Part shown: piece by piece, positions 1-64,000 of the stretch
Numbering within the stretch: the stretch's first letter is position 1
How the letters are laid out: the number at the start of each line of letters is the position of its first letter
Origin: Candidatus Deferrimicrobium sp.
GTDB taxonomy: Bacteria; Desulfobacterota; Deferrimicrobia; Deferrimicrobiales; Deferrimicrobiaceae
NCBI RefSeq assembly: GCF_036396855.1
Contig: NZ_DASWKA010000043.1
Coordinates: 2,762-66,761, forward strand
Direction: 5' to 3'
DNA: 64,000 nt
Program-made: the position numbers and the translations under genes
The notes under the pieces: generated by a model
What the model was told of the DNA's origin: nothing
Databases searched by the model: none
The model's input: the letters and a program-made list of their open reading frames with translations, nothing else

Positions 1-128
1 AAAAGCGGAAAAATCGCCTCGTCCAGATCGTGGAAGACGAACAGGTGCGTCGACAGGGATACGTTCAAGGAGTCCTTCCCGAGTGCAGCATCTCGCGAAT
101 GTCCCGATATGTACGAGTCGCTGCACAC
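1..128 (-). CDS. possible 5' end of an unidentified leftward gene cut by the window edge
   Basis: The minus-strand frame is open from GTG at 128..126 (preceded by in-frame TAG TGA) to position 1. Mostly G/C-ending codons, like neighbouring genes. Only about 42 codons are visible and no motif is recognised. Confidence 0.2.
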   Translation of the reverse strand, partial: MCSDSYISGHSRDAALGKDSLNVSLSTHLFVFHDLDEAIFPL

Positions 129-239
129 GCCTTCTGTTCCTGCTCACTACTTCGCGATGATATCATGACGGTCTGCCCATCCCGCATATCTCGCCAGGGT
201 TCTACTGCGGCGGCGGATAGGGGCAGTTGCCGCCTGGAG

Positions 240-2492
240 ATGCCATTGCCGAACCGAATTCGCTCCTTGTGGATGATCGCCTTCCTCGCCCTTTGTCCGC
301 ATTTCGCGGCCGCCTCCGCTTCCGCGCCGGGACACGACGCGGCGTTTCGGGAGGGGTGGTCCCTCCTGCAGAGGGAACGGTACGCGGAAGCCCGCGCGGT
401 ATTCGCGAAGATTCCTCCCGATGCGTACGATCTCGGTGATTACGTGGTGTTCTTCGGCGGGGAGTCCGCCGCGCGCGAAGGGAAGCGGACCGAGGCGGAA
501 GAGGCGTTGCGTCTTCTCGAGGAGACGTTCCCCGGATCCCCCCTGCTCCCGTATCTCCGGCACGACGTCGCCTACGTCGCCGCCCTCGACAACGACGTCG
601 CCGCGTCCCGCCAGGCGTTCGGACTCTCCCGCGGCAGGGTGAGCGGCAGCCGACGAAAGGCGGAGGAAGGGTATGTCGCCGCGTTCCTTGCCGAGGAGGG
701 GGTGCCCGCGGCGGAAGCGGCGGAGTTGCACCTGGAGAATTTCTCGACCTATACGGCACGGGAAGCGGGGATCCTCTCCTTCGAACGCCTTTGGAAGTGG
801 CGTGCCGACGGTCTCCTCGCCGGATGGGACCTGTCGCCGGGGTTCTACGCGAAGTTCGCCAAGGCGGCTGCCCGGGCCGGGGAAGCGGAACGGGCGAGAG
901 CGCTCTTCGAAGAGGCGATTTCCCGATTCACCGCTTCGGGGGAATATTTCTCCATGGTCCTCGACTTCGCCGAGTTTCACCGGAAACAGGGGGAGACCGC
1001 GGCGGCTGCCGCGCTGTTGGAAAAGCATCTGCCGGACGCCCCGCCGGCGTTCCGGTCGGAGGCCCGGTTTCTCCGCGCGCGGGTCGAATGGAAGGCGGGA
1101 CGACTCGCCGAGGCGCGCAAGGAGTTTCTCGATATCGCGGAGGGTGATGCGCTTCCGGGGACGGCGGACCGGGCGTGGTACCTCGCCGCGTGGATCGCCG
1201 AGGATGAGGGGGATCTCGCGGGGGCGACGGAATCGTACGAGCGTCTCAGGGGAGCCCGGGACGATTCGATCCGGCAGGAGGCGCGCTTCCGGTTCGCCTA
1301 CGGCCTCTACCGGATGGGCAGACACGACGAGGCGATCGCGGCGTTCGACGTCGGGGAAGCGGGGGGAGGGGGGACGGTGGAGCGCGCCCGGCATCGGTAC
1401 TGGAAGGCGCGGGCGCTTCGCGACGCCGGCCGGGAGGAGGAGGCGGCGCCGATCTTCTCGGACCTGGCCGGAGACGCGTTCGCCGGGATCTATGCGATCT
1501 TCGCGGTTTCGGACCGGCGAGCGGAGATGCTCCGGTTCCTCCACGCCTCCTCCAACGGCGAAACGAAGGCGTGCGGCGAGGAGCGTGAACGGCTCTGGGC
1601 GCGTATCCGGAAGGCGAACTGGGGACCGGCCGACGCCGAGAAGGTTCGGCGGGCGGAACGGCTGACCCTCCTCGGGGTGATCGACTATGCCGTCCTCGAG
1701 GCGTCGCTGGTCGACCGCACGGCGGCGCGGAAGGCGATCGGGATGGGAGACGGAGGGGCGCCGGGCCTCTTCCGGTACCTTGCCGGCGATCTCAGGGGGG
1801 GGATCTACGAGACGTCGAACGTCCCCCTCGACCCGATGAATCCCGGCCTCGTGGACAGGATCCAGTACCCTCTCGCCCCCGAGTTCCTCGCCGATTGCGA
1901 CCGCCGGCGTTCGGGGATCGATCCGCTTGTCCTCCTCGCCGTAATCCGCCAGGAGTCGCGTTTCCAGGCGGATGTCCTTTCCTCGGCGGGCGCCGTGGGC
2001 CTGATGCAGCTGATGCCGCGGACGGCCGCGGAGACGGCCCGGAAGGAGAAGATGGCGAAGCCGGGAAGGAAGGAGCTGCTGCGTCCCTCCGTGAACATCC
2101 GGCTCGGCGCGGCGTACCTGTCACGCCTGGTGAATGGGTTCGGGGGGGACTATTTCCGGGCGATTGCGGCGTACAACGCGGGAGAGGCGGCGGTGAAACG
2201 GTGGTGGACACAGGCGAACGGCGATCCGGCGGCGTTCCTCGAAGGGATCAATTACAAGGAGACTCGCTTCTACCTGCGGAGGGTCTTCCTCAACCTTCTC
2301 CAATATTACCGGATCTACCGTCCGGAGATGTTCGCCCGGTACTTTCCCAGGCCTCCCGCAGAAGCGAGGAGAGAAGGCGATGCCGAGCCGCTCCCACCGC
2401 CCGGGGCGCCGGTCGACAACGTTCCTTCGACGCCGCCCGCGCCCGAAGCCGCCCCGACCGAACCGCCGCCGCCAGCCCTCGACGGAATGTAG
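240..2492 (+). CDS. slt: secreted soluble lytic murein transglycosylase (Slt70-like)
   Basis: ORF 30..2492. The ATG at 240 gives a signal-like N-terminus, MPLPNRIRSLWMIAFLALCPHFAAASA. C-terminal SLT-domain motifs are IRQESRF (Glu-Ser), GLMQLMP and AYNAGEAAV. There is a long helical-repeat N-domain and a Pro-rich C-terminal tail. Confidence 0.88.
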   Translation: MPLPNRIRSLWMIAFLALCPHFAAASASAPGHDAAFREGWSLLQRERYAEARAVFAKIPPDAYDLGDYVVFFGGESAAREGKRTEAEEALRLLEETFPGSPLLPYLRHDVAYVAALDNDVAASRQAFGLSRGRVSGSRRKAEEGYVAAFLAEEGVPAAEAAELHLENFSTYTAREAGILSFERLWKWRADGLLAGWDLSPGFYAKFAKAAARAGEAERARALFEEAISRFTASGEYFSMVLDFAEFHRKQGETAAAAALLEKHLPDAPPAFRSEARFLRARVEWKAGRLAEARKEFLDIAEGDALPGTADRAWYLAAWIAEDEGDLAGATESYERLRGARDDSIRQEARFRFAYGLYRMGRHDEAIAAFDVGEAGGGGTVERARHRYWKARALRDAGREEEAAPIFSDLAGDAFAGIYAIFAVSDRRAEMLRFLHASSNGETKACGEERERLWARIRKANWGPADAEKVRRAERLTLLGVIDYAVLEASLVDRTAARKAIGMGDGGAPGLFRYLAGDLRGGIYETSNVPLDPMNPGLVDRIQYPLAPEFLADCDRRRSGIDPLVLLAVIRQESRFQADVLSSAGAVGLMQLMPRTAAETARKEKMAKPGRKELLRPSVNIRLGAAYLSRLVNGFGGDYFRAIAAYNAGEAAVKRWWTQANGDPAAFLEGINYKETRFYLRRVFLNLLQYYRIYRPEMFARYFPRPPAEARREGDAEPLPPPGAPVDNVPSTPPAPEAAPTEPPPPALDGM

Positions 2493-2493
2493 G
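2281..2493. repeat. direct repeat copy A (3' end of slt)
   Basis: Aligns with 3285..3500. By my hand count, 163 of the first 190 aligned positions are identical, with one 3-nt indel near the end. Confidence 0.85.
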
Positions 2494-2504
2494 ACAATCG
2501 CGGG

Positions 2505-3197
2505 TTACCTCATCTTCGCGTGTCCGTGCGGAACGGGAGAGATGAAAAAAGAGAGGAAGTAGGCCCAGCCGGTCGTAAGGGAGGGCGCGAGGAGACAAGA
2601 GAGCCGGCGGGTCTTCCTCCAGTAAGGCTTGTTCCCCCTCCGTGCCCATTGCTCCTCCATACGCCGGAGCCGCTCGAGCGCCTCCCGCCTTTTTCCGGTT
2701 CTCCACAGAAGCCGGACCAGCGAGACCTGCGCCCGGAAATCGTCCGGGGCAAGGCCAAGGATCTTTTCCTCGACCGCCAGGGCCTCTTTGAGAAACCTCT
2801 TGCCGCGGAATGCCTTGCGAGCCCGATCGAGGACGTTCCGCGCCTCGACCGCGTGGTTCATCCCCAGGTATAGATCCGCAAGATTCAGGTTCGTGGCAAG
2901 GTCGCGGTGGTCGACTTTCAGGGCCAGCCGGAGCGTCGCGATCGCTTTTTCGGTGAAGCCCCGCTTCTCGTACCAGGCGATGACCTGACGGAGCGACGTC
3001 TTCGCCTGGTCCTTGCGGCCTACGCGGATGTAGACCGGGGCGATCCTTATGTGGACGTCGATATCCTGAGGATCCGCGGACAGGATCTTTTCGTACTCGC
3101 GGATGGCCTTCCGGATCCTGCGCTGCGAGCGGTACTTCTCCGCCTTGCGGAGAATCTCGCCGCGGTCATAGGAGGCGGTGGCGCCGGGGAGCTTCAT
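2505..3197 (-). CDS. TPR-repeat protein
   Basis: 230-aa ORF with recurring TPR-like helices (AIREYEKILSADPQD, AIATLRLALKVDHRD, ALAVEEKILGLAPDD) and a hydrophobic C-terminus. No catalytic motif. Confidence 0.7.
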   Translation of the reverse strand: MKLPGATASYDRGEILRKAEKYRSQRRIRKAIREYEKILSADPQDIDVHIRIAPVYIRVGRKDQAKTSLRQVIAWYEKRGFTEKAIATLRLALKVDHRDLATNLNLADLYLGMNHAVEARNVLDRARKAFRGKRFLKEALAVEEKILGLAPDDFRAQVSLVRLLWRTGKRREALERLRRMEEQWARRGNKPYWRKTRRLSCLLAPSLTTGWAYFLSFFISPVPHGHAKMR

Positions 3198-3284
3198 TGC
3201 GCAGGTTTCCCGTGATCGTTATAGGGTCTGGTAGCCTTATCGGCAGGAGAAGGCTCCCGGTTCAGGGGAAAGTCCGGTTCTTGA

Positions 3285-3500
3285 GGGTCTTCCTCATCCT
3301 TCTCCGATATTACCGGATCTATCGTCCGGAGACGTTCGCCCGGTACGATCCCAAGCCTCCCGCAGGAGGGAAGAAAGCAGCCGATGCCGTGCCGCTCCCA
3401 CCGACAGCGGAGCCGGCCGGCAACGTTCTTTCGACGACGCCCACGCCCGAAGACGTCCCGAGCGAACCGCCGACGCCGCCACCGTCCGCCGGAATGCAGG
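3285..3500. repeat. direct repeat copy B (degenerate copy of the slt 3' end, overlapping the nagZ 3' end)
   Basis: The plus strand still reads LLRYYRIYRPETFARY...PPTPPP, paralogous to the Slt tail. The minus strand encodes the last ~65 aa of the NagZ ORF. Confidence 0.85.
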
Positions 3501-4430
3501 CCGGTCCAGGGCCTCCCTGGCCAGCCGGTCGATCGTCTCCGCCTGGTCTTCCTCCCCCCGGCACACGAGCACGACATCGCACCCGGCGGTTACGGCGAGG
3601 ACCGCCGCCTCCCCGATGCCGTAACGATCCGCGATCGCCTTCATCTCCAATGCATCGGAGATGATCGTTCCCCGGAAACGCATCCGTTCCCGCAGCAGGT
3701 CGTGCAGGATCTTCCGTGACAGTGTGGCCGGCAGAGCGCGGTCGAGCGCCGTGTACATCACGTGCGCGGTCATGAGCGCCGGGATCGCCGAGCGCGCGGC
3801 GAGGCGGAAGGGGAGCAGTTCGCGCCGAAGGAGCGTCTGCCTTCCCGCCTGGATGACCGGCAGCTCTTCATGGGAGTCGGCGGACGTGTCGCCGTGCCCC
3901 GGGAAATGTTTTCCGACCGGCAGGATCCCCCGGGAGAGAGATCCCCTCGCGAAAGCGATTCCGAGAGCGGCCGCTACGGCCGGGTCATCGGAAAAGGCGC
4001 GGTCGCCGATCACCGGGTTTGCCGGGTTGCTGTCCACGTCGAGGACCGGCGCGAAGTTCATGTCGATCCCCACCGCCCGCAGCTCGGCGGCGGTCGCCGC
4101 GCCCACGCCCTCCGCCATGGCTTCGTTCCGGCAACAGAAGAGGGAGCAGGCGCGGGCCGGCGGAAACCAGGTGAACGGGGGTTCCTTGAACCGCGCCACG
4201 CGGCCTCCCTCCTGGTCGACGGCGATCAGCGGGAGGGGATTCCCCCGGCCGGCGGCGGATCGGATTTCGCGGCAAAGGGAGCGTACCTGGGCGGGGCTCT
4301 CGATGTTGCGGGCGTAGAGGACGACGCCGCCGACCTGCCCGCCGGCGAGCCATCGCAACGGCGAAGCAGGAAGCGACTTCCCGTCGAAGCCGACCCAGAG
4401 GGGGGAGGCGATGGTGTCTCCGTGCTTCAT
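3294..4430 (-). CDS. nagZ: beta-N-acetylhexosaminidase, glycoside hydrolase family 3
   Basis: Motifs IAVDQEGGRV and KHFPGHGDTSADSHEELP. The ATG at 4430 overlaps the stop of the upstream permease (ATGA). The C-terminal ~65 aa lie in repeat copy B and may be an extension. Confidence 0.88.
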   Translation of the reverse strand: MKHGDTIASPLWVGFDGKSLPASPLRWLAGGQVGGVVLYARNIESPAQVRSLCREIRSAAGRGNPLPLIAVDQEGGRVARFKEPPFTWFPPARACSLFCCRNEAMAEGVGAATAAELRAVGIDMNFAPVLDVDSNPANPVIGDRAFSDDPAVAAALGIAFARGSLSRGILPVGKHFPGHGDTSADSHEELPVIQAGRQTLLRRELLPFRLAARSAIPALMTAHVMYTALDRALPATLSRKILHDLLRERMRFRGTIISDALEMKAIADRYGIGEAAVLAVTAGCDVVLVCRGEEDQAETIDRLAREALDRPAFRRTVAASAVRSGRLRAWASSKERCRPAPLSVGAARHRLLSSLLREAWDRTGRTSPDDRSGNIGEG

Positions 4431-5290
4431 CGTCCGGAGAGTTTAGCATGTGCCTTGGGGTCCAGGGCGTCCCGCAATCCGTCCCCCAGGAAGTTGAACG
4501 CCATCACCGTGAGGAGGATCGCCGCCCCGGGGGCGGTCACAAGGTGCGGCGCGATGAAAAGGAAGTGTCTGCCCTCGCCGATCATCGATCCCCACGACGC
4601 CGCCGGCGGCGCGACGCCCAGCCCCAGGAAGGAGAGTCCCGCCTCCGCGACGATGGCGCGGGCGATCCCGAAGGTCGCCTCCACGAGGATCGGGGAGATC
4701 GCGTTGGGGAGGATGTGGCGCAGGAGCAGGCGCGCCGGGGAGCCGCCCACGGCCCGGGCCGATTCGACGAACTCCCTCGCTTTTACGGAGAAGACCTGCG
4801 CGCGGATCACCCGGGCGTACCCCACCCAACCGAGGACCGAAAGCGCGAACAGGACGTTTCCGAAGGAGGGACCGCGCACGGCGGCGATCCCGATGGCGAG
4901 CAGGATCCCCGGAAACGCCAACAGGACGTCGCAGGCGCCGGTGAAGATCCGGTCGACGGCGCCGCCGAGGAAGCCGGCAAGCGAACCGGCGGCCAGGCCG
5001 ATGAGGAGCGAGATGCCGACCGTCCCCAATCCGACGGCGAGGGAGAGGCGTGCCCCGTGGATCACCCGGGAAAGAACGTCGCGTCCGAACTTGTCCTGCC
5101 CCAGCCAGTGGGAGGAGGATGGACCCGACAGCCCCTCGTCGAGCGTTTGTGCAAGCGGGTTGCCCGGAGCGATCACCGGCGCGAAGACGGCGGCGAGGAG
5201 GAACAGGGCAAGGAGAACCATCCCGACGGCGGCGCCCCGGTGCCGGCTCGTTCGGCGGATCAGGCCGAGGAGGCCGGATTCCTCATTCAT
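4427..5290 (-). CDS. peptide/nickel ABC transporter permease (DppC/OppC-like)
   Basis: 287 aa and multi-TM, with the typical N-terminal pattern (..AAVGMVLLALFLLAAVFAPVIAPGNP..LSGPSSSHWLGQDKFGRDVLSRV). Overlaps the upstream permease by 8 nt. Confidence 0.85.
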   Translation of the reverse strand: MNEESGLLGLIRRTSRHRGAAVGMVLLALFLLAAVFAPVIAPGNPLAQTLDEGLSGPSSSHWLGQDKFGRDVLSRVIHGARLSLAVGLGTVGISLLIGLAAGSLAGFLGGAVDRIFTGACDVLLAFPGILLAIGIAAVRGPSFGNVLFALSVLGWVGYARVIRAQVFSVKAREFVESARAVGGSPARLLLRHILPNAISPILVEATFGIARAIVAEAGLSFLGLGVAPPAASWGSMIGEGRHFLFIAPHLVTAPGAAILLTVMAFNFLGDGLRDALDPKAHAKLSGR

Positions 5291-6203
5291 AGCGGATCCT
5301 CGGGTCGAGACGGGCGCACAGAATGTCCGTCGCCAGGTTCACCGCCACGGTGGACAGGGCGATGACGAGGACACACCCCTGGACGAGGGGGTAGTCCCTC
5401 GCATCGATCGCCTGGATCAGCAGGCGGCCGATCCCGGGCCACGAGAAGATCGTTTCGGTGATGACGCTCCCGGCGAGGACCGCACCGAACGACAGCCCCA
5501 GCACCGTGACGACGGGGACGAGGGCGTTGCGCAGCGCGTGGCGGACGACGGCGGACCGGAACGGAAGGCCCCTCGCGATCGCGGCCGTCACGTACTCCTT
5601 CCGGAGTTCCTCCAGCAGCGTCGCGCGGATCATCCGCGTCAGCAGCGCCGCCATCCCCGTCCCGAGCGTGATCGCGGGCAGCACCAGCGGACGGCCCGCG
5701 CCGTACCCCGACACGGGGAGAAGCCCAAGCTGCACGGAGAAGAGGAGCACGAGCAACGGACCGAGGAGGAAGTTCGGGATGGACAGGGAGAGCATCGCCG
5801 CGAAGCCCGACAGGTAGTCCGCGGCCTTCCCGCGCCGCATCGCCGCCAGCACCCCGAGCGGCAGGGCGACGAAGACCGCCACGGTGATGGACGTCGCGGC
5901 GAGAAGGACGGTGGCGGGAATCCGGCGGGCGATCTCGCCGAGGACCGGCTCCCGGCTGCGGAACGACACCCCGAGGTCTCCGCGCGGGATCCCCGCGAGG
6001 AACGAGGCGTACTGCGAAAGGATCGGCCGGTCGAGATGGAGCTCCCGGCGCAGTTCCTCCTTCTGCGCGGGGACGGCGCTTTCCCCCAGCATGATCTCGA
6101 CGGGATCCCCCGGAAGCAGGTGGATCAGCAGGAAGACGACGGTCACCACCCCGAATACCACGGGGAGGGTTCGCAGGAGGCGGCCGAGGAGGTATCTCCT
6201 CAC
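5283..6203 (-). CDS. peptide/nickel ABC transporter permease (DppB/OppB-like)
   Basis: ORF 5283..6605 trimmed to the GTG at 6203 (VRRYLLGRLLRTLPVVFGVVTVVFLLIHLLPGDPV, the classic DppB N-terminus). The GTGA overlaps the binding-protein stop. Confidence 0.85.
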   Translation of the reverse strand: MRRYLLGRLLRTLPVVFGVVTVVFLLIHLLPGDPVEIMLGESAVPAQKEELRRELHLDRPILSQYASFLAGIPRGDLGVSFRSREPVLGEIARRIPATVLLAATSITVAVFVALPLGVLAAMRRGKAADYLSGFAAMLSLSIPNFLLGPLLVLLFSVQLGLLPVSGYGAGRPLVLPAITLGTGMAALLTRMIRATLLEELRKEYVTAAIARGLPFRSAVVRHALRNALVPVVTVLGLSFGAVLAGSVITETIFSWPGIGRLLIQAIDARDYPLVQGCVLVIALSTVAVNLATDILCARLDPRIRYE

Positions 6204-8284
6204 CGCGGTCCTCCTGTCGAAGGAGCCACCGGATCCGGGACGATCCGCATCGCGCGTACGGGCGCGTAGCTTTCGTCCGGGGTGAGCCGGAAACCCGTCA
6301 GCCTGCGGTCCCGGACCAGCAGGTTCCGGCCCGCCCACATCGGGAACACCGGCAGGTCGCGCGCGAGGATACGCTGCACCCGCCGGTACATCGCCCGGCG
6401 TTTTTCCCTGGACGGCTCGAGCCTCGCAGACTCCGTCAGGCGATCCACCTCGACGTCGGAGTACCCCCCGCGGTTCGCGCCGTCGGGGGGACCGCTCCGT
6501 GAATGGAAGGCGTGGTGGAAGATGTCGGGGTCCGAGATCCCGACCCAGGTGAGACTGTAAATCTGGAAATTTCCCTTCTTGATGTCGGAGAAGAAGGTTC
6601 CCCACTCAAGGGATTGGATTTCAACGGCAATTCCTACCTGGCGGAGTTGCTCCTGGATCACGGTGGCGACGCGCCTGCGGACCTCGTTCTGCGACGTCTT
6701 GTACGTCAACCGGAGGCGGGGGAGAGGGCCGTCGCCGTCGGGGTCGGGGAACCCGGCGTCGTCGAGGAGCCGCCCTGCCCGCGCCGGATCGTACGGCGCC
6801 GCGGGAAGATCCGGATCGTGCGCCCATGACCCGGGGGGGAGGATCGAGGAGACGAGGTCGGCGCGCCCTTTCCAGATCGTCCGGACGATCGTCTCCCGGT
6901 CGATCGCGAGGGCGATCGCGCGCCGCACCCTTGCGTCGGACAGCGCCCGATCCCGGAGATGGAAGCCGAGATACGTGACGTTCCCCCCCGGGCCTTCCTC
7001 GACGACGAGCCGTCCGGACAGCGAAGCCGCCGGGAGCAGGTCGGGGTCGACCCCGTTGAGGGTGAAGTTCACGCTCCCCATCTTCAGCTCGAGGAAGCGC
7101 ACGTTGCTGTCGGGGACGAACTTGACCGTCACCGACCGGATCGGTGGCGAACCGCCGTAATACCCGTCGAATGCCGACAGGACCGCCTCGCCGTCGGGGG
7201 AGAGGTCGTCGATCCTGTAGGGGCCCGCTCCCACGGGCGGCGCGTAGCCGCGCGCCGGACTTTCGGCGGGAACGATCCCGCGCACCATCGTGGAGAGGAA
7301 CGGTGCGAACGGCTCGGAGAGGCGGAATACGACGGTCCGCGCGTCGGGGGTCCCGATCGCGGCCACGTGCCGATACAGCCCCCGGTGAGGGGACCGGTTC
7401 GCGGCGTCGAGGATCCACGCGAAGGTGTACCGCACGTCGGCGGAGGTGAGCGGGCGCCCGTCGTGGAACCGCAATCCCGGCCGAAGGTGGAATCTATACG
7501 TCAGGGGATCGGGCGATTCCCACCGTTGCGCGAGATCGGGGAGGGGTTCGCCGGCGGCGTCGCGGCTGACGAGGGAGGCGTGCGTCATCTGGAGGATCTG
7601 CTCGCCGTAGGCGTCGGTCGCCACCCGCGGGTCGACGTTCACGGGCGCCCCCGGCAGCGCGATCACCATCCGCCCCTCTTCGATCGGCAGCTTCTGCGCG
7701 CAACCCAACCCCGCAAGCAGTCCGATCGGGAGGAGAAACCAGGGGAGAAGGCGGTGCCGGACGATTTCCTCCAACGCCGCTTCCTCGATCCGGATCCGCT
7801 GCCGAAGGACGGCGAGGTTGGCGAGGGAGAAGAGGACGAGGGTCACGGGCGCGCGCATCAGGAGCGGGAGCAGCAGGAACTCCAGCACGATGACGAGGTA
7901 GTTCGGGTGGCGGAGGGACCGGTACGGGCCGGCCCGCACGAGGCGCGTGCCCGGGACGACCACGACCCGCGTGTTCCAGTACATCCCGAGCGAAGCGATC
8001 GCCCAGTACCGCAATGCGGTCACCACGGCCAGGGCGGCCAGGCATGTCCACGTTCGGATGTCCTCCGGGACTCGCCACGGGTAGGACTCCAGCGAAAGGG
8101 AGGCGAGGAAGAGAACGTGGAGGGACACCATCACTTTGTACGTATCGGGACGGACCTCCCTGCCGCCTCGCGAGAGCAGCCGCAGCCGGTTTCTCCGGCA
8201 CAGCCAAAGCTCCGACAGGCGCTGTGCGGCAACGACCGGCGCCACCCAAGCGAGGGAGATCATCCTTCCAGGACTCCTTTCCAT
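6200..8284 (-). CDS. single ORF: ICMT/PEMT-family membrane methyltransferase-like N-domain (aa ~1-170) fused in frame to a family-5 ABC substrate-binding lipoprotein (aa ~171-694)
   Basis: The N-part has multi-TM segments, RHPNYL and RIRIEEAAL motifs. No stop follows. A TTG at 7774 then gives LEEIVRHRLLPWFLLPIGLLAGLGC (signal peptide plus lipobox-like LGC), followed by a peptide-binding-protein fold. An alternative model is an SBP alone at 6200..7774. Confidence 0.7.
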   Translation of the reverse strand: MERSPGRMISLAWVAPVVAAQRLSELWLCRRNRLRLLSRGGREVRPDTYKVMVSLHVLFLASLSLESYPWRVPEDIRTWTCLAALAVVTALRYWAIASLGMYWNTRVVVVPGTRLVRAGPYRSLRHPNYLVIVLEFLLLPLLMRAPVTLVLFSLANLAVLRQRIRIEEAALEEIVRHRLLPWFLLPIGLLAGLGCAQKLPIEEGRMVIALPGAPVNVDPRVATDAYGEQILQMTHASLVSRDAAGEPLPDLAQRWESPDPLTYRFHLRPGLRFHDGRPLTSADVRYTFAWILDAANRSPHRGLYRHVAAIGTPDARTVVFRLSEPFAPFLSTMVRGIVPAESPARGYAPPVGAGPYRIDDLSPDGEAVLSAFDGYYGGSPPIRSVTVKFVPDSNVRFLELKMGSVNFTLNGVDPDLLPAASLSGRLVVEEGPGGNVTYLGFHLRDRALSDARVRRAIALAIDRETIVRTIWKGRADLVSSILPPGSWAHDPDLPAAPYDPARAGRLLDDAGFPDPDGDGPLPRLRLTYKTSQNEVRRRVATVIQEQLRQVGIAVEIQSLEWGTFFSDIKKGNFQIYSLTWVGISDPDIFHHAFHSRSGPPDGANRGGYSDVEVDRLTESARLEPSREKRRAMYRRVQRILARDLPVFPMWAGRNLLVRDRRLTGFRLTPDESYAPVRAMRIVPDPVAPSTGGPR

Positions 8285-8328
8285 GATTTCCGCACAATCA
8301 ATATATAATGGAGAAGGGGTGCCCCGGG
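8285..8328. promoter_or_regulatory. divergent intergenic region with an AT-rich patch (CAATCAATATATAAT)
   Basis: This is the only AT-rich stretch between the divergent 8284(-) and 8308/8329(+) genes. No consensus boxes could be assigned with confidence. Confidence 0.25.
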
Positions 8329-8949
8329 ATGAACATACGCGCAGTGCTGCTGCTGGCGACGCTGGCGGCGGTTTTTTCTCCTTCCTCCGCCGGGGAAGCG
8401 AAGGCGGATCCCCCCGCGTCGGCGACGATCCGGGGAGGATGCGACGTCGCTTTCCTCATCAGGTCCACCTTGCACGACATTCCCGGCTCCGCCCGTTGCC
8501 TGCCCTTTGCAGCGGTCCTTGCCCGCGACGCCGCCGGCAGGCAGGTCGTCCCGTCCGTGGAAGTGGAAGTGCCGGTGGAGGGGATGGACACGCGGAACCG
8601 GTCCCGCGACGGCCAGATGCGGGAGATGTTCCGGTCGGAGCGGTTTCCGCGAATCCACGCGGCGGCGCATAATGTGGATGTCGAACGGCTCCGGGCGGAA
8701 ACCGGAAACGGCCGCAAGGGGATCGCCTCCATCGACCTGCTCCTTCGGATTCGGGACAGGGAACGAAAGGTGCGCGCCACGGCGAGCAACCTGAAGGAGG
8801 CCGGCGAACAGGTCACCTTCGACATCGAGTTCCCCGTGTCGCTCGGGGAATTCGATCTGAAAGCCCCCTCCGTTCTCGGATTCATCCGTGTCGGGGACAA
8901 GGTCACCGTCAAGGCAAACTTCACCCTGACCGTTTCCCGATCTCCTTGA
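8308..8949 (+). CDS. secreted YceI-like (polyisoprenoid/lipid-binding) domain protein
   Basis: Signal peptide MNIRAVLLLATLAAVFSPSSAGEA (alternative start 8329, preceded by GAAGGGG). The YceI-like pattern is VEVPVEGMDTRNRSRDGQMREMFRSERFPRI, followed by beta-rich repeats. Confidence 0.6.
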   Translation: MEKGCPGMNIRAVLLLATLAAVFSPSSAGEAKADPPASATIRGGCDVAFLIRSTLHDIPGSARCLPFAAVLARDAAGRQVVPSVEVEVPVEGMDTRNRSRDGQMREMFRSERFPRIHAAAHNVDVERLRAETGNGRKGIASIDLLLRIRDRERKVRATASNLKEAGEQVTFDIEFPVSLGEFDLKAPSVLGFIRVGDKVTVKANFTLTVSRSP

Positions 8950-8982
8950 GGCGCATCCTATTGTAAGGGACGGAGGCACCCG

Positions 8983-10137
8983 ATGACCGCCTGGATCCAC
9001 CGGATCGACACGCTGCTTCCCGATTTCTCCTTCGCCCAGGAGGCGGCGATGGTGAAGATGCAGGAATGGGCTCGCGACGACCGGGAGCGGCGCCTGGTAC
9101 GCGCCGTTTACCGTCACTCGGGGATCGAGCGCCGCCACTCCGTCCTTCGAAACTACGATGGGGAAGGGGAGGGCGCATTCTTCCGGCCGGACGCCGGTGG
9201 AGCGCTTCGAGGCCCCGGGACCGCCGCCCGCAACGACATCTTTTCGACCGAGTCCCGCGCGATGTCGGTGGCGTTGGCCCGGAAGGTGATCGGAAACTGT
9301 CCCGGCGTCGCTCCCCCCGACGTGACGCACGTCGTGACCGTGTCGTGCACCGGGTTCTACAACCCCGGGCCCGACTACTACATCGTCCGCGAACTGGGGA
9401 TGTCCGACGCCACGCAGCGGTACCACCTCGGCTTCATGGGGTGCTACGCCGCCTTCCCCGCCTTGCGGATGGCCGCCCAGTTCTGCGCGGCGGACCCGTC
9501 CGCCGTGGTCCTCGTGATGTGCCTCGAGCTGTGCAGCCTCCACATCCAGTTGAACGGATCGGAGGACAACCTGCTCGCGAACTCGCTCTTCGCCGACGGG
9601 GCGGGGGCTGCGATCGTATCCGCCCGGGAGCCGGATCCGGGAACGCCCGCATATCGGCTGGCCGGTTTCCGTTCCGCGCTGGTTTCCGCCGGCGAGCAGG
9701 ACATGACGTGGAGGATCGGCGACCAGGGGTTCGACATCGCCCTGTCGAGCTACGTGCCGAAGCTGATCGGCTCGAACATCCGCGAGCTGGTCGGACCCGC
9801 ACTCGCCGCCGGGGGTCTGTCCACGTCCGACATCGCCACGTGGGCGGTCCACCCCGGGGGGAAGTCGATCATCGACCAGGTGCAGAGGACCCTCGGACTT
9901 TCCGACGACCAGGTGAGCGCCTCCCGCGAAGTGCTGCGCCGGCGCGGAAACATGAGCAGCGCCACCATCCTCTTCGTCCTCGAGGAGATCCTCAAGCGTC
10001 CCGCAGGGAAAGAGAGGGAGAGGGTCTGCGCCGTCGCGTTCGGGCCGGGGTTGACCGTAGAGACGGCGACCATGGAAGCGATCTTCGCTCCGGATGCCGT
10101 CGGGGCAGCCGCGGCGTTCCCCCTCCCGGCAGGATGA
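8983..10137 (+). CDS. type III polyketide synthase (chalcone/stilbene synthase family)
   Basis: Catalytic Cys in VTVSCTGFYNPGPDY, His in WAVHPGGKSII, Asn in RRGNMSSATILFVL, and C-terminal FGPGLTVE. Confidence 0.92.
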   Translation: MTAWIHRIDTLLPDFSFAQEAAMVKMQEWARDDRERRLVRAVYRHSGIERRHSVLRNYDGEGEGAFFRPDAGGALRGPGTAARNDIFSTESRAMSVALARKVIGNCPGVAPPDVTHVVTVSCTGFYNPGPDYYIVRELGMSDATQRYHLGFMGCYAAFPALRMAAQFCAADPSAVVLVMCLELCSLHIQLNGSEDNLLANSLFADGAGAAIVSAREPDPGTPAYRLAGFRSALVSAGEQDMTWRIGDQGFDIALSSYVPKLIGSNIRELVGPALAAGGLSTSDIATWAVHPGGKSIIDQVQRTLGLSDDQVSASREVLRRRGNMSSATILFVLEEILKRPAGKERERVCAVAFGPGLTVETATMEAIFAPDAVGAAAAFPLPAG

Positions 10138-11387
10138 GGCTCTCCGTCGCCACGAATTTCGACCCCGCGCTGGTCGATGCGCTCCGGGGGTTCCCGGTCG
10201 TCGAACTGTTCGGCAAGTTGCGGGAGGACGCAGTGGGCGGCGGGCGCGCTCCCTACCAGCTCGCGCCGGTGTCCCGGAAGGGGCTTGCCGCGCACGTGCG
10301 GTTTGCCCGGGCGGCGGGCATCTCCTTCAACTATCTCCTCAACGCGTCCTGCCTCGGCAACCGGGAGATCACGCGCGCCGGGCAGGCGGAGATCGAGAAC
10401 CTCTGCGGCTGGCTTTGCGGCATCGGCGTGGAGACGGTCACCGTTTCCTCCCCGTTTCTCCTTCGAATCGTCAAGACGCGCTACCCGGAGCTCAAGGTCC
10501 GGATCTCCGTTTTCGCGGGCGTGGATCGCGTGCGCAAGGCGCGGATGTGGGAGGAGATGGGCGCGGACGGGATCGTCCTCGACAGCCTCCTCGTGAACCG
10601 GGAATTTTTCACGCTGGCCCGGATCCGCGAATCGGTGAAATGCGACCTCGAGCTGCTGGTGAACAACAACTGCCTCTACTCCTGCGCCCTCTCCCCGGCC
10701 CACATGAACGCCCTGGCCCATGCCGGCCAGAAATGGCACGGAAACCGCGGCTTCTTCATCGACGGCTGCTTCCTGCGGTGCACGGAGATGAAGCTGCGGG
10801 ATCCCGTGAATTACATCCGCTCGGAGTGGATCCGCCCGGAAGACATCTCCGCGTACGAGGAAATGGGGTACGACCTGTTCAAGGTGACGGAGCGGGACCT
10901 TCCCACGCCGGTGATGGTCAACCGGGTCCGGGCCTACGCGGCGCGCCGGTACGACGGCAATCTCCTCGACCTGGTCCAGCCGTACGCCTTGCAGGGGGTG
11001 AGCGGGAGCGAACGGTACTACCGGAAGGGGATCGGGTGGCAGCGAAGGTTCCTCCTTCGACCGGGGCTGGTGAACCCCGCCCGGATGCTCCCGCTGAAGC
11101 GGCTGGCGGACATGCGGCACATGACCCGTCCGGTGACGGGTGCGCCTCCGGTGGTCGTCGACAACCGGGCGCTCGACGGCTTCATCGAAAGGTTCCGGGA
11201 GAAAGGGTGCCGCGACGTGGAGTGCGAGGCGTGCCGCTGGTGCCACGATTTCGCGGCGAAGGCGGTCCGGATCGATCCGGAGGAGAGCCGACGGGCGCTG
11301 GCGGCGTATGACGAGGTGTTCCGCTCCCTCGACGGCGGGGCGATGTGGCGGTACCTCCCGGGCGGGAACGGGGTCGGCGACCCGTGA
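10134..11387 (+). CDS. U32-family (peptidase U32 / UbiU-UbiV-TrhP superfamily) protein
   Basis: ATG 10134 overlaps the PKS stop (ATGA); ORF 9066..11387 is trimmed accordingly. N-terminus is MRLSVATNFDPALVDAL..ISFNYLLNASCLGN..VETVTVSSPFLLRIVKTRYPELKV. A Cys block, NNNCLYSC...GCFLRC, could bind an Fe-S cluster. The family call is from memory of U32 architecture and needs an HMM. Confidence 0.6.
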   Translation: MRLSVATNFDPALVDALRGFPVVELFGKLREDAVGGGRAPYQLAPVSRKGLAAHVRFARAAGISFNYLLNASCLGNREITRAGQAEIENLCGWLCGIGVETVTVSSPFLLRIVKTRYPELKVRISVFAGVDRVRKARMWEEMGADGIVLDSLLVNREFFTLARIRESVKCDLELLVNNNCLYSCALSPAHMNALAHAGQKWHGNRGFFIDGCFLRCTEMKLRDPVNYIRSEWIRPEDISAYEEMGYDLFKVTERDLPTPVMVNRVRAYAARRYDGNLLDLVQPYALQGVSGSERYYRKGIGWQRRFLLRPGLVNPARMLPLKRLADMRHMTRPVTGAPPVVVDNRALDGFIERFREKGCRDVECEACRWCHDFAAKAVRIDPEESRRALAAYDEVFRSLDGGAMWRYLPGGNGVGDP

Positions 11388-12118
11388 CCGTGCGATTCCG
11401 CCTCAAGGCGCGGGAGTGGCTCGACGTCCCGGAGCGGAAGCGGGTCTACAACGAACGCCACTTCGCCGTGGCGGCGTCGCGGTACGACCTGGCGACGCGC
11501 ATGATGTCGCTCGGGCGGGACGCGGCGTGGAAGCGGGCGCTCATCGCGGCCTTGCCGGACTTCCCGGCCCCCGTTTGCGTCGATCTTGCGTGCGGCACCG
11601 GCGACGTGGCCTTCCTTCTCGCGGGACGCTACCCCGAAGGGGACGTCACAGGGCTGGATCTTTCCGCGCCGATGCTGGCGATCGCGCGGGAGCGGAACCG
11701 GTTCACGAACGTCCGGTTCGAGCGGGGCGACCTGTGCTGCCTCCCGTTTCCCGACGGTTCCGCCGATGTCGTTACCGGGAGCTACGCCCTTCGCAACGCT
11801 CCCGACCTTTGGAAAGCCGTCGCCGAGGTCCGCCGGGTGCTTTCCCCCGGCGGCGTGGCGGCGTTCCTCGACTTTTCGAATCCGGAGCGTTCCCTCCTCC
11901 GGTATTCGCAATACCTTCTTCTGCGGAGCTGGTGCGGCCTCTGGGGATTCCTCCTTCACGGGACGCCGGAAATCCACGGATATGTCGCGGAGAGCCTGCG
12001 GGAGTTCCCGGACCGGAACCGGTTGCGGGAAATCTTCCGGGAGAACCGGTTCGAGGTGTCGGCGGAACGCCGTTATTATCTCGGGATCACGGGATTGGTT
12101 CTCCTGCGTCCGGCATGA
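11345..12118 (+). CDS. UbiE/MenG-family class I SAM-dependent C-methyltransferase
   Basis: FAVAASRYDLATRMMSLGRDAAWKR..VDLACGTGDVAF..GLDLSAPML..LPFPDGSADVVTGSYALRNAPD..RVLSPGG..FLDFS matches the UbiE pattern closely. An alternative GTG start at 11384 overlaps the upstream stop (GTGA). Confidence 0.85.
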   Translation: MAVPPGRERGRRPVTVRFRLKAREWLDVPERKRVYNERHFAVAASRYDLATRMMSLGRDAAWKRALIAALPDFPAPVCVDLACGTGDVAFLLAGRYPEGDVTGLDLSAPMLAIARERNRFTNVRFERGDLCCLPFPDGSADVVTGSYALRNAPDLWKAVAEVRRVLSPGGVAAFLDFSNPERSLLRYSQYLLLRSWCGLWGFLLHGTPEIHGYVAESLREFPDRNRLREIFRENRFEVSAERRYYLGITGLVLLRPA

Positions 12119-12155
12119 CGTTTCCGTTGACTCGAAAACGTGGTAACTTTGAAAA

Positions 12156-13070
12156 ATGGCGATTGAAATGGAGAATTCCGGAAGGCCCGCCGCAGCGGGC
12201 AAGTCTACCGGTTCCTACCGTCACGGTCTCGCCCGCCCCGCCTCCTACAAGATCGGCTATTCCCTCGGGAAGTGGCTTCCGAGAGCGGTTCTGTTCGCCC
12301 TCGCGGACCTCCTCGCCGACGCCACGCACTGGACGAATCCGGAACCGGCCCGGAATCTCCAGGCGAACTTGCGATCGGCCTTCCCACGATGGTCCGAGCG
12401 GGAAGTCGAAGAATTCTCAAAGAGGATTTTCCGGAACTTCGCCCGCAATCTGGTCGATTACGGACGATTCCCTACGATCACGGACGAAGCGCTGGATCGG
12501 TTGCTTCCCTCCGTCCAGAACCTCCACTTCATGGAAGAGTCCTTCGCAAAGGGAAAGGGGGTCATCCTCGTGACCGGCCACATCGGTAACTGGGAACTGG
12601 GCGCCCTGTTCTTCGGCCGGCACGGCTTCAAGATCAACGTCGTAACGATTCCCGAAGGGAGCGAGCGGATCGATTCGATCCGCGGAGCATATCGCACGCG
12701 CCAGAACATCCGCACGATTGTCGTCGACGGTTCCCCGTTCTCCTCCCTCGAGATCGTGGCGGCGCTCCGCAGGGGGGAGATCGTCGCCATGCTCGTGGAC
12801 CGGTGGGAAGGCGCCGACGGCGTACCGGCGAAATTCTTCGGCGCGGATCGTCGTTTCCCCCGAGGCCCGTTCGTTCTTGGACGGGCGATGGGCGCCCCCA
12901 TTCTCCCCGCGTTCATCGTCCGGGAGGGAAGCGTCTACCGGGGAGTCGTCGATCCCCCTTTTTTCGTGGAGGAGCCGGAGGATGAGCCCGGGGCGCGACG
13001 GGTAAGCGAGTCTCTCGAACGGATGGTTCGGGCCTGCCCGGACCAATGGTATGATTTCGCACCTCGTTGA
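12156..13070 (+). CDS. LpxL/HtrB-type lipid acyltransferase (lysophospholipid acyltransferase superfamily)
   Basis: Catalytic-box motif VTGHIGNWELG, plus the downstream VAMLVDR and FPRGP motifs typical of lauroyl/myristoyl acyltransferases. Confidence 0.8.
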   Translation: MAIEMENSGRPAAAGKSTGSYRHGLARPASYKIGYSLGKWLPRAVLFALADLLADATHWTNPEPARNLQANLRSAFPRWSEREVEEFSKRIFRNFARNLVDYGRFPTITDEALDRLLPSVQNLHFMEESFAKGKGVILVTGHIGNWELGALFFGRHGFKINVVTIPEGSERIDSIRGAYRTRQNIRTIVVDGSPFSSLEIVAALRRGEIVAMLVDRWEGADGVPAKFFGADRRFPRGPFVLGRAMGAPILPAFIVREGSVYRGVVDPPFFVEEPEDEPGARRVSESLERMVRACPDQWYDFAPR

Positions 13071-13101
13071 GGATCATGGATTCGAGCAAGGAGACGAACG
13101 G

Positions 13102-14679
13102 ATGGGGCCATTGAAGCGATCCTCGCCGGGGAATGCGGCTGGCGCGGAAGGGGAAGCGCGGTACTCTCTCGGAGGGGAGAAGGTCCTCCCCGTGCGGACG
13201 ATCCTCCCGAAGAAAACGCGTTCCCTGTGCCCGGAGTGTCTTCAAACGGTCCCCGCCGGTCTGTACGAAGAGAAGGGGCGGGTGATGATGCGGAAGCGTT
13301 GCCCGGATCACGGCACGTTCACCGACGTCATCTTCTCGGACGTGGAGATGTACCTCCGCCTGGGGCAGTGGTATTTCGGGGACGGAGAGGGATTCGCGAA
13401 CCCCATCGACGGCATGGGGAAGGAGTGCCCGAACCGTTGCGGCATCTGCGGGTCGCATTCGACGCACACCTCCCTCGCCAATATCGACCTCACCGCGCGC
13501 TGCAACCTGTCCTGTTCGGTCTGCTTCGCGGACGCCAACCGGAATTCGTTCGAACCGTCGTTCGAACAGGTGGTGGAGATGCTCCGCCGTTTTCGCGCCC
13601 AGCGTCCTGCGCCGGCATTCGCCGTCCAGTTCACGGGGGGCGAGCCTACGCTGCACCCGCGATTTCTCGATATCGTGGCCGAAGCGCGGAAAATGGGGTT
13701 TTCCCACCTCCAGGCGGCCACCAACGGCATTCGGTTCGCCGACCCTGAGTTCGCGCGCAGAGCGCGGGATGCCGGGCTCCATTACCTGTACCTGCAGATG
13801 GACGGGACGACCGACGACGTCTTCCTGAAGATCCGCGGGAAGGCGTTGCTGGACACCAAACTCCGGGTGATCGATTCCGCGCGGAAGGCCGGTCTCCGCG
13901 TCATCTTCGTCCCCACCATCGTGAAAGGGGTGAACGACCACCAGATCGGGGACCTCTGCCGCCTGGCCTTCGACCATCTCGACGTGCTGTCGGGGATTTC
14001 CTTTCAGCCGATGACGTTCACGGGGAGGTACCCCGAATCGGAGCGCGAGAAACTTCGATTCACCCTTTCGGACCTTTCCCGGGAGTTCAGCCGCCAGACC
14101 GGGCTCACCCACCCCCTGGAGGATTGGTTCCCCCTGAACGCCGCGGTTCCCCTGGTCCGATACGCGGGGGCCGTAACGGGGAACGTGGCGGTGAACCACG
14201 CGTGCCATCCCCATTGCGGGTTGATGACCCTGTTTTTCGTCGGCCGGAACCGCGAGGCCGTCCCGATCACGAGGTTCCTCGACCTCCGGGGACTTCTCGG
14301 AGAGGTGGAACGGCTGACGGGGAGCGCGAGGGCGAGCCGGGTCAAGAGCTTGTCGAAGATCCGCGCCCTCCAGGCTTTTTACCGGTTTTTCCGGGAGGAC
14401 CGGGCTCCGGCCGGGTTGACGTTTCTCCGCTTTCTCAAGACCCTCGACGGGTTCGCCGAAAAGAAATACAGTTGGGACGGAAAGCACGAAGGGCACACAT
14501 TTAAGACCTTCTATGTCCTCGGGATGCATTTCATGGATGCCTACAATTACGACCTCGAGCGCGTGTCGCGCTGCGGCGTTCATTATTCGGCCCGCGACGG
14601 AAGAATCTACCCGTTTTGCACCTACAACTCGGGACCCGTCCACCGTCATCGTATAGAGAATTCGATTGCGTCTTCTTGA
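13102..14679 (+). CDS. radical SAM protein with an N-terminal Cys-rich (zinc-ribbon/rubredoxin-like) region; resembles the tetraether-lipid-synthase (Tes/GDGT-MAS, MJ0619-type) family
   Basis: CNLSCSVC radical SAM triad preceded by CPECL..CPDHG and CPNRCGICGSH. AAGGAG sits 8 nt upstream of ATG 13102 (longer ORF from 13051). The radical SAM call is secure. The Tes-like subfamily call is from memory and tentative. Confidence 0.8.
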   Translation: MGPLKRSSPGNAAGAEGEARYSLGGEKVLPVRTILPKKTRSLCPECLQTVPAGLYEEKGRVMMRKRCPDHGTFTDVIFSDVEMYLRLGQWYFGDGEGFANPIDGMGKECPNRCGICGSHSTHTSLANIDLTARCNLSCSVCFADANRNSFEPSFEQVVEMLRRFRAQRPAPAFAVQFTGGEPTLHPRFLDIVAEARKMGFSHLQAATNGIRFADPEFARRARDAGLHYLYLQMDGTTDDVFLKIRGKALLDTKLRVIDSARKAGLRVIFVPTIVKGVNDHQIGDLCRLAFDHLDVLSGISFQPMTFTGRYPESEREKLRFTLSDLSREFSRQTGLTHPLEDWFPLNAAVPLVRYAGAVTGNVAVNHACHPHCGLMTLFFVGRNREAVPITRFLDLRGLLGEVERLTGSARASRVKSLSKIRALQAFYRFFREDRAPAGLTFLRFLKTLDGFAEKKYSWDGKHEGHTFKTFYVLGMHFMDAYNYDLERVSRCGVHYSARDGRIYPFCTYNSGPVHRHRIENSIASS

Positions 14680-15451
14680 GTTCGCGCGATCCCCATGGAT
14701 CTCCCGCGGGACCCGGGACGCTACACTAAGGTGGATCGTTTCCGCCACGCTCCTTGCGCTGCTCCTTTCTCCTCGGCCGAACTTCGCGGAGGAAGCCGTC
14801 CCGGACGGCAAGAGGATCACGGGAGCGGAGAGGGACCGCTGGTTCGAGGAGATCCGCGATCGCCAGAAGGGGGTCACCGGCTGGAGCGCCGCGGTGGTGC
14901 AGCGGAAGCGGGACCCGCTCCTGAAGCACGAGGCGGTGTCCAGGGGGAAGTTGTCGTTCCGGAAGCCGGCCTCGCTTCGATGGGAAGTGGAGAGCCCCGA
15001 AAGAAGGATCGTGGTGATGGATGGCCGGACGGTGACCGCCTATTATCCGAAGAGAAAGGAGGCCGAGCGGAGGGACATGCAGGACGATTTCGCGGCCCGC
15101 GCCGCGCTGGGTTTTATCGAATCGGGGATCTCCGCTTCCCTCCCCGAACTGGAACGACGATTCCAGGTCGACCTTTTCCGGTCAGAGAACCAGGTGGTAC
15201 TGCGGTTGACCCCGCGCTCGAAGATGCTGTCCCGCGTCATCGCATCGATCCGGGTCCACCAGGATCCTGTGGAGGGAGGGCCGCGTCGAATCGTGGTCGA
15301 GGGAGCCCGCGGGGATCGGACCGAGACGACGTTCTCCGGGGTGACACTCAACCCCGAATTTCCCCCGGACACCTTTTCCTTGCGGCTGGGACCCGAGGTC
15401 AGAGTCACGGAAACGGGGGGACCGGAACGGGACCGGATCGATTCGCCATGA
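14666..15451 (+). CDS. LolA-like outer-membrane lipoprotein carrier family protein
   Basis: TTG start and a signal-like segment, IVSATLLALLLSPRPNFAEE. LolA-like pattern: GKLSFRKPASLRWEVESPERRIVVMDGRTVTAYYP. Confidence 0.65.
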   Translation: MRLLEFARSPWISRGTRDATLRWIVSATLLALLLSPRPNFAEEAVPDGKRITGAERDRWFEEIRDRQKGVTGWSAAVVQRKRDPLLKHEAVSRGKLSFRKPASLRWEVESPERRIVVMDGRTVTAYYPKRKEAERRDMQDDFAARAALGFIESGISASLPELERRFQVDLFRSENQVVLRLTPRSKMLSRVIASIRVHQDPVEGGPRRIVVEGARGDRTETTFSGVTLNPEFPPDTFSLRLGPEVRVTETGGPERDRIDSP

Positions 15452-15537
15452 CGAGGTTTCTCCGGCTGCGTGCGAACGAAACCTCGCGGGCGATTCCGAT
15501 CGCCTGAAGGGTTGATGGACCGCGGCGGCCCCGGGGA

Positions 15538-16713
15538 ATGACCATGTCGAGCGCAATGCCGGCCGTCCTGCTCCTCGACGGCTTGTGGAACAAGACGGTG
15601 GCGGCGGTCCGCTCCCTCGGGAAGCGCGGTTACCGTGTCTCGGTGGGGGAGAGGACCCGGTTCGCGCCCGCCCTGTTTTCGAGATACTGCTCGCGTCGTT
15701 TTCTTCACCCGTCGCCGGCAACCTCCCCGGAGGCATTTCTCGATGCGCTCGAAAAGGAGGTGCGCGTCGGCGGACACGACGTCGTTCTCGCGATGGAATT
15801 CGGCACGCAGGTCCTGCTCGCCCGGAATCGGCACCTCCTCGGGGGGAGGACGCGTTTCCCCTTCGCATCCGCGGACCTCGCGATCCGGGTCCAGGACAAG
15901 GGAGAGCTCGCGACGTTCGCATCGGCCCACGGCGTCGAGTGTCCCGCCACGTTCCGTCCGGAAGAGCCGGGGGACGTTCACGCGATGGCTTCGCTTCTCC
16001 CATACCCCCTCCTCATCAAGCCCAGGCTTTCCTCCGGAGGGAGAGGGATCGTGCGGGTGGAAACCGCCTCGCAGCTCCGGAAAGAGTATCCGAACGTGCA
16101 TGCCGTCCATCCGTCTCCGATCCTTCAGGAGTGCCTGCCCCCGGGAGGGGCCGCGCTGGGGGTGGCCGTTCTGATGAATTTTTCTTCCGAACCACGTGCA
16201 ACGTTCGCCTACCGGCGCCTGCGGGAATACCCCGTCGGCGGGGGCCCCAGCACGCTCCGGGAGAGCGTGCTGGACGAGCCGCTTTGCAGGACGACGGAAC
16301 GGCTCCTCTCGGCGCTCCAGTGGACCGGCGTCGCGATGGCGGAGTTCAAGGTCGACCCGAGGGACGGCAGGCCGAAGCTCCTCGAGGTGAATCCCCGATT
16401 CTGGGGATCGCTGCACCATGCGATCCTGTCGGGAGTCGATTTCCCGCACCTGTTGTGCCGGATGGCGATCGACGGGGATGTTCCTCCCCTGCGGGAGTAC
16501 CGGGTAGGCGTTCGGAGTCGATCCCTGATCCACGGGGACCTGATGCATTTCGCGGGAAACCCGCGGCGGTTCCACCTCGACCCCGGCTTCCTCGATTTTT
16601 CGATCCCGGATGACCTGCTGTCGACGTCGGATCCGTGGCCCGTGGTGGGGCGGGTGGCAACCCTGATCCCCGCGTGCTACGACAGGGACCTGCGGAAAAC
16701 GATGCTGGGCTAG
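15538..16713 (+). CDS. ATP-grasp domain ligase
   Basis: Pre-ATP-grasp N-domain (LLLDGLWNKTVAAVRSLGKRGYRV). Central LLIKPRLSSGGRGI and LQECLP motifs. C-terminal MAEFKVDPRDGRPKLLEVNPRFWGS, the ATP-grasp Mg site. Confidence 0.8.
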   Translation: MTMSSAMPAVLLLDGLWNKTVAAVRSLGKRGYRVSVGERTRFAPALFSRYCSRRFLHPSPATSPEAFLDALEKEVRVGGHDVVLAMEFGTQVLLARNRHLLGGRTRFPFASADLAIRVQDKGELATFASAHGVECPATFRPEEPGDVHAMASLLPYPLLIKPRLSSGGRGIVRVETASQLRKEYPNVHAVHPSPILQECLPPGGAALGVAVLMNFSSEPRATFAYRRLREYPVGGGPSTLRESVLDEPLCRTTERLLSALQWTGVAMAEFKVDPRDGRPKLLEVNPRFWGSLHHAILSGVDFPHLLCRMAIDGDVPPLREYRVGVRSRSLIHGDLMHFAGNPRRFHLDPGFLDFSIPDDLLSTSDPWPVVGRVATLIPACYDRDLRKTMLG

Positions 16714-16784
16714 GGGAATCGCTTCGCAAGCCGCGTCCGCGGGCACGGGATACGAAATCAGGAAACGGAGATGAGCGAAGGGCG

Positions 16785-17615
16785 ATGACGTGCCGGAACG
16801 CGCTGACCGTGGACCTGGAAGACTGGTATCACATCTGCGGGACGGGCCAGGCCGGGGACGTCTCCACGTGGGACGCGTATGAAAGTCGCGTGGTCCGCAG
16901 CACGGCGAGGATCCTTTCCCTTCTCCGGGAACATGGGGTCCGCGCCACGTTTTTCGTCCTCGGCTACGTCGCCGAACGCGAACCGGGATTGATCGCCGGA
17001 ATCGCGAAGGAGGGGCACGAGATCGCCACCCACGGACACTACCACCGAAGGGTGTTCGAAATGTCCGAGGAGGAGTTCGCGGAGGACGTCGATCGCTCCA
17101 TCGACGCGATATCGTCCGCCGGCGGGGGCCGCGTGATCGGGTACCGCGCGCCGGAGTGGTCCATCCGGCCCCACACGATGTGGGCGCTCCGGATCCTGCG
17201 GCGGAAAGGGATCCGGTACGACTCCAGCATGGTCCCCTTGACGCGAATGGGGGACCGCTCCTTCCCGACCGCGCCCTGCCGGATCCCGACGGAGGACGGG
17301 GAGATCCTCGAGTTCCCCTTGACCACCGTCCGCTGCTTCGGGGAACATCTCCCCTTCACGGGTGGGCTGCCGTTGCGCCTCATGCCGTATTTCTACGTTC
17401 TTTCGAGGATCCGCCGGATGAACGCGGTGGGAGATGCGGCGATGGTGTACGTCCATCCGTGGGAATTCGACGCCGGGCAGCCGAGGATCGAACTTCCATG
17501 GAGCCGCAGGTTCATGCATTATTTCAACCTGCGCTCGACCCCAGGGAAGCTTTCGGGGCTGCTCGGCAACCTGCGATTCGCGCCCCTCCGCGAAGTGCTC
17601 GAGATCGGCCAGTAA
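16785..17615 (+). CDS. polysaccharide deacetylase family protein (NodB-type, DUF3473-like C-terminus)
   Basis: ORF 16635..17615 trimmed to ATG 16785. ALTVDLEDWYH, ATFFVLGYVAEREP and HEIATHGHYH motifs. Confidence 0.85.
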   Translation: MTCRNALTVDLEDWYHICGTGQAGDVSTWDAYESRVVRSTARILSLLREHGVRATFFVLGYVAEREPGLIAGIAKEGHEIATHGHYHRRVFEMSEEEFAEDVDRSIDAISSAGGGRVIGYRAPEWSIRPHTMWALRILRRKGIRYDSSMVPLTRMGDRSFPTAPCRIPTEDGEILEFPLTTVRCFGEHLPFTGGLPLRLMPYFYVLSRIRRMNAVGDAAMVYVHPWEFDAGQPRIELPWSRRFMHYFNLRSTPGKLSGLLGNLRFAPLREVLEIGQ

Positions 17616-17616
17616 C

Positions 17617-17814
17617 GTGCGTGTGCCGCGATATGGGATCTCGCTGGCCGTTTCCGCGGCGGTGGCCGCGGGGGTTCTTTCCGCGCTTCTCCTCTTCGTG
17701 TTGTGGGCGGGATGGGCCGGGGCGGCCGGAATCCTGTCGGTTGTGGGGATCTTCCTCGCCTGGTTCTACAGGGGGAGGCGGCCCGACCTGGAGACGGGGA
17801 AGGAGAGAAAGTAG
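17617..17814 (+). CDS. small two-TM membrane protein
   Basis: GTG lies 1 nt after the deacetylase stop. About 65 aa with two hydrophobic helices (ISLAVSAAVAAGVLSALLLFVLW / AAGILSVVGIFLAWF). Its stop abuts the next ATG. Confidence 0.45.
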   Translation: MRVPRYGISLAVSAAVAAGVLSALLLFVLWAGWAGAAGILSVVGIFLAWFYRGRRPDLETGKERK

Positions 17815-18918
17815 ATGTACCCGATGAACGAAATCTTGCGCGGGATCCGTCCGGGAATGCCGGGGAGGCGGATGCTGCCGGAACTGCTTGCCCTCGTGGT
17901 CCGGGAAGGGGTGCTGGAGAGGTCCCGCGCTTTGTCCGTGTTCAACCTGGACGAACTTTGTGGATCGCTCCATAGGGAGCTCGGGTACGATTTTTCCCGC
18001 GGCAACCGGCGGCGGATGATCCGCCTGCTGATCGATCTTCTCGTTGATTGCGGGTGGATGGAACCGGCCCGATACGGCGACCGGTGGTCCTGTCGACTGC
18101 ACGGGATACACCTGCCGGGGGAGAATCCGGCGGACGCCACGGAGGGTGACGGCCAGGTCGATTTCTTTCGCCGTTGTCTGCGCCTCGTCCCGGGTTACCT
18201 GCGGGGGGAGGAAGCGCCGATCGCCTTCGATGCCGAAAACCTGCACGTGTGGGAGGAGTTCCTCGGTTGCGACGAATTCCAGGCGTGCCGATCCGTCCTG
18301 CTCGACCGGATGGCTTCGATAGCCGGAGATTCCGCCTCCCTTCTGGACCTGTGCCACGGCCCCGGATGGGGAATAGAGAGGGCGATGGAGCGCTGGCCGG
18401 AGGCGCGGATCACAGCGATCGATTTCACGGACGCCTTCGCGGGGAGTGCGAAGGTCCGGGCGGATCGGGGCTACGCGCGGAACGCCGCCCGAGGTCGGGT
18501 GTCCGCTCCCGTCGAATGGTTCGGCCCATCCGACTGGAAAGGTTTCGGCCACCCGCTGCCGTTTCCCGAGGGCGCCTTCGATGCCGTCCTTTTCAGTTGC
18601 GGGGACTCGTACATCCGGCCAGACGCCCGGAACGCGGTCTACGCCGATTTACGACGCGTCCTCGCGCCGGGGGGAATACTGGGAATCCTGACCCGCGGAT
18701 ACCCCGATCCGGAACACCGCCACGTCCCCTCGTACTGGGTCCGCGTCACCGTGCTCATCCATGATTTCTCCGAGAGCGTGTGCGCGGGATGGCACGGATT
18801 CCACGACGTCGGAGAAAACCAGGAGATGTTCTCGCGACTCGGGTTCCGGGGCGCCTGGAGCCCGGGGGGCGCCATGAACCTCCTGGACTCCGCGCTTTGG
18901 ATCCTGAAAAAGGGGTGA
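17815..18918 (+). CDS. class I SAM-dependent methyltransferase with an N-terminal helical domain
   Basis: GAAGGAG upstream. Motif I is LLDLCHGPGWGIE, post-I is ITAIDF, and RVLAPGGILGILT follows. Confidence 0.75.
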   Translation: MYPMNEILRGIRPGMPGRRMLPELLALVVREGVLERSRALSVFNLDELCGSLHRELGYDFSRGNRRRMIRLLIDLLVDCGWMEPARYGDRWSCRLHGIHLPGENPADATEGDGQVDFFRRCLRLVPGYLRGEEAPIAFDAENLHVWEEFLGCDEFQACRSVLLDRMASIAGDSASLLDLCHGPGWGIERAMERWPEARITAIDFTDAFAGSAKVRADRGYARNAARGRVSAPVEWFGPSDWKGFGHPLPFPEGAFDAVLFSCGDSYIRPDARNAVYADLRRVLAPGGILGILTRGYPDPEHRHVPSYWVRVTVLIHDFSESVCAGWHGFHDVGENQEMFSRLGFRGAWSPGGAMNLLDSALWILKKG

Positions 18919-18939
18919 GACGCCGAACCCCGTAAGAGG

Positions 18940-19515
18940 CTATTTTTTCAGGAACGCTTTCCGGAACCCGGGATCCCCGACCATCGCCATGAAAGCGTCA
19001 TCCACCAGCCGGTAGCTTCGCTTTTCCAGTTCCGCGGGATCCGCCGTCCCGGCCGGAGGCGTCTCCACCGTGAATTCCTTCTGGAACGTGGAATCCCCGG
19101 GCTTGATCAGGTTCGCGGTGAAGACGAATTTCTGATCGGAGACCGAGTTCAGGACGATCTGGAGTTCCGGCGCCGTCTCCGTTCCCGCCGTCCACGGATA
19201 AGCGAGAGCTCTCACGCCGATCCGGTTGAACGACTTGACGAAGCAGTCCCAGAAATACGTCTGGAGGGCCGGAGTCGCTTCATAGGCGTACTGGGAATCG
19301 GCGCTGTAGTAATCCCAGATGCTCGTGTTGGCGGCGTTGTTCGTCACGGAAGAGAAGTAAAGGGTTTTCCCCTTGTACGCGGACAGGTTCGCGGTTGCGA
19401 ACGAGGGATTGTAGCTGGTCTGCTTGATGAAGACTTTCGTCCCCCCCCTGGGGCAGCCGGTCAATGCCAGGAAACAGGCGAACAGCAGGACGCCCTTGCA
19501 GACGATTCTTCCCAT
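18940..19515 (-). CDS. lipoprotein of unknown function
   Basis: ORF 18940..20835 trimmed to ATG 19515. MGRIVCKGVLLFACFLALTGC carries a lipobox. Visibly more A/T-ending codons than neighbours. Confidence 0.7.
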   Translation of the reverse strand: MGRIVCKGVLLFACFLALTGCPRGGTKVFIKQTSYNPSFATANLSAYKGKTLYFSSVTNNAANTSIWDYYSADSQYAYEATPALQTYFWDCFVKSFNRIGVRALAYPWTAGTETAPELQIVLNSVSDQKFVFTANLIKPGDSTFQKEFTVETPPAGTADPAELEKRSYRLVDDAFMAMVGDPGFRKAFLKK

Positions 19516-19586
19516 TCGGGTTTCCTCCTCCTCCGGAACCGCCGGCGGCAAGACCGGGCGAATCCCGCGGTTATTGGTGATGGATA

Positions 19587-20735
19587 CTATACCACCGTGA
19601 GAAGCATGTAAGCCATGGAGAACCGGCCGCTTTCCGGGATCATGCAGAGGAGCCGTTCTCCCTTCCGAAGCCGGCCGGAGTGGAACAGCTCCTCGAGGAT
19701 GATGAAGATCGAGGCCGAACCGGTGTTCCCTTTCGTCGCCAGGTTGGAGAACCACCGTACCGGCGGGATGGAAAACCCGATCCCTTCCATCCTCCGCCGG
19801 AGCGGTTCCAGGAAAAAGTCCGAGGAGTAGTGGGGAAGGAACCAGTCCACGTCGGCCGGGACGATCCCATGCCGGGCGATCACGCTCATCAGGGCGCGGT
19901 CGACGGCCATCTTGATGATCTCCCGGTTCAGGAGGCTCACGTCCTGCTGGACGAGAAAAGCGTCCGACGAGGCGGCCTCCCCCGGGGAATCGAAGGAGCG
20001 CCACCCGGTAAGGCTGCCGTCCGCGTTCTTCACAGCCCCGGAATACATGCAGGTTTCCAGTTCGTTGGCGTAGGAGAGATGGTCGATCCAGTCGATCCGG
20101 AGGGCAGGTTTCTCCTCCGGCGGGGTCCCGGAGAGAAAGGCCGCGCCCGCTCCGTCCGACAGCATCCAGCGAAGGAAATCGGCCTGGAAGGCCAGGATCG
20201 GCCGGGCCTCCAGCGCCGTTTCGCTCTCGGGCGGCACATTCCGGAACATCCCGGCCCTCAGGAATGTGGAGGCCAGTTCGGAACCGGTCGCGACCGCGTT
20301 CCGGACAAGTCCCAGGGCAACGTTCATGGCGGCGTATTTCAACGCGCCGATTCCCGAGAGGCAGATTCCGGCCGTTGTGACGACTTCGCAGGGGGCGCCG
20401 CCCAACTCGCCGTGCACCATCAACCCGTGTCCCGGAAGAAGCTGATCCGGTGAGGACGTCCCGCAGGCAAGGCACTCGATCTCCGCGGGGGTGAATCCCG
20501 CGTACGGTTTCAGGCGGCGTACCGCCTCGGCGGTGAGTTGGGCGTTCGTATGCGTGACGCGGCCGGTTGCCGGATCGATGGCGTAGTAGCGCTCCCGGAT
20601 CCGGTTTTTCCGGAGGACAATGCTCCGGGTCCGGGAAGGCGCCCCGCCGATCCTCCCGAGAATGCTCTCCATGGACCGGTTGTCGACCGGCGCGTTCGGA
20701 AGAAACGCCGCCAGGTCGGTGATGTAAGCGTTCAT
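19587..20735 (-). CDS. beta-ketoacyl-ACP synthase III family (FabH/DarB-like) condensing enzyme
   Basis: ORF trimmed to ATG 20735. Candidate active-site Cys in TTAGICLSGIGALKYA, HYSSDFF (His) and KGNTGSASIFIILEE (Asn). Confidence 0.8.
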   Translation of the reverse strand: MNAYITDLAAFLPNAPVDNRSMESILGRIGGAPSRTRSIVLRKNRIRERYYAIDPATGRVTHTNAQLTAEAVRRLKPYAGFTPAEIECLACGTSSPDQLLPGHGLMVHGELGGAPCEVVTTAGICLSGIGALKYAAMNVALGLVRNAVATGSELASTFLRAGMFRNVPPESETALEARPILAFQADFLRWMLSDGAGAAFLSGTPPEEKPALRIDWIDHLSYANELETCMYSGAVKNADGSLTGWRSFDSPGEAASSDAFLVQQDVSLLNREIIKMAVDRALMSVIARHGIVPADVDWFLPHYSSDFFLEPLRRRMEGIGFSIPPVRWFSNLATKGNTGSASIFIILEELFHSGRLRKGERLLCMIPESGRFSMAYMLLTVV

Positions 20736-20749
20736 CTTCGGGGCATACC

Positions 20750-22045
20750 TCAAAGTCTGGCGTTGGCGTGGAACGCCTTGACCAGTCCGGCATACCGCTC
20801 GTAGAACCGTTTTTCGCCCAGGAAGGTCGGGACAACCGCGTTCGTGAGCGTGTAGTAATCGAGATCGTGGAGGACGATCCGGTCCGACCAGGCGGCGTGA
20901 AGGGGGTGGCCTGGAAGGGGAGTGAGTACGGCGAGCAGGGGAAGGTCGATCTTCCGTTCTGTCACATACCGTTCGAGGGCGTCGAATCGCTCCTCGTCGT
21001 AGTCGGGGGACACGATGAAATCGCCCACGATGGAGACCCCCATCTCGTGGAGGATCGCGATGGCTTCGTCGTTCACGGCCACGCTTCCGGATTTGTTCAG
21101 GGAGGCGAGCGCGTCGTCCGTGATCTCCTCGAACCCGATGATCACGGAACGGAGCCCCGCCTCTTTCCAGCGGCGCAGCAGATCGGGGTGGAGGACCACG
21201 GTGTCGGATCGGACGTCGACCACGAAGTTTTTCCGGATGCCGGCTGAGAGGATCCCCTCCGCGAGGAGCGAAGCATGGCGCGGGTCGCCGAAGGTGTTCG
21301 CATCCACGAGACGGATTACCGGGATGTCGCCCAGCGCCCGGATGTCCGCGATCACCGTTTCGACGGTGTGGTTCAGGTACCGGCCGCCGGTGAGGGAGGA
21401 GATGCAGCAGAACGAGCATCGGTACGGACATCCGAACGCCGATGCCACGAAGCCGATCCGGAAGCCGAGCGAGGAGAGCGTGTAGCTGTCCCGATACCGG
21501 GCGACGAGATCGTAGCGGGGCGGACCGGTTTCCACAAGGTCGGCGGGGCCGAATTCCCTGGGGACGAAGGCGAGTCTGCCGCCGGAGTTCGTCCGGGCGA
21601 CGCCGGGCAGGTTGCCGGCATCCCGGTCCGCCTCGATCGCCGCCGCCAGTTCGGCGAAACTGGCCTTGCCGAGGCCCACGACCACGTAATCGATGCAGGA
21701 CCGGTTGAAGAAGTCCGGATCGCAACTGGCGTGGATTCCCCCCGTCACCACGGTGGCGCCGAGGTTTTCCTTGACCTCCTCCGCGAGACGCACCACCGTG
21801 TTCGCTTCGCAGGTGACCGCGGTGAAGCCGACCAGATCCGGCCCGAAGCCCGAGAGGGCGTCGTGGAACCCCCCCGGCTCCGCCTTCAGATCGAGGATCC
21901 GCACCTCGTGATCTTCCAGACCTCCCGCGAGCACTTCCAACGCGAGCGGCTCTCCCCGGAAGATCTGACGGATGGAGTCGATCCCGTAGCGCTCTTCGGG
22001 GATGCTTCGGCCGCAATTCGGCGGGTTGACCAGGAGGATCTTCAT
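20750..22045 (-). CDS. B12-binding domain radical SAM protein
   Basis: N-terminal MKILLVNPP..LEVLAGGLEDHEVRILD (cobalamin-binding Rossmann-like domain). FGCPYRCSFC radical SAM triad. Confidence 0.88.
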   Translation of the reverse strand: MKILLVNPPNCGRSIPEERYGIDSIRQIFRGEPLALEVLAGGLEDHEVRILDLKAEPGGFHDALSGFGPDLVGFTAVTCEANTVVRLAEEVKENLGATVVTGGIHASCDPDFFNRSCIDYVVVGLGKASFAELAAAIEADRDAGNLPGVARTNSGGRLAFVPREFGPADLVETGPPRYDLVARYRDSYTLSSLGFRIGFVASAFGCPYRCSFCCISSLTGGRYLNHTVETVIADIRALGDIPVIRLVDANTFGDPRHASLLAEGILSAGIRKNFVVDVRSDTVVLHPDLLRRWKEAGLRSVIIGFEEITDDALASLNKSGSVAVNDEAIAILHEMGVSIVGDFIVSPDYDEERFDALERYVTERKIDLPLLAVLTPLPGHPLHAAWSDRIVLHDLDYYTLTNAVVPTFLGEKRFYERYAGLVKAFHANARL

Positions 22046-22069
22046 GGGAGCGACGCCACGCGGACCATC

Positions 22070-23272
22070 TCAGCTTCCCGCCGGCTGGGCGTCCGGGGAT
22101 CGGTTCGCCCGCACGGATCGGACCGCAATATAGGTGAGCAAGGCTCCCGCGAAGCCGAGGATCGGACCGATGAGGAGGGATCCCAGCAGCCACTCCCACA
22201 GGCGGAGGTGGATCTCGTCGAGCAGAACGTGCCGATCGAATGCGAACAGAAAACGGCCGTGCAGGAGGAAATGACCGGCCTCCACGCATGCGAGGGGGAC
22301 GAAGGGGGCGCAGCAGACGTTGCTGGCGGCCACCCCGGCCAGCTTGTTCAGGTGAAGGCGGTGGCTGACGTAGACGATCGTCGCGATCCCGAACGGGATG
22401 ATCGGGAGCGCCCCGAGGAAGATCCCGACCCAGACGGCGGCAGCCAGCTCCCCCGCTCCGGAGTGCTCCCTGCTCAACCGCCGGAAAAAACGGACCGGAT
22501 GAAGAATCTCCGTCGTTTTCGGGCTCGCCTCCTCCTTGGGCGATCGCCGGGGGTGGGGCCAGGGCAGGAGGGAACGGATCACCAGCCATGCGTGGAGGCA
22601 GGAGAGTCGCAGGTTGTCGAGGAACGGGTCAAAATGCGAAACCCGCTCCCCGGCGGGCGGGTAATGGACCGGAACCGGAACAGAGAGGAGCGGCAAGCCC
22701 GCCCAAGCCGCCCGAACCAGCACCTCCACTTCGAACGGGAAGCCCGAGGAGAGGAAACGGCCGGAGAGGAGGAAATCCACCGGATAGAGCCGATAGCCGC
22801 TCTGGCTGTCGGGAAGCGCGTGGCCGCATTCCAGCCGCACCCAGAAATTCGAAAAATCGCGGCCGAACACGCTCGAACGCGGGGCATTCGCGTCTTCCAT
22901 CCGGCGGGCCCCGATGGCGACGGCCGGCCAGGACGCGGCGACGGTTTCCAAAAGGCGATGGGCGTCCGCCGGGTCGTGCTGGCCGTCGGCATCGATCGTC
23001 ACGATCGCATCGTATCCCGACCGTTTCGCCAGCTCCGCCGCGGCGAGGATGGCGGCCCCTTTCCCCCGGTTCGACGGGAACCGGTGGCGGGCGACCGGAA
23101 GGTCGACCACCGTGTCGAGCCCGCCGTCCGTGCTGCCGTCATCGAAGACGAGGACGGGGAACCCTTCCGCCAGGCCGTTCAGCGTGACGGCGCGCAGCGT
23201 CGCGGCGTGATTGTAGACCGGGATGACGAGCAAGGTCTTCGGTAACGGCGTTCCCATGGAGCAATTGTACAT
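22070..23272 (-). CDS. family-2 glycosyltransferase fused to a DUF2062-type membrane domain
   Basis: VIPVYNH..VFDDGSTDG..TIDADGQHDP (DXD region) is followed by a C-terminal multi-TM segment (AAVWVGIFLGALPIIPFG..). ATG 23272 overlaps the upstream stop by 1 nt (alternative ATG 23257). Confidence 0.85.
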   Translation of the reverse strand: MYNCSMGTPLPKTLLVIPVYNHAATLRAVTLNGLAEGFPVLVFDDGSTDGGLDTVVDLPVARHRFPSNRGKGAAILAAAELAKRSGYDAIVTIDADGQHDPADAHRLLETVAASWPAVAIGARRMEDANAPRSSVFGRDFSNFWVRLECGHALPDSQSGYRLYPVDFLLSGRFLSSGFPFEVEVLVRAAWAGLPLLSVPVPVHYPPAGERVSHFDPFLDNLRLSCLHAWLVIRSLLPWPHPRRSPKEEASPKTTEILHPVRFFRRLSREHSGAGELAAAVWVGIFLGALPIIPFGIATIVYVSHRLHLNKLAGVAASNVCCAPFVPLACVEAGHFLLHGRFLFAFDRHVLLDEIHLRLWEWLLGSLLIGPILGFAGALLTYIAVRSVRANRSPDAQPAGS

Positions 23273-24801
23273 CAGAGGTCGGCCGGGGTGCCCGGATCGA
23301 TACGGCGTCGGGCCGCCACTTCCAGGAGGATGCCGCCGGATACCCAGGATTTCAGGAGGTGGGAGGTGACCCGGATCTCCTCGAACCCCGAAGCCGACAG
23401 CATGTCCTCGATTTCCCTCCGGCTGTGGGCTTTCAGCCACAACCCCTGCCGCATCGCGTTGCCGATCTGGGCGAAAAGACGGAACAGGGACCGGCGGGCG
23501 GTGATGAAATACAGGGTTCCTCCCGGTTCGATGTGATCCGCGAGGCGGGAAAAAAAGGCGCGCAATTCCGTCAGGTATTCGAGGGAGGAGAAGGCGCAGG
23601 CGACCGTATAGGATCCCTCGAGGTCCATCGTTTCCGCGTTTCCCTCGATCGTCCGGATGTTGCCGAGTCCTTCCCCGGCGGCTTTCCTTTTCAGTATCTC
23701 CAGCATGCTCGCGGAGATGTCGACGGCCGTCACTTCCCGGCAACGTCGCGCGATCGCCAGGGTGAAGATGCCGGTGCCGGCGCCGATCTCGAGCACCCGG
23801 TCCGACGGGGAAAAGAGAGACGGGAGCCGCGCTTCGAAGAGGGCGTATTCGGTCTTGCGGACGATCGAGACGGGGGAACAGAACTGCTCCCGGTCGTAGT
23901 CGGCCGCCAACCCGTCGTAAAAAAGCGCCGCCGGATGCATCTCGCCGGGTGATCCCACCCTTCGCATGACCTCTCTGCCGATCAGGCGGCCGAGGGGAAC
24001 GATCTCCGGGCCCGTCTCCTTCAATCCCCGGAGCAGGGCGTCGAATTCGGCCATGAGGCGCTCCGTCCCGGCGTGTCGCGGCGCGACGTCGTGGAGCGCG
24101 ACGATATCGCCCGGGGAGACCGCTTTCAGCACCTTTTCGGAGAGGCGCCCGATCCGCCGGTTCCCGATGTCGACGGCGCGGCAGCTGTAGTTGACGCAAT
24201 ACATTCCCTGCTCGAGGAGGACCCGCCAGAGGAGCGGATTCGTGATCCCGACGGGGGGGCGGAACGCCAGGGGGACGACGCCGAACCCGGCAAGCACGGA
24301 CTGGGTCGACTCGATCTCCCTACGGAGTGTCCGCATCCCTTTCAGCGTCAGGAACGGAAAGTGGTGGTAGGAGTGGTTGCCGATCGCATGACCGCGGGAC
24401 AGGATGTCCCGGATGATGGAGGGATGACGGGCTGCCCGCTCCCCCGTCACGAAGAACGTCGCCGAAACCGAGTGACGGTCGAGCAGGTCCAGGAGGAGGG
24501 GAGTGACCTCGGGGTCCGGCCCGTCGTCGAACGTGAGGGCCACGCCCTTCTCCCCCGGTTTCCCCCTGCCGATGATCGGGAGGAAGAAGCCGATGCGGGG
24601 CAGGAACGGCGCGATGACGCAGGCGAGGAGAAAGGCGAGCAACGGGAGCGGCGCCGAGCGGAGATCTACGAACAGGAGGATCACGTACAGATGGAACGCG
24701 GCGAACCCCGCGATGTGAGCCGGCGACAGGGGACAAATGATCCGCCGGTTCCCCGGGTGGCGCAACGGGACCCGCGACGGTTTCGGCGCCAGGGGGGTCA
24801 C
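23272..24801 (-). CDS. membrane-anchored NodB polysaccharide deacetylase fused to a class I SAM methyltransferase
   Basis: The GTG start forms a GTGA overlap with the ACP stop. Two N-terminal TM helices. Deacetylase motifs LTFDDGPDP, ATFFVTG and HAIGNHSYHH. C-terminal MTase motif VLEIGAGTGIFT..VTAVDIS. Confidence 0.85.
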   Translation of the reverse strand: MTPLAPKPSRVPLRHPGNRRIICPLSPAHIAGFAAFHLYVILLFVDLRSAPLPLLAFLLACVIAPFLPRIGFFLPIIGRGKPGEKGVALTFDDGPDPEVTPLLLDLLDRHSVSATFFVTGERAARHPSIIRDILSRGHAIGNHSYHHFPFLTLKGMRTLRREIESTQSVLAGFGVVPLAFRPPVGITNPLLWRVLLEQGMYCVNYSCRAVDIGNRRIGRLSEKVLKAVSPGDIVALHDVAPRHAGTERLMAEFDALLRGLKETGPEIVPLGRLIGREVMRRVGSPGEMHPAALFYDGLAADYDREQFCSPVSIVRKTEYALFEARLPSLFSPSDRVLEIGAGTGIFTLAIARRCREVTAVDISASMLEILKRKAAGEGLGNIRTIEGNAETMDLEGSYTVACAFSSLEYLTELRAFFSRLADHIEPGGTLYFITARRSLFRLFAQIGNAMRQGLWLKAHSRREIEDMLSASGFEEIRVTSHLLKSWVSGGILLEVAARRRIDPGTPADL

Positions 24802-25061
24802 TCCCGATGGTTCTGGATGAATTCGGCCAGCGTTCGAAGGGATCGGAGCACCTTGCGGCTGGTCTCCTGGGAGTCGATCCGGATGTGGTATTTCCGCTGG
24901 ACGGCCACGACGATCTCGACCGCATCGAGGGAGTCGAATCCGAAGGGAGACTCCGGCCCGATCAGGGGGGCGTCCGGCGACGGATCGGCGGGCGGCGATT
25001 CCGCGCACCGGCAGGTTTCGATGATCATCTCGACCAGTTCGCGTTCCAGTGCGGATAGCAA
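24798..25061 (-). CDS. acyl carrier protein (ACP 1)
   Basis: 87-aa ORF (TTG start) with the phosphopantetheine site FGFDSLDAVEIVVAV. Confidence 0.8.
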   Translation of the reverse strand: MLSALERELVEMIIETCRCAESPPADPSPDAPLIGPESPFGFDSLDAVEIVVAVQRKYHIRIDSQETSRKVLRSLRTLAEFIQNHRE

Positions 25062-25101
25062 ACGATTCTCCTCGGGATCGCGCCGTCTTCGCGCGCGATG
25101 T

Positions 25102-26442
25102 TCACTCGCCTTCGCTCCTTCTCCGAAGAGACCACCAGGCGACCGAAAGGGTTGCGAGCGAAAAGAGCGTCAATCGGGCCAGGTTCGGACCGACCGTCCA
25201 CAGCGTGCCTTCCCGTACGAAGACGTCCTGGAAGGCGTTCAATCCCCACGCGAGCGGGGAGACGACGGAAACGGCCTGCATGGACCGGGGCATCACGTAG
25301 ACCGGGATCATGACGCCTCCGAGGGCCGCCGCGATCACGATGGACACCGCGCCGAACACCGACGCCTGCTCGTAGCTCCTTGCCAAAACGCCGACCATTA
25401 TGCCATAGCCGGTCGCCGCCAGGGCGGCGGAGAGAGCGACGATCCCGACGACCGGCCATTCGGGCCCCACGACCAGTCCCGACGTACCGAGCAGCGGCAA
25501 GGCGAACGAGCCGATCGCCACCATCAGGGCGAACTGCGCCGTGCAGACCAGGAGGTAGGCGATGACTTTCCCCGCCAGCAGACCCGCGAGGGATATCGGC
25601 ATGGTCATCAGACGCCGGAGGGTCCCGGATTGCCGCTCGCGTATCAACGCGCCGGAGACGGGAACGACGATGAAGAACATTCCGAAGAGCGCCCATGCGG
25701 GAACGTTCTGCTGCGCCGCTGTCGGCCTCCTCGGCGATCGGCCTCCGGAATCCGGAGCCTCCCTCAAATTCAGCACGGGTTCGGTATCCAGCTCGAAGCG
25801 GAGGGGCGGTGCCTGCTTCGTGGCGTCGCCCCCGGGAGGGAGCGGGATCCCTCCCCCCATCCCCTGCCGCATCTTTCGTTCGATCGTATCGGACAGGGCG
25901 GCGCCCTTTTCCCGCAACTCGATCCCGAGCAGGACGCGCTGGAGAGAGTTGACGACGGCCGTCCGGAAGGCTCCCTGGACCGCGGGATCGAAATGGAGGA
26001 TCACCCCCGGAACCGTGGCGGGAACGGCCGGCTTCGCCGGTTTCGAGGCCGGAACGAACGACTCCTCGGCCCTTCGCCGGACCTGTTCCCGGAGGGCGGC
26101 GCCGGTGCCGGGCGCGAGGAGGATGAAGAACCGGTATTCGCCGTCGACGACGGCTTTCCGGGCCGCCTGCTCGCTGATCTCGCGGTCCCCCTGTTTCCGG
26201 ATCAGTTCCAGTCCTCCATCGATGCGAAGATGATTTTCGACCGCCCGCCCGAGGAAACCGTTGTCGAGATCGACCAGGAGGACACGGATCGGCGTCTCGC
26301 CCGTCGCCTGCATGACGTTGTCCTGCACCAGCGACACGATGAGCACGAGCGCCATCGGCATCACGAGGAGCACCAGGATGCCGGCCCGGTCCCTGCGGAG
26401 TTCGAGCAACTCTTTCCGGATGGTGGCGAGGAGGGTCGTCAT
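25102..26442 (-). CDS. ABC-2 type transporter permease
   Basis: N-terminal IRKELLELRRDRAGILVLLVMP, a large periplasmic loop, then a C-terminal 5-TM bundle. Confidence 0.85.
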   Translation of the reverse strand: MTTLLATIRKELLELRRDRAGILVLLVMPMALVLIVSLVQDNVMQATGETPIRVLLVDLDNGFLGRAVENHLRIDGGLELIRKQGDREISEQAARKAVVDGEYRFFILLAPGTGAALREQVRRRAEESFVPASKPAKPAVPATVPGVILHFDPAVQGAFRTAVVNSLQRVLLGIELREKGAALSDTIERKMRQGMGGGIPLPPGGDATKQAPPLRFELDTEPVLNLREAPDSGGRSPRRPTAAQQNVPAWALFGMFFIVVPVSGALIRERQSGTLRRLMTMPISLAGLLAGKVIAYLLVCTAQFALMVAIGSFALPLLGTSGLVVGPEWPVVGIVALSAALAATGYGIMVGVLARSYEQASVFGAVSIVIAAALGGVMIPVYVMPRSMQAVSVVSPLAWGLNAFQDVFVREGTLWTVGPNLARLTLFSLATLSVAWWSLRRRSEGE

Positions 26443-26455
26443 TTCCGTCTCCGTG

Positions 26456-27271
26456 TCAATCGCGCAGATTCCTTCCCGTGAGACGCAGGAAGGATTCCTC
26501 GAGGTTGGAGCACCCGTCCATGCCGGCGATCAGGGATCGCGGGGACCCCTCGGCGATGATCTTTCCGCGGTCCATGATGGCCACCCGCCCGCACAGGTTC
26601 TCCGCTTCCTCCATGTAGTGTGTCGTGTATACGATCGTCGCGCCGTCGTCGCGGAGGGTCTTTAGGTTTTCGAGGATCAGGTTCCGGGACTGGGCGTCGA
26701 TGCCGACCGTGGGCTCGTCGAGGAACAGGACGCGGGGGGAGTGCAGGATGGCGCCGGCGAGATTCGCCCGCCGCTTCATCCCGCCGGAAAAAGTGTCGAT
26801 CCGGGTTCCGCCGCGATCGGACAGGCCGACCAGCGCGAGGCATTCCTCGATGCGCCTCCGGAGGACCCGCCCGGACAGTCCGTAAAGGCTGCCGAAGTAA
26901 TGGAGATTTTCCCGGGCCGTGAGGCTCGGGTAAAGGGCGATCTCCTGGGGGGCCAGCCCGAACAGGCTTTGCAACCGGGCCGGGCTACGCTGCGTGTCCT
27001 GCGAGCAGAGGATCGCGCTGCCGCTGGTGGGCCGGAGCAGGGTGCAGAGGATGGAGATGACGGTCGTCTTCCCGGCGCCGTTCGGGCCCAGCAGGCCGAA
27101 GATTTCCCCTCGCCTCACGGCGAAGTCGATTCCGTCGACCGCGGGGGTCGTGGTTCCGCGATACACCTTCACCAGGCGTCGCACCTGAAGGATCTCATCC
27201 CCGGTTCCCGTTTCCGTCGCATCGCAACGGATGGGTTCCCTTCCGGTCGGGACGTTACCGTCGGACGGCAT
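26456..27271 (-). CDS. ABC transporter ATP-binding protein
   Basis: Walker A GPNGAGKTT, signature FSGGMKRR and Walker B VLFLDEPT. Confidence 0.92.
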   Translation of the reverse strand: MPSDGNVPTGREPIRCDATETGTGDEILQVRRLVKVYRGTTTPAVDGIDFAVRRGEIFGLLGPNGAGKTTVISILCTLLRPTSGSAILCSQDTQRSPARLQSLFGLAPQEIALYPSLTARENLHYFGSLYGLSGRVLRRRIEECLALVGLSDRGGTRIDTFSGGMKRRANLAGAILHSPRVLFLDEPTVGIDAQSRNLILENLKTLRDDGATIVYTTHYMEEAENLCGRVAIMDRGKIIAEGSPRSLIAGMDGCSNLEESFLRLTGRNLRD

Positions 27272-28280
27272 GCCGATCCCTCCGCATCAGCGCATCGAGC
27301 TCCCGGAAGAACCCATGTTCCGCGTCGGCGCATTCGCGCACGATCCGGACCAGTGCAGGGAAATCGTCGATTTCCTGGGGGCGTCCTTTGCAGAGGCGCG
27401 CTCCGGCGACCGCGAAATCCCGCCAATGGTCGCCGATGGCCGTCATCCGCCGCGAAAAATCGAGGAGACGGCGTTCGTCCAGGAATGCAGCGGCTTCCTG
27501 GAGGAACGCCGCGTAGATGAAGCGGAATCCTCCTCCCCCGGTACCCACTTCCTCCTGCATCCGGATGACGTTGCCCAGATAAAGAAGCGCTCTCCGGTCC
27601 CCCAGGCGGGAAGGCCACGATTCAACCCGCCCGGCCAGGTACCGAATCCCCCGGACGCCGATCAACGGGATCGGAATCCGTGTCATCAGGCGGCATACCT
27701 CCCGGATGGCCTCCCGGATGGCCGGAACCGGATCGACCGTCTTCGGGACGTTCGTCAGGAAGAACAGTTTTCCTTTCGGCGCCAACGGCCCCCTTGCGAA
27801 ACGGGCCCGCTTCAGGTCGTCGGCGCCGCAGAGGACCGGTTCCTCGATCACGGGATCGCTGATCCGGTAGGAGTCGCCCTCTTTTCCGCAGACGACCAGG
27901 TTATGGGCGTTGAAGTGGAATCGCAGCGCGGGGGGGAAGTAGGGGAGCCAGTAGACGCCGGTCTGCGCCCCGACGGGAACGCCTTCGGCCAGGAGGCGAT
28001 CGAGCTCCGCCATCCCGTTCTCCTCGTCCCGGAAGGTGCGGAACGTCACTCCGACGCCGAGACGCTTCGCCACCTGCCGGATGATCCGGCCCGGGGCGGA
28101 CCGGAAGGTGGTCAACGGCAGATGGTTGATCCGGACGAAGGGGAGATAGGCGAAAAAAAGACCGCTGCCGATGCCGAACGCCATGGCCTCGGAGAGAGGT
28201 AGGCCGTGGTGGGTCAGCAGATTGGCAACGACGCCGCTCTCGCAATGCGCCGACTGCCGATGCGGGAAAGGAAGCGTCAT
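27255..28280 (-). CDS. BtrH N-terminal domain / DUF4872 family protein (putative ACP-dependent acyl/aminoacyl transferase, cysteine-protease fold)
   Basis: N-terminal RQSAHCESGVVANLL (candidate catalytic Cys) and a C-terminal helical domain. The family call is from memory of the BtrH_N pattern. Confidence 0.6.
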   Translation of the reverse strand: MTLPFPHRQSAHCESGVVANLLTHHGLPLSEAMAFGIGSGLFFAYLPFVRINHLPLTTFRSAPGRIIRQVAKRLGVGVTFRTFRDEENGMAELDRLLAEGVPVGAQTGVYWLPYFPPALRFHFNAHNLVVCGKEGDSYRISDPVIEEPVLCGADDLKRARFARGPLAPKGKLFFLTNVPKTVDPVPAIREAIREVCRLMTRIPIPLIGVRGIRYLAGRVESWPSRLGDRRALLYLGNVIRMQEEVGTGGGGFRFIYAAFLQEAAAFLDERRLLDFSRRMTAIGDHWRDFAVAGARLCKGRPQEIDDFPALVRIVRECADAEHGFFRELDALMRRDRHAVRR

Positions 28281-28299
28281 GGACGATCTCCCGATGCCG

Positions 28300-28722
28300 C
28301 TATTTCGGCAAGCCGGCGGAAAGATCGCATTCGGGCGTTTTCATGAGTTCCTCCGGCGTGATCCGGAAAATGGCGGCGTATCGAACTGCGAGCTTGGCGG
28401 AAAGGCGCCGGAACGCCGCCGGTTTCATGTGTCGCCGCACCTGCCAGCGAAACAGCCCGGCGTAGCCGGCAAGCAATCCGGGGTCCATCTGGTGACGGGC
28501 CATGTGGTACGCGAGCGGGCTCAGCGCTCCGGCGCGGACCTTCGCGAGGACGGCGTCGACTTCCGCCTCGATGGACTCCCAGGCCATGTGGTTCGCGATG
28601 TTGGCGGGCTCCCATCCGGCGCTTGGGACCAGTATATACCGCCCGTCGTCGTCGACGGCGTAGCTGACTTCCTTCCATTCCCCGAAAAGACCCTGGTCTT
28701 GGGGAACGTCCTTTCTCCGCAT
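28300..28722 (-). CDS. small hypothetical protein
   Basis: ORF 28300..29091 trimmed to ATG 28722 (140 aa), co-directional and tightly spaced. No motif recognised. Confidence 0.45.
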   Translation of the reverse strand: MRRKDVPQDQGLFGEWKEVSYAVDDDGRYILVPSAGWEPANIANHMAWESIEAEVDAVLAKVRAGALSPLAYHMARHQMDPGLLAGYAGLFRWQVRRHMKPAAFRRLSAKLAVRYAAIFRITPEELMKTPECDLSAGLPK

Positions 28723-28744
28723 CGGCGATACCTTCCCGTCTGCC

Positions 28745-29590
28745 CTAGTCGTCGCGCTCGACCATCCTGGAGGATTGAAGCGGTATCCAGGCGACCGCGA
28801 AGCCCGCGGAAACGTAGTAGTTGCGGCGAACCAGGGGACTGTCCTCGAACACGGCGCCGCGCAGCGTGTCGTAACGGGCATAGGCGCCGAACCACGCCTT
28901 CTCGAATCGGCGCGACAACGCGACGAGGAACTGCAGGCCGGCATAGCCGCCGTGCGCATCGAACGCAGGGCGATCCGGACGCGCGTCGCTTTCCGACACG
29001 CCGTAGAAATATCGATGCTGACGCCGCGTCGCGAAGAGCGGCCCGGCCAGCATGCCGAGTTGCCACGGCCGGCCGCCGATGCCGTCTGCATCGAAATTCA
29101 GGGTGGGCGAGAGACTCACACCGGCGTTTCGCGGATGCGACTCGACGGTGAACGCCGCCCGGACCGGCGTGCGCACGTCGATCTTGAAGCGGCGACTGTC
29201 GCTGCGCCACAAGTGGATATCCAGCGCCGGACCGAGTTCAACCATCGGCTTGAGATCGCTCATGCCTTCCCGCGCACGATTGTTCTCGCTGCGCACCGGC
29301 GGCGTTGCGCTCAGGCTGAGATTGAGCTCGGCCTCTCCCCGGTTCAACAGGGTAGAGCGAATGCCGGTCCGGTCAGCCTTGATCCACTCCAGGCGGTAAA
29401 TGACGTAGGGAACGGGCAGGAGGTAGAGGCGGACCTCGTCCGAGCCGCGGTAGTCGGGCATCATCAAGCCTGCAACGCCTGCACCCAGCTCCCATTGCGG
29501 TACCGTACCTGCGGCGGCTTGTTGCGTCCACGCCAGGAAGAGCGCCGCGCAAAGGATCAGGCCGCCGATGCGAGACAGTGTCTTCATCAT
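28745..29590 (-). CDS. MipA/OmpV-family outer-membrane beta-barrel protein
   Basis: Signal peptide MMKTLSRIGGLILCAALFLAWTQQAAAG. GAGVAGLMMPDYRGSDE..LLPVPYVIYR is typical of MipA, with aromatic-rich alternating strands. ATG 29590 overlaps the upstream stop (ATGA). Confidence 0.8.
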   Translation of the reverse strand: MMKTLSRIGGLILCAALFLAWTQQAAAGTVPQWELGAGVAGLMMPDYRGSDEVRLYLLPVPYVIYRLEWIKADRTGIRSTLLNRGEAELNLSLSATPPVRSENNRAREGMSDLKPMVELGPALDIHLWRSDSRRFKIDVRTPVRAAFTVESHPRNAGVSLSPTLNFDADGIGGRPWQLGMLAGPLFATRRQHRYFYGVSESDARPDRPAFDAHGGYAGLQFLVALSRRFEKAWFGAYARYDTLRGAVFEDSPLVRRNYYVSAGFAVAWIPLQSSRMVERDD

Positions 29591-30759
29591 TGCGAATCCA
29601 CCCTGCCGACGCCCGCAGGGATCCGTTCCTCCATTGCGCATTCGCCGGTCGTACCAGGAAATTTCCCGAGCGTCGTCAATCCATACACCTCGTCTCCGGC
29701 GAGCGTGAGGCAGGCGATCCGGTCGGCGCCGACCGGATCGCCGCCGGCGGGAACCGTTGCGGGGAAGTCGAGGAAAACGCTGCCCGGGGAAGGAAATACC
29801 CGCCCCCCCTTGAGAATGAGCGCGGCCGCCGCCAGGTCGAAGGCCGGCCCGGCCGGCATGGACCCGTACAGGGGCGTGTAGCACGCGACGCGCGTATTTT
29901 TCGCCACGGACGCGTATCGTCGGCCCGACTCGCGGCAGCCGTCCGCCCCCAGGACCAGCAAGCCCGGTCCGGGAAAGGGACCGCCGGGAATCGGCGGGCC
30001 TCCCGTGGCCGATGCGTCCAGCGTGCAATACCCGCCCCGGGACGCGCCCTCCCGGGCGAGGAGCAGGAAGGCGGCCCCCTCCCCGGGGATCGATGTCTCC
30101 CTCTCCGTCCGCAACGGGGTCATGGGTGCGGCCGGACTCGCGTCCCGCGTCCGGTACCGGACGTAGCCGATCAGTTCGGACAGTTCGTCGACCGCTCCGA
30201 AGAGGACCCGTTGGACCCTTCCTTCCGCAAGCCAAAGGCGGGCGGTGGCGAGTGCGGAGGGAACCGACAGGTGAAAGTGGGTGACGGTGAGGCTTGGGCC
30301 CATGGCTCCCAGTTGAATGGAGATGTGGGCGGCCGCGGAGTTGTGCACCGAGTTGGCGAAATAGGTCGGCGACGCGCAGATGTCGCCGTCGTTTATGAAC
30401 GACTTGAGGAACGCGTAGGTGATACCCGTCGCCCCATAGCCGCTGGCGATGATGATGCCCAGCCGGGATCTTTCCGCTTCGGGCAGTCCCGCGTCCGCCA
30501 GCGCAAGGTGACCGCCGAGGAGGCCGAGGCGGGAGAAGCGGTCGATCCTCCGCAATGTGCGAACGGGGATGAACTCTCCGAGACGGGATACGTCGGCCTG
30601 GAAGGCGGGGATCCGGACCGTTCCGGATCCCGTCGACAAGTCGAAGGTCCCGGGGGAGGAGGCGGCTTCGGTCAACGCCCGTGACAGATCGGAGATGCCG
30701 CAGCCGAACCCGCCGACCACTCCGATCCCCTCGATGATGATCCGTTCCGTTCCGCTCAT
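29587..30759 (-). CDS. beta-ketoacyl synthase-like protein lacking the catalytic Cys/His/His (chain-length-factor-like)
   Basis: Thiolase-fold N-terminus IIIEGIGVVGGFG. The position of TACSSG is occupied by THFHLS, and there are no HGT or GH..GA motifs. ATGA overlap with the upstream KAS. Confidence 0.75.
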   Translation of the reverse strand: MSGTERIIIEGIGVVGGFGCGISDLSRALTEAASSPGTFDLSTGSGTVRIPAFQADVSRLGEFIPVRTLRRIDRFSRLGLLGGHLALADAGLPEAERSRLGIIIASGYGATGITYAFLKSFINDGDICASPTYFANSVHNSAAAHISIQLGAMGPSLTVTHFHLSVPSALATARLWLAEGRVQRVLFGAVDELSELIGYVRYRTRDASPAAPMTPLRTERETSIPGEGAAFLLLAREGASRGGYCTLDASATGGPPIPGGPFPGPGLLVLGADGCRESGRRYASVAKNTRVACYTPLYGSMPAGPAFDLAAAALILKGGRVFPSPGSVFLDFPATVPAGGDPVGADRIACLTLAGDEVYGLTTLGKFPGTTGECAMEERIPAGVGRVDSQ

Positions 30760-31928
30760 GCCTTGCCGAGGACGACGACCGAGTTGTTCCCCCCGAATGC
30801 GAGCGATTCGGAGAGGGCGACGGTTCCCGGGACCGCGGTGACTTCCCGGACGGGGGTGTTCCCGATCTCGGGGTCGGGTGTATCGAACCCGGCGCTGGCC
30901 GGGATTTTCCCGATCTCAAGGCAGGCGGCGGTGAACACCGCCTCGATCGCGCCCGCGGCCCCGAGGGTATGCCCGGTGTACCCTTTCGTTGAGAGGAATG
31001 GGACGCCGGGCAGGATGTCCTGGAGGACACGGCTCTCGACCCGGTCGTTGTCGGGCGTGGCGGTCCCGTGGGCGTTGACGAACGCGACGGATGCGGGGGA
31101 AACGCCGCTGGTCGCCAAAGCTTCGACGATCGCGCTCCGCAGTCCCGCGCCGTCGGGCCGCGGGGCGGTAAGGTGGTAGGCGTCACTCGCCGATCCGTAG
31201 CCCAGCAGAAGGGAACGCGCCCGCTTCCCGCTCCGCCGGAGGACGCGTTCCGAGGCAAGGACGAGCATCGCCGCCCCTTCCCCAAGGTTCAACCCCTTGC
31301 GGTGCTTGTCGAACGGCTTGCACGGGGAATCGTCGGTGATCATGAGGGAGATGAAACCGATGTAGGTGATCCTTCCCAGTTCGTCGGCGCCGCCCGCGAT
31401 CGCGGCATCGCAGAGGCCTGCCCGGATCCAGGATCCGGCGATTCCCACCGCGTCGGTGCCGGACGAGCATGCGGTCACCACGGTCTGGCGGGGGCCAGAG
31501 AGGTCGAATTCCCGGGCGATGACATCCGCCGGATTGCTGCGCAGGATCCGATGGATGGGCGCCATGTCGGGAACTTCGGCTGCCAGGTATCCGCGGCAGA
31601 ACGTCTCCTCGCTGATGACGGTGCCGACGGTCGTCCCCACGCAGACTCCCACCCGCAGCGTGCCCAGGGTTTTCCGGTCGAGCCCGGCGTCGGCGACCGC
31701 TTCCCTGGCCGCGTGCAGCGCGAAGGCGCTCGTCCGGAGGAGATCCCGGGGCTCCTCGAAGTCGACCGCCTCGAACACGGGGTGGGGTATCGGGTGGTCG
31801 CTGGCGAAGCGCACCGGGGGTGCCGGGTGACGTTCGCCGCGGAGGAGCGCTTCCATGGAATCGGACAGGTTCCTGCCGGCCGCGCAGATGCAGCCCATGC
31901 CCAATATAGGGATCGGGGCGACGCTCAT
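30756..31928 (-). CDS. beta-ketoacyl-ACP synthase I/II family
   Basis: VVTACSSGTDAV (Cys), VNAHGTATPDND (His) and GYTGHTLGAAGAIE (His). Confidence 0.92.
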   Translation of the reverse strand: MSVAPIPILGMGCICAAGRNLSDSMEALLRGERHPAPPVRFASDHPIPHPVFEAVDFEEPRDLLRTSAFALHAAREAVADAGLDRKTLGTLRVGVCVGTTVGTVISEETFCRGYLAAEVPDMAPIHRILRSNPADVIAREFDLSGPRQTVVTACSSGTDAVGIAGSWIRAGLCDAAIAGGADELGRITYIGFISLMITDDSPCKPFDKHRKGLNLGEGAAMLVLASERVLRRSGKRARSLLLGYGSASDAYHLTAPRPDGAGLRSAIVEALATSGVSPASVAFVNAHGTATPDNDRVESRVLQDILPGVPFLSTKGYTGHTLGAAGAIEAVFTAACLEIGKIPASAGFDTPDPEIGNTPVREVTAVPGTVALSESLAFGGNNSVVVLGKA

Positions 31929-32182
31929 CCGTTGGACAGTCGCGCCTCGATGTAGGAGGCAAGCGCATGGATGGACTGGAATGCGGTTTTTGCCTCGTCC
32001 ATGTTCTGGATGTCGATGCCGAAATGTTTCTGCATGATGACGACGAGCTCCACTGCGTCCAGCGAATCGAGGCCGAGACCTTCTCCGAACAGGGGGGCGT
32101 TCTCATCGATATCCCCGGGGGTCAATCCCTCGAGGTGCAGATCCTCCACGAGGATCTTTTTGACCTTCTCAACGGTGGTCAT
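31925..32182 (-). CDS. acyl carrier protein (ACP 2)
   Basis: GLGLDSLDAVELVV. ATG 32182 forms an ATGA overlap with the upstream stop (longer ORF to 32203). Confidence 0.88.
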   Translation of the reverse strand: MTTVEKVKKILVEDLHLEGLTPGDIDENAPLFGEGLGLDSLDAVELVVIMQKHFGIDIQNMDEAKTAFQSIHALASYIEARLSNG

Positions 32183-33120
32183 CGCATCGGCTCCAGATTC
32201 CACATATCGAAGAAATTGAAGAACTGGTAGGGGCGTTCCTCGACGAATCCCTCCAGCGCCCGGATGAATTCCTCGGCATAGGGGCGGTATGCCTCCGGAG
32301 TTCTCCCCAGGCCTCCCTGGACCCGAAGGACCTTCGCCACCTGCAGGGAATAATTCCCCGGTCCGGATTTATACGGGAAAATCACGACCACGGGAGCACC
32401 GGTGGCGGAGGCCAGCTGGTAGGGTGAAACGGGAACGCGCACCCGGCCCCCGAGGAATTCGACCACGACCGTGCTCCGATCGCCCCCCATTGCCCGATCC
32501 GCCATGATACAGAGGACCTCGCCATGTTTCAACACCTGAAGCATCTCCAGCGCCCCCCCGAAGGGACCGGCGGGATCGATGATCCGGAACGCCGCTTCAT
32601 CGCCGCGGTGCTCGAAAATGTGCAGGTCGACGTCGCCGTCTTCCCGGTGGAGCAGCAAGCTCGTGGGGGTATCCAGCAGGCGGAGACTCTCCATCGCGAA
32701 TTGCCAGCATCCCGCATGGGCGGTCACGAGAATCAACCCGCGTCCCTCCCGGACCCGCTCGAGCAGTTCTTCCCGCTTGCCGTAGCGGACGGTCAGCTGC
32801 CCCGGGCCGAGAATTCCCATGGCGGCGCGATCCACCAGGACCCGCCCGATTTCGACGGTGATCCGGTAGCCGTCCCATAGTCTGAGGAGGGCGGTTCTTC
32901 CGGGGAACCGCCGGGAGAGGTACGGGAGGGAACGGACCCGGACGGATGGACGGAACAGTACGTAGTACAGGGCGATGAAATCCACCATGACGTAGGCGGC
33001 GCGCCGGCCGGCGAACCGAATGAGCGCGTAAAAGAAGCGGTGCTGCCACCGGGAGCCGATGCTCCGGGCGCTCCAGGCTTTATTCTCCCGGCGGGTCCGT
33101 GGCGCATCCGTCGACCGCAT
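32179..33120 (-). CDS. LpxL/HtrB-type (LPLAT superfamily) acyltransferase
   Basis: ORF trimmed to ATG 33120. Catalytic box VTAHAGCWQFA, then LCIMADR. Confidence 0.75.
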   Translation of the reverse strand: MRSTDAPRTRRENKAWSARSIGSRWQHRFFYALIRFAGRRAAYVMVDFIALYYVLFRPSVRVRSLPYLSRRFPGRTALLRLWDGYRITVEIGRVLVDRAAMGILGPGQLTVRYGKREELLERVREGRGLILVTAHAGCWQFAMESLRLLDTPTSLLLHREDGDVDLHIFEHRGDEAAFRIIDPAGPFGGALEMLQVLKHGEVLCIMADRAMGGDRSTVVVEFLGGRVRVPVSPYQLASATGAPVVVIFPYKSGPGNYSLQVAKVLRVQGGLGRTPEAYRPYAEEFIRALEGFVEERPYQFFNFFDMWNLEPMR

Positions 33121-33125
33121 CGCGT

Positions 33126-34580
33126 TCAGCAGGATTCGTCCATGAGGCGGCGGTTGGTGCGGGTGAATTTGAGGAAATCGCCCATGTTCCGGGCGAACCG
33201 GAGCCAGCTGTCGGGCGATCGCCACAGCATGGCGGCATACCCCATCAGGACCCTGGGCCTCTTGAAGTGGGTACTGTAAAAGTCCCGGTAGAGTTCCTCG
33301 AGTCGCGCCGCGGTCATCCCCTTCGTGACGAACTGGAAGTGCATGCAGTCCATCTTTTCCCAGTCCTCGTCGAAATCGCCCAGCTCGCGGATCGTTTCGT
33401 AGATCGGCGAGCCCGGGAAGGGGGTGAACTTGGTCAGGTTGAAGTCGTCGATCGGGAGCGAAAAGACGTACTCCATGCTTCGCCGGATGCTTTCCTCCGT
33501 CTCGCCGGGCAGCCCCATCATGAGCAGTCCCTTCGTCCGGATCCCGGCCTTTTTTATTGTCCGGATCGTCCCGGCGATGCGGTCCAGGTCCGCATGCTGC
33601 CGGTGCTCCGCCAGCAGTCGCTCGTCGCCCGTCTCGATCCCGAGGCTGACCATCCAGCAACCGGCCGACTTCATGCGGCGCAGCAGCTCCGGGTCGACGT
33701 GCTCCGCCCGGACGGCGCAGTTGAAGGTCATCCCGAGGGGACGGTCGATCATCATCCCCGTGAACGCTTCGACCCTCTTCCGCTGGAAGGTGAACTGGTC
33801 GTCGTAGAAGTTGACGTGCCGGGTGCCGAACCGTTCCTTCAGGTACCGCAGGTGCTCGTAGAGATATTCGGCGGAGTTGAACCGGAAGCTCCGACGGAAG
33901 ACCGAGCGGTCGCAGTAGCTGCAGGAATAGGGACAGCCCCGGCTGGAGATGCAGCTCGTGTTCGGTACTCGCGGATAGTTGAAGATGGGAAGCTTGTACG
34001 AGCCGGGGAACCCGTCGAGCTTCTCGTACGCCGGAAAGGGGAGGGTGTCCAGGTCGATCGCCCGGTCCCGGAAACCGGTGAACCGGGCGGCCCCTTCCGT
34101 GCCTTCGCGGAAGATGATCCCCTTGATGTTCGCAGGATCCTCGCCGCCGGACGCGATCAGTTCCCCCAGCGTCTCTTCCCCCTCCCCGACCACGGCGAAG
34201 TCCATCGCCGGGAAGCGTGGAAAGAGCGCTTCCTTCAGGGCGGAAACGTGGGGGCCTCCGAAGACGGTCCGGATGCCGGGCAACACCGCACGAGCCGCTT
34301 CCGCGATCCGGATTCCGTCGAGAAAGCTCGATGTGGTGCAGCTGACGCCGAGGAAGGCGGGGCGCTCCGCAAGAAGGTGGTCCCGGATCGCGCGGTCGGA
34401 GCCGGGGCGGGCGTAGCTGTCGACGATGGTGGACCGGATGCCCCGCCGTTCGAGGCAGGCCGCGATGCTGGCCAGCCCGAGGGGCGGCATGATGTTGGCG
34501 ATCCGGGAGATATCGCCGGAAGCGGCGTCGGCGCGATAGCCGAGAGGATGGACCAGCAGGACCCGGTCGGGATTCAGCAT
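33126..34580 (-). CDS. B12-binding domain radical SAM protein
   Basis: ORF trimmed to ATG 34580. N-terminal RVLLVHP..MPPLGLASIAACLERRG. SRGCPYSCSYC triad. Confidence 0.9.
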   Translation of the reverse strand: MLNPDRVLLVHPLGYRADAASGDISRIANIMPPLGLASIAACLERRGIRSTIVDSYARPGSDRAIRDHLLAERPAFLGVSCTTSSFLDGIRIAEAARAVLPGIRTVFGGPHVSALKEALFPRFPAMDFAVVGEGEETLGELIASGGEDPANIKGIIFREGTEGAARFTGFRDRAIDLDTLPFPAYEKLDGFPGSYKLPIFNYPRVPNTSCISSRGCPYSCSYCDRSVFRRSFRFNSAEYLYEHLRYLKERFGTRHVNFYDDQFTFQRKRVEAFTGMMIDRPLGMTFNCAVRAEHVDPELLRRMKSAGCWMVSLGIETGDERLLAEHRQHADLDRIAGTIRTIKKAGIRTKGLLMMGLPGETEESIRRSMEYVFSLPIDDFNLTKFTPFPGSPIYETIRELGDFDEDWEKMDCMHFQFVTKGMTAARLEELYRDFYSTHFKRPRVLMGYAAMLWRSPDSWLRFARNMGDFLKFTRTNRRLMDESC

Positions 34581-35926
34581 CCCGGATCCTTGGGAAACCG
34601 GATCAGGTGGTCCCAGAGGAGCCCACGATATCCGAAATTGTGCATGACCGCGAGCCGTTGCTGACCTTCGACCGGAGGGAAGATCCGGTCCCGCCGGCCA
34701 CCGAATGCGTCGGCGATCATCCTGTTCATGACGTCCGCGTCGATATGGGGCGAAAAGTAGTATGCCGGCTCGAGCAGGGACGCCGTGGGGGAGAGAACCC
34801 CCTCGGCGAGCGCCTGCGCATGGAGGGCGGTGCCCGGCAGGATGCGGATGCCGGAGTAGGCGAAGACCACGGTGTGTTCCAGTCGTTCCAGGTTGGCGAG
34901 CCCTTCCGTCACGGTATCGGCGGTTTCCCCGGGACCGCCGAACATGATGAAATGGGCGCAGGGAAGGCGCTCGGCGACGAAGGCCCGGCTCACCCCGAGG
35001 GCATCCGCGAAGGTGAAACCTTTCCCCAGCGAACGGAGGGTCGCATCGCACGCCGCATCGGTGCCCAGTTCCACCGCGTACAGCCCCGCCCGCTTGAGGA
35101 GGGCGATCTCCTTCCGTCCGATCCGCTCCGGGCGCATGTAACAGCACCACCGGATCCGAAGTTCCCGCCGGAGAATCTCTTCCGCGATCGACAGATACCG
35201 TCCGTGCGGATCGTTGAAGATCGAGTCGGTGAAGAAGAAGCTCTCCGCGCCGTGCTCCGCCCCCGCACGCGCGATGTCCTCGACCACCGCCCCGGTGTCG
35301 CGAAAACGGAAACGGTCCCCCTCGAGCGAGGGGTAGACGCAGTAGATGCAGCCGTGGGGGCAGCCCCGCTTCGTCTGGAGGTTGATCATGCCGCTCTTGT
35401 CGAGGTAATAGGCGATCATCTCGCCGTTGTACAGCGGCGACGCCATCTCCCCGCCGTCGAGAAGATGGCCGCCGCGCAGGATGGGGGGAGGGGTCCCTCC
35501 CTCGGACAGGTCCCGGATCAACTCGCAGACGATCCGTTCCCCCTCGCCGACGATTCCGTGGTCGGCGCCGGTGAAGGCGAGCAGTTCCTCCGGAAGGATG
35601 GAAAATCCGGGGCCGCCGATGATGACCGGCACCCCGGCGGATTCCCTGACGCACCCGACGAGGCGCTTCGCGATTTCCGGGTATCCGGCCCGGGAAAAGG
35701 AGTCGCAGTTGTCCAGGTTCCGCAGGGAGATGCAGACGTAGTCCGGATCGAAGGAGGCGATCTTCTCGCGGAAGATCGCCTCCGACTCGCCCGATGCCAG
35801 AAAGTCGAACTGTTCGACCCGGTGGCCGGATTCGGCGAGTCCCGCGGCCACGACGGCGAGCCCCAGCGGGTAGACCTGGAGGGGCTCCCTGCTGACGTTG
35901 GACGATACGAGGAGAATCCGCTTCAC
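34574..35926 (-). CDS. B12-binding domain radical SAM protein
   Basis: GTG 35926 (GTGA overlap). N-terminal KRILLVSSN..YPLGLAVVAAGLAESGH. KRGCPHGCIYC triad. Confidence 0.9.
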   Translation of the reverse strand: MKRILLVSSNVSREPLQVYPLGLAVVAAGLAESGHRVEQFDFLASGESEAIFREKIASFDPDYVCISLRNLDNCDSFSRAGYPEIAKRLVGCVRESAGVPVIIGGPGFSILPEELLAFTGADHGIVGEGERIVCELIRDLSEGGTPPPILRGGHLLDGGEMASPLYNGEMIAYYLDKSGMINLQTKRGCPHGCIYCVYPSLEGDRFRFRDTGAVVEDIARAGAEHGAESFFFTDSIFNDPHGRYLSIAEEILRRELRIRWCCYMRPERIGRKEIALLKRAGLYAVELGTDAACDATLRSLGKGFTFADALGVSRAFVAERLPCAHFIMFGGPGETADTVTEGLANLERLEHTVVFAYSGIRILPGTALHAQALAEGVLSPTASLLEPAYYFSPHIDADVMNRMIADAFGGRRDRIFPPVEGQQRLAVMHNFGYRGLLWDHLIRFPKDPGC

Positions 35927-37188
35927 GGGCGATCCGTCGATTTCGGGAAGGACCTTTCCCGACGGGAATTGAAACGATAATAGGTACCGTCTTCCATCTC
36001 CCGCCGGATCACCTTCGCGAAAAGCTCGGCCATCTTGATCTGGTGGCCGCCGCCCGCATAGAACGTGTCCCAGGCGTAGTGGTACATCTCCTGGAGTTTC
36101 TCCGGGGACATGCGGCGGGGGCGGAACACCACCCGGTCGGCGGTGTACTCTCCCCAGTCGTCGCTCAACATCCGGTTTTCGGCGGCGATCCGCGTCCGGA
36201 GGGGGGAATGCGGAAACGGCGTCATGATGGTAAATTCCGCCACGTCCAGACCAACCTCGAGCAGGAAGTCCACGAGCCGCCGGATCGAATCCTCGTCCTG
36301 TTCGTCGGTGCCGAGCAGGATCGTGCCTTCGACCGCGATCCCGTGGTCTTTCAATCTCCGGATCCGGTTGCGGATCAGGTCGGAGGTGTCGATCACCGCC
36401 TGGTAGACGTACCAGGCGCCGGCGTCGGCCGCCAGCTTGAGGACCCGGTCGTCGTCGAGGATCGGGTGGGAGACCCATTTCTTCTTCAACGGCGCCATGG
36501 CCGTGAACAGGTCGATCAGCCACTGGCGGTCCTGGGCCAGGGAGTTGTCGACGATGAACAGGCGATTGTTCGGGATCTTTTCCATCTCCTCGATCACGCG
36601 ATCGATCGGGCGGGGGCGGAAGGTTTTCCCTCCCAGGAAGGCGCTGCAGCAGGGGTAGCAGTTGAAGCGGCATCCGCGGGAGGCGTGGACCAGGTCGAGC
36701 ATCTGGACACCCCGGTAGTTGTACAGGTCGTGCGCCAGGATCTCCCGTCGGGCGGGGCCGATCAACGCCATGTCCGGAGGGGAATTCATGTAGTCATAGG
36801 TTTTTTTCAGCCGGCCGGCGGAGAAGTCGTCCAGGACGCCGGCGAACCGGCCCTCCGCTTCCCCGAGGAAGACCGAATCGGCGTGCGTGGCGACCTCCTC
36901 GGCATGCAGCATCGTGGCGATGCCGCCGAAGAGGACCGGGACGCCCCGTTCCCGGTATCGTTTCGCGATTTCGAAGGCTCGCGGCAGCTGGCAGGTCAAC
37001 ATGACGGAGATCCCGGCCAGGTCGCAGGGGGCGCCGAAATCGATCTCCTGGAGGTTCTCGTCGACAAACGTCAGCGACACCCCGGGCGGCACGGTGGCGG
37101 CGAAGACGACGGGGCCGTGCGGGGGGAGGTGGAATTCCGTCTGCCGGTCCAGCTTGCGCCAGGAAGGATAGACGAGGGTCATCTTCAT
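35923..37188 (-). CDS. B12-binding domain radical SAM protein
   Basis: ATG 37188 (ATGA overlap). N-terminal MKMTLVYPSW... SRGCRFNCYPC triad. Confidence 0.88.
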   Translation of the reverse strand: MKMTLVYPSWRKLDRQTEFHLPPHGPVVFAATVPPGVSLTFVDENLQEIDFGAPCDLAGISVMLTCQLPRAFEIAKRYRERGVPVLFGGIATMLHAEEVATHADSVFLGEAEGRFAGVLDDFSAGRLKKTYDYMNSPPDMALIGPARREILAHDLYNYRGVQMLDLVHASRGCRFNCYPCCSAFLGGKTFRPRPIDRVIEEMEKIPNNRLFIVDNSLAQDRQWLIDLFTAMAPLKKKWVSHPILDDDRVLKLAADAGAWYVYQAVIDTSDLIRNRIRRLKDHGIAVEGTILLGTDEQDEDSIRRLVDFLLEVGLDVAEFTIMTPFPHSPLRTRIAAENRMLSDDWGEYTADRVVFRPRRMSPEKLQEMYHYAWDTFYAGGGHQIKMAELFAKVIRREMEDGTYYRFNSRRERSFPKSTDRP

Positions 37189-37907
37189 AAAGGTCTCGGA
37201 AACCCGATGCATGAGCGAACGAGCTCGTTCAGGTCGGCGATCTCGACTCCGTCGTGCCGAACGGCGCCTCCTTCGGACAGGTCGAGTGTCCCGTACCCGC
37301 CTGCGGCGGGATCCCGGGCATTCTCCAGCACCAGGAAGAGCCCGCCGGCCCACGGGGGACGGATCCCCGGGATCGCCGGTCCGGCCGGGAGATCGATATG
37401 GCCCGCCAGCATCGTGCCGCACTCGCCACAGGAGAGGCTCTCAAGCGCCATCCGCACCCCGCTCAAGGCGTCTTCGGCGGAATCGCTGACGATGAGGGTC
37501 GGGCCCGTCAGGCCGAACTGGATCGCCGCTTCCCCGAGGAAGCAGGTTGGGAGGGTGCAGGAGAACAGGTTGGGGCTCGGCAGTCCGCCGCCCTCAGGGA
37601 GGACGGTATTGTAATACTCGATATCCGTGGCGAGGCACCCTGCCCGGGTCGAGGCCACGATGCCCGCGGAACGTTTCGTTTCCCAATGTTCCATCCCGGC
37701 GTCCCGCAGGGCAAACGCGACGGCGGCCATGCCCACCCGGGAATATTGCGGAAGTCGCCCGAACCGGAGGTTCGGTTCGGGGAAGACGTCTTCCCTCGTC
37801 ACGGGGGGGATCGGGTCGGCGGTCATCGAAAACTCCCGCGCCTCCCGGCCCCGGCCCGGACCCTGCGAAGTTACCCAGCCGATGCCTGCGACGACGGAAC
37901 CGGTCAC
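37185..37907 (-). CDS. short beta-ketoacyl synthase N-terminal-domain-like protein without a catalytic Cys (CLF-like partner)
   Basis: GTG 37907 (GTGA overlap with the upstream KAS). About 240 aa. The active-site position reads SDSAED instead of TACSSG. Confidence 0.65.
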   Translation of the reverse strand: MTGSVVAGIGWVTSQGPGRGREAREFSMTADPIPPVTREDVFPEPNLRFGRLPQYSRVGMAAVAFALRDAGMEHWETKRSAGIVASTRAGCLATDIEYYNTVLPEGGGLPSPNLFSCTLPTCFLGEAAIQFGLTGPTLIVSDSAEDALSGVRMALESLSCGECGTMLAGHIDLPAGPAIPGIRPPWAGGLFLVLENARDPAAGGYGTLDLSEGGAVRHDGVEIADLNELVRSCIGFPRPL

Positions 37908-39055
37908 TCGGGACCCCTTTTCAGGATGAGGGCGGCATTGATCCCGCCGAAACCGGAATTGGTGCTCAGGAGGTAGATGCCGCCGATCGGTTGCGGGAGA
38001 GAGCTTACCGGGAAGCCGCATCGCTCCATCGGCTCCCGGAACCCGGCGGTGGGCGGAAGCGTCCGGTCGGTTAACGACCGCAAGCCCAGGGCGACTTCGA
38101 TCCCGCCCGCAGCGCCCATGGTGTGTCCGATGGCTCCCTTGAGCGAATTCAGCGGAATACGGCGGGATCCGAAGACGGATTCGAATGCCGTTACCTCCAT
38201 CGCATCATTGTAAACCGTTCCCGTGCCGTGCGCGTTGATGGCGGAGATGTCGTCCGGTCCGATCGACGCTTTCGCCATCGCCAGCCGGACGGCCTGAATC
38301 AGGCCGCAACCGTCGCGGGCGGGGGCGGTGACGTGGGTTGCGTCGTTGGCCGCGCCCCAGCCGACGACCGAGCCGATTCCGCGGATCCCTTTTCCGCGGG
38401 CCTTCTCCGAGCTCATCATCAGGAGAGCCGCTCCTCCCTCCCCGACGGAAAGGCCGTTTCTGTTCCGGTCGAAGGGGCGGCAGCCGTCGGGGTCCAGCGC
38501 CTGCAGCGAACTGAAGCCGGAGAGGATGAATTCGCTCACGAGGTCCATGCATACCACCAGGACGGCATCGGCGCGGCCGGACGCGATCATGGCGGCGGCC
38601 CGGGCGACGGCCATCGTCGAGGAAGCGCATGCGCTGCTGACGTTGACGCCCGGATCGTTCAACCCCAGCCTTGACGCGAGCCACGTCAGCGGCCCGGAGA
38701 TCGGAATGTCGTCGATAACGCCGGGTTGCCCCTTCCGCACCCGCTCGAAGGTGTCGATGCAACCCTTGGTCGTTGCCGTCAGGAGGCGGCATCCCGGCGG
38801 CAGCGGACCGAACCCTTCCAGCAACCGTTCCAGGATCGGGAAGAGAAGGGACCGGTTCCCACGGGATTCCAGTCCTTCGATCCAGGAGGCATTCCGGGCG
38901 GAATAGCGACCGGCGTCGAACCGCAGGATCGGCCGGACCGCGGTCTCCCCGGCGAGGAGTCTCCGCCATGTCGTCTCCAGGTCGGGCCCGAGCCCGGTGA
39001 CCGAGGCCGTTGCGGTGATCAGGACTTCCTTCAAGCGAGCCCTCCTTTCCTCCAC
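37904..39055 (-). CDS. beta-ketoacyl-ACP synthase I/II family
   Basis: VSSACASSTMAV (Cys), INAHGTGTVYND and GAIGHTMGAAGGIE. An alternative TTG start at 39034 would give a TTGA overlap with the thioesterase stop. Confidence 0.92.
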   Translation of the reverse strand: MEERRARLKEVLITATASVTGLGPDLETTWRRLLAGETAVRPILRFDAGRYSARNASWIEGLESRGNRSLLFPILERLLEGFGPLPPGCRLLTATTKGCIDTFERVRKGQPGVIDDIPISGPLTWLASRLGLNDPGVNVSSACASSTMAVARAAAMIASGRADAVLVVCMDLVSEFILSGFSSLQALDPDGCRPFDRNRNGLSVGEGGAALLMMSSEKARGKGIRGIGSVVGWGAANDATHVTAPARDGCGLIQAVRLAMAKASIGPDDISAINAHGTGTVYNDAMEVTAFESVFGSRRIPLNSLKGAIGHTMGAAGGIEVALGLRSLTDRTLPPTAGFREPMERCGFPVSSLPQPIGGIYLLSTNSGFGGINAALILKRGPE

Positions 39056-39492
39056 CGGTCGAGGAATTCGCGGTAGAAGGGGGGGGGGAGCATGAGGAGA
39101 TTCCTGTCGGCGTCGAGCATCATCTGGACAGTGTACCCGGTCGTGGTCACCTCCCGCGCTTCATTCCGCAGGATGAACTCCATGTTCAGGCGGGTGGCTT
39201 CCGACCAGTGGAGCACGGCATCGACGGTAAAGGTTTCCCGGAAACGGAGGGGGCGGAGGTAGTCGACGTGGAGCTTCCGGATCGGGGCGACGACCCCTTT
39301 TTCGTAGAAATCGAGGTAGCCGATGCCGTACCGGTCGGTGAGCGCCACGCGGGCATCCTCGAAATAGCTCGCGTACCGTCCGTGCCAGACGATCCCCAGC
39401 GGGTCGACCTCCTCGAATCGCACGCGGATGGACAACGTGGCGCGCAGCGACGCGGGCGCTCCTTCCTCGGCGGTGAAATACGGCGTGATCAT
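39031..39492 (-). CDS. hotdog-fold acyl thioesterase (4HBT/YbgC-like)
   Basis: ORF trimmed to ATG 39492 (ATGA overlap). IRVRFEEVDPLGIVWHGRYASYFEDAR is the typical 4HBT N-terminal motif. Confidence 0.8.
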   Translation of the reverse strand: MITPYFTAEEGAPASLRATLSIRVRFEEVDPLGIVWHGRYASYFEDARVALTDRYGIGYLDFYEKGVVAPIRKLHVDYLRPLRFRETFTVDAVLHWSEATRLNMEFILRNEAREVTTTGYTVQMMLDADRNLLMLPPPFYREFLDRWRKGGLA

Positions 39493-39875
39493 CGGGAAGT
39501 CTCCTCTTCTGCCAGTTCGAGTTGGAAGGCGGCGACCGTTTTTCCCGCGACCGAGAGCGTGGCGTCGCAAATGTCCTTCCCTGAATCGATGCGCCGACGA
39601 TACCGGATCCAAACGTCTTCATCCGGATGGATCGGTGCGAGGAATTTGGCGGACCGTACCGCCGTCATGCGCAATGCCTTCCCACACTCCTCCTCCGCGA
39701 GGGAGACCACGGCGCGAATCTGGACGATCGCCGGGAGGATGGGGTTTCCCGGAAAATGGCCCGAGAAGCCGATGAACCCGGGGGAGAAGCGATAACGGCG
39801 GGAGACCGTTTCCGTCCCGGTCCCCACGAGGGCCTCCATCGCCGAGGCGTCGATCCCCTTCCGCAGGTCGCTCAT
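39489..39875 (-). CDS. FabZ/FabA-like 3-hydroxyacyl-ACP dehydratase (hotdog)
   Basis: The FSGHFPGNPILPAIVQI motif contains the catalytic His. 128 aa. Confidence 0.82.
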   Translation of the reverse strand: MSDLRKGIDASAMEALVGTGTETVSRRYRFSPGFIGFSGHFPGNPILPAIVQIRAVVSLAEEECGKALRMTAVRSAKFLAPIHPDEDVWIRYRRRIDSGKDICDATLSVAGKTVAAFQLELAEEETSR

Positions 39876-40327
39876 CGATCATCCCCGTCCGCGTCCGGAT
39901 CGACGAGCCACAGCTTCAAGGTCCCCGAGGCGAGGGTCTCGCCACCGCGGGTGACGACGCCCTCGACAACGGCGAATCCGCCGAACGCGGCGACGGTCCG
40001 GATCGAGGTCAGGAGTCGGTCGCCGGCATAGGCCTTGCCGATGATCTCGAGATGGCGCACTCCGACCAGGAATCCCTCGCCCGGGGGCCTGCCGTCCATC
40101 CGGTCCAGATATCCCTTGAAGGCGGCGTAACTCTGAGCGATCAACTCCATGAACGCCACCTCGTCGATCTTTCCCTCCCCGTCCGCCATCAAGGTGGTTC
40201 GCGGAAGGACGGATTCGGCCACCGCGCAACCGTCGTTTACGGAGACCAGCGTGTCGACGAGCCGCATCGGCGCGCGTTGCGGAATGAGGCGCTCCGCGGC
40301 CATCGGAAGCGTGAATCCGGTGATCAT
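39872..40327 (-). CDS. second hotdog-fold dehydratase-like protein
   Basis: ORF trimmed to ATG 40327 (ATGA overlaps on both sides). About 151 aa with IPQRAPMRLVDTLV at the N-terminus, as in dehydratase partners of aryl-polyene-type clusters. Confidence 0.6.
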   Translation of the reverse strand: MITGFTLPMAAERLIPQRAPMRLVDTLVSVNDGCAVAESVLPRTTLMADGEGKIDEVAFMELIAQSYAAFKGYLDRMDGRPPGEGFLVGVRHLEIIGKAYAGDRLLTSIRTVAAFGGFAVVEGVVTRGGETLASGTLKLWLVDPDADGDDR

Positions 40328-41121
40328 GGATCCGTTCCTCCCTTGCCGGATCCGCCGGCCGTTCCCCGCATCTCGTCCAGTGCGGTCGACATCCGGTCCC
40401 TCACGGCGTTGCAAAGCCGCGTCGGGCCCGACGCCCCAAGGAACCCGGCGGGGTCGACGGACGGAAGCGCCCGGAGCCGCACGTCCGCGGGGTGGAGCCA
40501 ATGTTTCCCCGAGGGCAGGAGAATGTCGGTGCCGGTGATGCAAAGCGGTACCAGGGGAAGTCCTGTCTCGATCGCCATGCGGAACGCCCCCGAGTAGAAC
40601 GGCTGCAGCCGGCGGTCCCGGCTGCGGTGCCCCTCGGGGAAGAACAGGACGCAGCCTTTTTTCGAAGCGGCACGCCGGCAGATCTCCACGGCGTCTTTCC
40701 ACGCGACGTTTTCCACGTCGATGTAGCGGGCGAGGCGCATGAACGTCGTATACCAGTACATTTTGAACGGCCACGCGCCGACCGCGAAGGTCAGGTCGTG
40801 GAACGGAAGCGAGGCCATGTAATACCCGTCGACGAACGAAAGATGGTTGACGACCAGGATCGAGGGGAGCGGGATCGTCTCCAGGTCCTCCTTCCGGAAA
40901 CGGACGAATGGGGAGACGATGACGATCAATCCTCGGCCGTGAACCTTGATCCAGTAGCGCACGACGCGGGCGATCTCCCAGCCGGTGGCGATCTTCAGGA
41001 CCGCGATCAGGGCCGGAGAGCAGACGATGCCGACGATGGTCCAGGCGATCATCAGCGGATAGAACATCACGGTCAGAAGGAACGCACGGAGTCCCGGTTT
41101 CCGCTCAATGGATGTGTCCAT
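40324..41121 (-). CDS. PlsC-family 1-acyl-sn-glycerol-3-phosphate-type acyltransferase
   Basis: N-terminal TM helices. HX4D box VVNHLSFVDG, then FFPEGHRSRD. Confidence 0.85.
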   Translation of the reverse strand: MDTSIERKPGLRAFLLTVMFYPLMIAWTIVGIVCSPALIAVLKIATGWEIARVVRYWIKVHGRGLIVIVSPFVRFRKEDLETIPLPSILVVNHLSFVDGYYMASLPFHDLTFAVGAWPFKMYWYTTFMRLARYIDVENVAWKDAVEICRRAASKKGCVLFFPEGHRSRDRRLQPFYSGAFRMAIETGLPLVPLCITGTDILLPSGKHWLHPADVRLRALPSVDPAGFLGASGPTRLCNAVRDRMSTALDEMRGTAGGSGKGGTDP

Positions 41122-41145
41122 CAGGACTGCCGGAACTGGGGCCCG

Positions 41146-41412
41146 CTACCGGGGAAGGCTTTCGAGCTCGTTCTTCTTCTGGAGGACGAATGCGTGGATG
41201 TCGCCCAGCGTCCGGATTTTCCGGATCCCCTCTTCCTCGCGGATCTTGAAACGGAATGCCGCTTCGAGAACGATGACCAGGTCGACGATGTCCAGGCTGT
41301 CCAGCCCCAGTTCCTGGAACAAGGTCTTCTCCGGCTTCATCGCTTCCGGGTCGATCTCGAATTCCTCCGCGATCGATCGATCGATCCGTTCGATGATATC
41401 CTGGTCCGTCAC
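41146..41412 (-). CDS. acyl carrier protein (ACP 3)
   Basis: GTG 41412 (GTGA overlap). LGLDSLDIVDLVIVLE. Confidence 0.85.
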   Translation of the reverse strand: MTDQDIIERIDRSIAEEFEIDPEAMKPEKTLFQELGLDSLDIVDLVIVLEAAFRFKIREEEGIRKIRTLGDIHAFVLQKKNELESLPR

Positions 41413-42641
41413 CGCTGAAACCTCCTGAGGATCAGGGAGGAGTTCACTCCCCCCAGCGCGAAATTGTTCTTCATTACGGTGTCGACCCGTCGGGAGGTGA
41501 CCTCCCGCACATGCAGCACGGACCCGCACAACGGATCGACGTGATCGAGATTGTGCGTCGGCAACAGGATCTCCCGCCGCATCATTTCGACGGATGCCGC
41601 CAGTTCGAGGGCGCCGCTGGCCGCCATCGCGTGCCCGAGGTTCCCCTTCAGGCTGCTGGCGGGGACCCGGTCTCCGAAAACGGAACGGATCGCCTCGCTT
41701 TCCGCGATGTCCCCCCGTTCCGTTCCGGTGGCGTGCGCGTTCACGTATTCGATTCCCTCCGGGCCGATGCCGGCGTCGACCAATGCCAGGCACATGCAAT
41801 GCGCGATGTTCGCCGCATTCGGATTCGCGATGCTCTCCGGATCGGAAGTCGAGGCGAAACCGATGATCTCTGCGAGGATTTCCGCACCCCGCCGGAGCGC
41901 CGAATCCAGCGACTCGAGAAGGAGTATACCACTCCCTTCGGCGCATACCACGCCGTCACGGTCCCGGTCGAAGGGGCGCGGGGTCCTTTCCGGAGATTCG
42001 TTGTAGCGGGTGGAGGCCGCGTTCATGATGTCGAACGTTCCGGCGGTCAACGGGTGGAATTCGTCGGCGCCCCCGCAAAGCATGAAATCCTGTTTCCCCA
42101 TCGAGATCATCTCGGCGCCGTACCCCACGGCCAGGGATCCGGTGGAGCAGGCCGCCGCGGGGGCCACGGTCCGCCCGGTGATGCCGAACATGTGCGCCAC
42201 GTTGGCCGCGCAACTGTGGTTCATGATTTGGAAGAAGACCCCCGATTTCATTCGCTCGACGCTGTTGTCGATCCGGAAGTCATCGAAAAATGCCTGGGTC
42301 GCAAGAGGACTGCCGATCGTCGAGCCGATGGACACGCCCAGCCTTCCTCCGCGGATCTGGTCCCCGGACATCCCGGCCTGTGCGATGGCATCTCCGGCGG
42401 CCAGGGCGGCGAAGACCGACATGGCGGACATCGACCGGCGGTACTTTCGCGGAATCTCCCCGGGGTCGACCCCGTACACGAGGGCGGCAACCCGGGTTCG
42501 GATTCCCCGGATGTCCGCCAATTCGGGTAGAATTCTCACCCCGCTCTCGCCCAACAGCAGCGCGGTCATCAGGGTGTCGACGCCCCGGCCGAAAGGGGAA
42601 ATCGCGCCCATTCCCGTGATGACGACCCTTTTCAACGGCAT
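41409..42641 (-). CDS. beta-ketoacyl-ACP synthase II-like (FabF family)
   Basis: ORF trimmed to ATG 42641. RVVITGMGAISPFG, AAACSTGSLAV (Cys), VNAHATGTERGD and GNLGHAMAASGALE. Confidence 0.92.
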   Translation of the reverse strand: MPLKRVVITGMGAISPFGRGVDTLMTALLLGESGVRILPELADIRGIRTRVAALVYGVDPGEIPRKYRRSMSAMSVFAALAAGDAIAQAGMSGDQIRGGRLGVSIGSTIGSPLATQAFFDDFRIDNSVERMKSGVFFQIMNHSCAANVAHMFGITGRTVAPAAACSTGSLAVGYGAEMISMGKQDFMLCGGADEFHPLTAGTFDIMNAASTRYNESPERTPRPFDRDRDGVVCAEGSGILLLESLDSALRRGAEILAEIIGFASTSDPESIANPNAANIAHCMCLALVDAGIGPEGIEYVNAHATGTERGDIAESEAIRSVFGDRVPASSLKGNLGHAMAASGALELAASVEMMRREILLPTHNLDHVDPLCGSVLHVREVTSRRVDTVMKNNFALGGVNSSLILRRFQR

Positions 42642-44119
42642 GCCTTCAGTCCCTTGATGAGGCGGTCGTGTCCGAGGATGTTCCCGCAGGCCATGAATCC
42701 GGAAAGGATCGCTCCGAGGATTCCGGGGGACGTGACGGCCTGCCCCGCCAGGTAAAGGCCTTTCACCCGGGTCAAGGGAACCGGGTTGTACTGGCCTACC
42801 TTGTGTTTTACCCCGTAGAGCCCCCCCGATGGGGCATTGCCGAAATCCCGGACGGTCAGGGGAGTGGAGGTCTCCACGCATGCCGTCGCTCTCCCGAGTT
42901 CGGGGCAGTACCGCTTCACCAGATGTTCCATCCGCACGGTGATCCCTTCCTTGAACCGTCTGTAGCTCTCGGGGCGATTCCCCGTCACGGAATCTTCCCA
43001 TTCGCGGGTCGTCTCCGGCAACGTGGGAAAGATTCCGATGAACCCCCGGGGGACGTCGCCCGGATGCATGCGTGCGGCGGTGAGGTACAGCGGGCTTTCC
43101 TCCAGCGGCCGGTTTCCGATGCGGCGGAAGCCGTCGGCGGATGGCAGCACGAAGAGGTTTCGGCCCGAAAGGGCAGGGACGGGAAGGTCGGAAACCGAAT
43201 ACAGCATGAACGCCGAGACGGTATCCTCCAGTCCCATGATCCGGTTTTTGTACGCCGGACGAAAGGAACCCCCCGGTACCATTTCGAGCATCGTGCGCGG
43301 ATGGACCGTCACGACGGCGCCTCCGCAGCGCAATTCCTTCCCGCCTTCCAGCTGTACTCCGCGAAGCACTCCCTCCGGGGCGACGGAGAGGGAAGTGACC
43401 TCGCATCCGCGGTGGATCTCGACCCCCAGTTCTTCGAGTCGGGCATCAAACGCCGTTGCCAGGCTCCGGCCACCCCCTGCGATGCCTCTGGCGGAAAGGT
43501 AGTAGCTTCCGACGATGCCGGCGTGCTGCTGGAACGATACCTCCTCGGGGGGGACGCCGTACAGAAGACAATGTGTGGAGAGCACGCTTTTCAGAATCTC
43601 ATCGCCGGTCAGGGAATCCAGCGTTTCCCTCAGCGTGGGGCCGAATACCCTCCTCAGTGCCCCGTTCGGATCGAGGGGAGCGTCGAGGTTCAGGTACGGG
43701 ACCGAATCGAAGACGGACCGGACGGCGCGGAGATAGGTTTCGACCGCGGACCTCTCCGCCGGAAACGCCTCCACAAGATTCTCCCGCAGGGGATCGTATC
43801 CCGACGGAAAACGGAACTCGAAGCCGTTCGGGACGGTGCGGATCGTGTCGAACCCGTTCGCGTCGAACGGGAAGCTGGACAAGCGGTCCGAGAGCCCGAG
43901 GTAACGGAAAAAAACGTCGAGCGGCTCTCCTTTCCCCATCCCCCCCGCGTAGTGGAAGCCGGTGTCGAAATGAACGCCTCTGCGGGAAAACCCCCGCAGC
44001 AACGGAGCGGTATGACCGGCTTTTTCGACGAGCGCCACGGAATAACCGTTCCGCGCGAGGAGCAGCGCCGAGGTCAGGCCGGAGACCCCTGCGCCGACGA
44101 CGACGAAATCATGCGTCAT
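42632..44119 (-). CDS. FAD-dependent oxidoreductase, phytoene-desaturase (CrtI/CrtD)-like
   Basis: ATG 44119 (ATGA overlap). Dinucleotide fold DFVVVGAGVSGLTSALLLARNG. C-terminal LYLAGQAVTSPGILGAILSG. Confidence 0.85.
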   Translation of the reverse strand: MTHDFVVVGAGVSGLTSALLLARNGYSVALVEKAGHTAPLLRGFSRRGVHFDTGFHYAGGMGKGEPLDVFFRYLGLSDRLSSFPFDANGFDTIRTVPNGFEFRFPSGYDPLRENLVEAFPAERSAVETYLRAVRSVFDSVPYLNLDAPLDPNGALRRVFGPTLRETLDSLTGDEILKSVLSTHCLLYGVPPEEVSFQQHAGIVGSYYLSARGIAGGGRSLATAFDARLEELGVEIHRGCEVTSLSVAPEGVLRGVQLEGGKELRCGGAVVTVHPRTMLEMVPGGSFRPAYKNRIMGLEDTVSAFMLYSVSDLPVPALSGRNLFVLPSADGFRRIGNRPLEESPLYLTAARMHPGDVPRGFIGIFPTLPETTREWEDSVTGNRPESYRRFKEGITVRMEHLVKRYCPELGRATACVETSTPLTVRDFGNAPSGGLYGVKHKVGQYNPVPLTRVKGLYLAGQAVTSPGILGAILSGFMACGNILGHDRLIKGLKACR

Positions 44120-45336
44120 TGCCCGAAGGAAAGAACGAGGCATGCATTTGTGCCGCCGAACCCTGCTGAATTGCACAGGACGTGCTCCGGGGGATGGGGG
44201 ATCGTCTTTACGACGATCTTCAGCTTTGCCGAGTCCTCGTCGGGTTCGGAAAAATTGATATTGGGAGCGATGAACCCTTCCATGGCCATGATGGTGGAAT
44301 AGACGACCTGCGAGGCGCCGGACATCCAGAGCTCATGGCCCGTCATCGACTTGAGGGACGAAACCCACGGGCCGCCGGCTCCGAACACGGCGCATATATT
44401 GCGGGCCTCCGCGGCGTCTCCGGCCGGGGTGGAGGTCGCATGGGCGCAGATATAATCGATGTCCCCGGGTTGCAGCCCCGCAAGGGCGATCGCTTTCCGC
44501 ATCGCTCTTTGCAGTCCGTCCTCGCTCGGGATCGAGATGTGGCTCCCGTCGGAAGAAAACGCGTACCCACGGATTTCCCCCAGGACGCGAGCCCCACGCT
44601 CCTTCGCCTTGTCGAGTCGCTCCAGGACGAGCGCGGCCGCGCCCCCGCCCGGGACCAGTCCGTCCCGATGCGCATCGAAGGGCCGGGAGGCGCGTTTCGG
44701 ATCCCGGAGCCGGAGGGAGAACGCCCCGAGGGCGTCGAAACTGCACATCGATTCCCAGTTGATCTCCTGGGCACCGCCGCAGATGACCCTCTCCTGCCGC
44801 CCGAGGGCGATCAGGTCGGCGGCCTGCCCCACAGCATGCCCACCGCTCGAACAGGCGGAACTGATGGTCCAGCAGGCTCCCCGGGTTTGCAGGAGGGTGT
44901 TCAGGTTCATCGTGATGCAGGAGGTCATCGAGCGGAACACATGGCCGCTGCCGATCAGCTTCGTTTCCCCCCGTTGGCGGAGCAGTTCGACCTGCTCCAC
45001 GGCGGCGATGCAGCTCGAATCGCAGCCGAACACCAGTCCGGTCTCATCGTTTTGGATCTCTTCCGTGGAAAGGCGAGACATCCGGATTGCGTCGGCCGCG
45101 GCCGCGTACGCCTGGACCGCGAAATCCGGCATGGTCTTGCACTGTTTTTTGGAGAGGAAATTCCTCGGGTCGAAATCACGGATGGCGCCCGTCAGGGGGC
45201 TGCGAAACCCGACCTTTTCCCGTTCCGGGTCGGAAACGACTCCCGACTCTCCCCGCCGTAACGCCTCCCCGACGCTTTCGATGCCATTGCCGAGGCAGGA
45301 GATTATGCCGATTCCCGTGATCGCGACCCGATGCAT
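44116..45336 (-). CDS. beta-ketoacyl-ACP synthase I/II family
   Basis: RVAITGIGIISCLG, ISSACSSGGHAV (Cys), ICAHATSTPAGD and SMTGHELWMSGA. Confidence 0.92.
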   Translation of the reverse strand: MHRVAITGIGIISCLGNGIESVGEALRRGESGVVSDPEREKVGFRSPLTGAIRDFDPRNFLSKKQCKTMPDFAVQAYAAAADAIRMSRLSTEEIQNDETGLVFGCDSSCIAAVEQVELLRQRGETKLIGSGHVFRSMTSCITMNLNTLLQTRGACWTISSACSSGGHAVGQAADLIALGRQERVICGGAQEINWESMCSFDALGAFSLRLRDPKRASRPFDAHRDGLVPGGGAAALVLERLDKAKERGARVLGEIRGYAFSSDGSHISIPSEDGLQRAMRKAIALAGLQPGDIDYICAHATSTPAGDAAEARNICAVFGAGGPWVSSLKSMTGHELWMSGASQVVYSTIMAMEGFIAPNINFSEPDEDSAKLKIVVKTIPHPPEHVLCNSAGFGGTNACLVLSFGQ

Positions 45337-45353
45337 AACGCTCCCAGGATGGC

Positions 45354-46082
45354 CTACAGGTAAACGCCGCCGTTCACCGATAAGACCTGCCCGGTGATAT
45401 AGGAGGCCCTGTCCGATGCGAGAAACCCGACCAGCTCGGCAACTTCTTCCGGTTTTCCCATCCGCCCCAACGGAATCAACGGCAGGATCCGGTCAAGGGG
45501 AAGACCGGAGGTCATGTCCGTTTCGATGAATCCGGGGGAAACGGCGTTGACCAGGACGTTCCTTTTGGCGACCTCCAGAGCGAGCGACTTCGTTGCGCCG
45601 ATCAGCCCGGCCTTGGCCGCCGAGTAGTTCGTCTGGCCTGCCATGCCGCTTTGTCCCGAAGTGGAGACGATGTTGATGATCCGTCCGGATCTTCTCTTCA
45701 GCATTTCGAACAGAACCATCTTCGTGACGAAGAAAAAACCGTCCAGGTGGACGGAAAGGGTCGACTTCCATTCCGGCTCTTCCATCCAGACCATTAGACC
45801 GTCCTTGCTGAAGCCGGCGTTGTTGACGAGGACCTGGGGACAATCCGTTTCGAGCAGCGGGGCGAGGGCGTCTTTGACCGAGACGGAATCGGCCACATCG
45901 AAGGGGAGGAGTTTGCAGGACCTCCCCGACTCGTCGACCTGTCTCGCGACTTCCCTTGCCGCTTCGTGGTCCGATCGATAGTTGAGCCAGATGTCGAATC
46001 CATCCCGCGCCAGGGCACGGGCGATGGCGGCCCCGATCCCCTTGCTGCCGCCGGTGATCAAGGCGATATCAATTTTGGCCAT
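45354..46082 (-). CDS. fabG: 3-oxoacyl-ACP reductase (SDR)
   Basis: TGGSKGIGAAIA, NNAG and the YSAAK catalytic motif, then PGFIETDM. This is the first gene of the long minus-strand string. Confidence 0.92.
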   Translation of the reverse strand: MAKIDIALITGGSKGIGAAIARALARDGFDIWLNYRSDHEAAREVARQVDESGRSCKLLPFDVADSVSVKDALAPLLETDCPQVLVNNAGFSKDGLMVWMEEPEWKSTLSVHLDGFFFVTKMVLFEMLKRRSGRIINIVSTSGQSGMAGQTNYSAAKAGLIGATKSLALEVAKRNVLVNAVSPGFIETDMTSGLPLDRILPLIPLGRMGKPEEVAELVGFLASDRASYITGQVLSVNGGVYL

Positions 46083-46138
46083 AACGAAAATATTTAATCT
46101 CCATTTGGCATCCTCCCGTCAAGAGAAAAGGTTTCGGA
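46083..46138. promoter_or_regulatory. divergent promoter region between fabG(-) and the radical SAM gene(+)
   Basis: 56-bp gap containing the only AT-rich run nearby (AAAATATTTAATCTCCATTT). Boxes were not confidently assignable. Confidence 0.3.
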
Positions 46139-47659
46139 GTGCGATACGGGGAAAGCCGTGTATTCTTGGAGGTGATGAAATCCGCCGGAACGGAAGGGTG
46201 GTGGGGTGTGAATGTACTGCTCCTGAGGCCGAATCCGGGAAACGAGCGGTTCGGTCTCGGCCCTTTCTTTCGGGTCGAACCGCTGGGCCTCGAGTATATC
46301 GGGGCGGCGTTGCGCGTCCACGGCCACGCTCCGACGGTGGCGGACCTCCGTTTTCGCCCCGGCGCGTCCTCCTGGGTGCGGCGGACGCGGCCGCGGGTCG
46401 TCGGCATCTCCTGCACGCACGCCCTGGAGTACGACAAGGTGCGGGAGACCGCGCGCGAGGTCCGGAGGGCTTCGCCGGGGGTTTTCGTGGTCGTCGGCGG
46501 ACACGCGGCGGCGTGCCATCCGTCCCCGCTCGAGGTCGATGAGATCGACGCGATCTGTATCGACGACGGGGAGGAGATCGTTCCGGCGCTGGTCGATGCC
46601 GTCGGGAAGGGGACCCCCCTGGAAACAGTGCCCGCACTTCGCCTTCGGACACGGAACGGGTGGGTGTCCACTCCGCCCTCTCCGGCGCCGACGTCCCTGG
46701 ACGCCGTCCCCTTGCCGGCGCGCGACCTGGTGAGCCGTCACCGCAACGGATACCATTGCCTCCTCTTCAAGCCGGTGGACCTCGTGGAGACGGCCCGCGG
46801 ATGCCCGCACCGTTGCAGTTTCTGTTCCGTGTGGCAACTGTACGGGAGAACCTTCCGGGAACGGTCCATCGGGGCCGTCGTCGAGGATTTCGCCACGGCG
46901 GGGGATTCCATCTTCGTCGCCGACGATCTCTTCTGGAACCACGCGGAGCGAAGCCTCGAACTCGCGTGTGCCCTCCGGAAGCGCGGAGTGAAAAAACGGT
47001 GGATCCTCGTGCAGACCCGCACCGACATGATCTGTCGACAGCAAGAGCTTCTGGAGGCGTGGAGGCCCCTCGCGAGGGACTTCGACATCTTCCTCGGACT
47101 GGAGTCCGCTAGCGATGCGGGCCTGTCCATGGTGGACAAGGACGTTCCGGTTTCGGAGAGCGTCGATGCGGTGCGGATCGCGCGGTCCCTGCGATTCGGC
47201 GTGAACGGCAACTTCCTGGTCGATCCCGACTGGGGAGAGGAGGATTTCCGCCGGCTCTGGGAGTTCGTCGCCTGCCATGGATTGCAGCGGGCGGGGTATA
47301 CCATCCTCACTCCATTGCCGGGAACCGATTATTTCCGGAAGCTCGCGCCCCGGCTCGCGGGGCAGCCCTGGTCCAGCTACGACATGCACCACGTCCTCTG
47401 GGAGCCCCGCCTCGGTGCGAGAAGATTTTTCGAACTCTACGCGGAGACCTGGCGCAAGTCGATCCTCAACACGTCGGGCGAGAAACGGTGGGTCGACTGG
47501 ATGCGGCAGATCCGGCCGGCAGAGATACCGTACCTCGCGCGCGTTTTATGGCGCACCCAGAGGATGATGAACGCCGGGGCCTACCTCCGTGAGCACGGCA
47601 AGACGAGTCGTGCCCCGATGCCCGTCCGATCCCCCTCGGGCGTCGGTGCGCCGCGCTGA
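46139..47659 (+). CDS. B12-binding domain radical SAM protein (methylase-like)
   Basis: VNVLLLRPNP..EPLGLEYIGAAL (B12 domain) and the ARGCPHRCSFC triad. The exact start is uncertain (46139, or ATG 46175). Confidence 0.88.
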   Translation: MRYGESRVFLEVMKSAGTEGWWGVNVLLLRPNPGNERFGLGPFFRVEPLGLEYIGAALRVHGHAPTVADLRFRPGASSWVRRTRPRVVGISCTHALEYDKVRETAREVRRASPGVFVVVGGHAAACHPSPLEVDEIDAICIDDGEEIVPALVDAVGKGTPLETVPALRLRTRNGWVSTPPSPAPTSLDAVPLPARDLVSRHRNGYHCLLFKPVDLVETARGCPHRCSFCSVWQLYGRTFRERSIGAVVEDFATAGDSIFVADDLFWNHAERSLELACALRKRGVKKRWILVQTRTDMICRQQELLEAWRPLARDFDIFLGLESASDAGLSMVDKDVPVSESVDAVRIARSLRFGVNGNFLVDPDWGEEDFRRLWEFVACHGLQRAGYTILTPLPGTDYFRKLAPRLAGQPWSSYDMHHVLWEPRLGARRFFELYAETWRKSILNTSGEKRWVDWMRQIRPAEIPYLARVLWRTQRMMNAGAYLREHGKTSRAPMPVRSPSGVGAPR

Positions 47660-47817
47660 CCCGAGGGGTTCCTCGACGGCGGTGATGGCCGGAATGGGTG
47701 GAAGAACGGAGCCGGACGTTCTCCTCCCCCCCAGGCCGCACGGATCGTGCGCTCGCGGTGTGACGGGTGGTTTCCGGGAAGAATTATCCGTTGCCTGGAG
47801 CGGCTTCGCGCCTTAAT

Positions 47818-48177
47818 ATGACGGGATTCCCGGCAGGTGCCACCCCGCCGTGTTCATCAAAGGGGAAGGAAGGAGGAAACGCTCTGGAAACGGAGGAAGC
47901 GAAAAAGAAGATCCGGGAAATCCTGTCCGTTCGTCTGAATCTCTCAACGGCGGTCGAGAAGATCGACGATGATGCGCCGCTGTTCGGGCCCGGCAGCATC
48001 GGACTCGACTCGATCGATGCGCTGGAACTGGTGCTCGGCATCCAGAAGGAGTTCGGCGTCGCAATCGAGGATCGAGCGCTGGCGGTGAGGGTGCTGGCAT
48101 CCATCGGGACCATCGCGGAATACCTGAAGTCCTTATCGGCAGGGAGCCCCGAAGCGGCGGGCGGAAGCAACTCATAG
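47818..48177 (+). CDS. acyl carrier protein (ACP 4)
   Basis: IGLDSIDALELVLGI. ATG 47818 is the first canonical start. A perfect AGGAGG (47871..47876) sits 7 nt before an in-frame CTG (47884), which would give a normal-length ACP. Confidence 0.8.
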   Translation: MTGFPAGATPPCSSKGKEGGNALETEEAKKKIREILSVRLNLSTAVEKIDDDAPLFGPGSIGLDSIDALELVLGIQKEFGVAIEDRALAVRVLASIGTIAEYLKSLSAGSPEAAGGSNS

Positions 48178-48202
48178 CTCCCTGTGATGCGGGTTCACTA
48201 AG

Positions 48203-49054
48203 GTGCCGAAGACGTGCTTCAACCCATGCCTGCTTTGCGGTCGTGATGCGCCTCAACCCGTCGCGGTCCGGAAGGGATTCCCCATCGTCCGTTGTGGTGG
48301 ATGCGGTCTCGTCTACATGCATCCGAGGCCGCCGAAGGAGGATCTCCCCGGGCTCTACGGGGAGTATCATGCTCGTGACGGCGGGAACGAGACTGGCTGG
48401 AATCGCCTCATGGGGAAAATTTTTCGGGAAGCGGCCGACCACCTTGATGCATTGAGAAAAGGGTCCGGTCCATCCCGCCTCCTGGATGTCGGGTGCGGGT
48501 ACGGTGGATTCGTCTCGCTGATGCGGGATCGGGGGTGGGACGCGGAAGGGGTCGACCCGTCCCCGGTGACGGTTCACGCCGCCTCGGCGAAAGGCATTCC
48601 CGTCCGTCGGGGAACCCTCGAGGAATTTTCCCGTTCGGGCGGGGCATACCGCGCGATCACCATGTTTTACGTGTTGGAACACCTCTTCGATCCGATGTCC
48701 GCGTTAAGAAAGGTGTTCGCGCTCCTCGAACCGGGCGGGGTGCTCCTGGTGCGGGTTCCCGACACCACGCCGATCGTCCGCCTGCTTTCCCCGTTCGGAT
48801 TGGGAGGCCGGTTATACGACCCCCCCTTTCACCTCTTCGACTTTCCGCCCCGCGTGCTCACGCGGATGCTCGCCGAGGCGGGCTTCGGGAACATTCGGAC
48901 GTTCCCGGGCCGCAACACGATCCCCCCCCGCATCGTGCCGCGGCTTGCCACCAAGCTGTTCGGCGCGCTCGCCCGAGGCCTGTTCGCGGGGACCGGCGGG
49001 AGGATCCTCCTCCCCGGGGTCAGCAAAACCACCATCGCGCGAAAGCCCTCCTGA
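48203..49054 (+). CDS. class I SAM-dependent methyltransferase with an N-terminal Cys4 zinc ribbon
   Basis: GTG start. CLLCG..CGGCGLVYMHP, motif I LLDVGCGYGGF, and LEPGGVLLVRVPD. Confidence 0.82.
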   Translation: MPKTCFNPCLLCGRDAPQPVAVRKGFPIVRCGGCGLVYMHPRPPKEDLPGLYGEYHARDGGNETGWNRLMGKIFREAADHLDALRKGSGPSRLLDVGCGYGGFVSLMRDRGWDAEGVDPSPVTVHAASAKGIPVRRGTLEEFSRSGGAYRAITMFYVLEHLFDPMSALRKVFALLEPGGVLLVRVPDTTPIVRLLSPFGLGGRLYDPPFHLFDFPPRVLTRMLAEAGFGNIRTFPGRNTIPPRIVPRLATKLFGALARGLFAGTGGRILLPGVSKTTIARKPS

Positions 49055-51592
49055 GTGACGACCCGGTTCCTTCTGCGCCTGGCTCGCATGATCGACGCCC
49101 GACCGGGGAAGATCGCCGTCGCCGTTCTGCTCGCCGCCGCCGTTTCCGGTGCGGTGGTGCTGCGTATCCCGATCCGGACGAACCTGCTGGACGTTCTTCC
49201 GGAAGGGAACCCGACGATTCAGGCATTCCGGGGGTTCCTCGAGGATTTCGGCATGATGGACAGCCTGGTCCTGGTGGTCACGTCGCGCGAGGGGTCGCCG
49301 GACCGGCTGATCGAGGCGGTGGAGACGATCGGTGAGGAACTGGCCGCTTCACCGAGGATCGCTTCGGTCGACTACAATCTCCTCCGATCCGGGGGACGGT
49401 ATGTCGGGGAACATTTCCCCGCCTACCTCGATTCGGGAGGGGTGGGCCTCCTTTCGGATCGTCTCTCCCCGGAAGGGATCCGGCGGCAGATCCGGAGGAA
49501 CCGGGAAGTCCTGCTCTCCCCGTTTGCTTCCCCGCTCGACGCGGAGTGGATTTCCGGAGATCCGCTGAACCTCAGGGAGATCGTCCGGGAGAGCCTGCTC
49601 CGCAGGACGGTCACCAAGGGGATCGACCTTTCCACGGGGTATTACATGGATGCGGACCGGACCGTCGCCCTCCTGATGGTGCGTCCGAGGGGATCCTCGA
49701 GAGACACGGCGTTCGTCGCCGGGTTGTACCGGGAGGTCGCCGGAATCGCGGCGAGGGCCTCCGGGGGTTCCGGGGCCGATGCCGGGATCGCGGTCGGTCT
49801 CGCGGGGGAGTATGCGAGCGTCGCGGAGGCGACCGGCGTGATCTGGCGGGACATGGTCTTCTCCTTTTTCTCCTCCTTCGTCCTGGTCCTGGTGCTCGTC
49901 TTCGCGGCGTATCGTCCTCCCGCGGCCGTCCTTTGCGCACTCGTCCTGACGCTGCTCGCCGCCCTCTCCTGGACGCTCCTGTTCGCCTACCTGCTGTACG
50001 GGGGGCTGAACATCGTGACCAGCATCGTCGCCGCGATGCTGATCGGCCTGTACGTCGATTACATAATCATCGTCTACCATCGCTTCAACGGGGAAATCCG
50101 GAGGGGAAGGTCCCCCCTTCAGGCGCTGGAGACCACCTACTCCGAAACGGGGAAGGCGCTCCTCATCAGTTCCGCGACGAGTTCCATCGCATTCTTCTCC
50201 GTGGTCGTGACCAGTTTCCGGGGGCTCCACGAACTGGGGGTCGTGGCCGGGTTCGGGATCCTGTTCTGCCTCCTGTCCACGGTATTCGTGATGGGATCCC
50301 TCCTCTCCTGGTTCGCGAAGGTTTCCCCGGCGCGGATCGCGGCGGGGAGACCCGGCGGCGTCCCGACGGGGTGGGCGGAACGGCTGGTCGAAGGGAGGAG
50401 CGGAACCGTCGTGGCGGTTTTTTCGATCTTCCTTTTCCTGGCGATCCTCGGATCGGCGCGAACCCGGTTCGACGCGGGGGTCGATGCGATCGGCCCCGTC
50501 GACAGCAAGGTGGAGCAGGTCCAGCGCGTGATCGAGGAGAAATTCGGGAGGAAAGGGGAGCCGCTCTTTCTCGTGGCGCGTGCGGACGGCGACCGGCGGC
50601 TCGCCGCGGATTTCGACGCCCTCGATCTCCAGGGGGAGCGATGGAGGCGGGCGGGGATGGTGGAAGGGTTCTCTTCCGCGGCGATGCTGGTGCCCCCCCC
50701 CCGTTTCCAGAAGGAGTCGCGGAGGCTCTTGTCCGATGCCGGCCTGCCGGGGCGGTACGACGATGCGGGCCTCGAGAGGGCGATCCGCCGGGAGATGGAG
50801 GCCCAGGGGATGGTTCCGGGGGACGGCCTTGCGGCGTATGCCGCGGGGATCGTCCGCGCCCTCGCCGGGGAGGAGGCCGTCGACCTGCCCGGGTTTGCCC
50901 GCTCCGGTGACCCCCGGACGACGTATTTCTTCAACGGGTCCCGCCATGCGATCGCCGCCCACCTGGCGCCGCCCGGCGGGCGGTGGGGCCAAGGGGCGCT
51001 CGCCGCCATGAAGGAAGACGTGCGGGCCCTGGGTCCGGACTTCGCTCTGACGGGTCCGCCCCTCATCCTCGAGGAGATCCGCTCCTCGGTCGTGTGGGAA
51101 AGCACCCTCGCCACGCTCATCGCCTTCGCGGCGAACTGGATCATCGTATGGTTTCACTTCCGCCGCCTGCGCGATACGGCGCTCGTGATGCTGCCGGTGA
51201 CGGCGGGATCGCTCCTCACCGTGGGCGCCATGGGGGCGATCGGGATACCCTTCAACTTTTTCAACGTGGTGGGGATCGCCCTCCTCTTCGGGTTCGGGGT
51301 CGACTACGGGATCTACTACATGCAGTCCCACAGGGAGAGGTCCGAGGGGGGAGCCGTGGAGGCGCTTCACCGGACCGGGGGCGGCATCCTCCTCTGCTCG
51401 GTCACGACCCTGGCCTCCTGCGGAAGCATCATCCTTTCCCATTACAGGGGGCTGGCGTCCATCGGCGTCGTGCTCTGCCTCGGAGCGGTCTCCTGCATTC
51501 TTTCGACGGTCCTGCTGCTCCCTTCCCTGATCGACAGGATCGAACGCCCGCGACCGTGGAAGGCTCCGCGGGTCTTCAAGGAAACATCATGA
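49055..51592 (+). CDS. MMPL/RND-superfamily lipid exporter
   Basis: 845 aa with two 6-TM bundles (..LVLVLVFAAYR.., ..LLFGFGVDYGIYY..), each preceded by a large periplasmic domain. Starts immediately after the previous stop. Confidence 0.88.
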   Translation: MTTRFLLRLARMIDARPGKIAVAVLLAAAVSGAVVLRIPIRTNLLDVLPEGNPTIQAFRGFLEDFGMMDSLVLVVTSREGSPDRLIEAVETIGEELAASPRIASVDYNLLRSGGRYVGEHFPAYLDSGGVGLLSDRLSPEGIRRQIRRNREVLLSPFASPLDAEWISGDPLNLREIVRESLLRRTVTKGIDLSTGYYMDADRTVALLMVRPRGSSRDTAFVAGLYREVAGIAARASGGSGADAGIAVGLAGEYASVAEATGVIWRDMVFSFFSSFVLVLVLVFAAYRPPAAVLCALVLTLLAALSWTLLFAYLLYGGLNIVTSIVAAMLIGLYVDYIIIVYHRFNGEIRRGRSPLQALETTYSETGKALLISSATSSIAFFSVVVTSFRGLHELGVVAGFGILFCLLSTVFVMGSLLSWFAKVSPARIAAGRPGGVPTGWAERLVEGRSGTVVAVFSIFLFLAILGSARTRFDAGVDAIGPVDSKVEQVQRVIEEKFGRKGEPLFLVARADGDRRLAADFDALDLQGERWRRAGMVEGFSSAAMLVPPPRFQKESRRLLSDAGLPGRYDDAGLERAIRREMEAQGMVPGDGLAAYAAGIVRALAGEEAVDLPGFARSGDPRTTYFFNGSRHAIAAHLAPPGGRWGQGALAAMKEDVRALGPDFALTGPPLILEEIRSSVVWESTLATLIAFAANWIIVWFHFRRLRDTALVMLPVTAGSLLTVGAMGAIGIPFNFFNVVGIALLFGFGVDYGIYYMQSHRERSEGGAVEALHRTGGGILLCSVTTLASCGSIILSHYRGLASIGVVLCLGAVSCILSTVLLLPSLIDRIERPRPWKAPRVFKETS

Positions 51593-52632
51593 AGGGGATC
51601 GGTCCGGCATGCGCGATCATCCCCGCCTATAACGCGGAGGAGACGGTCGGGCCCGTTGTGAAAGGGGCGCTCGCTCTCCTGCCGATGGTCATCGTGGCGG
51701 ACGACGGTTCCACCGATGCGACCGCGCGGGTCGCGGAGGGCGCGGGCGCCCTGGTGATCCGGGTACCGGTAAACCGCGGGAAGGGACATTGTCTGCGCCT
51801 GCTGTTCGCGGAGGCCAGGAAGAGAGGATTCGACGCCGTCGTCGCGCTGGATTCGGACGGGCAGCACGATCCGGTGGACATCCCGCGGTTTCTCGATGCC
51901 CATCGGAAAGACCCCGGGGCCGTCATCGTCGGATCGAGGATGGCCGATGAAGAAGGGATCCCCGTTCACCGGAAAAATTCGATGCTGGTCGCCAGATTCT
52001 ACGTCTGTCTCGCGGCCAACCGCTACATCGACGATACCCAATGCGGGTATCGGCTTTACCCGCTGTCCGTTGTGGAGTCGATCGCGCTTCTCAAGGAACG
52101 CTACGTGATGGAAACCGAACTTCTCCTGAAGGCCGGGGACTCGGGAATTCCGATCCGCTCGTTGCCGATCCCCGCCGTCTATCTTCCGGCGCAGAAGACG
52201 TACTTCCGTTCCGTGCCGGATGTGGCGGCGATTTCCGTCTACGTCATCTCCTACATCATGGTCAAGTGGGCGTTGGAGCTGTTGCGCCCGGGGGAGGTCA
52301 ACACCTACAAGGGGCCCGGCTCCGGGCGGGACCGGTTTTTCCTTTCCCCCGCCATGGACAGGGCGTTCGAGAGCCTGATGGTCCTGACCTGCATGCCGTT
52401 GAGCGCCTTGTACGGCGTCCTGTATTTCCTCCTGCGATCCCTGTTCGGCATCCGGGTGTTCGAGGGGTTGAAGGGATGCGGAGTCCCTGTCGGAAGGGTG
52501 TTTCTCTCCACGATGCTCCTTCCGCTGTTGCTGGTCGTATCCATCGTCGACCTCGTCGGGAACCGTGTCGGGCTTCGCCCTGGCCTTACCTCCCGGTTCG
52601 TGGCGAAATGGTACCCGAATCTCTGGAAATGA
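51589..52632 (+). CDS. family-2 glycosyltransferase with a C-terminal membrane region
   Basis: ATG 51589 (ATGA overlap). IIPAYNAEE, VADDGSTD, LDSDGQHDP and QCGYRLYP. Hydrophobic C-terminal helices. Confidence 0.88.
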   Translation: MKGIGPACAIIPAYNAEETVGPVVKGALALLPMVIVADDGSTDATARVAEGAGALVIRVPVNRGKGHCLRLLFAEARKRGFDAVVALDSDGQHDPVDIPRFLDAHRKDPGAVIVGSRMADEEGIPVHRKNSMLVARFYVCLAANRYIDDTQCGYRLYPLSVVESIALLKERYVMETELLLKAGDSGIPIRSLPIPAVYLPAQKTYFRSVPDVAAISVYVISYIMVKWALELLRPGEVNTYKGPGSGRDRFFLSPAMDRAFESLMVLTCMPLSALYGVLYFLLRSLFGIRVFEGLKGCGVPVGRVFLSTMLLPLLLVVSIVDLVGNRVGLRPGLTSRFVAKWYPNLWK

Positions 52633-52745
52633 CCGGGAGCGGGTCGACGGCGCGCATCGAATCCTGATTCGAAAACTCCTTGGATATCAATGGGCTCTGG
52701 TATTCAGGCTTGTTCCCTCCCTCCCGGGTGGGCTAAGATCATTCG

Positions 52746-53573
52746 ATGCATACCATCCTGCTCAAGGTCACGGCCCTCTTTTACCTGGTCGGCGCCCTGG
52801 CGTACCTCCACTTCATCTTCTCCCTGAACGAGCGGAGCGCGAAGCTCGGGCGGATGCTGCTGCTGCTCGGAGTAATCCTCCACGGGGCGGGATTCGTCGC
52901 GCGCTACTTCGTCGCCGGGTACACCCCGATCACGAGCCTCTTCGAGTCGCTCTCCTTCTCCGCCTTCGCGATCGTGTGCGTCTTTCTCGCCTTCGAACTG
53001 ACGTACCACCTCCGGGTGCTCGGCGCGTTCGTGGCGCCGTTGGCCTTCGTGTTCAGCGTATCCGCGGCCTTTCTGCCCGGCGAGGTCCGGGTGCTGGCTC
53101 CCGCGCTCAACTCCTACTGGCTCCCCGTCCACGTGATCCTCCTATTCTTCGGCAACGCCGTCTTCGCCGTGGCGTTCGGCGCCGGGATCATGTACCTGCT
53201 GATGGAGAGGGAGCTGAAGACCAAGAAAATGGGGGCGATCTTCAAGCGCCTCCCGTCCCTGAACGTCCTCGACGACATCAACTACCGGTGCCTGACGATC
53301 GGTTTCCCGCTGCTCACCCTGGGAATCATCACGGGATCGATCTGGGCGGAGTACGCCTGGGGCTCCTACTGGAGCTGGGACCCGAAAGAGGTCTGGTCCC
53401 TCATCACGTGGATGCTCTACGCCGCTCTGCTCCACTTCCGGATGACCGTCGGCTGGCGCGGCCGGAAGGCGGCGATCTTCGCCATCGTCGGGTTCTGCGC
53501 GATCCTGTTCACCTTCCTCGGCGTGAACCTTCTCCTGCCTGGGCTGCACACCTATACGAACCTTTCCGGCTGA
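52746..53573 (+). CDS. CcsA/ResC-family cytochrome c assembly-type membrane protein (HemX-like position upstream of hemA)
   Basis: Trp-rich haem-handling motif WAEYAWGSYWSWDPKEVWSLITW. Eight predicted TM helices. Confidence 0.85.
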   Translation: MHTILLKVTALFYLVGALAYLHFIFSLNERSAKLGRMLLLLGVILHGAGFVARYFVAGYTPITSLFESLSFSAFAIVCVFLAFELTYHLRVLGAFVAPLAFVFSVSAAFLPGEVRVLAPALNSYWLPVHVILLFFGNAVFAVAFGAGIMYLLMERELKTKKMGAIFKRLPSLNVLDDINYRCLTIGFPLLTLGIITGSIWAEYAWGSYWSWDPKEVWSLITWMLYAALLHFRMTVGWRGRKAAIFAIVGFCAILFTFLGVNLLLPGLHTYTNLSG

Positions 53574-53580
53574 TGGGCGC

Positions 53581-54918
53581 ATGAGCGAGATCGTCATCGT
53601 CGGATTGAACCACCGGACCGCGCCGGTGGAGGTCCGGGAGCGCCTGGCGTTCCCGGCGGACACGGTGGGACACGCTCTCCGGGGGCTGCGGGAGCACGAC
53701 GGCATCGCCGAGGGGGTCATCCTCTCCACCTGCAACCGCGTAGAGGTCTGCGTCCTTTCGGACGTCGGATACAAGGGCGTGGACCACGTGAAGGATTTCC
53801 TCGCCGGGTTCCACGGCATCCCGATCGGCGAGCTGTCGGACCACCTCTACCACCACCTCGGGGAAGACGCCGTGCGGCACCTCTTCCGCGTCTCCAGCAG
53901 CCTCGACTCGATGGTGCTCGGGGAGCCGCAGATCCTCGGACAGGTGAAGGACGCCTACGGGTACGCCTGCGAGTTCAAGACGATCGGACCGGTCCTCGAC
54001 AAGTTCTTCACGAAGTCGTTCTCGGTCGCGAAGCGGGTCCGCACGGAAACGCGGGTCGCGAGCAGCGCCGTCTCGGTGTCGTACGCGGCCGTGGAGCTCG
54101 CGAAGAAGATCCTGGGCGACCTTCCGGACAAGGTGGTGATGCTGATCGGGGCGGGGGAGATGTGCGAGCTGGCTGCGCGGCATCTCCTCTCCGCCGGCGC
54201 CAAGGGGATCCTCGTCACGAACCGGACCTTCGAGCGCGCCGTTCTCCTCGCCGGGGAATTCGATGGCACGGCCGTCCGTTTCGAGGAGCTCGCCACCCAC
54301 CTGAAGCGCGCGGACATCATCCTCTCATCGACCGGCGCCCCGCACTTCATCCTGAAGCGGGAAGACGTGGAGGCGGTCATCCGGATCCGCAGGAACCGGC
54401 CGATGTTCTTCATCGACATGGCGGTGCCGCGGGACATCGACCCGGACGCCAACGAGATCGACAACGTCTACGTCTACGACATCGACGACCTGAACAACGT
54501 GATCGAGACGAACCTGGAGGAGAGGCAGCGCGAGGCTGCCCTGGCCGAGGAGATCGTCGTCGCCGAGGTGGCGGGCTTCCGCCGCTGGCTCGATTCGCAG
54601 CAGGTCACCCCGACGATCGTCTCCCTGCGGCGGAAGTTCGACGGGGTGCGGCAGGCGGAGGTGGCCAAGGCGCTCTCCGCGCTGGGGACGGCCGACCCGA
54701 AGACGCGGAAGGTGGTCGAGTCGCTCGCCTCCGCGATCCTCAACAAGGTGCTGCACTCCCCGATCGCGTCGCTGAAGCGGGAGACCGACGGCCGCAGTCC
54801 AATGGAGATGGTGACGGCGGTGCGGGAGATCTTCGACCTCCCGGAAGAGGAAGCGGGTGGGGCGCCGGAAGCGGTGGAGCGACCCCCCGAACAAGGAGGA
54901 AACGTTGGCGGCCAGTGA
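53581..54918 (+). CDS. hemA: glutamyl-tRNA reductase
   Basis: VGLNHRTAPVEVRE, STCNRVE (catalytic Cys) and the NADPH site IGAGEM. Confidence 0.95.
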   Translation: MSEIVIVGLNHRTAPVEVRERLAFPADTVGHALRGLREHDGIAEGVILSTCNRVEVCVLSDVGYKGVDHVKDFLAGFHGIPIGELSDHLYHHLGEDAVRHLFRVSSSLDSMVLGEPQILGQVKDAYGYACEFKTIGPVLDKFFTKSFSVAKRVRTETRVASSAVSVSYAAVELAKKILGDLPDKVVMLIGAGEMCELAARHLLSAGAKGILVTNRTFERAVLLAGEFDGTAVRFEELATHLKRADIILSSTGAPHFILKREDVEAVIRIRRNRPMFFIDMAVPRDIDPDANEIDNVYVYDIDDLNNVIETNLEERQREAALAEEIVVAEVAGFRRWLDSQQVTPTIVSLRRKFDGVRQAEVAKALSALGTADPKTRKVVESLASAILNKVLHSPIASLKRETDGRSPMEMVTAVREIFDLPEEEAGGAPEAVERPPEQGGNVGGQ

Positions 54919-55843
54919 CATCATCCGCCTCGGCAGCCGGGGGAGCACCCTCGCCCTCTGGCAGGCGGAGCACGTCCGGGCGGAGGTCGAGCGCCGCACC
55001 GGGAAAAAGGTGGAGATCACCCGGATCAAGACGACCGGCGACATGATCCTCGACGTCCCGCTGTCGAAGGTGGGCGGGAAGGGGCTCTTCGTCAAGGAGA
55101 TCGAGGAGGCGCTGCTGTCGAACCGGATCGACCTCGCCGTCCACTCGATGAAGGACGTCCCCACCGATCTTCCCGACGGGCTCGAGATCTCCTGCATCAC
55201 GCGGAGGGAGGATCCGCGCGACGCCTTCCTTTCCGTGAGGCACGCGCGGTTCGAGGACCTTCCGGTCGGCGCCCGTGTGGGGACGAGCTCCCTGCGCCGG
55301 CAGACCCAGCTGCTGAGCCTGCGCCCCGACCTTTCGATCGGTCAATTGCGGGGGAACCTCGACACGCGCATCCGGAAGATGGAGGAGGGGGGGTACGACG
55401 CGATCATCCTCGCCGCCGCGGGGCTACGCCGGCTCGGGTGGGACGGCAAGATCCGTCAATATCTCCCCGTCGACGTTTCCATCCCCGCGATCGGGCAGGG
55501 GGCGCTCGGGATCGAGATCCGGAGCGACGACGGAAGAACCCGCGAGGCGGTGGCGTTCCTGGACGACCGGGAGACGTCCCTGGCGGTCCGGGCGGAGCGC
55601 GGCTTCCTGAAACGGCTGGAAGGCGGGTGCCAGGTCCCCATCGCGGCGCACGGGACGGTGAACGGGGACACGGTCGCCCTCTCGGGGCTGATCGGGAAGC
55701 CCGACGGCTCCCGGATCCTGCGGGGAAGCCGGAGAGGCCCGATCTCCGATCCCGAAGCGATCGGTGTCGCGCTGGCCGGGGAGCTCCTCTCGCAAGGAGG
55801 CAAGGAGATCCTCGACGAGGTGTACCGGCAGTCCGGCTCGTGA
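54905..55843 (+). CDS. hemC: hydroxymethylbilane synthase (porphobilinogen deaminase)
   Basis: IRLGSRGSTLALWQAEHV, TTGD, GKGLFVKEIE and the cofactor Cys in LEGGCQVPI. A TTG at 54905 lies 5 nt after AAGGAGG (longer ORF from 54857). Confidence 0.92.
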   Translation: MAASDIIRLGSRGSTLALWQAEHVRAEVERRTGKKVEITRIKTTGDMILDVPLSKVGGKGLFVKEIEEALLSNRIDLAVHSMKDVPTDLPDGLEISCITRREDPRDAFLSVRHARFEDLPVGARVGTSSLRRQTQLLSLRPDLSIGQLRGNLDTRIRKMEEGGYDAIILAAAGLRRLGWDGKIRQYLPVDVSIPAIGQGALGIEIRSDDGRTREAVAFLDDRETSLAVRAERGFLKRLEGGCQVPIAAHGTVNGDTVALSGLIGKPDGSRILRGSRRGPISDPEAIGVALAGELLSQGGKEILDEVYRQSGS

Positions 55844-55847
55844 AGCG

Positions 55848-56618
55848 ATGACGCTCTCGGGGAAACGGATCCTCGTCACACGAAGCGCGGAGCAGGCCGG
55901 CGAACTGGCCGCCCTGGTCCGGCGCGCGGGCGGCATTCCGGTCCTCTTCCCCACGATCCGGCTGACGCATCCCGAGGATTGCGGCCCCCTCGACCGGGAG
56001 ATCGGGCGCCTCTCCTCCTTCGACTGGATCCTCTTCGCGAGCGCCAACGCGGCCCGGTTCTTCTGCGAGCGTGCGGCCCGGCTCGGGGTCGGCTCCTGGC
56101 CGGGGACCCTTCGCGTGGCCAGCGTGGGGCCTGGGACGACGAAGGAGCTCGCCGCGAAGTCCGTACCGGTGCACAGGACGGCGGGAAAGCACTCCGCCGA
56201 GGGACTCCTGGAGGCGCTCCTTCCCACGGGAATCCGGGGGAAGCGGTTCCTCCTTCCGCGCGCCGAGGAGGGGCGGGAGATCCTTCCCGACGCGATCGCC
56301 CGGGAGGGAGGAGAGGTGGTGAGCGTCGTCGCGTACCGGAACGGACTCGCGGAGAAGGACGAGGCGGTGGCCGGGGAGATCGTGTCCCGTCCGCCCGACG
56401 TCTGCACCTTCGCATCGCCCTCGGCGTTCCGAAACCTCTTCCTTCTCCTGGGGGACGGGGCGACGAGGAGCATGCTCTCCCGGACGCGCATCGCGGTGAT
56501 CGGCGAGGTGACCGCGCGGGCCGTGGAACGCAGGGATTTCCGGGTGGACATCGTGCCCGAAACGTATACGCTGAAAGCGATGGTGGACGCCGTTCAGGCG
56601 TTCTTCATCGCCCACTAG
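55848..56618 (+). CDS. hemD: uroporphyrinogen-III synthase
   Basis: [17 protein letters not shown](I/L)LFASANA, and FASPSA in the second half. Positioned between hemC and hemB. Confidence 0.88.
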
Positions 56619-56628
56619 GAGGATTCCG

Positions 56629-57603
56629 ATGCAATACCCCGAATACCGGCCCCGCCGCCTGCGGCGGAACGAAACGCTGCGCCGGATGGTCCGCGAGACG
56701 AAGCTCTCCGTGGACGACCTGATCTACCCGCTCTTCGCCGCCGCCGGGAAGGGAATCCGCACGGAAGTCGCCTCGATGCCGGGGGTCTTCCAGCTCTCCG
56801 TCGAGAACCTCGCGGAGGAGGCGCGGGAAGTCGCCGCGCTCGGGATCCCCGCGGTCCTGCTGTTCGGACTCCCGGCGCAGAAGGACCCCCTCGGGAAGGA
56901 CGCCTGGTCGGACAAGGGGATCGTCCAGACCGCCGTGCGGGCCATCAAGGACGCGGTCCCCGGCCTCATGGTGGTCACCGACGTCTGCTTCTGCGAGTAC
57001 ACCGACCACGGCCATTGCGGGATCCTGAAAGGTACCGAGGTCGACAACGACGCGACGCTGGAGATCCTCGCGAAGAGCGCCGTTTCGCACGCGAAGGCGG
57101 GGGCGGACATCGTCGCCCCGTCCGACATGATGGACGGACGCGTCGGCGCGATCCGAAAAGGCCTGGATCGCGGCGGGTTTTCGCAGGTCCCCATCATGTC
57201 GTACGCGGCGAAGTACGCCGGCGGCTTCTACGGCCCGTTCCGGGACGCCGCGGGGAGCGCCCCCGGCTTCGGAGACCGGCGCTCCTACCAGATGGATCCG
57301 CCGAACGCGCGGGAAGCGCTGCGGGAGGTCGCCCTCGACGTGGCGGAGGGAGCCGACATCGTGATGGTCAAGCCCGCCCTCGCATACCTCGACGTCATCT
57401 ACCGCGTACGCCAGGCCTTCAACCTGCCGGTCGCGGCGTACAACGTGAGCGGGGAGTATGCGATGGTGAAGGCGGCGGCGAAGCTCGGGTGGATCGACGG
57501 GGACCGCGTCACGATGGAGATCCTCGTTTCGATCAAGCGGGCCGGCGCCGACCTGATCATCACCTACGCCGCCAAGGAAGCCGCCCGCGCCCTCGCGGGC
57601 TGA
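56629..57603 (+). CDS. hemB: porphobilinogen synthase (delta-aminolevulinate dehydratase)
   Basis: [32 protein letters not shown] (Zn Cys site), PSDMMDGRV and VKPAL..YLD (Schiff-base Lys). Confidence 0.95.
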
Positions 57604-57607
57604 CGCC

Positions 57608-57814
57608 GTGGCCGTTCCGCCGACGGGACAAGCCCCCTGGCGCGTGGTCGAACTGGCGGATGTCTGCGATCGCTCGATCGAGGAGGCGTTGAATGCGGCG
57701 GCGGGGGACGGATGGCGGTTCGAGTCGGTCCACTTCGTCACGCAGCCCGGGAACCGTCGGCCCATGATGGCGTTCCTGTTTTTCACCCGGGACGCTCCCC
57801 CGCAGGGGGTCTGA
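57608..57814 (+). CDS. small protein, possibly DUF4177-like
   Basis: 68 aa with a GTG start 4 nt after hemB. GDGWRFESVHFV resembles the DUF4177 core. Weak call. Confidence 0.4.
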   Translation: MAVPPTGQAPWRVVELADVCDRSIEEALNAAAGDGWRFESVHFVTQPGNRRPMMAFLFFTRDAPPQGV

Positions 57815-57817
57815 CCC

Positions 57818-58303
57818 GTGCCGCTTCGCTGGGAAGAGCAGCGGGAGTTCTTCCGGGATGCCCGGCGGGCGCGCTACCTGGCGCGGCTGGTCGGGAAGGC
57901 GGCCGACCTGATCGTGGCGATGTCCCTCTGGCACATCCCCGGCGCCGCGGGGGTGTGCGCCGCCCTCTTCTACCTCCTGATGTGCGACGGCTTCCCGGGT
58001 GGGCGCAGTCCGGGGAAGGTGCTCACCGGCCTCAAGGTGGTGCGGATCGACCGGGACGGAATGGACTTCACGGCGTCGCTGATGCGCAACCTTCCCGTCG
58101 CCGCGCCCTTCCTCCTCTACCTCCTCCCGGTGATCGGCCCGTTCCTCGCCTACACCGTCGGGTTCGCGATCCTGCTGATCGAGACGTATCTCGGGTTCTA
58201 CGACCCCGACGGGCAACGGGCGGGGGACACCTTCGCCGAGACGCTCGTCGTGGAGTACCGGCAGGGGTCCGATGGCGTCCCTCTATCTGATCGACGGGCA
58301 TAA
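57818..58303 (+). CDS. RDD-family membrane protein
   Basis: RYLARLVGKAADLIV..GRSPGKVLTGLKVV is typical of RDD domains, with three TM helices. Confidence 0.65.
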   Translation: MPLRWEEQREFFRDARRARYLARLVGKAADLIVAMSLWHIPGAAGVCAALFYLLMCDGFPGGRSPGKVLTGLKVVRIDRDGMDFTASLMRNLPVAAPFLLYLLPVIGPFLAYTVGFAILLIETYLGFYDPDGQRAGDTFAETLVVEYRQGSDGVPLSDRRA

Positions 58304-60845
58304 CGTCCTCTACCGGACGTTCTTCGGCGTCCCGCGCCTCACGGCGCCGGACGGCACGCCGACCAACGTCGTCCTCGGCGTGGCCCGGATTCTCCTGAAG
58401 ATCCTGCGGGAGGAGCGCCCCGACGCGGTCGTCGCCGTCTTCGACTCGCGGGAGCCGACCCCGCGTCACGAGATCTACCCCGAATACAAGGCGAACCGCC
58501 TGAAGACCCCGGAGGATCTCTCCGCGCAGATCCCGGTGGTGGACGAGATGATCGACGCCCTCGGGGTGCGTCGCCTCTCGGTCGCCGGCGCCGAGGCGGA
58601 CGACATCATCGGCACGCTGTCGCGCCTTGCGGAGGAGCGGGGGATGGACGTAGTCATCGTCTCCTCCGACAAGGACATGTACCAGCTCGTATCGAAGCGG
58701 GTGAAGGTGCGGGACGGGTTGAAGGAGCACACCGTGGGAGAGGCGCAGGTCGAGGAGGTCTTCGGCGTTCCCCCGGGAAAGGTGGCCGACCTCCTTGCGC
58801 TTGCGGGGGATCCGTCCGACAACGTTCCCGGCATCCCGGGAATCGGGGAGAAGACGGCGTCCGAACTGATCCGGGAGTTCGGATCCCTCGACGCGGTGCT
58901 CGCCCACCCCGAGCGGTTGAAAGGGGCGCGGAGGGAGAAGATCGAGAAGGGCGCCGACGCCGCGCGTCTCGCGTTCCGTCTGGTCACGATCGACCGGGAC
59001 ATCCCGATCCGGGAGGATTGGTCCGGGTTCACCCCTCGCGGGATCGACGCATCCCGTGTAGCGCCTCTCTTCCGGCGCCTCGGATTCCGGAAACTGCTCG
59101 AGGAACTCGATCTCGGAAAGGAAACGCAACCGGGGGGCAAAGGGGATGCCCCGATGGGCGTGGCGTGGAAACGCGAGGGCACCGTCAAGGAGCTCCTCCA
59201 CTCGCTGGGCCCCGGGGACATCGTCTCGGCCGGGCTGGCGTACGACGGGGACCGGGAGACGGTGGCCGGAATCGCCGTCGAGGGGAAAGGGGTCCATCTT
59301 CTTCCGGCCGACGCTACGGCGCGCGCCGCGCGGGCTCTCTCCGCCCGCGGGGCCACCATCTACCTCCACGAAGGGAAGGCGCTGTACCGGAGGGACGCGG
59401 GGGACAGGACGGGGGAAGATCCACGCCTCTTCGACACGCAGGTGGCGGGGTACCTGCTGGAGCCCGAGGAAGGGACCCCCTCCTTCGCGAAGCTGCGGGC
59501 GCGGTTCCTCCCGGGGTCCCTCGCCGCACCGGAAGGGGAGTCCCCGGAGGGGCGGGCGGCGGAACGGGCGAGCGCGACGCTCGCCTTGGGGAAGGCGCTC
59601 GAGGAGCGGCTCGCGGAGGCGGCCCTGCTCGATGTCTTCCGGGGACTCGACATGCCGCTCCTTCCCGTCCTCCACCGGATCGAGGCGAAGGGGATCCGGA
59701 TCGATCCCGGGATCTTCGCGGAACTTTCCGAGGGGCTCGCCCGGGACATCTCCGCCATCGAGCGGAAGGTGGCCGCCGCCGCGGGGACCGGTTTCAACAT
59801 CAACTCCCCGAAGCAGCTGGCCTTCCTCCTCTTCGAAAAGCTGGGGCTTCCCCCCGCCAGGAAGACGAAGACGGGCTACTCCACGGACGTGGACGTCCTG
59901 GAGCGGCTGAAAGATCTCCACGAGATCCCGTCGCTGGTGCTCGAATATCGAACCGTCGCGAAGATCCGCTCCACCTACGTCGACGTCCTGCCGGGGAGGA
60001 TCGACCCGCGGGACGGGCGGATCCACACGACGCTCTCCCAGACGCAGGCGGCAACCGGGCGCCTCTCGTCCTCCGATCCGAACCTGCAGAACATCCCGAT
60101 CCGCACGGAACTCGGCCGCCGGATCCGGGCCGGGTTCATTGCGGAGAGGGGAAACCTGTTCGTCGGGGCGGACTACTCCCAGGTGGAGCTGCGCCTGCTC
60201 GCGCACCTTTCCGGGGACGCGGAGCTGATCCGCCGTTTCCGGCAGGGGGACGACATCCATACCGCGACGGCGGCCGCCGTCTTCGGCGTCGCCCCGTCCG
60301 GCGTAACCCCCGAACTGCGGCGCCGGGCGAAGGTGATCAACTTCGGCATCCTCTACGGCATGAGCCCCTTCGGTCTGTCTCGCGAGCTCGGGATCGGCGG
60401 GAAGGAGGCGAAGACGTACATCGACCACTATTTCGGCCGGTACCCTGGCGTGAAGATATACATTGAAGGATTGAAGGCAAGTGCTCGAAAAGATGGGTAC
60501 GTTGTTACTCTTATGGGACGCCGAAGATTCCTCAAGGACATCGATTCCCGGAACAAGGTCCTGCGGGAGGCCGCGGAGCGGATGGCGATCAACACCCCGA
60601 TCCAGGGGAGCGCCGCCGATCTGATCAAGAGGGCGATGATCCGGGTCGACCGGGAGTTCCGCGAGACGGGGATGGAAGCGCGGTTGATCCTCCAGGTCCA
60701 CGACGAATTGATCGTCGAGGCGCCGGAGCGGGAGGCTGCCGGGTCCGAACGCATACTGAAGGAGGCGATGGAGGGGGTTGCGAAGCTTTCGGTTCCCCTG
60801 ACCGTCTCGGTGAGCCGGGGGAAGAACTGGGGGGAAATCCACTGA
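58272..60845 (+). CDS. polA: DNA polymerase I (5' nuclease + polymerase; 3'-5' exonuclease motifs degenerate, Taq-like)
   Basis: LYLIDGHNVLYR..SSDKDMYQL (5' nuclease). RIHTTLSQTQAATGRLSSSDPNLQNIP, DYSQVELRLLAH (motif A), INFGILYGMS (motif B) and QVHDEL (motif C). The middle domain lacks the DxE and NxxYD exonuclease motifs. Confidence 0.95.
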   Translation: MASLYLIDGHNVLYRTFFGVPRLTAPDGTPTNVVLGVARILLKILREERPDAVVAVFDSREPTPRHEIYPEYKANRLKTPEDLSAQIPVVDEMIDALGVRRLSVAGAEADDIIGTLSRLAEERGMDVVIVSSDKDMYQLVSKRVKVRDGLKEHTVGEAQVEEVFGVPPGKVADLLALAGDPSDNVPGIPGIGEKTASELIREFGSLDAVLAHPERLKGARREKIEKGADAARLAFRLVTIDRDIPIREDWSGFTPRGIDASRVAPLFRRLGFRKLLEELDLGKETQPGGKGDAPMGVAWKREGTVKELLHSLGPGDIVSAGLAYDGDRETVAGIAVEGKGVHLLPADATARAARALSARGATIYLHEGKALYRRDAGDRTGEDPRLFDTQVAGYLLEPEEGTPSFAKLRARFLPGSLAAPEGESPEGRAAERASATLALGKALEERLAEAALLDVFRGLDMPLLPVLHRIEAKGIRIDPGIFAELSEGLARDISAIERKVAAAAGTGFNINSPKQLAFLLFEKLGLPPARKTKTGYSTDVDVLERLKDLHEIPSLVLEYRTVAKIRSTYVDVLPGRIDPRDGRIHTTLSQTQAATGRLSSSDPNLQNIPIRTELGRRIRAGFIAERGNLFVGADYSQVELRLLAHLSGDAELIRRFRQGDDIHTATAAAVFGVAPSGVTPELRRRAKVINFGILYGMSPFGLSRELGIGGKEAKTYIDHYFGRYPGVKIYIEGLKASARKDGYVVTLMGRRRFLKDIDSRNKVLREAAERMAINTPIQGSAADLIKRAMIRVDREFRETGMEARLILQVHDELIVEAPEREAAGSERILKEAMEGVAKLSVPLTVSVSRGKNWGEIH

Positions 60846-60861
60846 TTTTCCTGCTCGGCAC

Positions 60862-60889
60862 GGTGAATACTCCGTCGGCCGCCGCCGTC
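60862..60889 (+). promoter_or_regulatory. candidate ECF-type promoter/operator GGTGAATA-N16-CGTC upstream of the sigma gene
   Basis: The same GGTGAATA..CCGTC..CGTC arrangement with identical spacing recurs at 62570..62597. CGTC ends only 2 nt before ATG 60892, so the true start may be ATG 60940. Confidence 0.35.
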
Positions 60890-60891
60890 TG

Positions 60892-61482
60892 ATGAACGAG
60901 AGGGAGAAGGGCGGCGTTCCCGACGACGCGCTGATCCGGATGACCCTCGCAGGCGACGACGGCGCGTTCGGCGAGCTCGTGGAACGGTACAAGGGTCGGG
61001 CGTTCGCCGTGGCGGTCGGGATCGTGGGCGACGGGGACGACGCGCTCGACGTCGTACAGGACTCCTTCATCAAGGCGTACTACAAGTTGAAGGAGTTCCG
61101 GTTCGGCTCGAACTTCTACACCTGGTTCTATCGCCTCCTTGTGAACCAGGCGATCGACCGGTGGCGGAAGTCGGCGCGGTCGGCGGAGGTGCCCTTTGAC
61201 GAGAGCTGGCTTGCCGAGGATTCCTCGCCGCCGGACGGCTTCGCGTACCCGCGGACCCCTGAGAACCTGGCACGGGACCGGGAACTGGGGGACGCCCTCC
61301 AGCGTGCCGTCGACGCACTCCCGGAGTATCACCGGGCGGTGATCGTCCTTCGGGAGGTCGACGGCATGGCGTACGACGAGATCGCCAAGGTCCTCGGGTG
61401 TTCGGTGGGAACGGTGATGTCCCGGCTGCACTACGCGCGCGGGAAACTGAGAGAGACTCTGAAATCGCACAGGGAAGGGTAG
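60892..61482 (+). CDS. ECF (sigma-70 family group IV) RNA polymerase sigma factor
   Basis: Region 2 is AFGELVERYKGRAF..DALDVVQDSFIKAY. Region 4 is AVIVLREVDGMAYDEIAKVLGCSVGTVMSRLHYARGKL. Confidence 0.92.
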   Translation: MNEREKGGVPDDALIRMTLAGDDGAFGELVERYKGRAFAVAVGIVGDGDDALDVVQDSFIKAYYKLKEFRFGSNFYTWFYRLLVNQAIDRWRKSARSAEVPFDESWLAEDSSPPDGFAYPRTPENLARDRELGDALQRAVDALPEYHRAVIVLREVDGMAYDEIAKVLGCSVGTVMSRLHYARGKLRETLKSHREG

Positions 61483-61495
61483 GAAAGGGACGACG

Positions 61496-61972
61496 ATGGA
61501 TTGCGGGACGGCTCTGGGAAAGATCAACGCGAAGGCCGACGGCCTTCTCCCGCGGCAGGAGGAAGCGGAGCTGGCGGACCACCTGGCCGGCTGCCCGGCG
61601 TGTGCCGCGGACGATGCGGCGATCTCCGCGACGGGACCCGTGCTGCGCGCCTTGACCGGGATCCGGGCGATGCGGAACGCACCCGCTCTCGATGCGATGT
61701 GGACGCGGGTGCGCGCGGGGATCGACGAGGGCCGGGATACGCGGCGGCGGTCCTCGTGGCTCGCGCGGTGGTCGTGGATCCCGGCGGCCGTGGTCATTGC
61801 GCTGTTGGCGCTCGTGTTCTCCCCTTCCCGGACGGATCGACCTCCGTTTCATCCGAGCTCGTTCGAGGTCGCCGTCGAGGACGTGGAATCCGACACCGCC
61901 ACGGTGGCGCTCGTCGACAAGGGAGAGGATCTTCCGACGGTGATCTGGATCATCGAAGATGCCAAATCCTGA
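61496..61972 (+). CDS. anti-sigma factor (zf-HC2, single TM)
   Basis: The HLAGCPACAAD zinc motif lies ~30 aa from the N-terminus, with a TM helix at WIPAAVVIALLALVF. Lies directly downstream of the ECF sigma gene. Confidence 0.8.
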   Translation: MDCGTALGKINAKADGLLPRQEEAELADHLAGCPACAADDAAISATGPVLRALTGIRAMRNAPALDAMWTRVRAGIDEGRDTRRRSSWLARWSWIPAAVVIALLALVFSPSRTDRPPFHPSSFEVAVEDVESDTATVALVDKGEDLPTVIWIIEDAKS

Positions 61973-62423
61973 ACTGCGCGGCCGGGCGGGCGCGTCCGTC
62001 CTTTCCTTTTTCCTGCTCCTCCTGCTGCTCGCCGCCGTTCCGTCCGAAGCCGCCGATACGGTTACCATTGACGTCGGGGCGGTCTACGCGTCCAACGAGG
62101 GCACCTCGATCGACCCGGCTCTCGGAAAGATCCGGGGGAAGCTCCGTTCGATGTTCAACTACACCTCCTACCGGATGCTGGACCGCAAGCGTCGCTCCCT
62201 TTCCGTCGGGGAGACCGGAGAGTTCGAGCTTCCCGACCGGCGATCGATGCGGGCGACCCCCCTGCCGGCCCGGGGCGACAAGGTGCGCCTCTCCATAAGG
62301 CTCTCCGAGGGGCCGAGGAATCTTCTCACCACCACCCTCGGCCTCCGTCGGGGCGGGATGGTCCTCGTCGGAGGCCCCCCCCACCAGGCCGGTGTGCTGA
62401 TACTCATCATCTCCGCGGAGTAG
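61959..62423 (+). CDS. secreted protein of unknown function
   Basis: Signal peptide ASVLSFFLLLLLLAAVPSEAAD. Overlaps the anti-sigma gene by 14 nt. No motif recognised. Confidence 0.6.
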   Translation: MPNPELRGRAGASVLSFFLLLLLLAAVPSEAADTVTIDVGAVYASNEGTSIDPALGKIRGKLRSMFNYTSYRMLDRKRRSLSVGETGEFELPDRRSMRATPLPARGDKVRLSIRLSEGPRNLLTTTLGLRRGGMVLVGGPPHQAGVLILIISAE

Positions 62424-62569
62424 GGTTTGTGGGTTGTGGGCGAGGGACACACCTTCCCTGCATCCCGGGTTTACTCCAGGTATGTCCCTCGAAAGCGCTT
62501 GCACCTTATAGCGGATCTTTTCTGCCGTACCCTCTGCCGTAAACACCCCTCTGTGGCCTGTGCCGTGAT

Positions 62570-62597
62570 GGTGAATATTTCCCGTCCTACCCTCGTC
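62570..62597 (+). promoter_or_regulatory. second copy of the GGTGAATA-N16-CGTC motif, upstream of the WXXGXW-repeat gene
   Basis: TGAATA at 62572..62577, then a 16-nt spacer, then CGTC at 62594..62597. Lies 45 nt upstream of ATG 62642. Confidence 0.35.
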
Positions 62598-62641
62598 GGA
62601 GGAGTAAGGACGGGATAGGACGGGATAGGAGGGAGACGACC

Positions 62642-63085
62642 ATGAAGAAACTGATTGCCATACTGCTGGCCGTTGGACTTTTCGCGGCGCTCCCCGGGTC
62701 TGCCTCCGCCGGGGGCCGCGGCGGGTATCGCGGACACGGCGGTTATTACGGCCACGGCGGCCACGGCGTGGGGGGGTTCTTCGCGGGACTGGTGGGAGGA
62801 GCCATCCTCGGCACCGTCCTTTCGCACGCCTACGAGCCGGTCTACGCCCCCCCGCCGCGCGTCTACTACGCTCCACCCCCGGAGCAGGTCTGGGTGCCGG
62901 GCCGCTACGAAGTGCGCTACCAACGGCAGTGGGTCCCCGGGCACTGGGAGATGGAGCGGCACGAAGGTCACGGGGAGGACGAGGAGGACGGCTACTCCCG
63001 GGGCCGCAGGATATGGGTCCCCGGCCATTACGAGGAGATCCCCGCACGGGTCTGGCTCCCGGGTCACTGGGAGGAGCGCGGATAA
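62642..63085 (+). CDS. secreted Gly/His-rich WXXGXW/YXWGXW-repeat protein
   Basis: Signal peptide MKKLIAILLAVGLFAALPGSASA. A GGYRGHGGYYGHGGHG tract is followed by four copies of W(V/L)PG(H/R)(W/Y). GGAGGGAG RBS. Confidence 0.8.
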   Translation: MKKLIAILLAVGLFAALPGSASAGGRGGYRGHGGYYGHGGHGVGGFFAGLVGGAILGTVLSHAYEPVYAPPPRVYYAPPPEQVWVPGRYEVRYQRQWVPGHWEMERHEGHGEDEEDGYSRGRRIWVPGHYEEIPARVWLPGHWEERG

Positions 63086-63138
63086 CCGGCCACCGAACCC
63101 GCCGGCGAGACAGGCGTTCGGAAACGCAACCGACAAAC

Positions 63139-63168
63139 GCCCGGGGGATCCCCTCCCCCGGGCTTTTT
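63139..63168 (+). terminator. rho-independent terminator
   Basis: A perfect 10-bp stem, GCCCGGGGGA (63139..63148) / TCCCCCGGGC (63154..63163), with a 5-nt loop, followed by TTTTT (63164..63168). Confidence 0.85.
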
Positions 63169-63210
63169 CTTCCCCGGTCTTTGGTTCCCGGGGAGGTATA
63201 ATTTCCGTCA

Positions 63211-64000
63211 TGGACAACAGTGGGCACGACAGGTCGGGATCCCCGCTGCGAAACTCCCTCTGGAACCTCCTGTTCCGGGTGCTGTCCACGACCGATTTCG
63301 CCCGGATCGCATGGACAACCGTCCTGCGGGGCGCGTGCCTCTCCTTCTTCAAGGAGCCGATCGACGAACTTCCCCTGACCGACAACGACGCCTCGCGCAT
63401 TGGCCTGAAGGAACGGTTCTTCGCTCTCCCGGATCACCGCGTCTACGATTTGTTCGAATTTTTTCTTGTGGACGACAACTCCGGCCTGAAGGAGATGGAC
63501 CGGAAACTGATCCGCAGGGGATTGAACGACCTGCTCGAGCGGGAAGGGACGTCCGTGCGCCTGTACCACGACCGGTTTCGCCCCTTTCAGGATCTCCTCG
63601 GTTTCGACGAGGTGGCGCAGGCCGGGGAGACGGTACGGCTGTTCGACATGGCCGCGGCGCAACGCCACATGGAGACCGCCGTGGCGTACCTTTCACGGCG
63701 TCCCGAACCTTCGTTCCGGGGTGCGATCCGCGAGGCGGTCCTCGCGGTGACGGCCGTGGCCAGGGAAGTGGCCGCCCGGGAGGTCGGTAAGGAGCGGGGA
63801 GATGCGCCACTGATCGTGGGGTCGGTGGCCCACGCGGCGGCGGCGGCCGGGATGCACGCGGAACTTCTGGGAGGGATCGATGTCCTCCTGCGGCGGGCGC
63901 ACGCGTTGAGCGGATTGCCGATCGAAGGGGCGGAGGCACCTCCCGGCGAGGGGCCGGTCGATTCGCGTGAAGCCCATTTCCTGGTCGTCTTCGCCTCCTC
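63211..64000 (+). CDS. partial CDS (3' end outside window); possibly AbiJ-NTD4/HEPN-like
   Basis: The frame is open from ATG 63211 to the window end (263 codons, G/C-ending codon bias). It is absent from the ORF track because no stop is reached. LRNSLWNLLF and YDLFEFFLV resemble AbiJ N-terminal domain 4. The assignment is tentative. Confidence 0.6.

Follow-up and report, generated by a model that had tools for sequence, protein, structure and literature searches.

A type III polyketide synthase cassette with a U32-family Fe–S protein: a possible O2-independent route to alkylquinones

We describe a compact five-gene cassette, at positions 7760–12118 of a 64-kb stretch of Candidatus Deferrimicrobium DNA (hereafter the window), that encodes an ICMT-type methyltransferase (on the minus strand), a YceI protein, a type III polyketide synthase (PKS), a U32-like Fe–S protein and a UbiE-type methyltransferase. 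The arrangement lies far beyond chance and recurs in dozens of genomes. The reading that we favour, with moderate confidence and with product and activity both inferred, is that these genes form a self-contained, horizontally mobile unit by which sediment bacteria would make a ring-modified phenolic lipid: an alkylresorcinol would be converted without O2 to an alkyl-methyl-(methoxy)benzoquinol by a variant of the Srs/PkQ alkylquinone pathway. What is new is the presence of a U32 protein, of inferred function, in place of the O2-dependent flavin hydroxylase of the known Srs/PkQ-type scheme. Operons that combine a PKS, a methyltransferase and an oxidoreductase make alkylquinones or PkQ (PMC9927152, PMC10896814), and PkQ is used under O2 limitation (PMC9927152); no paper linking type III PKSs to U32 proteins was found in the literature searched.

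Anatomy and coupling of the cassette

The features of the cassette, in window coordinates, are:
7760–8284, minus strand: ICMT/PEMT-type membrane methyltransferase domain, the N-terminal 175 aa of a chimeric ORF at 6200–8284 (Pfam ICMT E 4e-23, PEMT E 1e-7)
8264–8328, no strand: short A+T-rich spacer between the divergent ICMT and YceI genes, whose true starts are probably MISLAW (8263) and MNIRAV (8329); contains caatcaatatataatgg
8308–8949, plus strand: YceI-like lipid/polyisoprenoid-binding protein (Pfam YceI E 1.7e-11) with a signal-peptide-like N-terminus
8983–10137, plus strand: type III PKS of the long-chain bacterial kind (Chal_sti_synt_N E 8e-20, Chal_sti_synt_C E 9e-27)
10134–11387, plus strand: U32-family Fe–S protein (Pfam Peptidase_U32, 40.4 bits)
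10671–10781, plus strand: variant U32-type four-Cys motif C180-X3-C184-X27-C212-X3-C216, invariant in the alignment and in homologues; predicted [4Fe–4S] site
11208–11243, plus strand: extra C-terminal motif C359-X4-C364-X2-C367-X2-C370; predicted second metal or Fe–S site
11384–12118, plus strand: UbiE/MenG-type SAM-dependent methyltransferase (Pfam Ubie_methyltran E 1.4e-35)

Gene content and coupling are shown directly. Every gene was found where the initial annotation had placed it, and its claim that the PKS, U32 and methyltransferase genes are translationally coupled also held: an ATGA at 10134–10137 overlaps the PKS stop with the U32 start, and a GTGA at 11384–11387 overlaps the U32 stop with the GTG start of the UbiE-type methyltransferase. 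This GTG start is supported by natural U32–methyltransferase fusion proteins, which join at exactly that overlap. The further statement that no oxygenase is visible was borne out, as tblastn of the 64-kb window with six UbiH/UbiI-type flavin monooxygenases (E ≤ 1e-3) returned none. The region at 8264–8328 is presumed, on sequence alone, to hold the promoter; a sigma-70 scan found no site within it.

The divergent, flanking ICMT-like domain held only in part, as the domain is present yet no free-standing gene exists here. It is fused in frame with a family-5 solute-binding (SBP5) lipoprotein in the ORF at 6200–8284, with the junction falling after 'LEEIV' at nt 7760. The protein of relatives stops 8 residues beyond this point, and in the window the lipoprotein fusion takes the place of the last ~8 ICMT residues and of the stop codon; it is possible that the chimeric ICMT–transporter gene is impaired. 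Free-standing ICMT orthologues of ~175 aa, divergent from YceI, occur at 16 related loci. The domain is SrsB/BpsB-like and is proposed, by inference, to be a phenol O-methyltransferase. The YceI protein (Pfam match 45.2 bits, cut-off 23.7), the putative periplasmic carrier of the lipid product, is encoded by a gene that directly precedes the PKS gene at 31 of 46 U32-centred loci and at most of the PKS-centred ones. In many genomes the operon also contains genes for an MMPL transporter and for a secreted protein of ~200 aa.

The three coupled enzymes

Membership of the type III PKS family is met by the presence of both Chal_sti_synt domains (N and C) and of the Cys-His-Asn catalytic triad, in the motifs GFMGC154, HPGG (H290) and GNMSS (N323); C154, H290, N323 and W243 are invariant across 12 diverse orthologues. 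Among solved structures, 7cb3 and M. tuberculosis PKS18 are the closest relatives (E ~1e-45). A Trp at the ArsB-281 position favours aldol cyclisation, as in the ArsB/SrsA/PkqA-like alkylresorcinol synthase subtype (PMC9927152), and the spacing of W243 from the triad is consistent with ArsB W281, an equivalence that is inferred, no ArsB or SrsA sequence having been aligned. The enzyme is proposed, from family membership, to be an alkylresorcinol synthase; whether its product is a resorcinol, a pyrone or another compound is not established.

U32 proteins (UbiU/V, TrhP and RlhA) mediate O2-independent, prephenate-dependent hydroxylations (PMC6747719, PMC10990095, PMC11574389), and in the literature searched the U32 oxidases are known from ubiquinone and RNA hydroxylation only (PMC11574389, PMC10990095); in vitro hydroxylation has not yet been shown for any of them and the role of the cluster is unknown (PMC10990095, PMC11574389). 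The cassette protein matches Peptidase_U32 (PF01136) at 40.4 bits against a cut-off of 22.4, over residues 87–183 only (profile positions 4–97 of 233). PDB 5d88 is its sole sequence match among solved structures and also the top Foldseek match to its AF2 model (pTM 0.74; E 1.5e-9, TM(target) 0.68), followed by generic TIM barrels, so that the model predicts a U32 TIM-barrel, (beta/alpha)8 fold like that of 5d88. Detectable homology to characterised U32 oxidases is confined to the N-terminal barrel, and hhalign gave a probability of 76% for TrhP (residues 31–178) and 8.7% for UbiU. The protein is not a UbiU, UbiV or TrhP equivalog by NCBIfam (the only match, TrhP, scored 19.2 bits against a cut-off of 534), nor is there a UbiU/UbiV-type set: the U32 gene is single, and a second U32 gene or an SCP2 gene is absent from all 62 loci. 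It has no signal peptide.

The U32 oxidase motif comprises four conserved cysteines, CX6CX15CX3/4C (PMC6747719, PMC11574389). The four here occupy the same site in the same order, beginning right after the strand 'ELLVNNN' where TrhP has CX6C, with the spacing CX3CX27CX3C instead; that they bind a cluster is a prediction, and AF2 confidence is poor at the motif (pLDDT below 50, residues 181–211). The C-terminal motif is absent from UbiU, UbiV, TrhP and RlhA, and all eight cysteines are kept in 51/51 correctly extracted homologues, down to 38% identity. The initial annotation would have been refuted by loss of the Fe–S cysteines; they are retained, in variant spacing, and the idea survives. In 38%-identical Firmicutes members of the same subfamily a chorismate mutase gene follows immediately; chorismate mutase makes prephenate. 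This adjacency, together with the FAD_binding_3 displacement described below, provides indirect evidence for the proposed O2-independent ring hydroxylase, whose prephenate-dependent activity is inferred.

The methyltransferase meets the UbiE/MenG C-methyltransferase family definition (HMM and the SAM motif VDLACGTGD), with a borderline score for TIGR01934 (NCBIfam; 158.4 against 158.35). It is not equivalent to housekeeping UbiE/MenG (NF001244, 160 against a cut-off of 216 bits; other equivalogs far below their cut-offs). Three distinct in-frame U32–UbiE fusion proteins (P0063, P0068 and P0094) were found, and the enzyme is proposed, by inference, to be a quinol ring C-methyltransferase.

Linkage across genomes and exchange with flavin monooxygenases

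Conservation was counted at the informative loci of U32 orthologues of ≥65% identity in other genomes: the PKS is present in 39/43 and the UbiE methyltransferase in 41/45, while more distant U32 homologues have either gene in 0/12. Gene order is reshuffled between Desulfobacterota and Planctomycetota, running YceI–PKS–MMPL–unknown–U32–methyltransferase in Desulfuromonadaceae and SDR–methyltransferase–PKS, MMPL–YceI and U32–methyltransferase in Planctomycetaceae, and in a relative at 87% identity the identical five-gene cassette is surrounded by unrelated genes. The counts, the reshuffled order and the three independent fusions show that the PKS–U32–UbiE link is not due to chance. The absence of PKS–U32 co-occurrence elsewhere was the other sequence-based result that would have refuted the initial annotation; co-occurrence is strong and extends across phyla. 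Linkage is nevertheless not obligatory, as close relatives carry YceI–PKS–methyltransferase without an intervening U32 gene (L070, L074, L076, L088, L099) and orthologous U32 genes stand alone at other loci (L023, L043, L054/L059).

Among 36 PKS-centred metagenome loci with ≥2.5 kb downstream, U32 is present in 6, a UbiH/UbiI-type FAD_binding_3 monooxygenase (FMO) in 23, neither in 7 and both in 0. This mutual exclusivity is shown, albeit partly confounded by phylogeny. The FAD_binding_3 gene occupies the U32 slot in a shared frame, YceI–PKS–(MMPL)–X–UbiE; L117 (YceI–PKS–FMO–UbiE methyltransferase) and L133 (YceI–PKS–MMPL–FMO–UbiE methyltransferase) both mirror U32 versions, and their flavin hydroxylases are accompanied by methyltransferase orthologues of 45–52% identity. 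In the PKS tree the FMO-linked L110 is nested among the U32-linked enzymes, and the U32-linked PKSs of planctomycetes group apart in a clade of their own, indicating at least two U32/FMO switches. Across the 62 U32-centred loci (915 kb) an FMO-like gene occurs in only one. We take this pattern as non-orthologous displacement; it is the strongest of the new findings and the signature to be expected if U32 is the O2-independent substitute, and the paired versions of one cluster constitute a natural experiment.

These flavin-type sister clusters (L117, L133, L110, L148/L149), with the order YceI–PKS–(MMPL)–FAD_binding_3–UbiE methyltransferase–(PEMT), share with the cassette YceI, the PKS (45–58% identity), MMPL, the ~200-aa protein, the UbiE-type methyltransferase (45–52%) and the operon frame; they carry a UbiH/UbiI-like flavin monooxygenase without U32, and are uncharacterised in the literature searched. 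The hid-type operons of Planctomycetota and cyanobacteria run methyltransferase–FAD oxidoreductase–type III PKS; their PKSs are experimentally alkylresorcinol synthases, and genes for a lipoprotein and a YceI-like protein belong to some of these clusters (PMC10896814). Planctomycete loci L030, L035 and L066, with methyltransferase–PKS beside U32–UbiE methyltransferase, resemble them, but wherever U32 occurs there is no FAD oxidoreductase, and PMC10896814 reports no U32.

Proposed route, alternatives and implications

Every chemical step of the proposed route is inferred. From family membership, the PKS would join a fatty acyl starter to malonyl-CoA and cyclise the product to a 5-alkylresorcinol, one hydroxyl of which would be O-methylated by the ICMT-type membrane enzyme, as established for SrsB/BpsB-type enzymes. 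The U32-like protein would then, independently of O2, hydroxylate the ring at the position para to the free OH, with prephenate, by analogy with UbiU/UbiV, as the probable oxygen donor; this step is supported by the displacement of the flavin ring hydroxylase. The resulting 2-alkyl-6-methoxy-1,4-benzoquinol would be the alkyl analogue of the native benzoquinol substrate of UbiE, and its C-methylation by the UbiE-type enzyme would give an alkyl analogue of demethoxyubiquinol, the skeleton made by the Streptomyces Srs and mycobacterial Pkq operons via an O2-dependent flavoprotein. Secreted YceI, and elsewhere the MMPL transporter and ~200-aa secreted protein, would handle the lipid outside the cytoplasm. 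The likeliest product, by inference, is a 'polyketide quinone' whose synthesis needs no O2, namely an alkyl-methyl-(methoxy)-1,4-benzoquinol/quinone. The initial reading, anaerobic hydroxylation and methylation of a PKS-derived phenolic lipid, is thus supported by sequence evidence, with the activity, oxygen donor and PKS product inferred. A strict need for an O2-free route is not shown, because members of the host lineage, MBNT15/Deferrimicrobia, are predicted facultative anaerobes that possess oxidases (PMC9386147).

The cassette resembles Streptomyces griseus srsABC and Mycobacterium/Streptomyces pkqABC in that a membrane methyltransferase of the ICMT type and a ring-hydroxylating step, here a proposed one, accompany the type III PKS, and in the 2-alkyl-3-methyl-6-methoxy-benzoquinone skeleton predicted for it. 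However, their hydroxylase is an O2-dependent flavoprotein rather than a U32 Fe–S protein, their ring C-methyl comes from methylmalonyl-CoA rather than, as proposed here, a UbiE-type enzyme, and their hosts are Actinobacteria rather than Desulfobacterota, MBNT15 and Planctomycetota; the cassette adds the YceI carrier and, elsewhere, an MMPL exporter. It is not an Srs/Pkq-type operon proper, as PKS and ICMT are present but the flavin hydroxylase is absent from the window and from 61/62 related loci. With the UbiU-UbiV-UbiT pathway it shares a U32 Fe–S protein associated with a UbiE-family C-methyltransferase and with chemistry on the quinol ring; the proposed hydroxylation corresponds to the UbiH-type C1 step that UbiU/V replace, with prephenate the likely donor (PMC6747719, PMC10990095). 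Unlike that pathway, with its heterodimer and SCP2 protein UbiT, it has one U32 gene and no SCP2/UbiT, its U32 protein carries CX3CX27CX3C and the extra CX4CX2CX2C, and its proposed substrate is a polyketide alkylphenol instead of a polyprenylphenol. The closest fold and profile matches, the RNA hydroxylases TrhP/RlhA and Mk0906 (PDB 5d88), are likewise single polypeptides with a TIM-barrel U32 domain, but TrhP/RlhA act on RNA and have other C-terminal domains and the canonical Cys motif, and Mk0906 is uncharacterised.

A less likely alternative is that the product is an envelope lipid, a methylated alkylresorcinol or alkylpyrone that is exported, and that the U32-like protein is not a ring hydroxylase. 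It might instead catalyse another Fe–S-dependent reaction of the polyketide, such as a redox step, a decarboxylation or a dehydration, or serve in maturation or regulation. The YceI signal peptide and the MMPL exporters within many operons favour a lipid of the envelope over a redox carrier of the cytoplasmic membrane, cluster variants without U32 exist, the Cys motif is non-canonical with a C-terminal addition absent from known U32 oxidases, and no U32 protein is known to hydroxylate in vitro. Against this, U32 and the FAD_binding_3 ring hydroxylase never coincide in the 36 loci of the same cluster frame, subfamily members adjoin chorismate mutase, and the fusion partner belongs to the UbiE family, which acts on quinols, implying a quinol intermediate and therefore hydroxylation.

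Service of the U32 and UbiE-type proteins in isoprenoid (menaquinone- or ubiquinone-like) quinone synthesis, beside an unrelated PKS operon, is very unlikely. In its favour, the methyltransferase just passes the subfamily cut-off of TIGR01934 (UbiE/MenG), prenylated rings are the substrates of the known U32 quinone enzymes, and U32 orthologues stand alone in some genomes; but the PKS is retained in 39/43 informative loci across phyla in reshuffled order, in Desulfuromonadaceae PKS and U32 share one operon with the MMPL and unknown genes between them, prenyltransferase, UbiD/X, UbiT and other Ubi/Men/Mqn genes are absent from every cassette, the same methyltransferase orthologue sits beside the PKS in FMO-type clusters, and the UbiE equivalog cut-off is failed (160 against 216 bits). 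That the product of the U32-like gene is a true peptidase of the collagenase type, as the source annotation ('U32 family peptidase / collagenase-like PrtC') would have it, or an otherwise unrelated housekeeping protein, with adjacency meaningless, is all but ruled out by coupling on both sides, conserved synteny, fusion proteins, eight invariant cysteines and the lack of a signal peptide, although clustering with collagenase-type U32 peptidases was not assessed by phylogeny.

A bolder extension of the polyketide-quinone reading is unlikely but not excluded: that anaerobic and facultative metal reducers (MBNT15/Deferrimicrobia, Desulfuromonadales) and some Planctomycetota make an unseen class of polyketide quinones without any O2, via a new single-subunit, two-cluster U32 hydroxylase. 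MMPL and YceI would deliver these quinones to the periplasm or the outer membrane, where they would be more than protective phenolic lipids and would act as redox lipids or shuttle electrons, for instance during extracellular electron transfer. To our knowledge there is no in vitro U32 assay, because the substrates of UbiU/V are very hydrophobic polyprenylphenols. Short-chain alkylresorcinols can be bought as substrates, and the bolder reading, if true, would for the first time make U32/prephenate hydroxylation chemistry tractable in vitro, because the substrate would be a simple alkylresorcinol.

No U32 'oxidases' are known to us beyond anaerobic ubiquinone synthesis and RNA hydroxylation, and most U32 subfamilies are uncharacterised. 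If the favoured route is correct, O2-independent U32 hydroxylation would extend to specialised lipid and quinone metabolism; alkylquinones, hitherto tied to O2-dependent flavoproteins of Actinobacteria, could be made in anoxic sediments; and iron-reducing lineages abundant in wetlands and sediments would possess an unrecognised redox-active lipid.

Gene anatomy and edges of the cassette

The gene anatomy that the initial annotation had proposed from sequence alone, a type III polyketide synthase (PKS) coupled to a U32-family protein and a UbiE-type methyltransferase (MT) and flanked by YceI-like and ICMT-like genes, held in the ORF listing and in Pfam and NCBIfam scans, with one correction:

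N-terminal 175 residues of ORF 6200-8284, minus strand: ICMT/PEMT-type membrane methyltransferase (E 4e-23)
8308-8949, plus strand: YceI-like protein, N-terminus resembling a signal peptide
8983-10137, plus strand: type III PKS with the Cys-His-Asn triad C154, H290, N323
10134-11387, plus strand: U32-family protein (Pfam U32 match)
11384-12118, plus strand: UbiE/MenG-type MT with a GTG start

Among solved structures the PKS is closest to long-chain enzymes of bacteria, for example PKS18 of M. tuberculosis (E ~1e-45). Its stop and the U32 start share an ATGA overlap, and the U32 stop overlaps the GTG start of the MT as GTGA. The GTG assignment is sound because natural U32–MT fusions, found in frame in three separate protein clusters, run from the U32 C-terminus into the residues immediately following the GTG. 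Inside the cassette, the promoter and terminator scan gave no signal exceeding shuffled expectation; a promoter-like site was located beyond it (12149-12176), ahead of the next operon.

The correction concerns the ICMT-like domain, which is not free-standing: it is fused in frame to a family-5 solute-binding lipoprotein, the fusion passing from '...LEEIV' (nt 7760) into the lipoprotein signal peptide (…LLAGLGC…) of this ABC-type protein. The ICMT protein of six relatives stops eight residues beyond this point, and the window gene is missing its final ~8 codons and stop. We conclude that ORF 6200-8284 is a chimera that arose at the cassette boundary (junction ~7760), within which an internal GTG could still serve as the start of the solute-binding protein. 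This junction marks the left edge of the cassette, and the right edge lies just past the MT stop.

An operon of overlapping genes follows on the plus strand (12156-15451, continuing to 17615):

12156-13070, plus strand: lipid A-type acyltransferase
13051-14679, plus strand: radical SAM protein, scoring 498.9 against a cut-off of 450 bits with the NCBIfam equivalog for archaeal tetraether lipid synthase Tes
14666-15451, plus strand: LolA-like protein, followed by an ATP-grasp protein and an XrtA-type polysaccharide deacetylase

As a bacterial Tes homologue within a lipid-handling operon, the radical SAM protein may be relevant to the synthesis of membrane-spanning (brGDGT-like) lipids. The acyltransferase, radical SAM and LolA genes were considered as cassette members and rejected, because none of the 58 loci surveyed below conserves them beside the cassette and the cassette contexts of relatives differ widely.

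Further along (~17800-52000) lies a large lipid/polyene-like biosynthetic cluster with likeness to aryl-polyene or ladderane-type clusters. It contains four ketoacyl synthases, an ACP, an ApeI-like dehydratase, a thioesterase, acyltransferases and FabG, accompanied by an amine-oxidase-type flavoprotein, GT2+DUF2062, an ABC-2 exporter, a BtrH-like protein, methyltransferases, an MMPL exporter and the following:

20750-22045, 33126-35654 and 46139-47659: three clear B12-binding radical SAM proteins
35923-37422: fourth ORF, with a weak B12-binding match below cut-off

Linkage across genomes and exchange with flavin hydroxylases

A U32-centred scan with one genome per species yielded 58 loci. Around U32 orthologues of at least 65% identity, a PKS was present in 39 of 43 informative loci and a UbiE-type MT in 41 of 45, with YceI in 31 and ICMT in 16; around more distant homologues, neither PKS nor MT was found (0/12). 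Host lineages are MBNT15/Deferrimicrobiaceae, Desulfuromonadales/Geobacter-like bacteria and Planctomycetota, plus a few more, and gene order is variable. One 87%-identical relative carries the five genes unchanged, flanked by an aldo-keto reductase and RNase PH; in many Desulfuromonadales and some Deferrimicrobiaceae, PKS and U32 are separated by an MMPL transporter and a secreted protein of ~200 aa; and one planctomycete has SDR-MT-PKS, MMPL-YceI on the opposite strand, then U32-MT. The ~200-aa protein (conserved; for example L028 9336-9974, L065 6256-6867 and L148 12468-13073, with equivalents elsewhere) has a signal-like N-terminal segment and no Pfam family, and sits directly downstream of operon-embedded MMPL genes in both U32-type and flavin-type clusters.

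The cassette behaves as a mobile unit, because four close relatives (L003, L004, L008 and L046) hold it elsewhere than this genome does, between homologues of window 40184-47662 and 47854-56990. It may have shifted by ~36 kb in this genome, or the reverse may have happened in the relatives; the direction could be either. Still other contexts are seen in L007 and L063. In the four relatives the cassette adjoins a methyltransferase and the homologue of the window MMPL gene 49055-51592. That window gene shares only ~21-27% identity with the MMPL genes embedded in the operons of other genomes, and is more probably part of the large lipid cluster than the cassette exporter.

Cassette genes can also be unlinked or dispensable, since both solitary U32 orthologues and YceI-PKS-MT relatives without U32 exist. 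In five loci, L088, L099 and the metagenome contigs L070, L074 and L076 (PKS 92% identical), YceI-PKS is followed directly by the UbiE-type MT, with U32 precisely absent and a PKS-MT gap of 72 bp in L074 and L076; these are possibly natural deletion variants or split clusters. The solitary orthologue of Geothermobacter is uninformative in context, and the Bdellovibrionota homologues (54% identity) lie beside spermidine-synthase-like membrane proteins without PKS or MT, offering no functional lead.

A sample unbiased regarding U32 came from metagenome contigs searched with a PKS alignment as the query, giving 80 loci. Among the 36 with at least 2.5 kb downstream, six carry U32, 23 a UbiH/UbiI-like gene, seven neither and none both. 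The UbiH/UbiI-like genes encode FAD_binding_3 aromatic-ring hydroxylases (Pfam, E 1e-44 to 1e-57), that is, O2-dependent flavin monooxygenases (FMOs), and the two types of frame correspond gene by gene: YceI-PKS-FMO-UbiE MT in L117 (MT 52% identical to that of the window) and YceI-PKS-MMPL-FMO-UbiE MT in L133, against YceI-PKS-MMPL-unknown-(MT)-U32-(MT) in L097 and L065. Two complete-genome MAGs show FAD_binding_3, a two-component system, then YceI-PKS-MMPL-unknown-UbiE MT-PEMT; the presence of both methyltransferase types in these flavin-type clusters shows that both are part of the pathway. Neighbour joining of 111 PKSs placed the U32-linked enzymes in two separate clades, a large one from Desulfobacterota and another from planctomycetes. 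The FMO-linked PKS of L110 nests inside a U32-linked clade, so the swap occurred more than once.

No FMO-like gene was found in the 64-kb window, upholding the earlier remark that no oxygenase is visible, and the 62 U32-centred loci (915 kb) contain only one, in a divergent Binataceae locus. There (L045 7706-11251, a MAG), a PKS-like gene (28% identity), a FAD_binding_3-like gene and a U32 homologue (56% identity) lie side by side, the sole break in U32/flavin exclusivity. Note that the loci behind the exclusivity statistic are not phylogenetically independent. We interpret the pattern as non-orthologous displacement, the best available evidence that the U32-like protein fills the role of the ring hydroxylase, its catalysis being inferred.

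A putative U32 subfamily with eight conserved cysteines

The Pfam U32 match exceeds the gathering score and spans residues 87-183 only; NCBIfam holds no model specific to the protein, which falls below the equivalog scores of UbiU, UbiV and TrhP. The U32 protein Mk0906 (5d88) is both its sole PDB sequence match and the best structural match of its AlphaFold model (pTM 0.74). In profile comparison the barrel aligns with TrhP (76% probability, residues 31-178) and barely with UbiU. Published U32 oxidases share a CX6CX15CX3/4C motif (PMC6747719, PMC11574389); here the spacing is non-canonical, C180-X3-C184-X27-C212-X3-C216, starting immediately past a barrel strand at the site of CX6C in TrhP. 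Against single E. coli U32 proteins, hhalign left the Cys region unaligned and MAFFT aligned the first Cys only. A second motif, C359-X4-C364-X2-C367-X2-C370, is not in the E. coli U32 proteins. All eight cysteines are kept in 51 of 51 homologues extracted in the right frame, among them the proteins of Bdellovibrionota (54% identical) and Listeria (38% identical). The protein is thus likely to represent a distinct and large U32 subfamily (475 representatives at 50% clustering, E<=1e-30), probably with two metal or Fe-S sites per chain, an inference made while the AlphaFold model is unreliable in the Cys loop.

In UbiU/V-dependent hydroxylation the oxygen comes from prephenate, as proposed for all U32 oxidases (PMC10990095). 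The 38%-identical subfamily members of Paenibacillus and Listeria have a chorismate mutase gene directly downstream (CM_2 E 2e-14; tblastn E 1e-11), then two ATP-grasp genes and an aminodeoxychorismate/anthranilate-synthase pair (components I and II). These neighbours favour a prephenate-using subfamily; for the PKS-linked clade, where comparable neighbours are lacking, the support is indirect. The conserved clusters themselves, with the U32 gene at their head (L057 10001-15949, Paenibacillus rhizophilus; L058 10001-15800, Listeria immobilis) may represent an uncharacterised chorismate-derived natural-product pathway with U32 hydroxylation.

Proposed pathway and relation to known systems

In the proposed route, the PKS would form a 5-alkylresorcinol, of which the ICMT-type enzyme would methylate one hydroxyl, as in Srs/Bps systems. 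The U32 enzyme would then add a hydroxyl para to the one left free. The resulting 2-alkyl-6-methoxy-1,4-benzoquinol is the alkyl analogue of UbiE's benzoquinol substrate in ubiquinone synthesis, and the UbiE-type enzyme, fused or coupled, would convert it to an alkyl analogue of demethoxyubiquinol. YceI, with MMPL where present, may carry the lipid past the cytoplasmic membrane. In lineages without an ICMT gene, the step order and exact product may differ. On balance we favour this O2-independent alkylquinone-type route by a modest margin, every chemical step and the PKS product being inferred; the non-canonical Cys spacing and the chimeric ICMT of the window weigh on it, and hydroxylation by a U32 protein has yet to be reconstituted (PMC10990095, PMC11574389).

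The cassette would work like the Srs/Pkq alkylquinone operons but without their flavin hydroxylase; the actinobacterial versions reach the same skeleton via methylmalonyl-CoA and an O2-dependent flavoprotein (PMC9927152). It shares the logic of the UbiUVT pathway, but without a U32 heterodimer or UbiT. A survey of planctomycete type III PKSs described only MT-FAD oxidoreductase-PKS operons (PMC10896814), and the literature searched yielded no report that connects type III PKSs, alkylresorcinols or polyketide quinones to U32 proteins. A further caveat is that MBNT15 bacteria are predicted facultative anaerobes (PMC9386147). What is new, as the slightly better-supported reading and with activity inferred, would be a known type of pathway in which the usual hydroxylase is exchanged for one that is independent of O2 and belongs to a new U32 subfamily.

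Follow-up and report, generated by a model that had tools for sequence, protein, structure and literature searches.

The window analysed here is a stretch of DNA of 64,000 nt, in which a self-trained codon model called 64 genes, 45 of them within 8308-52632. Most of these 45 genes overlap the next one by 4 bp or leave a short gap, and by strand they fall into three blocks: g7-g17 (+), g18-g46 (-) and g47-g51 (+). The lipid gene region is bounded on both sides by housekeeping genes. On the right, a ccsA-like gene at 52746 is followed by hemA/C/D/B, in agreement with the boundary drawn in the first-pass annotation; on the left, the boundary at 8308 has to be moved outwards, as the type III polyketide synthase (PKS) unit reaches to 7772 and comparison with relatives, all of them metagenome assemblies, places the edge of the first cassette at 7703-7772. 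Families were assigned by Pfam and NCBIfam profile searches and catalytic residues were checked by alignment. The features are as follows:

7772..8284, -: ICMT/PEMT-like membrane methyltransferase (Pfam ICMT, 82 bits), divergently oriented, opening the type III PKS cassette
8308..8949, +: g7, secreted YceI-like lipid/polyisoprenoid-binding protein (Pfam YceI, 41.7 bits)
8983..10137, +: g8, type III PKS (Pfam Chal_sti_synt_N and _C)
10134..11387, +: g9, U32-family protein (Pfam Peptidase_U32)
11384..12118, +: g10, UbiE/MenG-family quinone-type C-methyltransferase (Pfam Ubie_methyltran, 120 bits; NCBIfam TIGR01934)
12156..13070, +: g11, LpxL/PatA-type acyltransferase (Pfam Lip_A_acyltrans, 120 bits)
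13102..14679, +: g12, Tes/GDGT-MAS family radical SAM protein (NCBIfam NF045702)
14666..15451, +: g13, LolA-like periplasmic carrier (Pfam LolA, 58 bits)
15538..17814, +: g14, ATP-grasp ligase; g15, NodB-type deacetylase with DUF3473; g16, 65-aa membrane peptide (Pfam)
17815..18918, +: g17, class-I SAM methyltransferase (Pfam Methyltransf_25 and _11)
18940..23272, -: first half of the dialkylresorcinol (dar) cassette: g18, lipoprotein; g19, StlD/DarB-family cyclising ketosynthase; g20, B12 radical SAM; g21, GT2-DUF2062
23272..24801, -: g22, NodB-type deacetylase fused to a methyltransferase (Pfam)
24798..28722, -: second half of the dar cassette: g23, ACP (DarC-like); g24/g25, ABC-2 exporter; g26, BtrH-related acyltransferase DarH; g27, DarG-family protein
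28745..29590, -: g28, MipA-family outer-membrane protein (Pfam MipA, 139 bits)
29587..37212, -: radical-SAM/FAS unit: g29, CLF-like; g30, KS; g31, ACP; g32, LpxL-type acyltransferase; g33, g34 and g35, B12 radical SAM
37185..46082, -: aryl-polyene-like type II FAS/PKS unit: g36, short CLF-like; g37, KS; g38, 4HBT thioesterase; g39, ApeI-like; g40, ApeP-like; g41, PlsC; g42, ACP; g43, KS; g44, CrtI-like flavoenzyme; g45, KS; g46, ketoreductase
46139..52632, +: right arm of the Tes cassette: g47, HpnR-like B12 radical SAM; g48, ACP; g49, methyltransferase; g50, MMPL/HpnN-like exporter; g51, GT2

Nearly every item of the first-pass inventory was recovered by Pfam or NCBIfam; apart from the left edge, the exceptions were the methyltransferase count and the identity of the supposed KASIII. 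The condensing enzymes comprise the type III PKS g8, four KS with the Cys-His-His residues in alignment (g30, g37, g43, g45) and two partners that lack the Cys (g29, g36). The four ACPs (g23, g31, g42, g48), FabG (g46), the 4HBT thioesterase (g38) and the amine-oxidase/CrtI-like flavoenzyme (g44) were all found, as were five B12-type radical SAM proteins (g20, g33, g34, g35, g47) and one further (g12), each of the six with CX3CX2C. The two hotdog dehydratases, g39 and g40, score below the Pfam cut-offs, and their orthologues in L084 bear the corresponding families (PF22817/PF22818). The tailoring set (U32 g9; NodB-type g15 and g22; ATP-grasp g14; GT2 g51 and the DUF2062 fusion g21), the acyl-transfer set (LpxL-type g11 and g32, PlsC-type g41, BtrH-like g26) and the export set (MMPL g50, ABC-2 g24/g25, LolA-like g13, MipA g28, YceI g7, lipoprotein g18) likewise agree. 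Where at least five methyltransferase domains had been counted, four class-I domains lie within the region (g10, g17, the C-terminus of g22, and g49), and the fifth, ICMT-like, sits just beyond its coordinates. The one FabH-like KS, g19, is present, but it is an StlD/DarB-type dialkylresorcinol cyclase rather than a KASIII (NF005293, 548 vs a cut-off of 450; StlD 5GK0, E=1.6e-124).

The ICMT-like, YceI, type III PKS, U32 and UbiE-type genes form a discrete 4.4-kb insertion (7703-12138). Five close relatives lack it (L001, L005, L007, L009, L089): their alignment to the window stops at 7702 and resumes at 12139 (at 12216 in L001), the aligned flanks being about 125 bp apart (165 bp in L001). 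In L087, a colinear match to 7772-12065 (82% nucleotide identity) lies at an unlinked site, between RNase PH/Ham1 and an aldo-keto reductase, and the ICMT gene of L087, adjoining YceI, has 84% amino-acid identity to the one here. L088 has the same cassette genes with an MMPL of its own; YceI stays beside the PKS in both. The ICMT-like gene lacks its own stop codon; its reading frame continues into the signal peptide encoded by an oligopeptide-binding protein gene, an arrangement that resembles an insertion scar. The cassette is thus a self-contained phenolic-lipid operon, independent of the remaining region.

The best PDB matches of g8 are 7CB3 and M. tuberculosis PKS18 (1TED), both at E about 1e-45, which place it, by sequence, in the long-chain alkylresorcinol/alkylpyrone-synthase type, and it would make a long-chain alkylresorcinol. 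Coupled translationally to both g8 and g10, g9 has homologues of 67-91% identity across several phyla, some U32 proteins are fused to a UbiE-type methyltransferase (P0303, P0308, P0334), and the gene is missing from the otherwise identical cassette of L008. Its U32 match is partial (Pfam, 38 bits) and its TrhP match weak; we regard it as a candidate O2-independent ring hydroxylase, an Fe-S enzyme that might act like UbiU/UbiV. The product could then be methylated by the ICMT-like enzyme and by g10 (TIGR01934, 158.4 vs a cut-off of 158.35) and bound in the periplasm by YceI. Such an operon would be the O2-independent counterpart of the SrsABC/HidABC "polyketide quinone" operons.

Beyond this insertion, the stretches g11-g17 and g47-g51 make up the two arms of a single older cassette. 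L111, a roughly 70% relative, has it by itself, as g11-g12-g14-g47-g15-g16-g17-g49-g51, occupying 9.1 kb of the same chromosomal site. The "Tes-like" enzyme of the first-pass annotation is g12: it passes NF045702 (499 bits vs 450) and matches GDGT-MAS (PDB 7TOL) over residues 29-521 (E=2e-112), and the alignment pairs the cysteines of the zinc ribbon, the auxiliary cluster and CX3CX2C. Judged by these matches, it is a bacterial Tes-family member, a copy of the archaeal tetraether synthase; its start is likely at 13102, giving 525 aa, the length of its orthologues.

Tes homologues of at least 55% identity form a monophyletic clade in a neighbour-joining tree, and in all 17 of their loci (L001-L017) at least one cassette gene lies beside Tes. 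A g11-type LpxL gene stands directly upstream in 16 of the 17 (L001-L014, L016, L017), that is, wherever upstream DNA exists, and also adjoins Tes in 15 metagenome loci. Around Tes of at most 50% identity, g11, g13, g14 and g15 are absent within 10 kb in 66 of 66 loci. This clade is linked exclusively to the cassette context. Distant versions retain LpxL-Tes-LolA-rSAM-ATP-grasp-deacetylase-KS/CLF-MT-KS-rSAM-KR-ACP-GT2-MT, with the order g14-g15-g16 kept, g17 homologues of 34-48% identity, and homologues of g48, g49 and g51 at the end; g47 homologues (59-76% identity) adjoin LpxL-Tes in L002, L010, L013 and L014. The cassette is not invariant: Tes is missing from the same cluster in four related loci (L142, L145, L149, L153), and L111 has Tes but neither KS nor ACP. 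Two members score below the NCBIfam cut-offs of the families concerned (g13, LolA2_flexi, 59 vs 125; g15, TIGR03006, 267 vs 276).

The Tes substrates known to date are archaeal isoprenoid ethers, and the bacterial homologues are unassayed (PMC8941075, PMC11868695). In the scheme that we propose, the LpxL-type acyltransferase would load acyl chains from a dedicated ACP, g47 would methylate an unactivated carbon, and g12 would join two acyl tails through their terminal carbons, so that the lipid would be a di-acid, macrocyclic or spanning. A head group of an amino-sugar type may come from GT2, the deacetylase, ATP-grasp and the methyltransferases, and MMPL and LolA may carry the lipid outwards. 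The product suggested earlier, a long-chain glyco- or amino-lipid, C-methylated or cross-linked and destined for the outer membrane, is a reasonable guess for this cassette.

Between the two arms, the 27-kb minus-strand block g18-g46 appears to be an inserted flexirubin/arcuflavin-like system. Genes g19, g23-g27 and g29/g30 reproduce the dar gene set of flexirubin and arcuflavin producers, overlooked by the first-pass annotation, and g18-g46 therefore has a precedent, as one more version of a cluster type already described. The region's dar genes match the gene set of the Azoarcus cluster darK/J/C/I/F/E/D/B (PMC3949708); the arcuflavin cluster has a MipA gene, arcC, as g28 is one here; and a deacetylase, acyltransferase, LolA, GT and exporter are shared with flexirubin clusters (PMC3992019). 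The closest known systems for the region are the flexirubin/arcuflavin/aryl-polyene clusters, the Srs/Hid operons, anammox "Cluster I" and archaeal GDGT-MAS.

Within the dar set, g18 carries a lipobox, g26 passes NF053550 (470 vs 300), and g27, unnamed before, passes NF053536 (145 vs 70). No DarA aromatase family match was obtained in the region, the presence of a DarA model in the searched libraries being uncertain. Coupled to g19 instead is the B12 radical SAM g20, which overlaps it by 4 bp and whose best NCBIfam match is HpnR (161, below cut-off). The DarB-type cyclase with DarC, DarH, DarG and the ABC-2 pump would supply a dialkyl-cyclohexanedione or resorcinol partner.

The aryl-polyene likeness of the first-pass annotation is real (KS/CLF, ApeI/ApeP-like dehydratases, KR, TE, ACP, LPLAT, GT2-DUF2062, LolA and MMPL, with enoyl reductase lacking), and so is the lack of aryl-starter enzymes. 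Family searches of the region returned neither an adenylating ligase nor an ammonia-lyase, and also no chorismatase and no enoyl reductase. The ketoreductase g46 passes FabG NF004200, with flexirubin FlxB as its best NCBIfam match (312 vs a cut-off of 340). An aryl-polyene-type FAS of this kind, lacking enoyl reductase and primed by KS/CLF and not by an aryl acid, would yield an unsaturated acyl chain. The adjoining unit g29-g35 could modify a second chain through KS/CLF, ACP, LpxL and three B12 radical SAM enzymes, of which g35 is divergent and g34 passes the equivalog TIGR04072 (646 bits vs 360), bearing out the link to "ladderane-type" clusters. In L085, an unrelated 3.47-Mb genome, the whole g35-g29 unit keeps its gene order, with identities of 57-80%, and no Tes lies near it.

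The first-pass annotation read the region as one super-cluster making one product. Lipid genes are indeed dense and unusual here, and an integrated pathway, too, would be expected to show the close packing, 4-bp overlaps where cassettes join and one export set for all; nor does a relative's loss of a cassette prove separate products when cassettes co-occur. The reading as one super-cluster is nevertheless only partly supported, and one unprecedented combined pathway is not supported, as cassettes vary independently. The region is a patchwork of a flexirubin/aryl-polyene-like set, a dialkylresorcinol set, a phenolic-lipid operon and the Tes cassette, each separately movable, because relatives carry or lose them independently. 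This mosaic architecture, taken together with all the family assignments, we hold to be somewhat better than an even bet; the specific chemistry that we infer for the individual cassettes ranges from doubtful to, at best, evenly balanced. The whole may be a lipid-biosynthesis island of an uncultivated anaerobe related to Candidatus Deferrimicrobiaceae, whose separable cassettes would feed a common outer-membrane export route with no single fixed pathway.

The first-pass annotation had itself named independently conserved, unlinked sub-clusters in relatives as an observation that would refute its reading. The type III PKS operon is exactly that, being absent from five relatives and unlinked in L087, and the pattern largely extends to the dialkylresorcinol genes (DarB/DarC/ABC/DarH/DarG), MipA, the ACP+LpxL pair and g34, all gained or lost among relatives about 90% identical. 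In these, 17805-23238 and 24788-28738 co-vary, the former being absent from L089, L100, L096 and L006 and the latter missing from the same relatives that lack g18-g21, and g22, between them, is kept in all close relatives, with only a partial match in L006. The segments 28733-29664, 31930-33125 and 34592-35921 each vary singly: g31+g32 and g34 are missing separately in some relatives, and MipA is absent from L084.

The lipid region of the window is best explained as a mosaic of separable cassettes. Gene calling relied on codon-usage log-odds learned from long ORFs of the window itself (at 65% G+C the window contains many spurious ORFs), and families were assigned to the window proteins by Pfam and NCBIfam scans. 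There are 64 genes in the window, of which 45 (g7–g51) lie within 8308–52632 in three strand blocks, with neighbors mostly overlapping by 4 bp or less than 40 bp apart. From left to right, the gene calls give the following arrangement.

Left flank: a GH3 gene and an oligopeptide ABC transporter
7772–8284, minus strand: ICMT/PEMT-like methyltransferase, the divergent gene of the type III PKS cassette
g7–g17, plus strand: the remainder of the type III PKS cassette (g7 YceI, g8 PKS, g9 U32, g10 UbiE-type methyltransferase) and the left arm of the Tes cassette (g11 LpxL-type acyltransferase, g12 Tes, g13 LolA, g14 ATP-grasp, g15 deacetylase, g16, g17)
g18–g46, minus strand: a block with the dar genes (g19, g23–g27), MipA (g28), a radical SAM/FAS unit (g29–g35) and an aryl-polyene-like unit (g36–g46)
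g47–g51, plus strand: the right arm of the Tes cassette (g47 HpnR-like, g48 ACP, g49 methyltransferase, g50 MMPL, g51 GT2)
Right flank, from 52746: ccsA-like gene, hemA, hemC, hemD and hemB, then an RDD protein gene, polA and an ECF sigma/anti-sigma pair

The gene inventory of the first-pass annotation was confirmed, since nearly every item was matched by Pfam or NCBIfam. Its count of at least five methyltransferase domains was corrected to four class-I domains inside the region. The Cys-His-His residues are kept in all four complete KS proteins and are missing from g29 and g36, and the CX3CX2C motif is present in each of the six radical SAM proteins. The Pfam and NCBIfam scans revealed no adenylating ligase, ammonia-lyase, chorismatase, enoyl reductase or ether-lipid enzyme in the region. 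A scan of positions 1–64000 at Rfam gathering scores matched no family, and thus no cobalamin riboswitch, despite the five B12-type radical SAM genes. The heme-synthesis operon (52746–57603; ccsA-like gene, hemA, hemC, hemD, hemB), which abuts the cluster, has a GC3 of about 0.9. By module, GC3 is 0.80–0.86 in the cluster versus 0.85–0.89 in the flanks, a difference too small and uneven to serve as proof or dating of transfer, and this use of GC3 was rejected.

All comparisons with relatives rest on metagenome assemblies, whose taxonomic labels are unreliable. The closest homologues of Tes, g34 and U32 are 80–92% identical and come from bins labeled Deltaproteobacteria or Candidatus Deferrimicrobiaceae. 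One contig (L006, JBLMYI010000059.1), with a cluster about 90% identical to that of the window, was binned as "Actinomycetota bacterium" and is probably mis-binned. The loci of relatives were viewed with 10-kb flanks, and the right arm g47–g51 is outside this view in the closest relatives.

The first-pass annotation had described a single unprecedented super-cluster. Read in this way, all 45 genes would form one integrated pathway whose only end product is a glyco- or amino-lipid, heavily methylated or cross-linked, that incorporates the type III PKS product as a building block. This is favored by the dense packing and translational coupling, by the presence of one MMPL, one LolA and several acyltransferases able to stitch the parts together, and by the fact that in several phyla the Tes cassette repeatedly lies together with KS/CLF, KR and ACP genes. 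However, the claim is weakened by the separable sub-clusters seen in relatives, an outcome that the annotation itself had named as counting against it, and we consider one pathway unlikely.

The type III PKS unit is a cassette in its own right and was inserted. Five close relatives (L001, L005, L007, L009, and L089), from which it is absent, align to the window up to 7702 and then again from 12139 (12216 in L001), and the gap between the aligned parts is about 125 bp (165 bp in L001) versus 4.4 kb in the window. The ICMT-like gene (window 7703–8284, minus strand) lacks a stop codon, and its reading frame continues into the lipoprotein signal peptide encoded by an oligopeptide-binding protein gene (ORF 6200–8284). 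The left breakpoint of this insertion falls within the sequence coding for that signal peptide. Repeats flanking the insertion (7703/12138) were limited to short chance-level matches, and no integrase or transposase was found there. In L087, another close relative, the cassette is colinear with window 7772–12065 at 82% nucleotide identity and is located between aldo-keto reductase and RNase PH/Ham1 genes, far from any Tes gene. In L088 it is autonomous, a separate operon comprising YceI, type III PKS, its own MMPL, a 225-aa protein, U32 and the UbiE-type methyltransferase. The absence, the unlinked site and the autonomous operon argue against one pathway, whereas L008, in which the PKS and methyltransferase genes also adjoin g11, speaks for it. 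This relative (roughly 90% identical) carries the cassette without U32 (L008:347–2238 versus window 8802–12128), the PKS gene being directly followed by that for the UbiE-type methyltransferase, which indicates that the U32 step is optional within one lineage.

Nucleotide alignment against relatives about 90% identical further revealed that the dar genes, MipA, the ACP and LpxL pair and g34 are each dispensable, again in disagreement with one pathway. The presence and absence of these segments are as follows.

17805–23238 and 24788–28738: g17–g21 and g23–g27, always together; present in the window, L001 + L084, L007 and L008, absent from L089, L096, L100 and L006
28733–29664: MipA, absent in L084
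31930–33125: ACP g31 and LpxL-type g32, absent in five relatives
34592–35921: g34, absent in three relatives and present in L100

Of the dar segments, L009 retains g17 and a fragment of g21. The co-variation of both dar segments supports one functional module despite the intervening g22. In L001 + L084 (one 145-kb contig), the closest relative to be fully sampled, g11–g46 stand in window order, without the PKS cassette and MipA. We found no earlier description of cassette exchange to this extent within one lineage.

The Tes gene, g12, scores above the cut-off for Tes NF045702 (499.1 vs 450) and is a full-length homologue of GDGT-MAS (7TOL, E = 2e-112). In the alignment to 7TOL (residues 29–521), the CPxC, CPxxCGxC, CNLxCxxC and C-terminal RC...FCTYN motifs are aligned, and the Pfam domains are Zn_ribbon_HMPTM and Radical_SAM. 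An exact-sequence look-up of g12 gave no match. The orthologues have 525 aa, and the true start of g12 therefore probably lies 17 codons downstream of the ORF start at 13051.

Searching one genome per GTDB species yielded 80 Tes loci, with which all window proteins were compared by tblastn. Where Tes was at least 55% identical, cassette genes stood beside it in 17 of 17 loci (L001–L017, some from bins labeled NC10 and Nitrospirota). The gene for the LpxL-type acyltransferase was directly upstream of Tes in all 16 of these loci with upstream DNA; the LolA, ATP-grasp, DUF3473 deacetylase, B12 radical SAM and KS genes then follow as far as the contigs reach. At identities of 50% or less (66 loci from other bacteria and, at about 45%, Thermoplasmata archaea), g11, g13, g14, and g15 were all absent within 10 kb. 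In a quick NJ distance tree, computed without support values, the context-linked Tes form one clade that is sister to Acidobacteriota/Aminicenantes/Anaerolineales and apart from the archaeal clade. At least four bacterial clades were distinguished: the cassette-linked one, Planctomycetota, a second Deltaproteobacteria/Syntrophaceae clade and Acidobacteriota/Anaerolineales. Papers on bacterial Tes list homologues without giving gene context, and a Tes clade set in a fixed bacterial gene context, with a minimal cassette, was not found described earlier.

With the archaeal Tes/GDGT-MAS (MJ0619, PDB 7TOL), g12 shares full-length homology, the zinc-ribbon N-terminus and the cysteine motifs, and its identity to the Tes of Methanomassiliicoccales and other Thermoplasmata, among loci L024–L083 of the genome scan, is about 43–48% (about 45% to Thermoplasmata Tes). 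It differs in belonging to a bacterial clade of its own, in being always accompanied by the LpxL-type acyltransferase and usually by LolA, ATP-grasp, deacetylase and B12 radical SAM proteins, and in having no archaeal lipid genes nearby. No co-transferred neighboring methylase was found in the archaeal Tes loci checked for one. The substrate of the bacterial g12 is presumably fatty-acyl rather than phytanyl.

Homologues of g47 (59–76% identical) adjoin LpxL-Tes in distant loci. A second scan, of metagenomes and seeded with the deacetylase, revealed distant clusters with the order LpxL-Tes-LolA-rSAM-ATP-grasp-deacetylase-g16-KS-CLF-MT(g17-like)-KS-rSAM(g34-like)-KR-ACP(g48-like)-GT2(g51-like)-MT(g49-like) and MMPL nearby. 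At the same chromosomal site in L111, a roughly 70% relative, only g11-g12-g14-g47-g15-g16-g17-g49-g51 are present (9.1 kb), followed by an unrelated HAD-GH65 gene. This indicates that g11–g17 and g47–g51 are two arms of one older cassette, between which the 27-kb minus-strand block sits in the window. Tes itself is an optional member, as L142, L145, L149, and L153 have LpxL directly followed by LolA (gaps of 92–543 bp), no Tes and otherwise the same gene order. The minimal Tes cassette without FAS genes counts against one pathway, as does the occurrence of the g29–g35 unit without Tes: the order g35-g34-g33-g32-g31-g30-g29 is kept at 57–80% identity in an unrelated 3.47-Mb genome (L085), near GT2-DUF2062 and a deacetylase-methyltransferase gene, with no Tes within 10 kb. 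Our comparisons thus establish the families, the limits of the cassettes and the fact that these are inherited independently, as well as the exclusive link between this Tes clade and its gene context, and each module is of a described kind (Srs/Hid operons, Dar, APE/flexirubin, TIGR04072 clusters, and Tes).

For the Tes cassette, another reading is that Tes couples iso-fatty-acyl phospholipid tails into membrane-spanning core lipids of the brGDGT type, to which the B12 radical SAM enzymes would add methyls or rings. In line with this, g12 is a true Tes-family enzyme with a conserved HpnR-like methylase beside Tes, and a role in brGDGT synthesis has been suggested for bacterial Tes homologues (PMC8941075; PMC11868695). 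Nevertheless, the cluster has no ether-lipid genes (PlsA/Ger, ElbD, AGPS), and the conserved partners (LpxL-type acyltransferase, LolA, MMPL, GT2, and deacetylase) suggest a glycolipid that is exported, and not a core lipid of the cytoplasmic membrane. Moreover, Tes from two Acidobacteriota MAG loci (L021 and L060) do not belong to this clade and are without its gene context, and the cluster family also exists without Tes. We therefore regard synthesis of brGDGT-type lipids as improbable.

In the minus-strand block, g19 was assigned to the StlD/DarB-family ketosynthases (NF005293, 548 vs cut-off 450; StlD 5GK0, E = 1.6e-124) but did not reach the cut-off of the narrower DarB model (448 < 550). 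The Dar accessory set is complete: an ACP (g23), an ABC-2 pair (g24/g25), the BtrH-related acyltransferase DarH (g26, NF053550, 470 vs cut-off 300) and a DarG-family protein (g27, NF053536, 145 vs cut-off 70). The dar list of Azoarcus sp. BH72 (darK, J, C, I, F, E, D, B) together with arc elements is matched by g19, g23–g27, MipA g28 and the KS/CLF pair g30/g29 (PMC3949708). The first-pass annotation did not recognize this dar likeness of g19, g23–g27, g29, and g30. For the aromatase DarA (cyclohexanedione to resorcinol), the cluster gave no Pfam or NCBIfam family match, though the presence of a DarA model in these libraries is uncertain. In the place of darA stands the B12 radical SAM gene g20, which overlaps the DarB-type g19 by 4 bp. 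A DarB-type cyclase with a B12 radical SAM enzyme and without DarA was not found described earlier.

The Ape clusters of E. coli and Vibrio comprise ApeI, ApeP, KS/CLF, KR, a thioesterase, two ACPs, LPLAT, GT2-DUF2062, LolA-like, MMPL and lipoprotein genes, and no enoyl reductase. These gene types have counterparts in the window, which differs in lacking an ApeH-type adenylating enzyme and in its added radical SAM and dar genes. The KS with an inactive partner, ApeI/ApeP-type dehydratases, KR, TE and ACPs, without enoyl reductase, are all matched; g39 (23.3 vs 28.5) and g40 (21.6 vs 27) score below the Pfam gathering cut-offs, and their L084 orthologues are on record with those families. The export and anchor set is also present, with LolA-like g13, MMPL g50, GT2(-DUF2062) g21/g51 and LPLAT-type g41, g11, and g32.

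The window likewise shares with the flexirubin (flx/dar, Bacteroidota) and arcuflavin (arc/dar, Azoarcus sp. BH72) clusters a KS with an N-terminal-only KS partner, dehydratases, KR, TE and ACP. Further shared elements are the DarB-type cyclase, DarC ACP, ABC permease and ATPase, BtrH-like protein, a conserved hypothetical protein (the DarG family in the window), MipA, polysaccharide deacetylase, methyltransferase, phospholipid-type acyltransferase, LolA, glycosyltransferase and exporter (PMC3992019, PMC3949708). However, it has no tyrosine ammonia-lyase, CoA ligase, XanB2, halogenase or DarA, it adds five B12 radical SAM enzymes, a CrtI-like flavoenzyme and Tes, and its host is an anaerobe outside Bacteroidota and Pseudomonadota, unlike the flexirubin and arcuflavin hosts.

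An ordinary aryl-polyene or flexirubin pigment cluster, with the aryl-starter genes elsewhere in the genome, would agree with the ApeI/ApeP-like dehydratases, KS/CLF, FlxB-like KR, TE, LolA, MMPL and GT2-DUF2062, with the missing enoyl reductase, and with dar genes as among flexirubin producers. We consider this highly improbable. Genes for aryl-starter supply (ammonia-lyase or chorismatase with a CoA/ACP ligase) were not found among the window's 64 genes, and no AMP-ligase is present in the 64 kb. The flexirubin equivalogs were missed: g46 matched the flexirubin reductase FlxB best, at 312 < 340, flexirubin LolA2 reached 59 < 125, flexirubin DarG 138 < 170 and DarB 448 < 550. The six radical SAM enzymes have no counterpart in characterized APE/flexirubin clusters.

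In the radical SAM/FAS unit, g34 is a full-length member of TIGR04072, "lipid biosynthesis B12-binding/radical SAM protein" (645.8 vs cut-off 360, model positions 1–443 of 443). The anammox "Cluster I" and the Desulfotalea/Geobacter clusters contain, as does the window, a dedicated ACP, a KS with an inactive partner, a FabZ-like dehydratase, a phytoene-desaturase-like flavoenzyme and a TIGR04072 radical SAM protein (PMC2649909; bioRxiv 10.64898/2026.05.19.726425), and the three B12 radical SAM enzymes of g33–g35 and the CrtI-like flavoenzyme are common to the "ladderane-type" clusters of Kuenenia, Desulfotalea and Geobacter (PMC2649909). Unlike Cluster I, the window belongs to a non-anammox host, and its TIGR04072 gene is dispensable in close relatives and accompanied by genes for an LpxL-type acyltransferase and two more B12 radical SAM enzymes. 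Although the full-length g34 and the shared Cluster I gene set would fit a ladderane-like or cyclized-chain lipid made, along the lines suggested for anammox bacteria, by KS/CLF, the CrtI-like desaturase and the B12 radical SAM set, such a product is hardly credible, g34 being missing from some about 90% identical relatives that retain everything else and the role of these genes in ladderane synthesis being unproven (PMC13459092). Ladderane production by the TIGR04072-context genes is unlikely, since the family occurs widely in non-anammox bacteria (Desulfuromonadaceae, Holophaga and others commonly have it) and Desulfotalea has a syntenic cluster yet makes no ladderanes (PMC2649909).

On the preferred reading of a mosaic, the type III PKS cassette would have a chemistry of its own. 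g8–g9–g10 overlap by 4 bp, and the operon is kept in L087 and L088. g8 is a type III PKS with the Cys-His-Asn fold domains (Pfam Chal_sti_synt_N and _C), and g10 lies narrowly above the UbiE/MenG NCBIfam cut-off. The U32 match of g9 is partial (residues 87–183, 38 bits in Pfam; TrhP 19 bits), with four clustered cysteines in the sequence, and the PDB search returned only the generic U32 structure 5D88. U32 homologues 67–91% identical occur over several phyla. Metagenome proteins of 669–684 aa (P0303, P0308, and P0334), homologues of window 10134–11387, have the U32 domain fused to a UbiE-type methyltransferase, and these "Rosetta-stone" fusions support a functional linkage of g9 and g10. In Geothermobacter hydrogeniphilus (L086, PPFX01000004.1), a 68% identical U32 homologue stands beside peroxiredoxin and NifU-like genes without a PKS; the U32 family is thus not restricted to type III PKS operons.

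The cassette is similar to the SrsABC, HidABC and planctomycetal operons, in which a long-chain-starter type III PKS is combined with one or more methyltransferases and a ring-oxidizing enzyme (PMC10896814, PMC9927152); mycobacterial and Streptomyces polyketide quinones also belong to the comparison set. The type III PKS operon of "S. ferox" also has a lipid/isoprenoid-binding protein (PMC10896814; PMC9927152). By comparison with Srs/Hid, the FAD-dependent oxidoreductase/hydroxylase (the SrsC/HidB partner, O2-dependent) is absent from the cassette and a U32-family protein is in its place, the methyltransferase is of the UbiE/MenG quinone type, and the ICMT-like methyltransferase and YceI are added. 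UbiU and UbiV, of the U32 family, are O2-independent ring hydroxylases that use prephenate as oxygen donor (PMC6747719, PMC10990095). The cassette would thus naturally be read as an anaerobic route to hydroxylated and methylated alkyl-phenolic lipids. The literature search retrieved no paper with both U32 and type III PKS, and we found no earlier description of a U32 protein in the flavoenzyme's place in a type III PKS operon. The replacement points to a way in which hydroxylated phenolic lipids or quinones could be made by anaerobes in the absence of O2.

The chemistry proposed for the modules is predicted from the known activities of their families. The logic of the Tes cassette would be that of a glycolipid pathway. 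The head group may be built by the polyprenyl-phosphate-sugar-synthase-like GT2, the NodB-type deacetylase (predicted to free an amine), the ATP-grasp amide ligase and methyltransferases, and chains may be loaded by the LpxL/PatA-type acyltransferase with the dedicated ACP. The HpnR-like B12 radical SAM enzyme could then place a methyl on an unactivated carbon, Tes could couple two tail termini, and the product might be exported by MMPL and the LolA-like carrier. The minus-strand block would follow a flexirubin/arcuflavin logic, with a polyene-type FAS without enoyl reductase primed by KS/CLF; in anammox bacteria, the KS/CLF pair starts chains by decarboxylating malonyl-ACP (bioRxiv 10.64898/2026.05.19.726425). 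The DarB-type cyclase might give a dialkyl-cyclohexanedione or resorcinol, and the acyltransferases could join the parts. We tentatively suggest that the LpxL-Tes-(LolA)-ATP-grasp-deacetylase-B12 radical SAM-MT-GT2 cassette might be the first defined bacterial genetic system for Tes coupling of fatty-acid-derived, not isoprenoid, tails; its products might be glycolipids with methyl branches, macrocyclic or spanning the envelope, that are exported to the outer membrane. The type III PKS-U32-UbiE set, for its part, might provide alkyl-quinone-type phenolic lipids independently of O2.

The leading candidates for making membrane-spanning lipids in bacteria, the brGDGT palaeoclimate proxies, are bacterial Tes homologues. 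The locus and its relatives define a Tes clade with fixed partner genes and a 9-kb minimal version, and the natural Tes-plus and Tes-less variants make the question of bacterial Tes open to cloning and lipidomics. According to a 2026 review, ladderanes and the Jaw5 (jawsamycin) product are the only cases for which radical SAM modification of fatty-acyl or ketoacyl lipids has been proposed (PMC13459092); the cluster family sets up to six radical SAM enzymes beside type II FAS parts in several phyla. For genome mining, our results are a warning that a 44-kb "hybrid" cluster call can be several adjoining, independently inherited units. In L161 and L164, an ATP-grasp and DUF3473-deacetylase pair (40–44% identical) occurs without matches to Tes, KS or LpxL and together with MMPL, GT2, methyltransferase and PlsC-type genes, which hints at a wider "anchor-lipid" module.

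Follow-up and report, generated by a model that had tools for sequence, protein, structure and literature searches.

Few markers of past continental temperature and pH are used as widely as branched GDGTs; which organisms make them, and which enzyme couples the two tails, is still under debate. The closest described enzymes are the archaeal tetraether lipid synthases (Tes, or GDGT-MAS), represented by MJ0619 (structures 7TOL and 7TOM), MA_1486, and Maeo_0574. The mechanism of GDGT-MAS has been described, and bacterial ester phospholipids were bound in its tunnels (PMC9433317). The bacterial enzyme Mss (Tmari_0825 of Thermotoga maritima and WP_129545148.1 of Thermoanaerobacter ethanolicus) is also a radical SAM enzyme and couples fatty-acid tails anaerobically, the same reaction as that proposed here for a bacterial Tes. 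The predicted architecture of Mss has been reported to resemble that of Tes; however, the two are separate sequence families according to the literature, where BLAST gave no Tes homologues in Mss-carrying genomes. Mss accounts for anaerobes such as Thermotoga and Clostridia. Bacterial homologues of Tes have been reported since 2022, and close relatives of the one described below already carry the name "Tes" in GenBank. That such proteins couple lipids is not a new idea, having been put forward as a hypothesis by Zeng et al. (2022); their role has had this standing since then, and papers up to 2026 leave their activity unconfirmed. In the literature that was searched, which leaves out most subscription journals, we found no paper testing any bacterial Tes and none linking Tes with LolA or an acyltransferase.

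Another group of described systems, the aryl-polyene, flexirubin, and dialkylresorcinol clusters, resembles the surroundings of the gene rather than the gene itself. For aryl-polyene lipids, acyltransferases of the cluster put a dedicated chain on a lysophospholipid, and LolA/LolB-like proteins together with an RND exporter have been proposed for outer-membrane delivery (10.1101/2020.12.19.423268).

The window, a stretch of 64,000 nt of Candidatus Deferrimicrobium sp., contains the Tes gene within an open reading frame at 13051-14679 (+). The start of the gene is the ATG at 13102, as in the gene calls of eight public contigs with an identical protein, and a putative ribosome-binding site, AAGGAGA, is located 7 nt 5' of this codon. 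Because the public gene calls and the AAGGAGA motif both support this start, the coordinates assigned in the first-pass annotation, 13102-14679, are exact. Residue numbers refer to positions on the resulting 525-aa protein. The translation contains C43-P-E-C46 and C67-P-D-H70, C109-PNR-C113-GI-C116-GS-H119, and C134-NLS-C138-SV-C141, so that the N-terminal CPEC..CPDH ribbon, the CPNRCGICGSH block, and the CNLSCSVC triad named earlier were all found. The Pfam domains recognised were Radical_SAM (E 1.6e-26) and Zn_ribbon_HMPTM (E 1.7e-19); a B12-binding domain was not among them, in agreement with the initial description of a non-B12 radical SAM protein.

Family assignment was based on profiles, solved structures, and a predicted fold. 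The protein scored 498.9 bits against NCBIfam NF045702 (rSAM_GDGT_ether, 'tetraether lipid synthase Tes'), which has a curated equivalog cut-off of 450, and the alignment spans profile positions 1-482 of 486. HMM E-values of 1e-149 rule out a chance match. The sister family, the TrsS radical SAM (seleno)protein (NF045646), was rejected as a candidate, with 330.5 bits against a cut-off of 490 and a match to the N-terminal 300 residues only. The best match among solved structures was GDGT-MAS/MJ0619 (7TOL; E 2e-112, 39% identity over 483 aa, end to end) and not an unrelated radical SAM subfamily. In Foldseek comparisons, the AF2 model (pLDDT 84, pTM 0.88) aligned with 7TOM/7TOL over 492 columns at a TM of 0.83-0.87. 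These were its sole full-length structural matches, as other radical SAM enzymes matched the core only (TM ~0.3), and the four-domain architecture is common to the bacterial and archaeal proteins. The earlier proposal of MJ0619-type/Tes membership therefore holds, given the passed cut-off, the full-length GDGT-MAS match, and the retained metal ligands; what this bacterial chromosome carries is the gene of a complete radical SAM enzyme of the Tes/GDGT-MAS family.

In the alignment to 7TOL, 15 of the 15 metal ligands of GDGT-MAS are conserved, and these residues are invariant across 40 bacterial and archaeal sequences (Table 1). As in the archaeal enzymes, the ligands of a rubredoxin-like iron and three [4Fe-4S] clusters are kept, including the labile Met. 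The ligand identities of the rubredoxin-like iron site of MJ0619 have been published, and the ligands of its N-terminal auxiliary cluster are given as C73, C77, C80, and 'a conserved histidine' (PMC9433317), which, judging from the alignment, is probably His83. Met439 (PMC9433317) is the labile ligand at the C-terminal auxiliary cluster of MJ0619, and this cluster is where the S-C intermediate forms. Invariance and position suggest C372, C491, and C506 as putative ligands of the corresponding cluster here.

By analogy with GDGT-MAS, tail-to-tail C-C coupling is the likely reaction. The radical SAM cluster would cleave SAM to a 5'-deoxyadenosyl radical. With its saturated tail lodged in the hydrophobic tunnel, the lipid would lose a hydrogen to this radical at the terminal carbon of that tail. 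The lipid radical would then be bound to a sulfur atom in the C-terminal auxiliary [4Fe-4S] cluster until a second SAM-derived radical, acting on a second tail, allowed a Csp3-Csp3 bond to form with the parked lipid. The expected product would be a tail-to-tail coupled lipid, either two-headed or macrocyclic. Since the archaeal paralogue MA_1114 gave merely traces of macrocyclic archaeol, membership in the Tes family is no guarantee of robust tetraether-type activity.

MJ0619 formerly carried an HMPTM label, and a cofactor- or pterin-type radical SAM methylase, or another non-lipid enzyme, is a highly improbable reading of the bacterial protein. The old label persists in the Pfam domain name Zn_ribbon_HMPTM and in some database homologues named '7,8-dihydro-6-hydroxymethylpterin dimethyltransferase'. 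However, the MJ0619 study failed to reproduce the activity and instead found a narrow hydrophobic lipid tunnel and lipid coupling, and on this published structural evidence (PMC9433317) the annotation as a pterin methylase was rejected. The conserved neighbours of the bacterial gene are, moreover, all lipid-related. To our knowledge, a methanopterin pathway is not expected in these bacteria.

Relationships were estimated with a rough NJ distance tree, midpoint-rooted, without bootstraps or an outgroup, and with MA_1486, Saci_0703, and MA_1114 left out. In this tree, all bacterial Tes homologues form one clade that is sister to the archaeal clade with MJ0619, and they fall into two groups. The group with the present protein, clade B, comprises Deferrimicrobia-like, NC10, and Nitrospirota sequences. 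Acidobacterial homologues (Bryobacterales, Solibacteraceae, and Terriglobia) form its sister group and are 47-55% identical. Identity to archaeal Tes is just 35-42%. Other differences from the archaeal enzymes are the bacterial host, with presumably acyl instead of isoprenoid lipids, and an operon shared with an acyltransferase and a LolA-like protein.

This genomic context is what is new here: a gene trio conserved over phyla, around a member of the already known bacterial Tes homologues. Profile matches agree with the placement of the gene between an LpxL-type acyltransferase and a LolA-like carrier in the first-pass annotation (Table 1). The acyltransferase is under every NCBIfam equivalog cut-off, and the LolA-like protein is under those of LolA and LolA2_flexi (LolA2_flexi 59 vs 125); the N-terminus of the latter looks like a Sec signal peptide. 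An acyltransferase homologue is present upstream of Tes at 21 of 21 clade-B loci versus 0 of 54 acidobacterial-type loci, and a LolA-like homologue downstream at 20 of 21 versus 0 of 56. The order acyltransferase-Tes-LolA is identical in Nitrospirota and NC10, where the reading frames overlap. The trio is a fixed operon part in this lineage, conserved over three phyla, and its gene order shows functional linkage, although gene order does not identify the substrate. As to whether this acyltransferase subfamily also occurs apart from Tes, the best 120 of 421 matches (E <= 1e-10) included no distant members to examine, all being at least 78% identical.

Further genes accompany the trio. Most clade-B loci whose flanks are long enough have an ATP-grasp homologue (46-92% identity) close to Tes, those of NC10 and Nitrospirota among them, and a homologue of the deacetylase (266 bits against TIGR03006, cut-off 276) is kept near Tes throughout the clade. 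B12 radical SAM and KS/CLF genes are also usually found near the trio; in Nitrospirota, the Tes operon is followed by a KS/CLF pair, and in NC10 a KS homologue occupies this position. The acidobacterial homologues, proposed as brGDGT synthases, are by contrast stand-alone genes. No conserved neighbour was found for them, with an adjacent gene common to at most 9 of 58 loci (reference locus L046), and the acidobacterial clade therefore gives no functional clue.

Table 1. Features of the Tes locus, with positions in the window.
Feature	Positions	Strand	Basis
LpxL/PatA-type (Lip_A_acyltrans) acyltransferase; ends 31 nt upstream of Tes	12156-13070	+	PF03279 E 1.5e-35
Tes/GDGT-MAS-family radical SAM enzyme, 525 aa	13102-14679	+	NF045702, 7TOL match, AF2 model
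Rubredoxin-like iron site C43, C46, C67, H70 (MJ0619 C9, C12, C33, H36)	13228-13311	+	7TOL alignment
N-terminal auxiliary [4Fe-4S] ligands C109, C113, C116, H119 (MJ0619 C73, C77, C80, probably His83)	13426-13458	+	Alignment
Radical SAM CX3CX2C, C134, C138, C141 (MJ0619 C98, C102, C105)	13501-13524	+	Pfam, alignment
C-terminal auxiliary-cluster region C372, M475, C491, C506 (MJ0619 C338, M439, C455, C470)	14215-14619	+	Alignment, invariance
LolA-like putative lipid carrier; start overlaps Tes stop by 14 nt	14666-15451	+	PF03548 (LolA) E 5e-16
ATP-grasp ligase	15538-16713	+	PF15632, PF02655
Polysaccharide deacetylase with DUF3473, XrtA-system-deacetylase-like	16635-17615	+	PF01522, PF11959
Accessory block; also holds B12 radical SAM, GT2+DUF2062, deacetylase-methyltransferase, ABC-2 transporter	18940-29091	-	Profile matches including DarB, DarH, DarG
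DarB-type ketosynthase	19587-20735	-	NF005293 548 vs cut-off 450
B12-binding radical SAM enzyme, HpnR-like	20750-22045	-	Domain and HMM matches
DarH	27255-28280	-	NF053550 470 vs cut-off 300
DarG-family protein	28300-29091	-	NF053536 142 vs cut-off 70
CLF-like protein (29587-30759), ketosynthase (30756-31928), ACP (31925-32203)	29587-32203	-	Domain matches
Two more B12-binding radical SAM ORFs (33126-35654, 35923-37422)	33126-37422	-	Domain matches
Remaining lipid cluster: KS genes, 4HBT thioesterase, ApeI-like dehydratase, PlsC-type acyltransferase, CrtI-family FAD oxidoreductase, FabG/FlxB-like reductase, methyltransferase	37185-51592		Domain and HMM matches
HpnR-like B12-binding radical SAM, candidate lipid C-methylase	46139-47659	+	TIGR04367 244 bits vs cut-off 650
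Second ACP	47767-48177		
MMPL/HpnN-like exporter	49055-51592		

The trio is part of a ~43-kb lipid cluster of aryl-polyene/flexirubin/dialkylresorcinol-like type. Shared with such clusters are KS/CLF pairs, two ACPs, an ApeI-like dehydratase, a 4HBT thioesterase, a FabG/FlxB-like reductase (312 against the FlxB equivalog cut-off of 340), PlsC- and LpxL-type acyltransferases, GT2+DUF2062, the LolA-like protein, and an MMPL exporter, and DarB, DarG, and DarH are all over cut-off. Unlike those clusters, the locus contains Tes, four B12 radical SAM ORFs, an ATP-grasp enzyme, and deacetylases, and among the ORFs scanned at 6-52 kb neither an aryl starter supply (ammonia-lyase, 4-hydroxybenzoate activation) nor a DarA aromatase was recognised. 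A ladderane-type cluster was rejected, with TIGR04072 scores of 41-89 bits against a cut-off of 360, as were true HpnR, HpnJ, and HpnN hopanoid genes, for which all scores were far under the cut-offs. ORF 18940-19560 had no family match.

The substrate of Tes would be either a lipid made by the cluster or a bulk membrane lipid. The acyltransferase-LolA link and the aryl-polyene/dialkylresorcinol type of the cluster point to a specialised exported lipid at least as much as to bulk membrane tetraethers. Our preferred reading, which we give about an even chance, is that Tes couples lipid tails within the dedicated acyl-lipid pathway of the cluster, to which it is operon-linked, and that the product is sent towards the outer membrane. 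Acyl chains would be built by the type II synthase of the cluster, possibly with methylation by the B12 radical SAM enzymes. The acyltransferase would load these chains onto a lipid acceptor, Tes would then join the tails, and the LolA-like protein, the ABC-2 transporter, and the MMPL exporter would carry the product towards the outer membrane. We know of no precedent in which a LolA-like chaperone transports a two-headed lipid of double length. In a wider and only tentative formulation, the trio together with the ATP-grasp, deacetylase, B12 radical SAM, and KS/CLF/ACP genes may form a bacterial pathway of which we found no description, in which acyl chains, perhaps mid-chain-methylated, are anchored, welded by Tes, and exported to the outer membrane.

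A different substrate was suggested both in the first-pass annotation and, as a hypothesis, by Zeng et al. (2022). According to this alternative, Tes couples ordinary membrane glycerolipids (iso- or methyl-branched diacyl or dialkyl lipids) to membrane-spanning lipids of the iso-diabolic-acid or brGDGT type, and B12 radical SAM enzymes add the methyl groups. Membership in the Tes family and the HpnR-like B12 radical SAM enzymes within the cluster are consistent with it, as are the homologues in Bryobacterales and Solibacteraceae; Tes homologues have been proposed as the coupling enzyme in Solibacter usitatus, a brGDGT producer in that order (PMC10087280). Bacterial phosphatidic acid is also among the lipids bound by GDGT-MAS, which does not recognise headgroups specifically (PMC9433317). 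However, most known producers of diabolic or iso-diabolic acid, among them Thermotoga and Thermoanaerobacter, have no Tes homologues and use Mss, the proven bacterial coupling enzyme, and of 14 acidobacteria producing iso-diabolic acid, Tes homologues were found in just 3. A strict operon with a dedicated acyltransferase and LolA, and with its own KS/CLF/ACP genes and exporters, would be unexpected for an enzyme of bulk lipids, and no match to the ether-forming families PlsA/Ger, ElbD, and AGPS was found among the scanned ORFs of the window. On balance, coupling of bulk membrane lipids appears rather unlikely at this locus.

Tes might also carry out radical chemistry on the cluster product other than intermolecular tail-to-tail coupling, such as intramolecular macrocyclisation, the closing of a ring, or cross-linking of the alkyl chains within a dialkylresorcinol or glycolipid. 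The archaeal enzyme yields macrocyclic archaeol in addition to GDGT, MA_1114 yields the macrocycle only, and the two LpxL-type acyltransferases could set two chains on one scaffold. The presence of DarB, DarG, and DarH makes two-chain phenolic lipids possible products. Close relatives, however, keep the Tes operon without dialkylresorcinol genes, and nothing in the sequence separates intra- from intermolecular coupling; we regard this option as improbable. Most of the accessory block is absent from the close relatives L008 and L010. Since neither the dialkylresorcinol genes nor the ABC transporter are present in close relatives, the product of the cluster is not the same throughout. The DarB reading frame at 18.9-20.75 kb was picked by codon-position GC analysis; relatives are ~90% identical in DNA over this segment, which makes tblastx uninformative.

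Set against the acidobacterial genes, which stand alone, the operon suggests that bacterial Tes enzymes may have two functions, in bulk membrane lipids on the one hand and in a specialised exported lipid on the other. This distinction matters to gene surveys in which brGDGT production is read from 'Tes hits'. The compact operon, conserved across phyla, is a defined construct and offers a direct route to ask whether bacterial Tes couples acyl tails. If the wider, tentative pathway given above is true, two-headed branched lipids would have sources outside the Acidobacteria that have gone unrecognised, namely anaerobic Deferrimicrobia, NC10, and Nitrospirota. Biomarkers of groundwater, soils, and sediments, either brGDGT-like or of the 'orphan' branched tetra-acid kind, could then be among the products.

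Four B12-binding radical SAM ORFs were counted in the cluster, which had been described at the outset as rich in such enzymes. In the close relatives L004 and L008, ORFs 33126-35654 and 35923-37422 are 88-96% conserved and likewise adjoin the KS/CLF genes. Homologues of the candidate C-methylase at 46139-47659 are located ~2.5 kb from Tes at five other loci (L012, L014, L015, L018, and L019), and are ~72% identical in four of the five.

The gene under study encodes, on the evidence of its sequence and predicted structure, a Tes/GDGT-MAS family member, and we make this assignment with high confidence. Its open reading frame extends over 13051-14679 (+). An identical protein occurs on eight public contigs, where the annotated start is the ATG at 13102, and AAGGAGA lies 7 nt 5' of this codon; the coordinates in the first-pass annotation are therefore exact. 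Pfam recognises a Radical_SAM domain and the N-terminal zinc ribbon named 'HMPTM'; it finds no B12-binding domain, in agreement with the earlier description of a non-B12 radical SAM enzyme. The translation also contains every motif named there: the rubredoxin-like C43-PE-C46 ... C67-PD-H70, then C109-PNR-C113-GI-C116-GS-H119 and C134-NLS-C138-SV-C141 (525-residue numbering). Against the NCBIfam model NF045702, 'tetraether lipid synthase Tes', the protein scored 498.9 bits over nearly the full profile (curated cut-off, 450 bits), and generic radical SAM models scored below 80 bits each. The sister radical SAM family TrsS was rejected, with 330 bits against a cut-off of 490.

The archaeal enzyme GDGT-MAS contains four metal sites: a rubredoxin-like iron (C9, C12, C33, H36), an N-terminal [4Fe-4S] cluster (C73, C77, C80 and one conserved His), the radical SAM cluster, and a C-terminal [4Fe-4S] cluster with a labile Met439, the sulfur of which parks the lipid radical (PMC9433317). 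This enzyme (MJ0619, 7TOL/7TOM) was the sole strong solved-structure match (E 2e-112, residues 29-521), with 39% identity over 483 aligned positions. All of its metal-site positions are kept in the aligned window protein and are invariant among 40 aligned bacterial and archaeal family members. An AlphaFold2 model based on the 40-member alignment was confident (pLDDT 84, pTM 0.88), and Foldseek returned 7TOM/7TOL as its only full-length matches (492 columns, TM 0.83-0.87); the runners-up, MoaA, SkfB and viperin, covered the radical SAM core only (TM about 0.3). Sequence, cofactor sites and fold place the protein in the Tes/GDGT-MAS family, and the MJ0619-type identity first proposed is real and correct. 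A pterin methylase, the obsolete assignment of MJ0619, is extremely improbable.

The window Tes is no new kind of protein; it adds one more member to a family with a known and already automatically annotated bacterial branch, and some close relatives are called 'tetraether lipid synthase Tes' by NCBI. The nearest relatives, at 82-96% identity, belong to metagenome-assembled genomes recovered from soil, the subsurface and groundwater; the labels on these genomes are 'Deltaproteobacteria bacterium', 'bacterium' or 'Candidatus Deferrimicrobiaceae'. Identity is about 70% to NC10/Methylomirabilales and other Deferrimicrobiaceae, 57-60% to Dissulfurispiraceae and other Nitrospirota, and 47-55% to many Bryobacterales, Solibacteraceae and Terriglobia (Acidobacteriota), one Poribacteria genome and bacterium HR10; archaeal enzymes are only 35-42% identical. 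In a rough midpoint-rooted neighbour-joining tree, built without outgroup, support values, the validated MA_1486 and Saci_0703 or the weak paralogue MA_1114, archaeal Tes formed one clade and all bacterial Tes another. The latter split into clade A (acidobacterial type) and clade B (Nitrospirota, NC10, Deferrimicrobia and the window gene). The genomes of two clade-B loci and one protein (L004, L020, P0056) bear the names Actinomycetota, Bacteroidales or Candidatus Acidoferrum. Tes and its neighbours there share 70-92% identity with the Deferrimicrobia/NC10 type, and wrong binning or recent transfer is the probable reason for these names.

A conserved operon tells the two kinds of bacterial Tes genes apart. 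The flanking LpxL-type acyltransferase and LolA-like carrier reported in the first pass are both recognised by Pfam, and the comparison of the window genes covered 80 related loci, all in species-representative genomes. Among the 21 clade-B loci with enough flank, the acyltransferase lies directly 5' of Tes in all and the LolA-like gene directly 3' in 20, whereas in clade A they adjoin Tes in 0 of 54 and 0 of 56 loci, respectively, and no conserved neighbour was found with L046 as the reference locus. A Dissulfurispiraceae contig carries the complete operon with overlapping reading frames, in the order acyltransferase, Tes, LolA, DedA/VTT, radical SAM/SPASM, two unknown ORFs, B12 radical SAM, ATP-grasp, unknown ORF, deacetylase+DUF3473, small ORF, KS and CLF, and NC10 loci keep this order. 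In five loci (L012, L014, L015, L018, L019) a gene homologous to the B12 radical SAM gene found at 46139-47659 in the window is located about 2.5 kb from Tes; in four of them the identity is about 72%. Given these loci in Deferrimicrobia, NC10 and Nitrospirota, clade-B Tes co-travels across three phyla with an acyltransferase, a lipid carrier, an ATP-grasp ligase, a deacetylase, B12 radical SAM enzymes and dedicated ketosynthases. The value of the finding lies in this conserved operon, which is also a compact construct for testing bacterial Tes. No paper on the acyltransferase-Tes-LolA linkage was found in the searchable literature.

Features of the lipid cluster and its 5' border (window numbering)
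Feature	Position	Strand	Assignment
Two-domain fusion	6200-8284	-	ICMT/PEMT (isoprenylcysteine carboxyl methyltransferase), residues 80-174; family-5 extracellular solute-binding, residues 247-592
Four-gene cassette	8308-12118		YceI-like protein, type III polyketide synthase, peptidase-U32-family protein, UbiE-type methyltransferase
LpxL-type acyltransferase	12156-13070		Lip_A_acyltrans (Pfam); ends 31 nt before Tes
Tes	13102-14679	+	525 aa
LolA-family protein	14666-15451		Pfam; starts 14 nt before Tes stop
ORF	18940-19560	-	no family match
DarB	19587-20735	-	above NCBIfam cut-off
DarH	27255-28280	-	above NCBIfam cut-off
DarG-family protein	28300-29091	-	above NCBIfam cut-off
Second acyltransferase	32179-33090	-	LpxL/PatA type
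Long B12 radical SAM ORF	33126-35654	-	842 aa
Second acyl carrier protein	47767-48177	+	

The operon is part of one lipid cluster (about 8.3-51.6 kb), bordered on one side by genes for peptide transport and the cell wall and on the other by ccsA, hemA, hemC, hemB and polA. The cluster was described as rich in B12 radical SAM enzymes, and four such ORFs indeed lie within 33 kb of Tes. It also encodes KS/CLF pairs, further ketosynthases, two ACPs, a 4HBT thioesterase, an ApeI-like dehydratase, a FabG/FlxB-like reductase, a PlsC-type acyltransferase, a CrtI-family flavoprotein, a GT2+DUF2062 protein, a deacetylase-methyltransferase fusion, an ABC-2 transporter and an MMPL/HpnN-like exporter. A simple codon-bias filter passed over both the second LpxL/PatA-type acyltransferase and the second ACP. 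Judged by the NCBIfam cut-offs that DarB, DarH and the DarG-family protein pass, the cluster is partly a dialkylresorcinol-type one. This part is accessory, because the DarB-to-DarG block, with the ABC-2 transporter, GT2+DUF2062 and one B12 radical SAM gene, is absent from the relatives L008 and L010 (Tes 92-93% identical), whereas the Tes operon is retained together with KS/CLF and two B12 enzymes. G+C is 0.62-0.66 in the cluster and 0.67-0.70 in the flanks, and at third codon positions the cluster has 0.73-0.87, compared with 0.87-0.92 for the heme and polA genes at 52.7-61.5 kb. These values, and a Tes tree that crosses phylum boundaries, hint at lateral transfer of the cluster.

Aryl-polyene, flexirubin and dialkylresorcinol clusters share this parts list, and two ACPs with several acyltransferases resemble aryl-polyene lipid clusters. 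Among the ORFs scanned, no aryl-starter genes were found. In aryl-polyene systems, cluster acyltransferases put dedicated chains on a lysophospholipid, and the product is thought to be carried to the outer membrane by LolA/LolB-like proteins and an RND exporter (10.1101/2020.12.19.423268).

Family membership, intact cofactor sites, fold and the conserved operon suggest a tail-coupling reaction. SAM-derived radicals would remove a hydrogen from the terminal carbon of each of two saturated tails, a C-terminal cluster sulfur would hold the first tail radical, and a Csp3-Csp3 bond would then join the tails. Gene order further suggests that the tails are those of a lipid which the adjacent acyltransferase builds from cluster-made chains, possibly methylated by the B12 enzymes, and that the coupled lipid is exported. 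Coupling of some lipid by Tes is probable; for the cluster-specific lipid as its substrate the balance falls just short of even, and the proposal as a whole is about evenly poised. Intramolecular macrocyclisation or another cross-link by the same enzyme is quite improbable. A set of 456 bacterial Tes homologues was described by Zeng et al. 2022, who proposed that they form membrane-spanning lipids such as brGDGTs (PMC8941075); Halamka et al. made the same proposal for those of Solibacter usitatus (PMC10087280). Sahonero-Canavesi et al. found no Tes homologues in Thermotoga and Thermoanaerobacter, which use another radical SAM enzyme, Mss; among 14 acidobacteria that make iso-diabolic acid they detected such homologues in only 3. 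Bacterial Tes function is called unconfirmed both in a Black Sea study of 2025 and in a review of 2026, and no paper testing a bacterial Tes was found in the searchable literature. It is unlikely that the window Tes couples bulk membrane glycerolipids on the way to brGDGT-like lipids. That the operon is a new pathway by which bacteria couple lipid tails and export the two-headed products is doubtful.

The four-gene cassette directly precedes the acyltransferase. Its polyketide synthase is DpgA-like (177 bits, under the model cut-off). L007 likewise has at least the synthase and methyltransferase genes 5' of its acyltransferase, and parts occur on L084-L086, public contigs with the identical Tes protein; in L002, L003, L006 and L010 the cassette is missing and the SBP_bac_5/ICMT gene adjoins the acyltransferase. 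Among the U32 proteins are O2-independent ring hydroxylases that act in ubiquinone synthesis, so the product might be an alkylresorcinol or alkylquinone made anaerobically. In the long B12 radical SAM ORF both domains are confined to the C-terminal 460 residues; the N-terminal 360 matched no Pfam family, and their weak tblastn likeness to another B12 radical SAM protein (25% identity, E 1e-9) suggests that the start was miscalled or that a tandem duplication has degenerated. The unusual ICMT/solute-binding fusion, a single 694-residue ORF, is about 90% conserved in close relatives.
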